NCBI RefSeq assembly: GCF_037902255.1
Contig: NZ_CP147990.1
Location: 120,001-152,000, forward strand
Direction: 5' to 3'
Length of the DNA stretch: 32,000 bases
Origin: Candidatus Electrothrix sp. GW3-4
GTDB lineage: Bacteria; Desulfobacterota; Desulfobulbia; Desulfobulbales; Desulfobulbaceae
Both the position numbers and the translations under genes were made by a program. The first letter of the stretch is position 1. Every line of letters starts with the position of its first letter. Below, one piece after another: positions 1 to 32,000 of this stretch. The notes beneath the pieces are model-generated. The model was not told the origin of the DNA and made no database searches. It saw nothing but the letters and a program-made list of their open reading frames with translations.

Positions 1-1253
1 GGGAGCAAGGGCGGATCTTGATGATCGGGCATCTCCTCTGGTATCATCCCCTGGTGCTCAAATTGAAAGAGCTGGTGGACAGAGGTGAGCTGGGCAGGAT
101 TCAGTACATCTACTCCAACCGACTCAATCTCGGTAAGCTTCGGCGGGAAGAGAATGTCCTCTGGTCCTTTGCCCCCCATGATATCTCTGTCATCTTAGGG
201 CTCACTGGAGAGATGCCGACAGCGGTCTGCGCCCAGGGTGGAAATTTTCTCCACCGGCAAATAGCGGATACCACGGTCACTCTCCTGGATTTTCCCTCAG
301 GAACCCGAGCGCATATCTTTGTCTCCTGGCTTCATCCCTTTAAGGAGCAGATGCTGGTGGTTGTCGGCGATAAGCAGATGGCGGTATTTAATGATACTGC
401 CCCCTGGGAGGAGAAATTACAGCTTTATCCGCACTCCGTAAAATGGGAAGACAATATCCCCGTGGCTGATCGGGCAGAGGCAGTGCAGGTACATGTTGAG
501 CAGGAGGAACCCCTACGAGCAGAATGTGCTCATTTTCTTGATTGCATAGCGGCCCGCAAGCAACCCAGAACCGATGGCGAAGAGGGACTGAGGGTATTGA
601 CGGTCTTAAATTGTTGCCAGGAATCCCTGGAAAAAGGCAATGCCTCCCTTATTCAGGTTGCTGGCCGAGAGGCTGGCTTCGATATTCACGAGACTGCTCA
701 GGTTGACGAGAATGTGCAGATTGGAGAGGGAACAAAAGTTTGGCATTTTTCCCATATCCTTTCCGGGAGTATTATCGGTGAATCCTGTTCCATCGGGCAG
801 AATGTGGTTATTGGGCCGGATGTGCGAATTGGCTCGGGGTGTAAAATCCAGAATAACGTTTCTGTCTATAATGGGGTGGAGTTGGAGGATGACGTTTTCT
901 GTGGTCCTTCGATGGTGTTCACCAATGTGTTTAATCCGCGCTCTGCTGTTTCCAGGAAAAAAGAATTCAGAAAAACCTTGGTCCGGAAAGGGGCAACCAT
1001 TGGCGCGAATGCAACCATAGTCTGCGGAGTGGAAATTGGTGAGTCAGCCTTTATCGGCGCAGGGGCGGTAGTTACTCATGATGTTCCGGCTTTCGCCTTA
1101 ATGACCGGCAACCCTGCCCGGCAAACCGGGTGGATGAGCAGGCATGGGGAGAAGTTGGGTCTACCTTTACAAGGGGAAGGGGAAGGGGAAGATGTTTGTC
1201 CGCATACCGGTGAAAAGTACGTATTGAAGGATGGTAGAGTCTGTATTCATTAA
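1..1253 (+). CDS. Fused sugar-nucleotide oxidoreductase (Gfo/Idh/MocA, WbpB/WlbA-like; N-terminus upstream of window) + hexapeptide-repeat N-acetyltransferase (WbpD/WlbB-like)
   Basis: The frame is open from nt 3 with no stop before the track's TTG at 18. The family's N-terminal Rossmann domain is missing, so the gene starts upstream. The first ~205 aa fit the Gfo/Idh/MocA C-terminal domain ([24 protein letters not shown]). The last ~190 aa are hexapeptide repeats containing [34 protein letters not shown], which I recognise as the WbpD/WlbB-type acetyltransferase signature. No stop separates the two halves. Confidence 0.85.
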
Positions 1254-1395
1254 TACGTTCAAGATGTTATTTGGGAAGTTGTGATGAAGACGGTGTGGGG
1301 CGCTGCATGGTCTTTTGAAATTGTAGAGGTAGTTGTTGCAATTTGCCTTCAATCGTGCTTTTTTATGTTTTGTAGCTTTCAGAAATTTTTAAAAG

Positions 1396-1914
1396 TTGAA
1401 AATGGATTCCGTCGATAATATTGCCGCAGCACGAAAGAACCTTATTGAGACAGGAGGGCGCACAAGTCAGGATTTGGGCTTGGGCCGCATTGTCGGGCAG
1501 GTGCTGGTGTATCTTTACCTCCAGCCCAAGGAATGCTCACTGGATGTCTTAGAGCTGGACCTAGGCTTGAGTAAGGCATCCGTCAGTGTCGCAGCTCGCC
1601 AGCTTGAGGCCTTAGGGCTCATTCAACGCGTCTGGATAAAAGGAGAACGGAAAAAATATTACCGGAGTGCAGAAAACATTGCCAGTGCCTTGCAGCAAGG
1701 TTTGTTGTCAATGCTCCGCCATAAGGTGCAGCATTTTGGCGATGAACTTGAAAAGAGTCTTCAGTTGCTGGAAATAGCTTCTGTATCGACCAATAAAGAA
1801 GAGCTGGGGTTTATGCAACAGCGAGTACATCGGGCAAAAAAACTGCAGGAACGCCTAGGAACTATATTAGGTAATCCCCTCGTTCGCCTTTTGGCAAAGA
1901 TGAATAGCAATTAA
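1396..1914 (+). CDS. GbsR/MarR-type winged-helix transcriptional regulator
   Basis: 172-aa ORF with a TTG at 1396; the ATG at 1402 is an equally plausible start. The segment GRIVGQVLVYLYLQPKECSLDVLELDLGLSKASVSVAARQLEALGLIQRVWIKGERKKYY fits the GbsR/MarR wHTH pattern. A 142-nt non-coding gap lies upstream. Confidence 0.6.
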   Translation: MKMDSVDNIAAARKNLIETGGRTSQDLGLGRIVGQVLVYLYLQPKECSLDVLELDLGLSKASVSVAARQLEALGLIQRVWIKGERKKYYRSAENIASALQQGLLSMLRHKVQHFGDELEKSLQLLEIASVSTNKEELGFMQQRVHRAKKLQERLGTILGNPLVRLLAKMNSN

Positions 1915-1937
1915 TACATACGGTACAGAGATAGAGT

Positions 1938-2786
1938 ATGAGTAATGAGGAACAATGGGATCTGGTGATTAAGCCGAAAATAGGGTGGTTTGATATCCAT
2001 CTTGGGGAGCTTTGGCGTTATCGGGATCTGGTTGCCATGTTTGTGAAGCGTGATTTTGTCACCATGTATAAGCAGACCATCTTAGGTCCCTTATGGTTCA
2101 TTATTCAGCCGTTATTCACTACATTAATTTTTACTGTGGTCTTTGGCAAAGTGGCGAAGATTCCCACGGATAGTCTCCCTCCCTTTCTTTTTTACCTGTC
2201 TGGTAATGTTGCCTGGGGGTATTTTGCAACTTGTCTGGGCAAAACTTCAGACACCTTTAATACTAATGCCCGAATTTTTGGAAAAGTCTATTTTCCTCGG
2301 CTGACAGTGCCATTTTCTTCAGTTTTTTCGGGGTTATTACAGTTTGCTATTCAGTTTCTTCTTTTTTTAGCCTTTTATTCTTATTTTATGTTGAAGGGAA
2401 CGCCTATTCATCCCAAGTTTTGGATTGTCGCTCTTCCTGTTCTCTTACTGCAAATGGCGTTACTGGGTTTCGGTATGGGGGTTTTGGTCTCATCCTTGAC
2501 GACGAAGTACAAGGATCTCCGTTTTGCTATGGGATTTATGACCCAGCTTTGGATGTATGGCACACCCATTGTCTATCCTCTAACGTTGGTTCCTGACTGG
2601 TTAAGGCCGTGGTATGCGCTTAATCCTATGGTTTCGATTGTGGAATGTTTTCGCTATGCTTTCCTTGGATCTGGAGTGATTGTATGGGGTGATGTTATTT
2701 CTGGATGGCTGGTGACGTTATTTATCCTGTGTGCTGGAATTATTCTCTTTAGCCGTGTCGAGAAAACCTTTATGGATACAGTGTGA
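1938..2786 (+). CDS. wzm: ABC-2 type polysaccharide exporter permease (Wzm)
   Basis: 282-aa polytopic hydrophobic protein with the typical N-terminal WRYRDLVAMFVKRDFVTMYKQTILGPLWFIIQP segment of Wzm/TagG/KpsM permeases. It sits directly upstream of the cognate ATPase. Confidence 0.9.
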   Translation: MSNEEQWDLVIKPKIGWFDIHLGELWRYRDLVAMFVKRDFVTMYKQTILGPLWFIIQPLFTTLIFTVVFGKVAKIPTDSLPPFLFYLSGNVAWGYFATCLGKTSDTFNTNARIFGKVYFPRLTVPFSSVFSGLLQFAIQFLLFLAFYSYFMLKGTPIHPKFWIVALPVLLLQMALLGFGMGVLVSSLTTKYKDLRFAMGFMTQLWMYGTPIVYPLTLVPDWLRPWYALNPMVSIVECFRYAFLGSGVIVWGDVISGWLVTLFILCAGIILFSRVEKTFMDTV

Positions 2787-2842
2787 TATCCAGATGTGAT
2801 TTGGTTTTTTGTGTCTAACTGTATATTAAAAGTAAATATTTT

Positions 2843-4135
2843 ATGTCGGTAGTTATAAAAATAGAGGATCTCTGGAAAGAATACCGCCTTGGCGTTATCG
2901 GGCACGGTACCTTGACCCATGATCTTGAGTCTTGGTGGGCACGGGTGCGCGGCAAAGAAGATCCTAACTCCAAAATTACCCCTATGCTGGCCGGGCAGGA
3001 GAAACAGATTGAGGGAGATCATTTTTGGGCCTTGCAGGGGATTAATCTGGAGGTTAAAGAAGGTGAAATTCTTGGTATTATAGGCAAGAACGGGGCTGGG
3101 AAGTCAACCTTACTCAAGATTCTTTCACGTGTTACAGCCCCCACGAAGGGAACGATCAAGGTTAAAGGCCGCATTGCGAGCTTGCTGGAAGTTGGAACAG
3201 GTTTTCATCCTGAACTTACAGGACGAGAAAATATTTTTTTGAATGGTGCGATCCTTGGGATGTCCAAGCAGGAAATCAAAGCAAAATTAGATGAGATTAT
3301 AGATTTTTCTGGCGTAGAAAAATTTGTTGATACACCTGTAAAAAGATATTCCTCAGGGATGTATGTACGTCTTGCCTTTGCTGTTGCTGCTCACCTAGAC
3401 CCGGAAATTCTCATTATTGATGAAGTATTAGCTGTTGGGGATGCCGAATTTCAGAAGAAATGTTTGGGGAAAATGAGGAGTGTTGCACAGCAAGGACGGA
3501 CTGTTTTGTTTGTTAGTCACAATATGATTGCTGTAAAATCGTTGTGCAAATCGGCTGTGTTGATACAGGATGGAAAAAATGTCCAGACTGATGAGGTAGG
3601 AAAGGTAGTTAACACATACCTAAGTTATAGCGAAGAATCTGTAGTAGCGAGGGAGTGGTCTGATACTGACGACACGGCGCCCAAAGGGGATTATTTTAAG
3701 CTGAAAAAAATATTTGTAAAGCCGTCTGGAAGTGTTGATAATTGTCTGGAGATTCCAGTTGAGTATCCCATAGAGTTAGGAATTGATGTATTGCAATTTG
3801 GCGATGCGGGAGAACTTGATTTTACCTTTCATGTAAAGTCAGAGAACAATATCGTTTTTACAACAGGTACTCTGCACTGTGACGATCTGATATCGAGGAA
3901 TTTTGTTCAGGGACGGTGTAAGTATCGGTGTACAATTCCAGCGAACTATTTAAACAGTCGGCCCTATAGTGTAGACCTACTAATAGTGAGAAACCAAAAT
4001 AAGGTAATTTGTAAGTTGGATGATATTTTGTCTTTTGAACCTGTTGAATCAAAAAAGCGTAATGTAGCTTATATGGGAAAAAGACCAGGTCTTGTCGGGC
4101 CATATTTCCCTTGGTCTGTTTTAGGGGAGCTGTGA
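2843..4135 (+). CDS. wzt: Polysaccharide ABC exporter ATP-binding protein (Wzt) with ~170-aa C-terminal extension (putative glycan-cap-binding domain)
   Basis: Walker A GKNGAGKST (nt 3083-3109), signature YSSGM, Walker B ILIIDE, H-loop FVSHN. The ORF is 430 aa, whereas a bare NBD is ~250 aa. The region from nt ~3620 to 4135 forms an extra domain, as in O-antigen Wzt proteins. Confidence 0.9.
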   Translation: MSVVIKIEDLWKEYRLGVIGHGTLTHDLESWWARVRGKEDPNSKITPMLAGQEKQIEGDHFWALQGINLEVKEGEILGIIGKNGAGKSTLLKILSRVTAPTKGTIKVKGRIASLLEVGTGFHPELTGRENIFLNGAILGMSKQEIKAKLDEIIDFSGVEKFVDTPVKRYSSGMYVRLAFAVAAHLDPEILIIDEVLAVGDAEFQKKCLGKMRSVAQQGRTVLFVSHNMIAVKSLCKSAVLIQDGKNVQTDEVGKVVNTYLSYSEESVVAREWSDTDDTAPKGDYFKLKKIFVKPSGSVDNCLEIPVEYPIELGIDVLQFGDAGELDFTFHVKSENNIVFTTGTLHCDDLISRNFVQGRCKYRCTIPANYLNSRPYSVDLLIVRNQNKVICKLDDILSFEPVESKKRNVAYMGKRPGLVGPYFPWSVLGEL

Positions 4136-4139
4136 TCAC

Positions 4140-5330
4140 ATGACTGTCTCCAATAAAAAACAGATAGTTTCACGTAAAGATCTCGCAATTAACGGAGCCC
4201 TTCCTGCATTTGTAGAGCCCCTACATGTTGGTAGGCCGAATATCGGAAATCGTGATGCTTTTCTTCAGCGAATTAACGATATTTTAGATAGAGGCTGGTT
4301 AACAAACAATGGTCCTGTTGTACAGGAGTTTGAGCAGAGAGTGGCTGACTACCATAGTGTGAAAAACTGTGTAGCCATGTGCAACGGAACGGTAGCCCTT
4401 GAAATAGCCATCCGTTCCTTAGGGCTTAGTGGAGAGGTAATTGTCCCTTCCTTTACTTTTATAGCCACTGCTCATGCTCTGCACTGGCAAGCCATTAACC
4501 CGGTCTTTGCAGATATTGATTCCGAAACACATACCCTTGATCCTGTAGCCGTTGAAAAAATGATAACCTCAAGGACTACAGGAATCATTGGTGTGCATCT
4601 TTGGGGAAGGCCGTGTGCTGTTGAAGAGTTGCAGCTTCTTGCTGATAAATACAATTTGAAGCTCATGTTTGATGCTGCTCATGCATTTGGATGTATGTAC
4701 AAAGGAACAAGTATAGGTGCTTTCGGAGATTGTGAGGTTTTGAGTTTTCATGCTACAAAATTTTTCAATACCTTCGAAGGGGGAGCCGTTTTAACCAATG
4801 ATGATGAGTTGGCCGATACCATGCGCTTGATGCGTAATTTCGGTTTTATCGGTATGGATAAGGTTATTCATCCAGGAACAAACGGCAAGATGACCGAGTT
4901 TGCAGCGGCAATGGGGTTAGTTAATTTGGATTCTATTGATGATGTAATTCAAGCTAATATCCGAAATTACCAACTTTATCAGGAAGAATTGTCAGCTTTA
5001 CCTGGTATTCGCCTGATCTCCTATGATAAATTAGAGCGAAATAATTATCAGTATATTGTTATGGAAGTTGGTGACGGATGCCCTGTAAGCCGTGATCAGA
5101 TTATTAATGCACTTCATGCAGAGAATATTAGGGCACGTAGATATTTTTGGCCTGGCTGCCATAACATGAGCCCTTATAGCGACCTGTATCCGCATGCAGG
5201 TTTACTGCTAACGAACACTCAACTGGTGGCGGATAGGATTGTTGTTTTGCCAACGGGGGCAACAATAAATGCTGAAGTGATTAAAATTATTTTCTCTGTG
5301 ATTCGTGTGTTAATCGAGGATGTGCAATGA
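4140..5330 (+). CDS. DegT/DnrJ/EryC1/StrS-family PLP-dependent sugar aminotransferase
   Basis: 396 aa. Contains the family pattern NGTVALEIAIRSLGL...EVIVPSFTFIATAHA and the PLP-lysine motif SFHATKFFNTFEGGAV. Substrate specificity cannot be assigned by eye. Confidence 0.9.
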   Translation: MTVSNKKQIVSRKDLAINGALPAFVEPLHVGRPNIGNRDAFLQRINDILDRGWLTNNGPVVQEFEQRVADYHSVKNCVAMCNGTVALEIAIRSLGLSGEVIVPSFTFIATAHALHWQAINPVFADIDSETHTLDPVAVEKMITSRTTGIIGVHLWGRPCAVEELQLLADKYNLKLMFDAAHAFGCMYKGTSIGAFGDCEVLSFHATKFFNTFEGGAVLTNDDELADTMRLMRNFGFIGMDKVIHPGTNGKMTEFAAAMGLVNLDSIDDVIQANIRNYQLYQEELSALPGIRLISYDKLERNNYQYIVMEVGDGCPVSRDQIINALHAENIRARRYFWPGCHNMSPYSDLYPHAGLLLTNTQLVADRIVVLPTGATINAEVIKIIFSVIRVLIEDVQ

Positions 5331-6064
5331 AAGTTGCGATAATGCAACCGTATATTTTTCCGTATATTGGTTATTTTCAGCTTATTAACTATGTAGATAA
5401 ATGGGTAATCTTTGACGATACTCAATATATTTCAAAGGGATGGATTAATAGAAATAGAATGGTTCATCCTGATGTAAAGAAAGAGTGGCAATATTTTACT
5501 GTTCCCGTAAAAAAACACTCGCGTGAGAGCAAGATAAATCATATTGAAATAAATAATAACGTTGACTGGAGAGGTGAGTTTCTACGCAAGCTGGAGGGGG
5601 CCTATAAGAAAAAAGCTCCTTATTATAGAGAAACAATAAGTTTTGTCGAGGAATGTATAGATTTCAGAGCATCATCGTTATCTGAGTGGATAGAGCATAC
5701 CCTCAAATTTACTTGTGATTATTTGGATATTGCGTTTGACTACTTAGTTTTTTCTAAGATGAATATTGGTCTCAAAGAAGTAGATCATGCTGGGCAGTGG
5801 GCATTGGAGATTGCGGACGCAATGGGTGCAGCAGAATATGTTAATCCAGCTGGAGGATACACGATATTTAATGAAAGTGAGTTTCAATCAAGAAATATTA
5901 AGCTGCGTTTCCTTAAACCACAATTGAACCCTTATGTTCAACGTAGAGGCTATTTCGTGCCTGGGTTATCCATTGTTGATGTACTTATGTGGAATGATAA
6001 AGAATATATAGTGTCAATACTTGACGATTATGATGTGTTTTCTTATCAAGAATTGATTGGGTAA
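5327..6064 (+). CDS. wbqC: WbqC-family protein (function unassigned)
   Basis: 245 aa. The N-terminus MKVAIMQPYIFPYIGYFQLINYVDKWVIFDDTQYISKGWINRNR matches the WbqC-like family pattern. An ATGA overlap joins it to the aminotransferase stop. Confidence 0.75.
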   Translation: MKVAIMQPYIFPYIGYFQLINYVDKWVIFDDTQYISKGWINRNRMVHPDVKKEWQYFTVPVKKHSRESKINHIEINNNVDWRGEFLRKLEGAYKKKAPYYRETISFVEECIDFRASSLSEWIEHTLKFTCDYLDIAFDYLVFSKMNIGLKEVDHAGQWALEIADAMGAAEYVNPAGGYTIFNESEFQSRNIKLRFLKPQLNPYVQRRGYFVPGLSIVDVLMWNDKEYIVSILDDYDVFSYQELIG

Positions 6065-6069
6065 GTGTT

Positions 6070-6771
6070 ATGAGAGAGGATATTAAACGTTATTATCGTG
6101 AGCGCTTAAACAACACTAAGGGAAAGAATACATTATGGCAGGTTGGCAAGACAGTTAATGGAAAAGAAATTACTGATGAACAGGTTAATTTGATTGTAGC
6201 TACAATAGCTAAAAGATTAAATATACAAAAGACAGATTTTGTCTTGGACATCGGTTGTGGTAATGGATTGTTGACTAAGAAGATTTCTGGATATGTTAGT
6301 GAAATTGTCGGGTTAGAGCTTACTTTAGAGCTGTTTGACGTTTCTAACCTTATTAGTAGGGCAGATAATATCACTTATATTAATAGCGATATATTTGACT
6401 TTGATATTAATAGTCATAAGAAATCATTTGATAAAATATATTTATATGAAGTAATACAGCATATTGATTACAAGGATGCGGATGATTTTTTTTCTAAATT
6501 AAATGATATAGCTGGTGAAAACACAAGTATTTTTATAGGAGGTGTTCTCGATATAGAAAAAAAATGGAGTTTTTTTGATTCTTTTGAAAGAAGGTGTGAT
6601 TACTTTTCGGGGATTATTTCTGGAAGAAATCCATTGGGCACTTGGTACCATAAAGATTTTTTAAAATACCTTGGCAAAAAATATAATTTTGAAGCAATTT
6701 GTTTTTCGCAAGAAGAAAGTTTGTATACAGCGCATTATCGTTTTGATTGTTTATTGAATAGGATACGTTAA
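6070..6771 (+). CDS. Class I SAM-dependent methyltransferase
   Basis: 233 aa. Motif I is VLDIGCGNGLLT, followed by an acidic residue after beta-2 (GLELT) and FDKIYLYEVIQHI (motif II/III region). Confidence 0.85.
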   Translation: MREDIKRYYRERLNNTKGKNTLWQVGKTVNGKEITDEQVNLIVATIAKRLNIQKTDFVLDIGCGNGLLTKKISGYVSEIVGLELTLELFDVSNLISRADNITYINSDIFDFDINSHKKSFDKIYLYEVIQHIDYKDADDFFSKLNDIAGENTSIFIGGVLDIEKKWSFFDSFERRCDYFSGIISGRNPLGTWYHKDFLKYLGKKYNFEAICFSQEESLYTAHYRFDCLLNRIR

Positions 6772-7574
6772 TGTATAAAAAAATTTTAATTATCTGTGGT
6801 ATGCCTCGTTCTGGTACGAGTTGGTTAGGGCAAATTTTTGATAGTTCACCAGATGTTGCCTTTCGTATGGAACCTCTTTTTGCATATCGTTTTAAAAATA
6901 TTATTAATGACCGTTCCTCTAAAAAAGACGTACTGAATTTTTTTGAAAAGGTATATTTTTCTGATGATGACTTTATCAATCAAAAAGAAAATAGAATTAA
7001 TGGTATATATCCTTCTGTTTTAAAAAGTAATAAATCAAAATTTTTGGTTGTAAAAACGACTCGGCATCATTGCTTGCTGGAGAGATATTTAGAATTAATA
7101 GATAACGTAGAGATCATTTCAATAATAAGGAACCCGTGTGCTGTAATTAATTCTTGGATTAATACAGATCGTGAGTTTAAAAAGAAAGGATGTATTGAAG
7201 AAATTGATTGGAAAAACGGTAATTGTCGGAAAGATAGTGAAGGAGAATTTTGGGGATTTGACGATTGGTTGTCGGTCACTAAGAAACATTTAATGTTTAA
7301 TGAAAAATATAGTAATTTTAATATTGTCAAATATACGGATCTTGTCAATAAAACAGAAGAGACAGTTCGTAATCTTTTTAAAAGAGTAGGTGTTCCATAC
7401 AGTGACCAGACCGTAAATTTTTTAAGAGATTGTCATGGTAGACATGATGATAACCCTTATTCAATATATAAGAGTCCTGATGTGGAAAATAAATGGAAAA
7501 AAGAATTAAGCATTGAAATATCAGAACAAATAATAAATGAAACCAGAAGGGAAGGTTTAGGGGAGTTTATATAA
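6771..7574 (+). CDS. Sulfotransferase-family protein (ST1)
   Basis: 267 aa. N-terminal 5'-PSB P-loop ILIICGMPRSGTSWLGQIF, 3'-PB motif IIRNPCAVINSW, and the C-terminal VKYTDLVNKTEETVRNLFKRVGVPY segment typical of bacterial sulfotransferases. The start overlaps the previous stop (TAATG). Confidence 0.8.
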   Translation: MYKKILIICGMPRSGTSWLGQIFDSSPDVAFRMEPLFAYRFKNIINDRSSKKDVLNFFEKVYFSDDDFINQKENRINGIYPSVLKSNKSKFLVVKTTRHHCLLERYLELIDNVEIISIIRNPCAVINSWINTDREFKKKGCIEEIDWKNGNCRKDSEGEFWGFDDWLSVTKKHLMFNEKYSNFNIVKYTDLVNKTEETVRNLFKRVGVPYSDQTVNFLRDCHGRHDDNPYSIYKSPDVENKWKKELSIEISEQIINETRREGLGEFI

Positions 7575-7585
7575 TATCTTTTATT

Positions 7586-8524
7586 ATGAAATTTGCACCT
7601 ATTGGAATGTCAACCTATACTAGGTTAGATCATCTAAAAAAAACGATAGCCTCGTTACAAAAAAACACAATTGCTCAAAAAAGTTCATTATATGTTTTTT
7701 CTGATGCACCAAGACCTGGTGATGAGAACAAAGTTGAGAAAGTTAGAGAATATCTTAGAACAGTTAACGGTTTTAGGTCTGTAACTATAGTAGAGAGAAA
7801 AGATAATAATCGGATAAAAAATAACAGAGGTGGAATTAAACAGCTGTTAGATGATTTGGGTAAAATTATCTTTCTTGAGGAAGATATTGTAACTGCGCCT
7901 GGATTTCTTCAGTTTATGAATGATGCCTTAGACTTTTACGAAAATAATGATAAGGTGATAAGTATTTGTGGTTACTGTCCTCCTATAGCGATTCCTGATA
8001 ATTACCCGCATGATACATTTATTCTCCCTAGGTTTAGTGCATGGGGATTTGCAACCTGGAAAAATAAATTCGATCCATTTCGTTTTTCCACTGTAGGATT
8101 TGAAGAAAAGAAAAAAGATGAAAAATTTGTAAAAAAGTTATCTGCAGGTGGGGAAGACATTTATAAAATGGTTGAAGATGATTGTTGTGGAAAAATTAAT
8201 GCCTTAGATGTACGAGTCATGTACCATCAGGCAATTAATAACCTTTATACTGTCTATCCTCGTCAGTCATTAGTGCAGAATATTGGCCTTGATGGGAGTG
8301 GTGTTCATTGCGGTAATTCAAATAAATTCCATATAAATTTTCTTTGGTCAAAAGAAAAGGATTTTACCTACCAGGTAGATCCTAAGGTTAATAGAAAAAT
8401 ACTGATAGAAAATAAAAATTTTAGAGGGATAAGGAAAAAGGAGAATAGTTTTATAGACAATCTATATAGAATCGCGTGTTATGCAGGGTATGAAAAATTT
8501 AAGAAGGTTTTTCTAAAAAAATGA
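7586..8524 (+). CDS. GT-A fold glycosyltransferase, GnT-I (GT13)-like
   Basis: 312 aa. IFLEEDIVTAPGFLQFM resembles the EDD-containing VVEDDLEVAPDFFEYF motif of GnT-I. PRFSAWGFATW and YPRQSLVQNIGLDGSGVHCG parallel the GnT-I segments GLGWLL and RPEISRTMTFGRKGVSHG. Confidence 0.6.
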   Translation: MKFAPIGMSTYTRLDHLKKTIASLQKNTIAQKSSLYVFSDAPRPGDENKVEKVREYLRTVNGFRSVTIVERKDNNRIKNNRGGIKQLLDDLGKIIFLEEDIVTAPGFLQFMNDALDFYENNDKVISICGYCPPIAIPDNYPHDTFILPRFSAWGFATWKNKFDPFRFSTVGFEEKKKDEKFVKKLSAGGEDIYKMVEDDCCGKINALDVRVMYHQAINNLYTVYPRQSLVQNIGLDGSGVHCGNSNKFHINFLWSKEKDFTYQVDPKVNRKILIENKNFRGIRKKENSFIDNLYRIACYAGYEKFKKVFLKK

Positions 8525-9450
8525 TGAATAACGATCAGGAGGATTATCAACCTGTGATTCTATGTCATGCGGCATGCACAGGTGGTTCCTTGATATATAG
8601 GCTTCTAGTATCGTCTTTTCAATTTACTGGTATTAGTGAAATAAGCCACGCTTGGTACCCAAACCCTAAGTCTTATTGGCCACTTGATCCAGAAGTGCAA
8701 CTTTATACTCAGGGAGTTATTTCTGATACATTATTCACTGAAATTTTTTATAAAAGAATTCGTCATTGTGAGAAGCTTGTCAGGGAAACAGGAAAAAAAA
8801 TGTTGATTAGGGAGCATACACACCGATATTTTTTTAATCCTCATCATGATAAGAGCACGTTAGAGAGTATATCCTGGGTTAATGATGCTTTTAGTAAAGG
8901 GCGAGATGAATCATTAAATTGTCTTTTATCTGTTCGTGACCCAATTGATTCCTGGCTCGGTCTACGGCATAATTTTCCCGAAGAACAACCAACTGTATTT
9001 GATGAGTATTGCGAAAAATATTTGTTTTTTTTGGATAAGGTTGAGAGGACGAAGCGCGTTCATCTTTTTAAATATGAGGATATGATTTCCTCTCCTCAAG
9101 AGGTTCTTCTAAAAATTGGAAAATTTCTTGGTCGTTTGCCAGTTGATCTTGATTTTGAAAAGAATTCTCAGGTCATAAGCTCAGGGAATTCCGGGAGGCA
9201 ATCTTCTGCTATTTATGCTCGCCCACGTCGACCGTTCACGAGTCGGCTTGTTCGAGCAGCAAAGGCCTCAAAAAACTATGTGGAATTATGCGAGCGTCTC
9301 AATTATCCTTGTCTCTTTGACAATCTTTCTTCCTTGGACAACAGGATGATGTTTAAAACGTATTTGAATAATATACTCCATGTCTGTACAAAAAATGCTC
9401 TTAAGCCATTTAATCAGATAGCTCGTAAGTTTCCAATGATAAGAGATTGA
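8521..9450 (+). CDS. Divergent sulfotransferase-like protein (ST2)
   Basis: 309 aa. It carries a 3'-PB-like SVRDPIDSWLG and a C-terminal FKYEDMISSPQEVLLKIGKFLG. The N-terminal loop is atypical (VILCHAACTGGSLIYRLL) and has no Arg/Lys in the P-loop. ATGA overlap with the upstream gene. Confidence 0.5.
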   Translation: MMNNDQEDYQPVILCHAACTGGSLIYRLLVSSFQFTGISEISHAWYPNPKSYWPLDPEVQLYTQGVISDTLFTEIFYKRIRHCEKLVRETGKKMLIREHTHRYFFNPHHDKSTLESISWVNDAFSKGRDESLNCLLSVRDPIDSWLGLRHNFPEEQPTVFDEYCEKYLFFLDKVERTKRVHLFKYEDMISSPQEVLLKIGKFLGRLPVDLDFEKNSQVISSGNSGRQSSAIYARPRRPFTSRLVRAAKASKNYVELCERLNYPCLFDNLSSLDNRMMFKTYLNNILHVCTKNALKPFNQIARKFPMIRD

Positions 9451-9462
9451 AAGGAAAATAAA

Positions 9463-9489
9463 ATGAGCATAACTTATAGTTATGCTCAT
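9463..9489. repeat. Perfect 11-bp inverted repeat with 5-nt loop (ATGAGCATAAC-TTATA-GTTATGCTCAT)
   Basis: Read directly from the sequence. It begins 13 nt after the TGA at 9448-9450 and is not followed by a T-run. Confidence 0.85.
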
Positions 9490-9556
9490 CAAGTGCCATT
9501 ATTGGTCGTATCTTCTGGTAAATAAAAAGAATATAACCGCTTATATTGTATCTTTA

Positions 9557-9600
9557 AGCACAGCTACTGTCGCGTGCTGTGCTGTAGTATTATTTTTATA
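9557..9600 (+). terminator. Candidate weak intrinsic terminator / operon break
   Basis: An 8-bp stem AGCACAGC (9557-9564) pairs with GCTGTGCT (9576-9583) across an 11-nt loop, followed by T-rich GTAGTATTATTTTTATA. The loop is long and the stem short, so this is marginal. Confidence 0.25.
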
Positions 9601-9605
9601 AGTTT

Positions 9606-10460
9606 ATGAAATTGTCAATTATAACTATAAATTTTAATAATTATTCAGGAATAAAAAAAACAATTGAGAGTGTTGTAGGGCAAAAGTGTAGTAACTTAGA
9701 ATATATAGTTATTGATGGTGATTCAACGGATGGTAGTGTTGAACTGCTGAAGAAGCATGACAAAATGATAGACTTTTGGGTTTCAGAGAGAGATCGAGGT
9801 ATCTATCATGCCATGAATAAAGGGATTCAAAGAGCAACCGGTGATTATCTCCTGTTTTTAAATAGCGGAGACTGGCTCGTTGATGGAATATTAGATGGCG
9901 CGGAGAGTTGGGAATGGAATAAAGACCTACTGTGCTTTAATTCATATCATTATTTTAGTGAAAAATATACCTCTCAGCAGAAACCTCCTGAAATCCTTGC
10001 TCCTAGACACTTATTTTGTAAAAATATCAATCATCAATCTGTTTTTTTTAAAAGGGAATTATTTGACAAATATGGGATGTATGATGAGTCGTATAAAATA
10101 TGTGGGGATGTAGATTTTTTTCTTAGAGTGGTTACTGATGGAGCTTGTTCTGTACATGTAGACAATTTCTTAGTGTATTATGATCGACATGGGGTGAGTT
10201 CAACAAATCCTCAGCTTGTGCAAGAAGAAAGAGAGAGAGCTGTGCAACGATATTTTAATAGCGCGTTTTTTAGAGATTATGAGTATTACAAAAGACGCGA
10301 GGAAGATCTGGAAATTCTCTTGTGGTATAGAGAACAGGAAAAATTATATAAGCTTTTATTGGTTGGATATAGCTTCCTGAATTCAGTGTATCGATTTATA
10401 GAAAAAATTAAGAAAAAAATATCGGTTCCCTCAGCTTCCACTCGGAGGAGTGTATCTTAA
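9606..10460 (+). CDS. Family 2 glycosyltransferase
   Basis: 284 aa. LSIITINFNNYSGIKKTIESVVGQKCSNLEYIVIDGDSTDGS, then YHAMNKGIQRATGDYLLFLNSGD (DXD-equivalent) and CGDVDFFLR. Confidence 0.9.
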   Translation: MKLSIITINFNNYSGIKKTIESVVGQKCSNLEYIVIDGDSTDGSVELLKKHDKMIDFWVSERDRGIYHAMNKGIQRATGDYLLFLNSGDWLVDGILDGAESWEWNKDLLCFNSYHYFSEKYTSQQKPPEILAPRHLFCKNINHQSVFFKRELFDKYGMYDESYKICGDVDFFLRVVTDGACSVHVDNFLVYYDRHGVSSTNPQLVQEERERAVQRYFNSAFFRDYEYYKRREEDLEILLWYREQEKLYKLLLVGYSFLNSVYRFIEKIKKKISVPSASTRRSVS

Positions 10461-11502
10461 GGTGAGTGAATATTTAGGTGAGAATTTAATTTTTCTTATT
10501 TCACAACCGAGAGCTGGCTCTACATTATTACAGACACTTTGCTCTAATCACCCGCATATTGCAACCTCAGCTGAGCCGTGGCTTATGCTGCATCTTGTTT
10601 ATGCTCTTAAGGCTGAAGGGATAAGCGCAGAATATGATGCCAAACATGCGCATAATGCACTTGTTGATTTTCTCGCTTTGAGTGCTGATGGTGAAAAAAC
10701 ATATTACTCTGGCATCAGAGCGATGGTCCATGTCCTCTATGGCAAGGCAATTGAAAAATCGCAGAAGAAATTTTTTCTTGATAAAACTCCAAGGTACTAC
10801 AGTATTATCCCAGAATTATATGAAATTTTTCCTCGCGCTAAATTTATTTTTCTTGTAAGAAATCCTTTGTCTGTCCTTTCTTCGATTCTGTTTTCTTGGG
10901 CTCATGGATATTGGCCACAGCTTGCAAAAAACAGGGAAGACCTGATAACAGCTCCAGAGAAAATCCTAGATGGTATAAAGTTACTCGGAGATGATGCGAT
11001 TGTTGTACGCTACGAGGAGCTCGTGTCTCATCCTGAGAGCGAGCTCAAGAGATTATGCAAGCAGATAGGCATTGAGTATGATAGCTCTATGGCAAGTTAT
11101 ATGCACATGGATAAGGCTGCTGGACGGATGGGAGACTCGGTAGGAATCGTACAACATAATAAACCGTGCCCAACGAATCAGGCGAAGTGGATGCGACTTC
11201 TCGAAAATAAACAAACGCTGCATTTTACCCAGGCATATTTGACAGAGCTTGGTGAAAAAACAGTATCTGGTCTTGGATATTCCTATGGAGAGTTGGCAGC
11301 TCAGGTTGGTTTGACTTCACCGTGCGTTGGCTCATTTTTACCGTGGAAAGTTGCTATAAAAAGAAAGAAGGAAAAGACTTGGTTTGAGAAGAAGTACACA
11401 GACTACATTATGAAGATGCAGAAGACTCCTCCGAGAGGAAAACTTTTATTGCATTGGCTTTGGCTCAGGTTCGTCTCGATTGGGCTCAAGATAATGGTTT
11501 AA
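10450..11502 (+). CDS. Sulfotransferase-family protein (ST3)
   Basis: 350 aa, starting at GTG 10450 or GTG 10462. 5'-PSB IFLISQPRAGSTLLQTL, 3'-PB FLVRNPLSVLSS, and VRYEELVSHPESELKRLCKQIGIEY. Basic/hydrophobic C-terminal tail. Confidence 0.8.
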   Translation: MYLKVSEYLGENLIFLISQPRAGSTLLQTLCSNHPHIATSAEPWLMLHLVYALKAEGISAEYDAKHAHNALVDFLALSADGEKTYYSGIRAMVHVLYGKAIEKSQKKFFLDKTPRYYSIIPELYEIFPRAKFIFLVRNPLSVLSSILFSWAHGYWPQLAKNREDLITAPEKILDGIKLLGDDAIVVRYEELVSHPESELKRLCKQIGIEYDSSMASYMHMDKAAGRMGDSVGIVQHNKPCPTNQAKWMRLLENKQTLHFTQAYLTELGEKTVSGLGYSYGELAAQVGLTSPCVGSFLPWKVAIKRKKEKTWFEKKYTDYIMKMQKTPPRGKLLLHWLWLRFVSIGLKIMV

Positions 11503-11589
11503 TGCTCTGTTTTCGGTAGTTACATTTTTTAGGATCATGATGGTAGATGTGTTTGTACGCAAGCTGTTTGGATTCATTCTTTTTTTTAA

Positions 11590-11635
11590 AACTGTAAAGG
11601 AAGAAAGTTAACTGTAAAGGAAGAAAGTTTACTGT
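11590..11635 (+). repeat. Perfect 20-bp tandem duplication AACTGTAAAGGAAGAAAGTT x2 plus partial third copy (ACTGT), ending 1 nt before an ATG
   Basis: Copy 1 spans 11590-11609 and copy 2 spans 11610-11629, identical at 20/20 positions. TACTGT follows at 11630-11635 and the ATG is at 11637. Each copy contains an SD-like AAGGAAG. Confidence 0.9.
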
Positions 11636-11636
11636 T

Positions 11637-12524
11637 ATGCCTCCCTTAGTTTCTATTGTTCTCGCAAGCTATAATCAAAAAGAAGAACTTGAGCGCGCTT
11701 TTAACTCCTTACTTGCTCAAACTTATAAGAATATTGAAATTATAATAGTTGATGATTGCTCTACTGACAACGAATCACAAAGTTATATTAAATGGCTCAG
11801 AGAGCAACATCCAGATATCGTCAGATACCATCTTCAAGAGCAGAATGTAGGTATTCCTAAAAATAAGAATACTGGGTTTCGGATGGCTCGTGGAGAGTAT
11901 CTCACCTATTTGGACGGAGATGATCTCTATTATCCTGAGAAAATTGAAAGAGAGGTGGGGAGATTTGCGGCATCGCCTGAGTTAGATGTTGTCTATTCGA
12001 ATTTTCATTATGTTTCATCTTGCCAGCGTGAACCTACTCCTTGGAAAGGAACGGGGGACGAAATACATGAGGGGAACATTCTTGAGTATGTGATGACAAG
12101 AGATTTCCCAGGAAAAACTCTTTACCGGTTTGAGCTCATTAAAGCCTCGGTTATGAGGAAAATTGGTTTCCTTGATGAATCACTGGTTGCCTTTGAAGAT
12201 TGGGATTCAAGAATTCGCTACTCTGCTTTTGCTCGGGTAGGGTATTGTGACAACGTGGGATCAATTTATAATGTAAATGACCAGGGGATTTCTAAAAGAT
12301 CGCATAAAGCTGATTTGGCAGTGCAATCTCAAAGAGTTATGTTGAAAAATATCAATCTATTGAATGGCAGGGTTTGTTCCTGCGTAAAGAAAGAGATTAA
12401 AAAAAAATTTTTGGAAAAAAATTTCCAACAAATTCTCCATAATACTTCAATGAAAGAAAGGGGTTTTTTGTATTTTTTAACAAAAATAAAATATATTCTC
12501 TTGGTAAATGGTATTATTTTATAA
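11637..12524 (+). CDS. Family 2 glycosyltransferase
   Basis: 295 aa. PLVSIVLASYNQKEELERAFNSLLAQTYKNIEIIIVDDCSTD, then YLTYLDGDD (DXD) and FEDWDSRIR. Confidence 0.9.
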   Translation: MPPLVSIVLASYNQKEELERAFNSLLAQTYKNIEIIIVDDCSTDNESQSYIKWLREQHPDIVRYHLQEQNVGIPKNKNTGFRMARGEYLTYLDGDDLYYPEKIEREVGRFAASPELDVVYSNFHYVSSCQREPTPWKGTGDEIHEGNILEYVMTRDFPGKTLYRFELIKASVMRKIGFLDESLVAFEDWDSRIRYSAFARVGYCDNVGSIYNVNDQGISKRSHKADLAVQSQRVMLKNINLLNGRVCSCVKKEIKKKFLEKNFQQILHNTSMKERGFLYFLTKIKYILLVNGIIL

Positions 12525-12623
12525 ATTTTTGTAAAAAAATATTTTTCCAATTGTGTATATGGTTGTCTTGAAAAAATGAAAAAAGCAACCTTTCTTGTGT
12601 AATGTATTTAATAATATGAAATT

Positions 12624-13548
12624 ATGATGGATCCTTTTTTTAGTATAATAATACCTTGTTACAACTATGGAAATGTTGTTGGTGAGGCTATAGATAGTTG
12701 TTTGAATCAATCATATAAAAGTGTTGAAATTATCGTTGTTAACGATGGTAGTAAAGATTCTACCGAAGAAGTATTGAAGTTATATAGTGATAGAGCTACA
12801 GTTATCACACAAAAAAATAAAGGATTATCTCTTTCCAGAAACGTCGGGGCTAAAAATGCTCGGGGTGAATGGCTGCTGTTTCTTGACGCTGATGATCAGC
12901 TTATTGATGGAGCTTTAGAAGAACTAGCCCGCTGTGCAGAGCATTCTGAGGCAGGTGTGATTTTCGGAAGAACGAGACAACTTAAAGCAGGAAAGCTTAT
13001 CTCGAGATTTAACACCCAGCTTGAAGGCCCCCCCTCACCCTGCTTATGCTACTTTTTTTGAAACATTAATTGTCACCCCTGGCGCAGCGATTGTTAGAAA
13101 AAATGTTTTCACCAAGGTAGAAGGCTTTAAAGCTGGATTATCCTCTACTGAGGATAGACATTTTTGGCTTAAATGCGGGGTCACTACATCTTTTAAATTC
13201 TGCGAACAAGATGTCTTGCTGAAGCGAGTACATAAAGACTGTATGAGTTGGGATGTTAACAGGATGATTTATAATGGATATATTGTCCAGTTAGATTTCA
13301 TATCATGGTGTCAAAATAAAAATATCGATACTTCTTTTGTCAAGTATACTGGGGTAGATATAGTAGAAAAAAATATTAAAAGAGCTATTTGGTACAAAGC
13401 GTGGGATGCTATTTTGGCAATTATTCTTCATGCTCGATTTTATAATGTAACCTCAAAAAAGATAAAAATTATTTATAATATTATTCGCCTTTCCCCACTT
13501 CTACCCTCTTCGGTTATTACGCTTTTTCTTTATAAAATTTTGAAGTAG
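12624..13548 (+). pseudogene. Family 2 glycosyltransferase interrupted by a +1 frameshift at a poly(C) tract (or phase-OFF allele, or assembly error)
   Basis: ORF 12624-13061 encodes the GT2 N-half (FSIIIPCYNYGNVVGEAIDSCLNQSYKSVEIIVVNDGSKDST ... LLFLDADD). ORF 13021-13548, in the next frame, encodes the GT2 C-half (PGAAIVRKNVFTKVEGFKAGLSSTEDRHFWLK). The two frames swap exactly at C7 (13028-13034). Removing one C gives a continuous reading ...LEGPPHPAYATFFETLIVTPGAAIVRK.... Confidence 0.8.
13028..13034 (+). repeat. Poly(C)7 homopolymer at the frameshift point
   Basis: Sequence GAAGG-CCCCCCC-TCACC, counted directly. Confidence 0.95.
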
Positions 13549-13610
13549 TTTGTAGTGGAATGAGCATGTGCGAATATCGTAGGATAACGTCTTTTTGTTG
13601 ATGAAGTGGT

Positions 13611-14762
13611 ATGAATAAATTTTATGAGATCCATGCACAACTCTCTGCCTGCTTACAGGAGCGCAATCAGATTTTTCCACAAAGAGACGAAGAGAATGAT
13701 AGAAAGGTTCAGGAGGGCTTAGATAGTTTTGTAGATTATATTGATCAGTCTCTTGAAAAAAAATTTGTTATAGATCCTCAGCTGATAAGTAAAGTTCGAG
13801 CCGTCAGGCAACAGCCTGTTTTTTTGTGTGGAGCAATGAAAAGCGGTACAACTTTGCTCTTAGAACTCCTTGATGGGCACCCTGAGCTTATTACACTACC
13901 TGGTGATTCGTTTTTTATCGGTCGTATCCAAAAAGAGAAGCCCCCGTCACATGAAAATCTCAACGAAGCTTGGAGAGGATGGGTTAAGCGCATGGTTAAT
14001 CCTACCGGACAGGCACCGTTTTGGATTTTTGGAGAGCAAGTAGAGCCATATGTGTATTTTTATCAGGCTCTCCAACATTGGTATGACCAAATGCCGGATA
14101 CGTGGCGTTCATCGGTTCTGAGCGTAGTACTTGCTTATTTTTGCGCTAATCCTTCACGTCCCTTGTCGCCTAAATTATGGGTGGAAAAGACTCCAGGTAA
14201 TGAGTTTAAGGTGAAGGAGATTCTGGACGATTTTCCTTCTGCTCGCTTTATTCATATAGTGAGAGATCCAAGGGAAAATCTGGCGTCGTTGAAAAGACTA
14301 TATGCGACAAGAAACTGGTCGTGGCAACCCGCAGGTATCGCTGATATGCTCGCGAGGTCCTGTCGGGCAGCAGCTATGAATCAGAAAGAGTTGGGGCATG
14401 AGCGTTATCATGTACTTCGTTATGAAGACCTCACGGACGACCCCGCAGGGCATATGAAAAGAATTGGAGGATTTTTGGGGGTAGGGTGGCATGAAACTAT
14501 GCTGGGTCCCACCGTGAATGGTCTCTCAGCGCATGCGAATTCGATGTACAAAGAGCGGCAGGTGACAGGGGCTGTGAGGAAATCTCCGCAAAATAAATGG
14601 CGAACCGTATTAACCGGGCCGGAGCAACGAATGGCTCTCAATACTCGCAACTCTACGGGAGAACTTGGGTATTCTTGGGAAATTACTACGAAAGATACAT
14701 TGTTGCTCCCTCTTGATATGATTTGGGATAAGATAAAAAGAACTCTTAGGCTGGCAGGATGA
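13611..14762 (+). CDS. Sulfotransferase-family protein (ST4) with ~70-aa N-terminal extension
   Basis: 383 aa. 5'-PSB VFLCGAMKSGTTLLLELL, 3'-PB IHIVRDPRENLASL, and LRYEDLTDDPAGHMKRIGGFLGV. Confidence 0.85.
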   Translation: MNKFYEIHAQLSACLQERNQIFPQRDEENDRKVQEGLDSFVDYIDQSLEKKFVIDPQLISKVRAVRQQPVFLCGAMKSGTTLLLELLDGHPELITLPGDSFFIGRIQKEKPPSHENLNEAWRGWVKRMVNPTGQAPFWIFGEQVEPYVYFYQALQHWYDQMPDTWRSSVLSVVLAYFCANPSRPLSPKLWVEKTPGNEFKVKEILDDFPSARFIHIVRDPRENLASLKRLYATRNWSWQPAGIADMLARSCRAAAMNQKELGHERYHVLRYEDLTDDPAGHMKRIGGFLGVGWHETMLGPTVNGLSAHANSMYKERQVTGAVRKSPQNKWRTVLTGPEQRMALNTRNSTGELGYSWEITTKDTLLLPLDMIWDKIKRTLRLAG

Positions 14763-15667
14763 GTAAACAGGAACATGATGCAGCAGTAGCTGAGCTGAGA
14801 AAAGGCATCAGCACGCTTGCTAAACCCTGGTACAGGAGCAGCTCAGAACTTTTGATCAGGATGGGGATTCAAGGAAAGAAGTGTTTGGATCTCTGCTGTG
14901 GAAATGGTGAGTTCTCCCATATTTTAAGAGATCGGCATGCAATGGATGTTACCTGTGCTGATTATATCCCATTCCATCTCCAACATGCTCAGGATCAAGG
15001 CTTTTCCACCATTTTGGTCGATATTGATGCCTCAGAGAAGGAGGTTGACGTAGCAGCAGCCCCTCATGTTGGCCAGTTTGACCTTGTTGTCAATCTGGCA
15101 GCAATTGAGCATGTCTTTAACTCAGATAATCTATTACGTTTCGCCCATACTGTCCTGAAACCAGGAGGACTCTTGCTGGTGAATACCCCGAATATTGGTT
15201 TTCTGGCGTATAGAATGTATGACCTCTTTTCTGGAAACAGGCCATTTGGTGAGGGGCATCATATTCGATTTTGGGATTATCGCTTCCTTCGTACGAATCT
15301 TTTTCTTAATGGCTTTGCAGTCACGGAGGATGCCAGAGGCTTCTATTCACTTCCACAAGACGCTATGCTAAGGGCCTTTCGGAATAAGAAACGGTTAGCC
15401 GCCGGGATTAGCTGGCTGTTTCATGGTTGTAGCTTGCTTCAATATCTTCCTTTTTTAAAAGGGCTTTGTAGTGACGAACTCACGGTGTTAGCTGTTAAGG
15501 AAAGTACTCCTGCCATAGGGTTTGAGCTTAATAGAGTGCAGCGGTTCCTTGGTGAACAGCAAGGGGATTCAGAGGAGAGTGCAGCGAAAGACCGACTAAA
15601 GGAAGCGAGGCGAAGGGGCTGGTTAGACGAGCATCTCTACTTATCTCAATTGGTGGATAGGTTATAG
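14759..15667 (+). CDS. Class I SAM-dependent methyltransferase
   Basis: 302 aa. Motif I CLDLCCGNGEFS, then FDLVVNLAAIEHVFN and LKPGGLLLVNTPN. ATGA overlap with ST4. Confidence 0.85.
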   Translation: MSKQEHDAAVAELRKGISTLAKPWYRSSSELLIRMGIQGKKCLDLCCGNGEFSHILRDRHAMDVTCADYIPFHLQHAQDQGFSTILVDIDASEKEVDVAAAPHVGQFDLVVNLAAIEHVFNSDNLLRFAHTVLKPGGLLLVNTPNIGFLAYRMYDLFSGNRPFGEGHHIRFWDYRFLRTNLFLNGFAVTEDARGFYSLPQDAMLRAFRNKKRLAAGISWLFHGCSLLQYLPFLKGLCSDELTVLAVKESTPAIGFELNRVQRFLGEQQGDSEESAAKDRLKEARRRGWLDEHLYLSQLVDRL

Positions 15668-15701
15668 AGCGAATTTTGGGTATTGGAAGGAATGAGGAAA
15701 T

Positions 15702-16292
15702 ATGCAGATACAACATAGGGCCTGGGGAATAGGTCTAGGACGAACCGGAACCACGAGTTTTTGTGAAGCCTTGTGTGTTCTTGGATATCAGAATGTCGTC
15801 CATAATCCGACTTTTGAGGAGTTAAAAGATCTTGATGGGGCGGCTGATAACGGCTGCACGATTTTTTACAAGTATCTTGATTATAAGTTCCCAGGCTCAA
15901 AATTTGTGTTATTGACACGGGAGTTGAAGCCTTGGCTCGACTCTGCCGAATATATTCATGGGCATAAGCCTGTTGATCGCTCTGAGGACCTCGTGATCAT
16001 GCGGCGTATGCTCCTTTATGGGACAGTAGTTTTTGACCGAGAAAAATTTATTGAAACCTATCATCGTCATCATGAGGAAGTGCGGAATTATTTTAAAGAC
16101 AGGCCTGGTGATTTGCTGGAGATGGATATTACGGCTGGTGATGGTTGGGAAAAGCTTTCTCCCTTCCTCGGACTTGCTGTACCTGATCAGCCTTTTAGCT
16201 CTCGGAATCAGAGAAACGATGGGGTTACTTCTGGATCGGGCCTTGTTGCCAAAAAAATCGTCCAAGCAAAAAACAAGTTCTTTTCTCGATAG
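15702..16292 (+). CDS. Sulfotransferase, Sulfotransfer_4-like small family (ST5)
   Basis: 196 aa. WGIGLGRTGTTSFCEALCVLGY at the N-terminus, FPGSKFVLLTRELKPWLDS, and C-terminal GDLLEMDITAGDGWEKLSPFLGLAVPDQPFSSRN, which closely follows the family's conserved GWepLC.FLg.pvP..pFPh.N ending. Confidence 0.8.
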   Translation: MQIQHRAWGIGLGRTGTTSFCEALCVLGYQNVVHNPTFEELKDLDGAADNGCTIFYKYLDYKFPGSKFVLLTRELKPWLDSAEYIHGHKPVDRSEDLVIMRRMLLYGTVVFDREKFIETYHRHHEEVRNYFKDRPGDLLEMDITAGDGWEKLSPFLGLAVPDQPFSSRNQRNDGVTSGSGLVAKKIVQAKNKFFSR

Positions 16293-16345
16293 CGGAATTT
16301 CCAGAAGATGATGTCTCCTCTCCTCTTTCTATAGCACCGTTTCCA

Positions 16346-17128
16346 ATGAGCATGATGAGGAAATATTGGTATCTTTTCCTGAAGCATCAGGACTACATGT
16401 TGGGCCTATGGGTCTGCAAAGCGATGCAATGGAGAGGTTTTTCATCGCATCCCATACATCCTAAACATCTTTTCGATGTGCAGAGGTCCGAGTTTTTACA
16501 TGGCTTGTTTCAACCGCGTATTAGATTTCTTGATCTTGGCGCAGGGGTGGGGACAGACTGTTTGCTTGCGGCAGATAAAGGCGCAATATTCTCCGTTGGT
16601 TTAGAAGGGAACTGGCGGAGTATCCAGACAGGGGTGGAACGCGCAAAGAAAAAGAAGAGTACGGCTGAATTCTTGCAGATTAATTTGGAGCAGGGATTGT
16701 TGCCTTTCGCTGATGAGAGCTTTGACCTTATTAATTTTTCTAATGTGCTGGAGCATCTCCATAATAGAGCCGGGATATTGTCGGAGCTAAAGAGGGTCAA
16801 AAAAAAAGACGGATTAGGGGTTATATCTGTACCAAATGCCAATACCAGCTGGAAGAAGAAGCTTAAAGCAGCTGGATTAGATCCAAGAGATGATCCAGAC
16901 CATAAAATTGAGTATTCTCAAAAGTCTTTAGCTGAAGAACTGCATGCTGCTGGTTTGAGTATCTGTTCGGAGCTTATGCCTATAATCCCCAGTTTCCCTT
17001 GGAATGGGCTTATTGCGATGAGTGCGGCTTTATCACCAGTTTTGTACAAAAGATTGCAGCAGGCTAAGCGTGAGTATGTGCTAGCGCACCCAGATGAATC
17101 AATTGGCTGGGTTTTCACGGTCAAGTAA
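16346..17128 (+). CDS. Class I SAM-dependent methyltransferase
   Basis: 260 aa. The exact start among the ATGs at 16346, 16352 and 16355 is uncertain. Motif I is IRFLDLGAGVGTDCLLAA, followed by FDLINFSNVLEHLHN. Confidence 0.85.
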   Translation: MSMMRKYWYLFLKHQDYMLGLWVCKAMQWRGFSSHPIHPKHLFDVQRSEFLHGLFQPRIRFLDLGAGVGTDCLLAADKGAIFSVGLEGNWRSIQTGVERAKKKKSTAEFLQINLEQGLLPFADESFDLINFSNVLEHLHNRAGILSELKRVKKKDGLGVISVPNANTSWKKKLKAAGLDPRDDPDHKIEYSQKSLAEELHAAGLSICSELMPIIPSFPWNGLIAMSAALSPVLYKRLQQAKREYVLAHPDESIGWVFTVK

Positions 17129-17161
17129 TGAAGCATATTTTTAGTTTAGCGATGTGAGAGT

Positions 17162-18193
17162 ATGTTTGGGTATTATCGTTTTTTTCTAGCCTCCCTGGTG
17201 CTGCTGTCTCACCTTCAAGTGTCTTTGCAAGGATTTAATGGCGGAGTGGCTGCGGTAATTTCTTTTTATATGCTCGCAGGGTTTGTTGTATGTAAGCTTT
17301 TATCATCTGTTTTTGCATCGAATAGATTAAATTATTTTCGTTTCATCTATGAAAGAACATTAAGGATTTTTCCTCAATATCTTTTTGTCGTGGGGCTGAC
17401 GATCGTTTTTTTACTGACAACAAATTTTGGTAAACCAGTTTTTAATCTTGTCGCATTTTTAAATAACCTTTTGATTATACCTCTGAATTATTCCATGTTT
17501 TGGGATGGTTCCATCTTGCAAGACCCCAAGTGGTGGTTAGTGCCGCCAGCATGGTCTTTAGGGGTAGAGCTTCAAGCATACCTCCTCCTTCCTTTAGCGA
17601 TATATTTTAAACCTGTAAAAGTGGTACTTAGCCTGCTGTCTTTATGTATCTTTATATTGGCCAGTTTTAGAGTACTGCATCCACACTTTTTTGGTTATAA
17701 GCTACTGCCTGGAGTTTTTTTTATTTTTATTATAGGTGGCTCAATTTATAGGAGGTATGTTGAGGGTGAAGAGGTAGATTTTTTTGATAAATATTTCCCG
17801 GAGGTTGTATACACTCTTTTAGTGGCTCTCGTAATAATTCTTGGGGCAAAGGGGATGCTTCTTGTTCAATTTGTTAGAGAAACTATTCTTGGGGTGTTGA
17901 TTGGAATGCCCATAGTTATTTATCTTTCAAAGAGTACTGTGAAATTGCCGCTTAATCGTTTTGTAGGAGATTTATCCTATGGTCTCTTCCTTTCACATTT
18001 TCTCGTAAAGTGGCTCGTAGAAAACTATTCGTTAGTTGACAGGGATCCTTCATCATTGGTTTATTTATTGACGGTTTTTTTCTTTTCGTTGATCTTCTCA
18101 ATAATAGGCGTTTTCGTTGTAGAACGACCAATGAGTCGATACCGATTTAAGTTGTCGTCTACATTTGCTGGACCAAAGGAGTGTAACCCGTAG
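17162..18193 (+). CDS. Acyltransferase family 3 integral membrane protein (glycan O-acyltransferase type)
   Basis: 343 aa, about 10 hydrophobic spans. N-terminal YYRFFLASLVLLSHL carries the conserved His, followed by WSLGVELQAYLLLP (the family's WSL..E motif). Confidence 0.8.
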   Translation: MFGYYRFFLASLVLLSHLQVSLQGFNGGVAAVISFYMLAGFVVCKLLSSVFASNRLNYFRFIYERTLRIFPQYLFVVGLTIVFLLTTNFGKPVFNLVAFLNNLLIIPLNYSMFWDGSILQDPKWWLVPPAWSLGVELQAYLLLPLAIYFKPVKVVLSLLSLCIFILASFRVLHPHFFGYKLLPGVFFIFIIGGSIYRRYVEGEEVDFFDKYFPEVVYTLLVALVIILGAKGMLLVQFVRETILGVLIGMPIVIYLSKSTVKLPLNRFVGDLSYGLFLSHFLVKWLVENYSLVDRDPSSLVYLLTVFFFSLIFSIIGVFVVERPMSRYRFKLSSTFAGPKECNP

Positions 18194-18215
18194 GGGGTAC
18201 ATTCTAGAATAATTA

Positions 18216-19025
18216 ATGATGAGAAATATCCCCGCCATCATTGGTATTGTTCTTGTAAAAAACGAAGACCTTTTTATAGATAGGGTGTTGACCAATATTC
18301 TCGATTTCTGCGATGAAATTATTGTGGCAGATAACCTGTCGAAAGACGGTACTCAGGACACGGTGAGGGCCCTCCAGCAACACCATAGCAAAATTCATTA
18401 TCATTCTATTGCAAGTCCAGCACAATCCCATGACTTGATTTGCGGATATGCGGGGACCAATACATGGATTTTTGCTGTGGATGGAGATGAAATATATGAT
18501 CCATTAGGCCTGAAGAGGCTCCGCCAACGTATCAATGCCGGAGAATATGACAGGCAATGGATGATCCTTGGCAATGCCCTGAACTGTGTTGCGTTGAACG
18601 TAGAAAAGGGATACGTCCAAGGGTATTTGGCACCTCCTTGTCGTAGTATGACAAAACTCTATAACTTTAATGCCATTAAAGCATGGGAAGGTCCATGCTC
18701 TGAGCGCCTTCATGGAGGCGAAATGTTGTTCAAAGAGGGGTATGATAAATCGCAGCGCCTGGAACGCTATAAAGACACCTCGTGGGATGAGGCCGAATTC
18801 CGTGCCCTGCATCTTTGTTTCCTGCGCAGAAGTACCTTAGAAAAAGCAAGCGATAGTCAGAAGGTCATCAGAAAAAATATCTCGGATATGCTGTCTGAAA
18901 ATATTTGGGCCAGGATTACGTCCCGTTTTTTTAAATTCATAGGCAAGGAACAGAAATCGCCTTGGAAACTCGAAAAATACATGCGCGGTCAGCTGGTAAC
19001 GAAGCCACTCACGCCTTTTCTTTAA
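18216..19025 (+). CDS. GT-A fold glycosyltransferase (GT2-like)
   Basis: 269 aa. IIGIVLVKNEDLFIDRVLTNILDFCDEIIVADNLSKDGT and WIFAVDGDEIYD (DXD). Confidence 0.65.
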   Translation: MMRNIPAIIGIVLVKNEDLFIDRVLTNILDFCDEIIVADNLSKDGTQDTVRALQQHHSKIHYHSIASPAQSHDLICGYAGTNTWIFAVDGDEIYDPLGLKRLRQRINAGEYDRQWMILGNALNCVALNVEKGYVQGYLAPPCRSMTKLYNFNAIKAWEGPCSERLHGGEMLFKEGYDKSQRLERYKDTSWDEAEFRALHLCFLRRSTLEKASDSQKVIRKNISDMLSENIWARITSRFFKFIGKEQKSPWKLEKYMRGQLVTKPLTPFL

Positions 19026-19069
19026 TTTGTTCTCTGCCTTTGCAGTTTTCTTAACTTTTCCCATAAACA

Positions 19070-21130
19070 ATGAATCATCCCATCAAAGTCCATCTGTACG
19101 GCAGTGAAAAGAATGGTTGGGCCCTGGATACAGATCTTGCTCTGACGAAAAAATCTCTGGAGCAGCTCCGCGATGTCGTCGTGCTCACTGGTCTGGAAGA
19201 AGCCGATGTCCTGCATTCTGTCTGGGAAGAACCGATTTTCCAGCTTGATCAAAATATCCTGGCTGGAAAACGCATTATCTGTCATGTCTGCAATAACTTC
19301 ATGCGGCTCCACGAGAATTCCGCCATGATCAGGGCGGCAGATACGGTTGGGATGTGGATAGTTATGGCTCAGGAGGCGCAGCAGGATCTTCGGGTATTAA
19401 ACTATCCCTCTACTTTCATTCCTTATTCTGTGGATACAGAGATTTTTCGCCCTGACTATCCAAGTGGAAAGAGCAACCCAGCGTTGAGAAAACAGTATGG
19501 GATACCTGAAGCGGCCTTTTTACTCAGTAATTTTATGCGGGATTCCTTTGGGCATGATCTCGATCAGCCTAAGGATCAGAAAGGTGGTGAGCTCTTTCTT
19601 GAGATAGCTGTGGCCCTTAAGGCTCGGCAGATTCCTGTTCATTTCCTGCTTGCAGGTCCTCGGCGCCATTGGATACGCAATAAACTGCGGGAACATGGCA
19701 TCCCTTTCACCTTTGTCGGTAAAGAAGTAGAGCAGGATGACCTGAAAGTCAATATAGCAGATGCTGAAACGATCAGTTCGCTCTATCGTCTTTCTGATGT
19801 CCATTTGGTGACCAGTCGCTGGGAGGGGGGACCGCGTGCTGTTTTAGAGGCTGCTGCCACCAAGACGCCAATTCTCTGTACCTCTGTCGGAATTGCGCCT
19901 GATATTCTTGAGCCAGACTCCTTGTACGATGCATTTGATCAGGCGGTGGAAAAACTTGAGCAGCATGCCACTGCTCGCATTCTGGACAAAACTCTTGAGG
20001 CGCAGTATCAAAGAATTCTTGAGCGGCATACACCTGAAAAAAATGGCCTCCGTTTTGAGAAATTATACAGGAAGATCGAAAAGGTTCCGACCTATTCGAG
20101 AGCAAAGAAATGGGTGGATATTCCAGCCCCTGTTCCTTCACTGAAGGAGAGAATCACATCCCGCCTGCAACGACTGGTTGGTTGCTCCTGCACCGAAAAA
20201 ACTTTACGCATCTCGTTATGGCACGAGTTTCATAAGCCGCCGTATGGAGGGGGCAACCAGTTTATGCTCGCCCTGCAACGAGCAATGGAGATGCAAGGGG
20301 TTGAGACCACGGTTAATAAGTTGTCCAGTTCTGTTGATGTCCATATCTGCAATTCCTGTTGGTTTGATCATAAGAAATTTCAGAAAAAAGCCGCATCCTT
20401 TCCGGTTCGGATGATTCATCGGATTGATGGGCCTGTAACCTTGTACCGTGGAGAAGGGCGGGATGAGGATGAAAGGATTTTTGAGCTGAACCAACAATTT
20501 GCCTCAGCCACGGTTTTTCAGTCTGCCTATAGTTTTAAGCAGAGCTACGGCCTCGGCTTCAAAGCCGTTTCTCCGGTGATTATTCATAATAGTGTTAATG
20601 ATACAATTTTTAACGCAACTGGTCGGGTACCCTATGAAGAGGGGAGAAAGATTCGGCTTGTCTCGTCAGCATGGTCAGACAATCCAAGAAAAGGAGGGGC
20701 CTTCCTAAAATGGTTGGATGGCCACCTTGATTGGAATCGGTTTGAATATACCTTTATCGGTAGGGTGAAGGAGGAGTTTGAAAACATCAAACATGTCCAG
20801 GCTGTTCCTTCGGAGGAGTTGGCGAATTACCTTCGCCGACATGATATGTATCTTTCAGTAAGCCTGCACGAACCCTGTTCCAATGCCCTGCTTGAGGCCT
20901 TGGCCTGTGGTTTGCCTGCCTTGTACCGTAACGACGGCGGGAATCCTGAATTGGTTTCCTTTGGTGGGTTGCCATTTACTGATGAGAAGGACGTGTTAGA
21001 AAAGTTGGATCGACTTGCTCTGCATATAAATTCCTTTCAACGGCTTATTTCAATACGGAGTATTGCAGCGATAGCCTCTCGATATATTGATCTTGCTCGG
21101 CGGATCCGGGATTGGGAACAGGTGGGATGA
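19070..21130 (+). CDS. Two-module GT-B (GT4-type) glycosyltransferase
   Basis: 686 aa. Module 1 carries the EX7E motif in SRWEGGPRAVLEAAATKTPILCTSVG (nt 19823-19849). Module 2 carries SLHEPCSNALLEALACGLPALYRNDGGNPELV. The modules are separated by a ~40-aa linker around nt 20080-20190. Confidence 0.85.
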   Translation: MNHPIKVHLYGSEKNGWALDTDLALTKKSLEQLRDVVVLTGLEEADVLHSVWEEPIFQLDQNILAGKRIICHVCNNFMRLHENSAMIRAADTVGMWIVMAQEAQQDLRVLNYPSTFIPYSVDTEIFRPDYPSGKSNPALRKQYGIPEAAFLLSNFMRDSFGHDLDQPKDQKGGELFLEIAVALKARQIPVHFLLAGPRRHWIRNKLREHGIPFTFVGKEVEQDDLKVNIADAETISSLYRLSDVHLVTSRWEGGPRAVLEAAATKTPILCTSVGIAPDILEPDSLYDAFDQAVEKLEQHATARILDKTLEAQYQRILERHTPEKNGLRFEKLYRKIEKVPTYSRAKKWVDIPAPVPSLKERITSRLQRLVGCSCTEKTLRISLWHEFHKPPYGGGNQFMLALQRAMEMQGVETTVNKLSSSVDVHICNSCWFDHKKFQKKAASFPVRMIHRIDGPVTLYRGEGRDEDERIFELNQQFASATVFQSAYSFKQSYGLGFKAVSPVIIHNSVNDTIFNATGRVPYEEGRKIRLVSSAWSDNPRKGGAFLKWLDGHLDWNRFEYTFIGRVKEEFENIKHVQAVPSEELANYLRRHDMYLSVSLHEPCSNALLEALACGLPALYRNDGGNPELVSFGGLPFTDEKDVLEKLDRLALHINSFQRLISIRSIAAIASRYIDLARRIRDWEQVG

Positions 21131-21161
21131 GAGCAAGCCTGTTGAGAAGGGAGAGCATATA

Positions 21162-22136
21162 GTGAACTCTCGATTATATTACCTTTCTGAGATCTATCAT
21201 AACAGGCCGGGTTCGCAGACTATCCACGCCTTTAATAGAAGCCTTACAAAGGCCGGGGTGCCTGCTGTACAGCATCATCCCTCGGAATACGTAACGAATC
21301 TTGCTCGCCAGGCCAATGATAAAGGATGGGGAAGAAATTTTTTTCAACGGAAAGGACATGCCTATATCGTTGCTATGATGTGGCCAAAGGTTGCCCGGCT
21401 GTTACCTATTGGCTGCTGGGCTGAAGTTATTCCGCTCTGCTTTGATTGCTGGCCGCAGGATTATCAACTGTGGGAAAATATTTTTCGTCGATTCAGGGTA
21501 AAGACGGCTTTTTTCACAGCCCGGCAATCTGCTGCGTATTTTCAGAAAAAAATTGGAGGAATGCACTGCTTCTGGCTTCCTGAGGCTGCGGATCCTACCG
21601 AATATTCCCCCGATATTCCTTTAAAGGAAAGGGACGTAGATGTTCTTGAATTGGGGAGGAGATCGGAGCTCTATCATGATGCTATCGCAGAGAGCTTACA
21701 AACCCGTGGGTATACGCACCTGTATGTTCAAGGGAAAAAACGTATGTTTCCTACCCGGGAAGAACTTATGGCAACCTGGCGGCAGACCAAGATCTCGATC
21801 TGTTTTCCTAAAGCAGTCACTGACCTGGAACGATCTGGTGGGGTAGAGACCGTTACCTTTCGCTATTTTGAATCAATGTCCTCAAAATGCCTTATCGTGG
21901 GCCATTGTCCTCAAGAATTACAGGATATCTTAGGTTATAATCCGGTGATTGAGATAGATAGCGCAGATTACTCAGGGCAGCTTCTGAACATACTTGCCGA
22001 TATTGAGCAGGGGAAGTATCAGGATCTGGTCGATAAAAATTATCAACAGATGTTTAAGATTGGGAGCTGGGATGCACGGGTACAGGATATGTTAGGTTTA
22101 TTAGCAGAGCAGGGGTATTGTCTTGAGACCGCTTGA
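21162..22136 (+). CDS. Atypical GT-B-like protein (CgeB / Glyco_trans_1_2-like C-terminus)
   Basis: The track ORF begins at 21087, inside the upstream gene. The in-frame GTG at 21162 is preceded by GAAGGGAGAG and is the more likely start. The C-terminal KISICFPKAVTDLERSGGVETVTFRYFESMSSKCLIVGHCPQEL resembles the acceptor/donor-binding C-domain of CgeB-type GT-B proteins. Confidence 0.5.
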   Translation: MNSRLYYLSEIYHNRPGSQTIHAFNRSLTKAGVPAVQHHPSEYVTNLARQANDKGWGRNFFQRKGHAYIVAMMWPKVARLLPIGCWAEVIPLCFDCWPQDYQLWENIFRRFRVKTAFFTARQSAAYFQKKIGGMHCFWLPEAADPTEYSPDIPLKERDVDVLELGRRSELYHDAIAESLQTRGYTHLYVQGKKRMFPTREELMATWRQTKISICFPKAVTDLERSGGVETVTFRYFESMSSKCLIVGHCPQELQDILGYNPVIEIDSADYSGQLLNILADIEQGKYQDLVDKNYQQMFKIGSWDARVQDMLGLLAEQGYCLETA

Positions 22137-23244
22137 TTATGTTAATCTCTGCTATATTTGGCTCAGCTCATATCCTCGGCTGCGTAAGGTTTGGAGTCAG
22201 CAGGTGCAACAGAACACTGATCAGGCAGGTATCCGGGTGAACTATGGATTCGACCGTGTCCCAGGGCCAGATGAACATATTTTTGGAGGACTCGTAAAAC
22301 TCCAGGACCTGAATAGCGAATTTCCGCATTGCACGAGTCAGCCGAATATTCTCTATCTTGTATCCAGTGCGCTTCCTTATTTTCCTCTTCGTTTAGCAAA
22401 AATGGCACGGCAGGCTGGCGCAAAGATTGTGGTTAATCAAAACGGCGTCGCGTATCCTGGTTGGTTTGGAAAAGGCTGGCAGCGAGCAAATCGCTCTATG
22501 GCCTACCTGCATAGCATAGCTGATTACGTATTTTATCAGAGCGAATTTTGTCGTCTCTCTGCGGAGCGTTTTCTCGGCGAACGTTCTGGGCTTCCCTCGG
22601 AAGTTCTCTATAATCCGGTGGATACGGATACGTTTTCTCCAACCCCTGAAAAAACACCGAAGAGAAATAATATTATCCTCCTGCTCTCAGGAAGTCATTG
22701 GAGTCGATATAGAGTGAACACGGCTTTGGAAACTTTGCAAAAGGTTCGCTTGCATAATCAACAGGTTTCTCTGAAAATAGCTGGACGCTTCTGCTGGGGT
22801 GAGGATAAGGAGCGATCCTTGAAGGAAGTAAAGGGATATGCATCTCAGCTGGGAATAGCTGAGTACGTGCAGGTTACCGGGCCCTATACGCAGGAAGAGG
22901 CACCTGCTTTATTAAACAGCTGTTCCATTCTGCTGCATACTAAGTATAATGACCCATGTCCAAGGTTGGTGGTTGAGGCTATGGCCTGTGGCCTGCCGGT
23001 CGTTTATTCCGCAACCGGGGGGGTACCGGAACTCGTCGGTGAATCTGCCGGAAGAGGGATAGCAGGCCAGTTAGACTGGGAAAAGGATCATCCACCGAAC
23101 GTTGATGCACTTGCCGATGCCGTCCTGCAGGTAGCTTCTCAGCTCCCTGAGTATAGTGCTGCTGCTCGGCAGCGGGCTGTGAGTTTCCTTGATAGGAAGC
23201 AATGGTTGCGTCGACATGGTGAAGTTTTTGCCCATTTGATCTGA
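22123..23244 (+). CDS. Family 4 (GT-B) glycosyltransferase
   Basis: 373 aa with an uncertain TTG start. LLHTKYNDPCPRLVVEAMACGLPVVYSATGGVPELV is the EX7E region, and YNPVDTDTFSP is the typical inter-domain motif. Confidence 0.85.
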   Translation: MRPLDYVNLCYIWLSSYPRLRKVWSQQVQQNTDQAGIRVNYGFDRVPGPDEHIFGGLVKLQDLNSEFPHCTSQPNILYLVSSALPYFPLRLAKMARQAGAKIVVNQNGVAYPGWFGKGWQRANRSMAYLHSIADYVFYQSEFCRLSAERFLGERSGLPSEVLYNPVDTDTFSPTPEKTPKRNNIILLLSGSHWSRYRVNTALETLQKVRLHNQQVSLKIAGRFCWGEDKERSLKEVKGYASQLGIAEYVQVTGPYTQEEAPALLNSCSILLHTKYNDPCPRLVVEAMACGLPVVYSATGGVPELVGESAGRGIAGQLDWEKDHPPNVDALADAVLQVASQLPEYSAAARQRAVSFLDRKQWLRRHGEVFAHLI

Positions 23245-23265
23245 TACAGGATACTTGAGAACGTC

Positions 23266-24453
23266 ATGGGGCTGGAACGATTGCGTATTGTATGGCTGGA
23301 TAAAGAGGATCGTAGTGTCCTTTACGCCAAGTTTGCCCTGATGGAGCTCGCCCGAACAGGCGAAATTGAATTTATCCGGGCACATCCGACGGCCTTTGAT
23401 GAGGATATTCTGCCTCAACGTACACGGGCGTCTCTGAGTCGGGCCCAGGCTTTCTTTGTTGCCTATCAAGGTGATCAACAGTGTAAGGTTGTGCTTGATA
23501 CCTCAGAGAGCTTTTTCTACCTCTCTTCAGCTGTTCAAGACGTAGACCTCTACTTCTGTAGCGCATATAACCGGGAGATTCATGAGGAGCATCGCTTTTT
23601 GACACCATATCCCTGGCAGAAGCGATATGATCTGGAAGGGTATAGACAACATTTTGAACGAATTGAGCGTGAATATGGTGCGCATTTTGGAAAGCTGATG
23701 CGTTTTATTCCCTTTCCTGTCGTCATGGACGTGCCTGCACGTCGTTATGGAAGGGCAAGACAAGCAGCTATACTTTTCTGGCTCGCAGGTCGTTTTTTGC
23801 GGAACCGGCTACCGCGTAAAAGATTCGGGGGGGGAGACCCTGAGTACCGCCTGTTTAAGATACGCTATAATCAGCTTGTCGGATACAGAGAGCAGCAGTT
23901 ACAATACGATGCGGTTATCAGAGAGTCCCTCTGGGCATGGCCTTGGCATAGGGTGCTGTTATATAAAGCGTTAGAACAATTGCCTGAGAGAAATGTTTTT
24001 TCGTCGTTGTCGTCTGCGCAAGCTGATGATCCAATGCCGTGGTGGTTGAAGGATATCCCCGCTGATGAAGAGGAGTATGTGCGTGGTTTGCTTAACAAGG
24101 AACAAAGCTTTCCTGAGTCTTATGAGAAGATGATAACGTCCTCTCGGCTCGCCTTATTTCCTACAGGAAAACACTGGGGCTGGCGGGCGATTACCTTTTT
24201 ATCTCTTATTGCCGGTGGGCCTCTTGTTATGGACAGGCCCCTTTTTGAGCCCTATTTTCCCCTGGAAGAGTTCAGGTTATTTTATACTGAAAACGAATGG
24301 TCAGATCTCAGGTCTTTTTTCGACAGGGTGACAAACGAGCAGTGGCAGGAGATTCGCCAGCATAATCAGGCTGCTTTTGATAGATACCTGGCTCCCCTTC
24401 CTGTAGGAAGATATATCTGCCGGACTGTCCAGGAATGGTTTGGAACAGCCTAA
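23266..24453 (+). CDS. Hypothetical protein; C-terminus weakly exostosin/GT-B-like
   Basis: 395 aa with no family I can name. The C-terminal SSRLALFPTGKHWGWRAITFLSLIAGGPLVMDRPLFEPYFPLEEFRLFYTENEWSDL recalls the exostosin-type pattern (G...R..EA...G.iPVi..d......f). Confidence 0.35.
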   Translation: MGLERLRIVWLDKEDRSVLYAKFALMELARTGEIEFIRAHPTAFDEDILPQRTRASLSRAQAFFVAYQGDQQCKVVLDTSESFFYLSSAVQDVDLYFCSAYNREIHEEHRFLTPYPWQKRYDLEGYRQHFERIEREYGAHFGKLMRFIPFPVVMDVPARRYGRARQAAILFWLAGRFLRNRLPRKRFGGGDPEYRLFKIRYNQLVGYREQQLQYDAVIRESLWAWPWHRVLLYKALEQLPERNVFSSLSSAQADDPMPWWLKDIPADEEEYVRGLLNKEQSFPESYEKMITSSRLALFPTGKHWGWRAITFLSLIAGGPLVMDRPLFEPYFPLEEFRLFYTENEWSDLRSFFDRVTNEQWQEIRQHNQAAFDRYLAPLPVGRYICRTVQEWFGTA

Positions 24454-24456
24454 TTT

Positions 24457-25302
24457 TTGAAAATACGTAGTGCTATGCCTGGAACTTTGTCCTCAATAGA
24501 TCAATTGCGTAAGAAAAGGTTGATATTTACCGTGACCACTGGCAGGAGCGGTACCGCCTATCTGGCCTCGATCTTTGGTTATGCCCGCAATGTGTATTCG
24601 GTCCATGAGCCAGCTCCTGAGTTTGTCAAGATACTCCGGGACGTTCAGGGGAACCCGCAGCTCGCCAAGGAGTTTTGGCTGAGGGAAAAAATTCCTGCTA
24701 TTCTTCAGGCTCCCACTGATACATATATTGAAACCAGTCATCTGGCCTGCAAGGGATTTCTGGAGGCGTTGTTGGAACTCAAAATTACACCTGATCTTAT
24801 TCTCCATCGGCGATCGGCAAGGGATGTTGCTCGGAGTATGTTTACTATGGGAACTATTCCTGGACGAAGCGATAAAGGGCTTGCCTTTTACCTCTCCCCA
24901 GATGATTCAGGGGTCTTATTTCTTCCTCAATGGGGAAAACTCCATGATTATCAACTCTGTTATTGGTATTGTCTGGAGATTGAACGAAGGGCATCTGTCT
25001 ATGGAGGGTTATTTAAGGCTGCTGGCGCACGAATTGCCGAGACCACCCTTGCAGGTCTAAAAAGCTTTTCAGGTCTTCAAGCGTGTTTCTCAGATCTCGA
25101 CTTAGAGGTTCGCCGTCCTGTTTGGCTCACCCGTTTTTTGTTTGCCCGTGCGACTAGGGTAAAGGTGAATCAATCCCTTGAAACAAAGAAGAAGGTCAGC
25201 GTGCCGGAAAATATTGCGGAAATGGAGCAAGAGGTTATCGCTCTCATAGATAATAAGGCTCTTCGTAATATACTTCCTACCATAACTTGTATGAATGGAT
25301 AA
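24457..25302 (+). CDS. Sulfotransferase-like P-loop protein (ST6)
   Basis: The track start is TTG 24457; ATG at 24475 is more likely. 5'-PSB-like LIFTVTTGRSGTAYLASIFG and 3'-PB-like ILHRRSARDVARSMF. It is less canonical than ST1, ST3 and ST4. Confidence 0.5.
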   Translation: MKIRSAMPGTLSSIDQLRKKRLIFTVTTGRSGTAYLASIFGYARNVYSVHEPAPEFVKILRDVQGNPQLAKEFWLREKIPAILQAPTDTYIETSHLACKGFLEALLELKITPDLILHRRSARDVARSMFTMGTIPGRSDKGLAFYLSPDDSGVLFLPQWGKLHDYQLCYWYCLEIERRASVYGGLFKAAGARIAETTLAGLKSFSGLQACFSDLDLEVRRPVWLTRFLFARATRVKVNQSLETKKKVSVPENIAEMEQEVIALIDNKALRNILPTITCMNG

Positions 25303-26140
25303 GGAAATCATGGTAGAATCACGAGGTGTTGTCTATGTGGCGACTGGCGAAAAATTTGTTACTGAGGCATTAATTTCTGTTCGATCTGTCAAAAGACAGA
25401 TGCCGGAACTTCCCGTTACTCTGTTTACCGATCTTCAGGAATTGGTTGCGAGCCCTCCTGAAGGTGTTGACGTTGTTTTCCATCTTACCCAGGTGACCAA
25501 TTCCTGCCTGGATAAGATGTATCCTCTGGCAGAGAGTCCCTATGAGAGGACATTATTCCTTGATACGGATACCTATCTCTGCGATCGAATTGATGAGCTT
25601 TTCGACGTGCTTGATAACTATGATATCGCTGCCGCTCATCCACCCTATAGGGTGCAATACCATCTCCCAGATATCCCAGAATGTTTTCCAGAGCCAAATA
25701 CCGGGGTTATTGCCTTTAAGAGAACTTCTGGTGCCTTGGAAGTGTTGAGTAACTGGTCGAAAGAGTATAAGAAACAACTGGCTTCCCCAAATAAGCCACA
25801 TCATGATCAGCATTCTTTTCGAGCAGCCTTATATCATTCAACGGCCCGTTTTCTGGTTCTCCCTCAGGAATATAATTTTCGTAATATAGGCCCCAATTTC
25901 GCGGGAAAAGGCAGCAAAATAAAGATTATTCATGGTCGACATGCCAGCTTTGAGCGGTTGGAGGCCAGATTGAATGCCAATCTTGATTACCGGGTTTTTC
26001 TTATGCATCCTGGGCGAATTTTTACTCATGAACTGGTGACGTATAAGGGGGCTGTCGAAGCCCTGAATAATGCCGTATTCGAGGCCTTACCAAATCCGAT
26101 AAAGCATCTTTTATCGAATTTGCGCAGGCGGTGTTCGTGA
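25295..26140 (+). CDS. GT8-like nucleotide-diphospho-sugar glycosyltransferase
   Basis: 281 aa. The ATG at 25310 is preceded by AAGGAA and is an alternative start. VVYVATGEKFVTEALISVRSV, LFLDTDTYLCDRIDELFDVLDNYDIAAAH (DXD) and NTGVIAFK match the GT8 layout. Confidence 0.7.
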   Translation: MDKEIMVESRGVVYVATGEKFVTEALISVRSVKRQMPELPVTLFTDLQELVASPPEGVDVVFHLTQVTNSCLDKMYPLAESPYERTLFLDTDTYLCDRIDELFDVLDNYDIAAAHPPYRVQYHLPDIPECFPEPNTGVIAFKRTSGALEVLSNWSKEYKKQLASPNKPHHDQHSFRAALYHSTARFLVLPQEYNFRNIGPNFAGKGSKIKIIHGRHASFERLEARLNANLDYRVFLMHPGRIFTHELVTYKGAVEALNNAVFEALPNPIKHLLSNLRRRCS

Positions 26141-27309
26141 AGTCAAAGGGGAATATACCTCGTACGGATGAAGAAATGACGGTTACGCAGCATGAACATT
26201 TGGCTAAGGAAAGAGCAGGTAATCTGAAACCGTTACACGGTATTCGTGGTTTTGCCGTCCTCCTCGTCCTTCTGTCTCATGCCGCAAATGACAAGGTGTT
26301 GTTGTTTGATGCGATAAACTTGAGCGGAGCAGGCCATTACGGAGTCTTTCTTTTTTTTGTGTTAAGTGCATTTTTGTTAACACGGCAGTTTTTAGAGCTG
26401 GATCAAGGACAAATATTTATTGTGCCGGTTTTGCGACATTATTTTCTACGGCGTATTTTGAGAATATATCCTCTTTTTATCGTCGCGTTAGGAGGATATT
26501 TGCTTCTTTATAAAGCAGGATTTCTGATAGTTCCTCTTTCTTTGGAAATGATGTTGAAGAGCCTGCTCCTTTTGGATGCAGAAGAATTTTTTTGGACGAT
26601 TCCTGTAGAATTTCAATACTATTTTATCCTTCCCTTGATGGCCTTTTTCCTTGTTAAAATATCGAACTCTTATTACCTCCTTTTGGGAGGTGTTCTCTTT
26701 TGTCTGGGCTGGCAGCTCCTTTTTCCGCCTCAGTACACTGCACACGTTCTCCCGTTTTTACCGACTTTTGTCCTTGGCTCCTTAACCGCAAAAGCGTACA
26801 AATTGATCCACGAAAGAAAAGTCTCTCAGCAAGAGACACGCACAGACACTGATCGAAGGCAGAATTTGTATAATTTCTTGGCATGGGCTATAGTTGTTTC
26901 GTTTTTTCTTCTGGTGCCGAATATATTAGAAAAGTTATTTGGTTCCTGGATAAAGCAAATTGATATTCAGCATCAGTTTCTCCTTTTTGGTTTATTGAGT
27001 AGTGGGTTGATTCTCACGACGCTTCTTGGAAATGGAAGGATACGGCATTTGATGGAAAGCTCGTTTTTCACCTTCTGGGGGAAAGTGAGCTTTAGCGCGT
27101 ATTTGGGGCATAAGGTACTTCTGGCCTTGATTCATGATTTTTTTCAGGTATCGCCTCCGCTTCAATTTATTCTCTTTTTTTCTGCAACTGCTTTCTGTTC
27201 TTACCTCTCATACAGGTACTTTGAAAAGCCCTTGGCTGGAATCCATGTTTTATGGAAAGGAATAGAAGGAGATAACGGGAGGAATAAACAGGTGGTTTTG
27301 AATGGTTGA
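26131..27309 (+). CDS. Acyltransferase family 3 integral membrane protein
   Basis: 392 aa. LKPLHGIRGFAVLLVLLSHA (conserved His), FWTIPVEFQYYFILP, and about 10 hydrophobic spans. The start is uncertain (GTG 26131, GTG 26137 or ATG 26176). Confidence 0.85.
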   Translation: MFVKSKGNIPRTDEEMTVTQHEHLAKERAGNLKPLHGIRGFAVLLVLLSHAANDKVLLFDAINLSGAGHYGVFLFFVLSAFLLTRQFLELDQGQIFIVPVLRHYFLRRILRIYPLFIVALGGYLLLYKAGFLIVPLSLEMMLKSLLLLDAEEFFWTIPVEFQYYFILPLMAFFLVKISNSYYLLLGGVLFCLGWQLLFPPQYTAHVLPFLPTFVLGSLTAKAYKLIHERKVSQQETRTDTDRRQNLYNFLAWAIVVSFFLLVPNILEKLFGSWIKQIDIQHQFLLFGLLSSGLILTTLLGNGRIRHLMESSFFTFWGKVSFSAYLGHKVLLALIHDFFQVSPPLQFILFFSATAFCSYLSYRYFEKPLAGIHVLWKGIEGDNGRNKQVVLNG

Positions 27310-28330
27310 TGTTACCCTCCTTCTCCCTGTGTATAATGGTGAGCGTTATTTGCGGGAAACCCTTCAGAGCCTGTTGTCTCAGACATACACAGACTTTGAG
27401 CTGCTTATTGTTGACGACGGTTCTACAGATAGTTCGGCTGACATAATTCGTCGTTTTGCCGACCCCCGTATTCGTCTCCTCAAAAATCCTGAGCGACTAA
27501 AGTTATCCGGTGCTTTAAATCGTGGTATGAAAGAGGCTAAGGGAAGATATATTGCCCGGATGGATGCAGATGATATTGCCCTCCCACGGCGTTTGCAGCA
27601 GCAATTTGCTTATATGGAAGCACATCCCGAAGTTGGAATGTGTGGTACAGCGATTGAGATTTTCGGGAAGGATCATCCTCGGCGGGATGTGTACCCCGCA
27701 ACCTCTGATGCCATTAGGGCCTATGGTCTTTTTGACTGCCCGTTTTGCCATCCCTCGGTCATGATGCGTAAGGGTATGTTTTTCCAATATGATCTTTGGT
27801 ATGATGGCGAATATTATCCCACAGAGGACTATGAACTATGGGCTCGGGCAATTGAGCTCTTTCCTACGGTCAATCTGGATGAGGTTCTGCTCCGCTATCG
27901 GATTCATGAAAGCAGTATGACAGGATCTGATTGGGATGCGATGGATAAACAGGCTGCCAGGGTGGCCCTTCCTCTCCTGCATAATTTAGGTGTATTGCCG
28001 TCAAAAACAGAGCTGCGATTGCACCGGAATATTGGGCGTGGTCGAAGTTGTCAGCTCCGGGATATGGAAGAAGTGGAGCAAGCTGAGCAATGGCTGAAGC
28101 GGTTAATCACAGCAAATCAGCAAAGAGAATGCTATAACCCCGTCGCCCTTGCACGAACTATTGCTCTGATCTGGTTTCGTGTCTGCATGAATTCTTCTTC
28201 CCTCGGTTTTGTCTTGCTGAGCAAATACGCAACAAGTAGTCTCCGAAAACGGGACGAAAAGTCTATCTCCAATCTGCTGACTCTGCTGGCCTCTGTTGTG
28301 AAACAGCAGCTTGTTCGGAAAACAACTTGA
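27302..28330 (+). CDS. Family 2 glycosyltransferase with ~130-aa C-terminal extension
   Basis: 342 aa. VTLLLPVYNGERYLRETLQSLLSQTYTDFELLIVDDGSTDSS, YIARMDADD (DXD), and TEDYELWAR. Confidence 0.9.
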   Translation: MVDVTLLLPVYNGERYLRETLQSLLSQTYTDFELLIVDDGSTDSSADIIRRFADPRIRLLKNPERLKLSGALNRGMKEAKGRYIARMDADDIALPRRLQQQFAYMEAHPEVGMCGTAIEIFGKDHPRRDVYPATSDAIRAYGLFDCPFCHPSVMMRKGMFFQYDLWYDGEYYPTEDYELWARAIELFPTVNLDEVLLRYRIHESSMTGSDWDAMDKQAARVALPLLHNLGVLPSKTELRLHRNIGRGRSCQLRDMEEVEQAEQWLKRLITANQQRECYNPVALARTIALIWFRVCMNSSSLGFVLLSKYATSSLRKRDEKSISNLLTLLASVVKQQLVRKTT

Positions 28331-28337
28331 TTCCTGC

Positions 28338-29291
28338 ATGCAATCTCCGCTCATCACTGTCATTATCTGTACCCATAATAGGGAGCAATTTCTAGGATCT
28401 TGCCTGAAGAGTCTGTATCAGCAAACGCTTCCTCAGGAAGAGTACGAGGTGCTTGTTGTTGATAATGCATCCACCGATAGAACAAAGGCTGTCTGCGAAG
28501 AGTATCTTCCCCATGAAAATTTTTGTTACATTTTTGAGGCGATCCCTGGGCTTTCCCAAGCACGGAACACCGGTTGGCAGCATGGGCAGGGACGGTATAT
28601 AGCCTTCATTGATGATGATGCGACAGCTGTCCCGGATTGGTTGGAGAAAATTCTTGTCAGTTTTCAGGAATCCGAACTTGAGCCTGATTGGGTGGGGGGG
28701 CCGGTTAATCTGGTCTGGGAAAAAGAGCCTCCAGCATGGTTGACCAGAGAGTATTTCAGTGCGCTGGGTTGGGTTGATTGGGGAACAGAGGCCCGATTGC
28801 TCGACCCTCAAAGAGAGTGGTTAGTGGGCTGTAACTGTATTCTTAAAAAGGCTACGCTGGAAAGGTTTGGTGGATTTGATACAAGGTTAGGACGAAAAAA
28901 AGATCTTCTCCTTTCTGGCGAAGAAGTGCAACTGCATCATCGCATCCAGGCAGCTGGCGGGAGTTTTTACTATCATCCGGGTGTAAAAGTAAATCACCAT
29001 GTCGCTGCCTTTCGTATCAAACCAGGGTATTTTTATCGGCGGTATTATTGGGGAGGCATTACGGATTTCATAATGGCTAAGACCCTCCACGATGTCCCTT
29101 CTCAAAATAGAGTTGAGCAGCCTGAGCAGAGTCAGTGGGCAAGGCTAACAACAAATCTACTGCACTGTACGGGTCTGTTTTCTTCCTATGATAGAGCTGT
29201 AGCAAGTCGTATCTATATGGCCTATGTGATAGGGTGGATGCGGGCTGTGGTCAAATTCTCTTGGCGCAAGGTGGATCTGGAAACATTATGA
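28338..29291 (+). CDS. Family 2 glycosyltransferase
   Basis: The track ORF starts at TTG 28311, overlapping the upstream gene. The in-frame ATG at 28338 gives MQSPLITVIICTHNREQFLGSCLKSLYQQTLPQEEYEVLVVDNASTDRT, followed by YIAFIDDDA (DXD). Confidence 0.9.
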   Translation: MQSPLITVIICTHNREQFLGSCLKSLYQQTLPQEEYEVLVVDNASTDRTKAVCEEYLPHENFCYIFEAIPGLSQARNTGWQHGQGRYIAFIDDDATAVPDWLEKILVSFQESELEPDWVGGPVNLVWEKEPPAWLTREYFSALGWVDWGTEARLLDPQREWLVGCNCILKKATLERFGGFDTRLGRKKDLLLSGEEVQLHHRIQAAGGSFYYHPGVKVNHHVAAFRIKPGYFYRRYYWGGITDFIMAKTLHDVPSQNRVEQPEQSQWARLTTNLLHCTGLFSSYDRAVASRIYMAYVIGWMRAVVKFSWRKVDLETL

Positions 29292-30295
29292 ACCCGAACA
29301 GGAACCAGGAAATTAAGCTCATCGGGCTGAGCGACGGCTTTCATACGGCTGAAGCGCCACAACTCTCGGTCCTTCTTCCGACCTATAATCGGGCAGAGGC
29401 CCTGCACCGGACCCTTCAAGGACTTGAACAGCAGAGCGCAGACAAGGCCACGTATGAGGTTATTGTGGTGGACGACGGCTCGGATGACCGTACCCCGGAG
29501 GTGCTGGAGCAGTTTACCGCCCAGACAGGGTTGCTGTTTCGTTATGTCTTGCTTAAGGAGAACGGTGGCCCGGCTCGGGCCCGCAATATCGGCCTGTCCA
29601 TGATACGCGGCAAAGCTGTGTTCATCACTGGCGATGACATTGAGCCTAGCGAGACCTTGGTGGAACGGCATCTTCAGTTTCATCAACAGCACTCAGAAAA
29701 AGGAGCCGCCTTGCTGGGCTATGTTTCCTTTCCAGAAGCTCTGGATGCTAATCCCTTTATGCGCTGGCTGGCGACACAAGGCAGGGCCTATTTTTTCAAT
29801 TACGCAGACCTGACACCAGGAAAAGAGGCCGGTCCGCTATTTTTCTACACCTGTAATGTCTCTGTCAAGACCTCGCTGTTGGAGCAAACGGGCTGGTTCG
29901 ACGAATCCTTTCCCTATGCCTCTCACGAAGATCTGGAGTTAGGATGTCGACTTGCTGAGCAGGGGATGCGCCTGATCTATGAGCCTGCTGCTGAAGGATT
30001 TCATTGGCATTTGCTGACCGTGCAAGGGATCACCCGACGGGTGTATTTGATGGGCTATTCTGCCAGGTTATTTTGGGCCAAGGTTAAACAGCAAGACGGG
30101 ATTCTCAAGCGGAGCCTGCGCAGGATTTTGGTTCTCTGTTGCTCTGCTCCCTGGGGAATATGGGCATGGAACTGGCTGCGAAAGCAAGAGTATTCGGGAC
30201 AGCAGGCCTATCCTGTACAATGGCGGCTGCTTCTTTTTCTCAGTTTTTTCATTGGCCTTGCTGATGGATATAAGAACCGGGAAATCAGAGTATAG
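29288..30295 (+). CDS. Family 2 glycosyltransferase with hydrophobic C-terminal segments
   Basis: The in-frame ATG at 29288 forms an ATGA overlap with the upstream stop. LSVLLPTYNRAEALHRTLQGLEQQSADKATYEVIVVDDGSDDRT, FITGDD (DXD) and SHEDLELGCR. The C-terminal LVLCCSAPWGIWAWNWL and LLLFLSFFIGLA are hydrophobic. Confidence 0.9.
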   Translation: MNPNRNQEIKLIGLSDGFHTAEAPQLSVLLPTYNRAEALHRTLQGLEQQSADKATYEVIVVDDGSDDRTPEVLEQFTAQTGLLFRYVLLKENGGPARARNIGLSMIRGKAVFITGDDIEPSETLVERHLQFHQQHSEKGAALLGYVSFPEALDANPFMRWLATQGRAYFFNYADLTPGKEAGPLFFYTCNVSVKTSLLEQTGWFDESFPYASHEDLELGCRLAEQGMRLIYEPAAEGFHWHLLTVQGITRRVYLMGYSARLFWAKVKQQDGILKRSLRRILVLCCSAPWGIWAWNWLRKQEYSGQQAYPVQWRLLLFLSFFIGLADGYKNREIRV

Positions 30296-30360
30296 CTCCA
30301 TTGCCACTTCTCGTTTTCGGAAAGATACTTGTTACATATAACGCAGAGAGTTTATTGAAA

Positions 30361-31062
30361 ATGCCAGATTATCAAAATGTATTAGCTCAGATAAAGGCCT
30401 TGCCTGCTGATTGGCATGGTTCCGGTCCCTTATCTGATGCAGTGTTGCAAAAAATAGCTGATTACTGCGCCGGTATTGCCCCTATTCATTATAGTATGGA
30501 AACTGGTGCGGGAAAATCCACCTTGTTTTTTTCACAGATATCTGAACATCATCTGGCCTTTGCCCTTGATGTGGGAAAAAGTCTGACCAGGGTACGAGAG
30601 TCCTCCCTTTTTCGTCAGGAACGCACGGAGCTCATAACCGGTCCGACTCAACAGACTGTGCCTGCATTCACTTTCACAAAGCCATTGCAGGTTGCTCTGA
30701 TTGACGGACCGCATGGGTATCCCTTTCCTGAGTTGGAATATTATTATATCTATCCTCATCTCGCCGAGAATGCCCTGTTAATCCTTGATGACACCAATAT
30801 TCCCACGATCAAGAGAATGGCCGAAATCCTGAGTGCTGATGATATGTTTGAGTGTATAGAGGTGCTGGGGAAAACAACATTTTTTCGTCGAACAGCAGCG
30901 CCTGTCTTCGATCCTCTGGCTGACGGCTGGTGGGACCAGGGATATAACAGATCTTTTTTAAATAAAAGTAATCGGCTGAATAGCCTGAAGGCCAAGATCC
31001 CGCCGTCATTATTTAAGTTGATTCCCGAATCACTGAAACTCTCAGTGCAGAAATATCTTTAG
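30361..31062 (+). CDS. Class I SAM-dependent methyltransferase (Methyltransf_24-like)
   Basis: The ATG at 30361 is in frame within the track ORF 30301-31062. METGAGKSTLFFS (motif I of this subfamily) and VALIDGPHGYPFPELEYYYIYPHLAENALLILDDT. Confidence 0.65.
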   Translation: MPDYQNVLAQIKALPADWHGSGPLSDAVLQKIADYCAGIAPIHYSMETGAGKSTLFFSQISEHHLAFALDVGKSLTRVRESSLFRQERTELITGPTQQTVPAFTFTKPLQVALIDGPHGYPFPELEYYYIYPHLAENALLILDDTNIPTIKRMAEILSADDMFECIEVLGKTTFFRRTAAPVFDPLADGWWDQGYNRSFLNKSNRLNSLKAKIPPSLFKLIPESLKLSVQKYL

Positions 31063-31095
31063 AGCTCGTCCCGGTTTCTCTCTCTCCACAGGGCT

Positions 31096-32000
31096 ATGGC
31101 ATCACTTCTTCTTCAACTGGGCACGGTAACAGCAAGTCTGTTTGTGCTTCTGGTTCTCCCTGCTCTGCCCCTTGCCCGTTTTGTTCTGCCAGAACGGAAA
31201 TGGCCGGAAATCCTGCTTGGTTCACTCCTGATAGGGGCTTGCTGTCAAGCCGCCATCGGGCTTATTTGGTCACATCTGGTTGGGCATTCCCCCGGAACAG
31301 AAGCGACGGTGTATCTCTGTTTGTTGGTGGGCCTTTCGCTGCTCTCCTTCCTGTCTCATCGTTTGCGTCAATCGGCAGTGCAGCTGTTGAGCAAGAACGC
31401 GATAAAAGGGGCGTTGCCTCTTTTGCTGATTCTGATTATTGCCTTTGCTGTTCGTTCCCTCCATCCTTTGCAAAGCGCAGCTTTAGGTCAATCTGACGCC
31501 TATACCCATCTTCATTATCTCCGTCATCTCGCGGAGCATGCTCGAATTTTTAATATTGTCTATCCAGCAGGCTATCACTGGCTGTTGGCTCTGCCGGTGT
31601 TGGTTTTCGGGCTTGACCCGTACATCGTTGTTCGCTTTGCCGGGGCTTTTTGGGGAACCGCCTTGGTGCTGGCAATCTATGTTCTGCTTGAACGGCTGGT
31701 GAACCGACGTGCTGCCATCTTGGGCAGCTTCTGTGCGGCCTGCTTCCCTGGCATGAATGTCCTTATCAAAACAGGGATTGGGGCCTTTGCCAATCAGTTT
31801 GGCTTGCTGCTTGTCCCTAGCATTTTGTACTTATATAGCCTCCTTGCTGAGCAAAAAGAAGAACAGGTGATTGGTTCGGTTCTGCTCTTTATTGTAGCCT
31901 GTCTTGGCTTAGCCGCCTCTGTGCCGATGATGCTGCTCCATATTTTTATTATCTTCGTTATAGAGCGCCTTGTGGCCTTGGTGAGAAGACGTGGGCAATG
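31096..32000 (+). CDS. Polytopic membrane protein, GT-C / PMT_2 (ArnT-like) glycosyltransferase candidate; 3' end beyond window
   Basis: Translated by hand from ATG 31096: MASLLLQLGTVTASLFVLLVLPALPLARFVL...AFAVRSLHPLQSAALGQSDAYTHLHYLRHLAEHARIFNIVYPAGYHWLLALPVLVFGLDPYIVVRFAGAFWGTALVLAIYVLLERL... It stays open for 301 codons to nt 32000 and is absent from the ORF track because no stop is reached. Hydrophobic spans alternate with a loop containing an Asp (QSDAY) after a TM helix, as in PMT_2/ArnT-type enzymes. Confidence 0.6.
   Translation, partial: MASLLLQLGTVTASLFVLLVLPALPLARFVLPERKWPEILLGSLLIGACCQAAIGLIWSHLVGHSPGTEATVYLCLLVGLSLLSFLSHRLRQSAVQLLSKNAIKGALPLLLILIIAFAVRSLHPLQSAALGQSDAYTHLHYLRHLAEHARIFNIVYPAGYHWLLALPVLVFGLDPYIVVRFAGAFWGTALVLAIYVLLERLVNRRAAILGSFCAACFPGMNVLIKTGIGAFANQFGLLLVPSILYLYSLLAEQKEEQVIGSVLLFIVACLGLAASVPMMLLHIFIIFVIERLVALVRRRGQ

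What the first reader, a model, noticed from the sequence alone, without database searches (positions are those of the whole stretch)
1938..31062. Six sulfotransferase-fold genes in one Wzm/Wzt glycan locus: predicted poly-sulfated, methylated, acylated bacterial polysaccharide
Seen in sequence: six ORFs (6771-7574, 8521-9450, 10450-11502, 13611-14762, 15702-16292, 24457-25302) carry an N-terminal PAPS 5'-phosphosulfate-binding loop: GMPRSGTSWL, SQPRAGSTLL, GAMKSGTTLL, GLGRTGTTSF, TTGRSGTAYL, and a divergent ACTGGSLI. Five of the six also carry a 3'-phosphate-binding RNP/RDP-type motif: IIRNPCAVINSW, LVRNPLSVLSS, IVRDPRENLASL, SVRDPIDSWLG, HRRSARDVARSM. The sixth (15702-16292) follows the Sulfotransfer_4 layout instead. 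They are interleaved with at least 13 glycosyltransferase domains, four SAM methyltransferases, two acyltransferase-3 proteins and wzm/wzt, all on one strand. Established knowledge: in ABC-transporter-dependent pathways the polymer is completed on the cytoplasmic face, where PAPS and SAM are available. Glycan sulfation is documented in only a few bacterial systems (rhizobial Nod factor/LPS/K-antigen, mycobacterial sulfoglycolipids, some cyanobacterial or marine EPS). Inference: this locus builds a densely decorated polyanionic glycan with several regiospecific sulfations before export. I do not know of a characterised bacterial locus with this combination, but I cannot search to confirm novelty. 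The window contains no initiating phosphoglycosyltransferase, ligase, outer-membrane exporter or PAPS-supply gene (cysDN/cysC/cysQ), so the system extends beyond it.
Basis: partly seen in the sequence, partly recalled or inferred. Interest (0 to 1): 0.8.

Follow-up and report, generated by a model that had tools for sequence, protein, structure and literature searches.

The report
Six-sulfotransferase glycan locus, cable bacterium
A cable bacterium (Candidatus Electrothrix sp. GW3-4) carries a roughly 33-kb surface-sugar gene cluster with six very different sulfotransferase-like genes, so its envelope probably carries a heavily sulfated sugar polymer that nobody has looked for chemically.

Summary
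All six ORFs and all quoted motifs exist, although the finding lists the motifs in a different order from the coordinates. Four ORFs (ST1, ST3, ST4, ST5) pass Pfam sulfotransferase thresholds. ST2 is borderline, but its homologues carry Pfam sulfotransferase hits and its model matches sulfotransferase structures. ST6 has no Pfam hit; a confident model matches sulfotransferases best and it keeps the GRSGT loop, an R-x7-S motif and a His.

The window comes from the cable bacterium Candidatus Electrothrix sp. GW3-4. The "one Wzm/Wzt locus" reading is only partly right, because the cluster is a mosaic. A conserved block (13.6 kb to beyond 32 kb, with ST5 and ST6) is shared with other Electrothrix and Electronema. 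A low-GC, strain-specific cassette (1.4-13.5 kb: MarR, wzm, wzt, amino-sugar genes, ST1-3, four GTs) sits in the variable slot. E. communis has no wzm/wzt there.

PAPS supply could not be tested and no chemistry exists. Sulfotransferase-bearing polysaccharide loci are already known in Synechocystis and Vibrio sp. KMM 8419. This is therefore an unusually sulfotransferase-dense variant in an unstudied lineage, not a new kind of system. Interest is moderate.

The parts
18..1253 (+). 3' part of a 524-aa fusion protein: GFO/IDH/MocA oxidoreductase plus hexapeptide acyltransferase (UDP-GlcNAc 3-dehydrogenase-like plus N-acetyltransferase-like). It forms the conserved left edge of the locus.
   Evidence: Pfam and NCBIfam hits. 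The full 524-aa gene is present in the Logan contig. It is 90% identical in E. communis.
1396..1914 (+). MarR-like regulator, the first gene of the strain-specific cassette
   Evidence: MarR_2, 3.4e-7. No counterpart in the E. communis locus.
1938..2786 (+). Wzm, an ABC-2 permease
   Evidence: ABC2_membrane, 2.1e-17. NCBIfam hits to Wzm/RfbD and KpsM models. 53-55% identical to Wzm of Bacteroidota MAGs.
2843..4135 (+). Wzt, the ABC ATPase, with a C-terminal extension that may be a carbohydrate-binding domain
   Evidence: ABC_tran, 8.1e-24. Best PDB match is Aquifex aeolicus Wzt, 3.7e-67. Weak Wzt_C hit at E 2.4e-4, below the cut-off. The nearest full-length relatives are in Bacteroidota at about 50% identity.
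4140..5330 (+). DegT/DesI-like sugar aminotransferase (4-amino-4,6-dideoxyhexose type)
   Evidence: DegT_DnrJ_EryC1, 2.9e-104. TIGR04427 DesI at 484 bits, below the cut-off of 650.
5327..6064 (+). WbqC-family protein
   Evidence: PF08889, 2.4e-63
6070..6771 (+). SAM methyltransferase MT-a
   Evidence: Methyltransf_25/_11 and RrnaAD hits. GC content 30%.
6771..7574 (+). ST1, sulfotransferase (Sulfotransfer_3/_1)
   Evidence: 6.8e-16 and 5.1e-13, above the gathering score. PSB loop PRSGTS and R120-x7-S.
7586..8524 (+). 312-aa protein, possibly a GT-A glycosyltransferase
   Evidence: Only a weak Glycos_transf_2 hit, E 0.022. No PDB hit. 36% identical to an ORF in the syntenic Nitrospirae locus L032.
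8521..9450 (+). ST2, a divergent sulfotransferase-fold protein with an atypical phosphosulfate loop
   Evidence: Sulfotransfer_1 at 22.2 bits against a cut-off of 22. Homologues at about 40% identity carry PF13469/PF00685. Model pLDDT 86.7; top PDB hits are sulfotransferases. The family has an invariant TGGS instead of K/R-xG-T/S.
9606..10460 (+). GT2 glycosyltransferase (GT2-a)
   Evidence: Glycos_transf_2, 4.7e-22
10450..11502 (+). ST3, sulfotransferase (Sulfotransfer_3)
   Evidence: 2.7e-31. NoeE model at 88.9 bits, below the equivalog cut-off. Direct sequence hits to the OLS and CurM sulfotransferases and to TPST in the PDB. 47% identical orthologue in Nitrospirae locus L032.
11637..12524 (+). 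GT2 glycosyltransferase (GT2-b)
   Evidence: Glycos_transf_2, 2e-31
12624..13548 (+). GT2 glycosyltransferase (GT2-c). In the window it is split into two ORFs by a C7 tract at 13028-13034.
   Evidence: The N-terminal part hits Glycos_transf_2 at 2.4e-34. The Logan short-read assembly has C9 and an intact 308-aa gene.
13611..14762 (+). ST4, sulfotransferase (Sulfotransfer_3)
   Evidence: 5.8e-31. 55.5% identical orthologue in the variable region of E. communis.
14759..15667 (+). SAM methyltransferase MT-b, the start of the conserved block
   Evidence: Methyltransf_23, 8.5e-18. 86-91% identical in E. communis, E. scaldis and E. aestuarii.
15702..16292 (+). ST5, sulfotransferase (Sulfotransfer_4)
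   Evidence: 8.3e-28. NCBI names it 'sulfotransferase family protein'. Orthologues are 91% identical in E. scaldis, 88% in E. communis and 76% in Electronema sp. PJ.
16346..17128 (+). SAM methyltransferase MT-c
   Evidence: Methyltransf_23/_31/_11 hits
17162..18193 (+). Acyl_transf_3 membrane O-acyltransferase (AT3-a)
   Evidence: PF01757, 4.2e-16
18216..19025 (+). GT2 glycosyltransferase (GT2-d)
   Evidence: Glycos_transf_2, 1.4e-7
19070..21130 (+). Two-domain GT4 glycosyltransferase (686 aa), a candidate polymerising enzyme
   Evidence: Two Glycos_transf_1 stretches. 84-94% identical in E. communis and E. scaldis, 69% in Electronema sp. PJ.
21087..22136 (+). 349-aa GT-B-like protein
   Evidence: Weak Glyco_trans_1_2 hit, E 0.019. 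80% identical in E. communis.
22123..23244 (+). GT4 glycosyltransferase
   Evidence: Glycos_transf_1, 1e-19
23266..24453 (+). Conserved 395-aa protein of unknown fold
   Evidence: No Pfam, NCBIfam or PDB hit. 60-80% identical in three Electrothrix species.
24457..25302 (+). ST6, a member of a sulfotransferase-fold family with no significant Pfam hit
   Evidence: Model pLDDT 92.6. The top PDB hits are sulfotransferases, TPST at 3.8e-6. Invariant G29, R30, G32, H95, R119 and S127. The family has 1241 clusters. It occurs fused to GT2, Methyltransf_24 and GT25 domains elsewhere.
25295..26140 (+). 281-aa protein, GT8-like or nucleotide-sugar-transferase-like
   Evidence: Weak Nucleotid_trans hit, E 0.0036. 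Conserved next to ST6 in all the cable bacteria examined.
26131..27309 (+). Acyl_transf_3 membrane O-acyltransferase (AT3-b)
   Evidence: PF01757, 2.2e-23
27302..30295 (+). Three consecutive GT2 glycosyltransferases (27302-28330, 28311-29291, 29234-30295)
   Evidence: Glycos_transf_2 at 1.4e-37, 2.1e-30 and 3e-26
30301..31062 (+). Methyltransf_24 methyltransferase
   Evidence: PF13578, 1e-8. 93% identical in E. aestuarii.
31096..32000 (+). N-terminal 301 aa of a ~680-aa polytopic membrane protein (GT-C / PMT_2-like) that runs off the window
   Evidence: Open frame to the end of the window. 75-77% identical to the 680-aa genes of E. communis and E. aestuarii, one of which has a weak PMT_2 hit.

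Best explanation
The window is most of a roughly 33-kb envelope-glycan locus of the cable bacterium Candidatus Electrothrix sp. GW3-4. The locus is a mosaic of two parts.

**Conserved block.** This runs from about 13.6-14.8 kb to beyond 32 kb and is shared with other Electrothrix and Electronema. It encodes:
- a two-domain GT4 enzyme
- further GT4 and GT2 enzymes
- three methyltransferases
- two membrane O-acyltransferases
- a GT-C enzyme
- the sulfotransferases ST5 and ST6

ST4 lies at its edge.

**Strain-specific cassette.** A low-GC, horizontally acquired cassette (1.4-13.5 kb) sits in the variable slot between the conserved GFO/hexapeptide gene and this block. It looks like a self-contained ABC-transporter-dependent O-polysaccharide module:
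- a MarR regulator
- Wzm and Wzt, the latter with a probable carbohydrate-binding tail
- a DesI-like aminotransferase, WbqC and a methyltransferase
- four glycosyltransferases
- three sulfotransferase-fold proteins (ST1-3)

**Inferred mechanism.**
1. Sugars are assembled on a lipid carrier at the cytoplasmic face.
2. There they are O-sulfated (possibly also N-sulfated) from PAPS and methylated from SAM.
3. At least the cassette product is exported by Wzm/Wzt.
4. Acetylation by the Acyl_transf_3 proteins and any GT-C glycosylation happen outside the cytoplasm.

**What is shown and what is inferred.** Shown: family and fold assignments, motif conservation, synteny and the mosaic structure. Inferred: PAPS as donor, glycan as acceptor, regiospecific multiple sulfation, and the export route. 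Whether GW3-4 makes one polymer or two is unresolved. I lean slightly towards two products, or a conserved part plus a serotype-specific part.
For: - **Sulfotransferase assignment.** Pfam places four of the six above threshold. ST3 matches solved sulfotransferases by sequence. ST2 and ST6 give confident models whose best PDB matches are sulfotransferases. A PSB loop of K/R-x-G-T/S type occurs in five of six and an R-x7-S motif in five of six.
- **Distinct specificities.** The six are no more than 27% identical to each other over alignments of 60 or more residues, so they are not recent duplicates.
- **Organism.** ST6 and ST5 are 100% identical to proteins of Ca. Electrothrix sp. GW3-4 on a 4.64-Mb contig.
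- **Mosaic structure.** E. communis keeps GFO-hexapeptide at 90% identity and everything from MT-b onward at 70-86%. Between them it has different genes and no wzm/wzt. E. scaldis has a Sulfotransfer_2 gene and an MBOAT gene in its variable part. Electronema sp. PJ keeps ST5-GT2-dGT4-GT4-ST6-GT8like-GT2.
- **Foreign origin of the cassette.** Cassette genes have 30-42% GC against 44-53% for the block. The nearest full-length Wzt relatives are in Bacteroidota. Syntenic cassettes occur in a Nitrospirae MAG (DegT 62%, ST3 47%) and a Bacteroidia MAG (wzm-wzt-DegT-WbqC).
- **Wzt identity.** Its best structural relative by sequence is the Aquifex O-antigen exporter. There is a weak Wzt_C match.
- **ST6 and glycans.** The ST6-family domain is fused to GT2, Methyltransf_24, GT25 and GT-D domains in other organisms. 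That ties it to glycan modification.
- **APS availability.** APS is an intermediate of the reverse sulfate-reduction pathway proposed for cable bacteria (PMC6976610).
Against: - No PAPS-supply gene is in the window, and the rest of the genome could not be searched with these tools.
- No chemical evidence for ester sulfate in cable bacteria was found in the papers searched.
- ST2 lacks the basic PSB residue and the R-x7-S spacing.
- ST6 has no significant Pfam or PDB sequence match. Its TM-scores to sulfotransferases are only 0.4-0.5, and nucleotide kinases appear lower in the same list.
- One cassette glycosyltransferase is frameshifted in the window.
- The export route of the conserved block is unknown.
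- The survey of 80 Wzt loci used HMMs I built myself. These missed a Sulfotransfer_2 gene in E. scaldis, so the background rate of sulfotransferases is a lower bound.
Confidence: 0.55

Rival explanations
1. The whole 30-kb cluster makes one polymer, completed in the cytoplasm, carrying up to six regiospecific sulfations plus methyl and acyl groups, and exported by the single Wzm/Wzt pair.
For: All genes lie on one strand with short or overlapping junctions. No Wzx, Wzy or second exporter was found in the window or in the related loci. A two-domain GT4 enzyme is typical of ABC-dependent polymerases.
Against: wzm/wzt are absent from the orthologous locus of E. communis, the closest complete relative, which keeps the 3' block intact. 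The GC content and closest relatives of the cassette differ from those of the block. The cassette has syntenic stand-alone relatives in other phyla.
Confidence: 0.3
2. Only four or five of the six are active sulfotransferases. ST2, and possibly ST6, are sulfotransferase-fold proteins with another role: a pseudoenzyme, a binding protein, or a transferase or kinase using a different nucleotide.
For: The ST2 family has an invariant TGGS in place of the K/R-containing PSB loop and lacks R-x7-S. ST6 has no significant Pfam match. A profile of the ST6 family against ST3 aligns only the loop, E 0.04. NMP and deoxynucleoside kinases also appear among the structural matches.
Against: Sulfotransferases dominate the top structural hits for both proteins. 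ST2 homologues pass Pfam sulfotransferase models. The ST2 family aligns to ST3 across the 3'-PB region, E 5e-5. ST6 keeps GRSGT, ETSH and R119-x7-S127 as invariant positions. Neither protein has a Walker-A GK[ST] motif.
Confidence: 0.3
3. The sulfotransferases act on a non-glycan acceptor, for example a lipid (sulfolipid) or a protein or peptide tyrosine. The second option fits the TPST/RaxST-like structural matches.
For: TPSTs and the CurM/OLS (polyketide) sulfotransferases are the closest solved relatives.
Against: The genes are interleaved with 13 or more glycosyltransferase domains, sugar-nucleotide enzymes and a glycan exporter. The ST6 domain is fused to glycosyltransferases elsewhere. 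The PDB holds few bacterial carbohydrate sulfotransferases, so the top hits reflect what has been solved. NoeE, a carbohydrate sulfotransferase, is the only NCBIfam hit.
Confidence: 0.07
4. The locus, or its cassette, is decaying or silent, so the sulfated product is not made.
For: GT2-c is frameshifted in the window sequence.
Against: The frameshift is a two-base difference in a homopolymer. An independent short-read assembly of the same strain has the gene intact, and the rest of the 12.9 kb compared is identical. All other ORFs are intact.
Confidence: 0.05

Closest known systems
Sulfated capsule locus of Vibrio sp. KMM 8419 (PMC11641403)
   Same: It is a bacterial polysaccharide cluster with an ABC transporter, several sulfotransferases (three), glycosyltransferases and an acyltransferase. 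Sulfation is thought to occur in the cytoplasm before export. The cluster has atypical GC content and shows signs of horizontal transfer.
   Different: The Vibrio cluster uses a KpsMT-type capsule exporter, not Wzm/Wzt. Its three sulfotransferases are spread over an 80-gene region, against six in 30 kb here. It carries its own cysDNC copies for PAPS, and none is present here. Its product is chemically proven; here nothing is.
xss (synechan) cluster of Synechocystis sp. PCC 6803, and other cyanobacterial sulfotransferase-bearing EPS clusters (PMC8205485)
   Same: Sulfotransferases of distinct subfamilies are embedded among glycosyltransferases in one cluster. The authors also note sulfotransferase genes in ABC-type clusters of other cyanobacteria.
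   Different: xss uses Wzx/Wzy/PCP, has two sulfotransferases, lies on a plasmid and has its own XssQRS regulators. Here there is no Wzx or Wzy, there are six sulfotransferase-fold genes, the locus is chromosomal, and the organism belongs to Desulfobulbaceae.
ABC-transporter-dependent O-antigen systems (E. coli O9a Wzm/Wzt/WbdA-D; Aquifex aeolicus Wzm-Wzt structures 6AN5, 7K2T)
   Same: There is a Wzm permease and a Wzt ATPase with a C-terminal extension. There is a multi-domain GT4 enzyme. Methyltransferases are present that could cap the chain. There is no Wzx or Wzy. (The O9a details are from my own knowledge of the pathway.)
   Different: No sulfation is known in those model systems. No WbdD-like kinase was found here. 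The Wzt_C match is below threshold. wzm/wzt are not conserved with the rest of the locus in related species.
Rhizobial carbohydrate sulfotransferases (NoeE, NodH, LpsS, KpsS)
   Same: They are PAPS-dependent sulfation enzymes acting on bacterial glycoconjugates. NoeE is the only NCBIfam model hit by ST1, ST3 and ST4.
   Different: Scores of 23-89 bits are far below the equivalog cut-off of 500. The rhizobial enzymes are single genes acting on Nod factor, LPS or K-antigen, not six genes in one assembly locus.

Membership tests
PAPS-dependent sulfotransferase superfamily (Pfam Sulfotransfer_1/2/3/4) | Significant match to a curated sulfotransferase profile | tested here: met
   Met for ST1, ST3, ST4 and ST5. 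Borderline for ST2: 22.2 bits against 22, although homologues carry PF13469/PF00685. Not met for ST6, E 0.13.
PAPS-dependent sulfotransferase superfamily (Pfam Sulfotransfer_1/2/3/4) | Sulfotransferase alpha/beta fold | tested here: met
   Tested only for ST2 and ST6. Models have pLDDT 86.7 and 92.6. Foldseek top hits are sulfotransferases at 4.3e-7 and 3.8e-6, with TM-scores of 0.4-0.5. Related P-loop kinases appear lower in the lists.
PAPS-dependent sulfotransferase superfamily (Pfam Sulfotransfer_1/2/3/4) | 5'-phosphosulfate-binding loop with a basic residue (K/R-x-G-T/S-T/S) | tested here: met
   PRSGTS, PRAGST, MKSGTT, GRTGTT and GRSGTA in ST1, ST3, ST4, ST5 and ST6. Not met in ST2, whose family has an invariant C-T/S-G-G-S.
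PAPS-dependent sulfotransferase superfamily (Pfam Sulfotransfer_1/2/3/4) | 3'-phosphate-binding Arg and Ser (R-x7-S) | tested here: met
   Present at the expected place in ST1 (R120), ST3 (R137), ST4 (R218), ST5 (R73) and ST6 (R119, invariant together with S127). ST2 has RDPIDSWLG with no Ser at +8.
PAPS-dependent sulfotransferase superfamily (Pfam Sulfotransfer_1/2/3/4) | PAPS-dependent sulfuryl transfer to an acceptor, and a cellular source of PAPS | not testable with these tools
There is no cysC, cysDN or cysQ in the window. The rest of the genome could not be scanned. Supplement searches of two cable-bacteria genome papers found no mention.
ABC-transporter-dependent (Wzm/Wzt) O-polysaccharide pathway | Wzm ABC-2 permease and Wzt nucleotide-binding protein encoded together | tested here: met
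   (Aquifex Wzt, 3.7e-67)
ABC-transporter-dependent (Wzm/Wzt) O-polysaccharide pathway | Wzt C-terminal carbohydrate-binding domain recognising a chain-end cap | tested here: inconclusive
   Wzt_C at E 2.4e-4, 21.5 bits against a cut-off of 30.4. No structure was predicted.
ABC-transporter-dependent (Wzm/Wzt) O-polysaccharide pathway | No Wzx flippase or Wzy polymerase; polymerisation by cytoplasmic glycosyltransferases | tested here: met
   No Polysacc_synt or Wzy hit in any ORF. A two-domain GT4 enzyme is present.
ABC-transporter-dependent (Wzm/Wzt) O-polysaccharide pathway | The exporter belongs to the same conserved gene set as the assembly enzymes it serves | tested here: not met
   This holds only for the cassette. 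The 3' block is conserved in E. communis, E. scaldis, E. aestuarii and Electronema sp. PJ with no wzm/wzt in the stretches recovered.
ABC-transporter-dependent (Wzm/Wzt) O-polysaccharide pathway | Initiating phosphoglycosyltransferase (WecA/WbaP) and a ligase (WaaL) or other acceptor step | tested here: not met
   None is in the window. These genes often lie elsewhere in the genome, so their absence does not exclude the pathway.
Cyanobacterial Xss-type sulfated EPS system | Wzx/Wzy/PCP machinery and XssQRS regulators together with the sulfotransferases | tested here: not met
   No Wzx, Wzy or PCP and no two-component regulators. The only regulator is MarR-like.
NoeE (Nod-factor fucose sulfotransferase) equivalog, NCBIfam NF052394 | Score at or above the equivalog cut-off of 500 bits | tested here: not met
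   ST3 88.9 bits, ST1 23.5 bits, ST4 23.3 bits

The most novel reading that the evidence does not exclude
The conserved ST5/ST6-bearing block makes a sulfated polyanionic glycan that is a standard part of the cable-bacterial envelope. Candidates are the newly described ~3.8-nm surface layer outside the outer membrane (PMC11976967) and the 'acidic polysaccharide' layer under the conductive fibres (PMC8238962). Its fixed sulfate groups would then contribute to the measured proton conduction along filaments, whose chemical basis is unknown (PMC11789020), or to cation (Ni2+) capture, much as keratan sulfate or Nafion does. Standard fibre-sheath preparations use SDS, so ester sulfate would have been masked. 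My evidence does not exclude this. It also does not single out cable bacteria: the block occurs in at least one further genome of unknown identity (L089), and ST6-family proteins form 1241 clusters.
Probability: 0.1. Interest if true: 0.8.

Novelty: new variant of a known kind. Interest (0 to 1): 0.5.

Why it matters
Bacterial polysaccharide sulfation is documented in only a handful of systems, and few loci are linked to a structure. Three things here stand out:
- Six mutually dissimilar sulfotransferase-fold genes, one from a family with no significant Pfam match, sit in one 30-kb assembly locus.
- The organism is a cable bacterium, whose envelope chemistry is central to its electrical and protonic properties and is largely unknown.
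- The pair ST5/ST6 is conserved across both cable-bacterial genera.

The locus gives testable predictions: ester sulfate on LPS or EPS, and specific genes to express. It also offers a set of candidate carbohydrate sulfotransferases for biotechnology. No held paper mentions both 'cable bacteria' and 'sulfotransferase'.

Tried and rejected
**PAPS supply.**
- I searched the main text of cable-bacteria genome papers, and the supplements of two of them, for cysC, APS kinase, cysQ and sulfotransferase. Nothing was found.
- The key genome paper (PNAS 2019) is not held.
- The tools do not allow a genome-wide scan of GW3-4.

**ST6 classification.**
- A profile of the ST6 family against PDB sequences gave no meaningful hit.
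- Profile-profile comparison of the ST6 family with the ST2 family gave no relation. Against ST3 only the loop aligned, E 0.04.

**Other proteins.**
- PDB and Pfam searches for the 395-aa and 312-aa unknowns gave nothing.
- The two-domain GT4 enzyme against the PDB gave only spurious TALE-repeat hits.

**Sequence elements.**
- The single ops/JUMPStart-like GGCGGTAG lies inside a gene and is expected by chance in 28 of 100 shuffles.
- Promoter-like sites are no more frequent than in shuffles.

**Searches that failed.**
- An exact look-up of ST3 failed because the called gene uses a different start: 346 aa against the 350-aa GTG ORF.
- One broad literature query was wasted on algal polysaccharide reviews.

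**Readings rejected.**
- I rejected the idea that the six genes are recent paralogues. They are no more than 27% identical over alignments of 60 or more residues.

Full report
**What is in the window**

The window holds about 32 genes, all on the + strand, with short or overlapping junctions. I annotated every ORF of 140 aa or more with Pfam and NCBIfam. In order, they are:
- a truncated GFO/IDH/MocA plus hexapeptide-acyltransferase fusion
- a MarR-like regulator
- Wzm and Wzt
- a DesI-like DegT aminotransferase
- WbqC
- methyltransferase MT-a
- ST1
- a 312-aa possible GT-A protein
- ST2
- GT2-a
- ST3
- GT2-b
- GT2-c (split)
- ST4
- methyltransferase MT-b
- ST5
- methyltransferase MT-c
- an Acyl_transf_3 protein
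- GT2-d
- a 686-aa enzyme with two GT4 domains
- a 349-aa GT-B-like protein
- a GT4 enzyme
- a 395-aa unknown
- ST6
- a GT8-like protein
- a second Acyl_transf_3 protein
- three GT2 enzymes
- a Methyltransf_24 enzyme
- from 31096, the N-terminus of a ~680-aa GT-C/PMT_2-like membrane protein that runs off the end

Ten of those domains are significant in Pfam and three are weak. No ORF matches APS kinase, ATP sulfurylase, CysQ, an initiating phosphoglycosyltransferase, a ligase or an outer-membrane exporter.

**The six sulfotransferase candidates**

All quoted motifs exist, but the finding lists them in a different order from the coordinates. The correct pairing is given in the observation check.

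ST1, ST3 and ST4 match Sulfotransfer_3 (6.8e-16, 2.7e-31, 5.8e-31). ST5 matches Sulfotransfer_4 (8.3e-28). All four are above the gathering score. ST3 also matches solved sulfotransferases by sequence: OLS ST at 3.6e-14, CurM ST at 1.1e-12, and TPSTs.

ST2 only just reaches the Sulfotransfer_1 threshold (22.2 bits against 22), and over 48 residues. Several further lines place it in the fold:
- Many of its homologues at about 40% identity carry precomputed PF13469/PF00685 hits.
- Its family profile aligns with ST3 over 127 columns (E 5e-5).
- An AlphaFold2 model (pLDDT 86.7) is most similar to CurM ST, TPST, an Alicyclobacillus sulfotransferase, 3-OST and Stf0.

The ST2 family is atypical. The phosphosulfate loop is an invariant C-T/S-G-G-S with no basic residue, and the 3'-phosphate motif lacks the Ser at +8. 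I treat it as sulfotransferase-fold with uncertain activity.

ST6 has no significant Pfam, NCBIfam or PDB sequence match. The case for it rests on other evidence:
- Its model is confident (pLDDT 92.6, pTM 0.89).
- Its best thirty PDB matches are sulfotransferases (TPST 3.8e-6, SULT1C2, CurM ST, 3-OST), with P-loop kinases only below them. TM-scores are modest at 0.4-0.5.
- In 38 family members the positions G29, R30, G32 (GRSGT loop), E92, S94, H95 (a strand-end His as in cytosolic SULTs) and R119...S127 (R-x7-S) are invariant.
- The family is large, with 1241 clusters at 50% identity.
- In other organisms the domain is fused to GT2 plus Methyltransf_24, GT21, GT25, GT-D and Methyltransf_23 domains. 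One such fusion gives a subthreshold Sulfotransfer_1 hit.

These fusions link the domain to glycan modification. They also mirror its neighbours in the window.

The six proteins are no more than 27% identical to each other over alignments of 60 or more residues. They are six different enzymes, not recent duplicates.

**Is six unusual?**

I took the 80 loci holding the closest Wzt relatives among one genome for each of 185,579 species, with +/-10 kb of flank. Only four contain any sulfotransferase-like ORF, and none has more than two. One caveat applies. My HMMs missed a Sulfotransfer_2 gene in E. scaldis, so this background rate is a lower bound.

**Organism and comparative anatomy**

ST6 and ST5 are 100% identical to proteins of Candidatus Electrothrix sp. 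GW3-4, a cable bacterium, on a 4.64-Mb contig. Upstream of the cluster lie ileS, lspA and an M48 peptidase.

Comparison with related loci shows what is conserved and what varies:
- **E. communis (CP130629.1).** The GFO-hexapeptide gene is 90% identical. Everything from MT-b through ST5, the double GT4, the 395-aa unknown, ST6, the GT2 trio and the GT-C gene is 70-86% identical and in the same order. Between GFO-hexapeptide and MT-b, E. communis has a GNT-I-like gene, a hexapeptide acyltransferase, an ST4 orthologue (55%), an FdtA-acyltransferase, a DegT and a GT2. It has no wzm or wzt there.
- **E. scaldis.** Its variable part holds a Sulfotransfer_2 gene and an MBOAT gene.
- **E. aestuarii.** It adds a UDP-galactopyranose mutase.
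- **Electronema sp. PJ.** It keeps a minimal core: ST5, GT2-d, double GT4, GT4, ST6, GT8-like, GT2.

Window 1396-13548 is therefore a strain-specific cassette in the variable slot of a conserved locus. Three observations fit horizontal acquisition:
- Cassette genes have 30-42% GC, against 44-53% for the conserved block.
- Its Wzt is closest, over its full length, to Bacteroidota proteins.
- Syntenic relatives exist in a Nitrospirae MAG (wzm, wzt, DegT 62%, GT2, an ST2-like gene, ST3 47%, the 312-aa protein 36%) and in a Bacteroidia MAG (wzm 53%, wzt 47%, DegT, WbqC 37%, plus ST5-like and ST6-like genes).

**Mechanism**

Shown:
- Wzm/Wzt belong to the O-antigen and teichoic-acid exporter family. 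The best PDB match is Aquifex Wzt at 3.7e-67. There is a weak Wzt_C match.
- No Wzx or Wzy is present.
- A two-domain GT4 enzyme is present.

Inferred from established knowledge of ABC-transporter-dependent pathways:
- The chain is built and decorated at the cytoplasmic face, where PAPS and SAM are available, and then exported.
- Acyl_transf_3 proteins and the GT-C enzyme act outside the cytoplasm.

APS is an intermediate of the reverse sulfate-reduction pathway proposed for cable bacteria (PMC6976610). Only an APS kinase would then be needed to make PAPS, but I could not test for one.

wzm/wzt travel with the cassette and not with the conserved block. The cassette (ST1-3) may therefore make its own exported polymer, while the block (ST4-6) makes a second, lineage-typical glycan by an unidentified route. 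Alternatively, the two parts build one polymer. The data do not decide between these.

**Comparison with known systems**

Sulfotransferase-bearing polysaccharide loci are already known:
- The Synechocystis xss cluster has two sulfotransferases and uses Wzx/Wzy. Its authors also note sulfotransferase genes in ABC-type clusters of other cyanobacteria (PMC8205485).
- Vibrio sp. KMM 8419 has a chemically proven sulfated capsule, a KpsMT ABC transporter, three sulfotransferases and cysDNC in one region (PMC11641403).
- Pontiella is a further example (PMC7356697).
- The rhizobial NoeE model is hit only far below its cut-off.

The kind of system is known. What is new is the density and diversity of sulfotransferase-fold genes, the Wzm/Wzt type of exporter, the mosaic architecture and the host lineage. 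No held paper contains both 'cable bacteria' and 'sulfotransferase'. Only a mass-spectrometry review contains sulfotransferase, wzm, wzt and sulfated together.

**Context that makes it worth a look**

Several features of the cable-bacterial envelope lack a chemical explanation:
- Cable-bacterial fibre sheaths rest on an 'acidic polysaccharide' layer, which the authors interpreted as peptidoglycan (PMC8238962).
- A new surface layer outside the outer membrane has been described (PMC11976967).
- Filaments conduct protons along their surface by an unknown chemistry (PMC11789020).

Standard preparations use SDS, which would mask ester sulfate. A link between this locus and any of these features is speculation. 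I give it a probability of about 0.1.

**Verdict**

This is a new variant of a known kind, of moderate interest (0.5). The weak points are the untested PAPS supply, the complete lack of chemistry, the doubtful ST2, and the unresolved question of one glycan or two.

Noticed in passing
window 13028-13034 (within 12624-13548): A C7 homopolymer splits a GT2 gene into two ORFs. An independent short-read (Logan) assembly of the same strain has C9 and an intact 308-aa gene. The other 12.9 kb compared is identical. This is either a long-read homopolymer error or a phase-variable switch of a glycosyltransferase.
   Followed up: partly
window 23017-23023, 23827-23834, 28694-28700: Further G7-G8 runs lie inside intact genes (GT4, the 395-aa unknown, GT2-f). 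They could also be slippage-prone.
   Followed up: no
window 11590-11629: A perfect tandem duplication of a 20-mer (AACTGTAAAGGAAGAAAGTT x2) lies in the intergenic region between ST3 and GT2-b.
   Followed up: no
window 9462-9490: A 13-bp-stem palindrome lies in the 156-nt gap between ST2 and GT2-a. The terminator scan picked it up on the minus strand. It may be a hairpin or a binding site inside the operon.
   Followed up: no
window 31096-32000: An open frame for a polytopic membrane protein runs off the 3' end. It is the N-terminus of a ~680-aa GT-C/PMT_2-like gene that is conserved at the right edge of the locus in E. communis and E. aestuarii. The finding's end coordinate (31062) therefore stops one gene short.
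   Followed up: yes
window 23266-24453: A 395-aa protein is conserved (60-80%) directly upstream of ST6 in three Electrothrix species and is absent from the Electronema sp. PJ core. It has no Pfam, NCBIfam or PDB match.
   Followed up: partly
window 24457-25302; proteins P0305, P0313, P0347, P0348, P0355, P0366, P0420, P0437: The ST6-type domain defines a large family (1241 clusters at 50% identity) with no significant Pfam match. In other organisms it occurs fused to GT2 plus Methyltransf_24, GT21, GT25, GT-D and Methyltransf_23 domains.
   Followed up: partly
window 4140-13548; loci L032 and L022: The low-GC cassette (30-42% GC) has syntenic relatives in a Nitrospirae MAG and a Bacteroidia MAG. 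Its Wzt is closer over its full length to Bacteroidota proteins than to the one other cable-bacterial Wzt among the 80 loci kept. This suggests inter-phylum transfer of an O-polysaccharide module that carries its own sulfotransferases.
   Followed up: partly
window 10450-11502: The GTG start of the mechanical ORF (350 aa) differs from the called gene in public assemblies (346 aa, starting 12 nt downstream). The ORF as listed overlaps GT2-a by 11 nt.
   Followed up: no
locus L089 (GCA_054008355.1, contig JBPNDI010000075.1): A genome of unknown identity carries the same core (double GT4, GT4, ST6-like, MT-b, GT2, ST5-like, GT8-like) at 50-71% identity. Next to it are an ALG3/DUF2304 GT-C enzyme and a UbiA-family prenyltransferase. 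The conserved block may therefore not be restricted to known cable bacteria.
   Followed up: no
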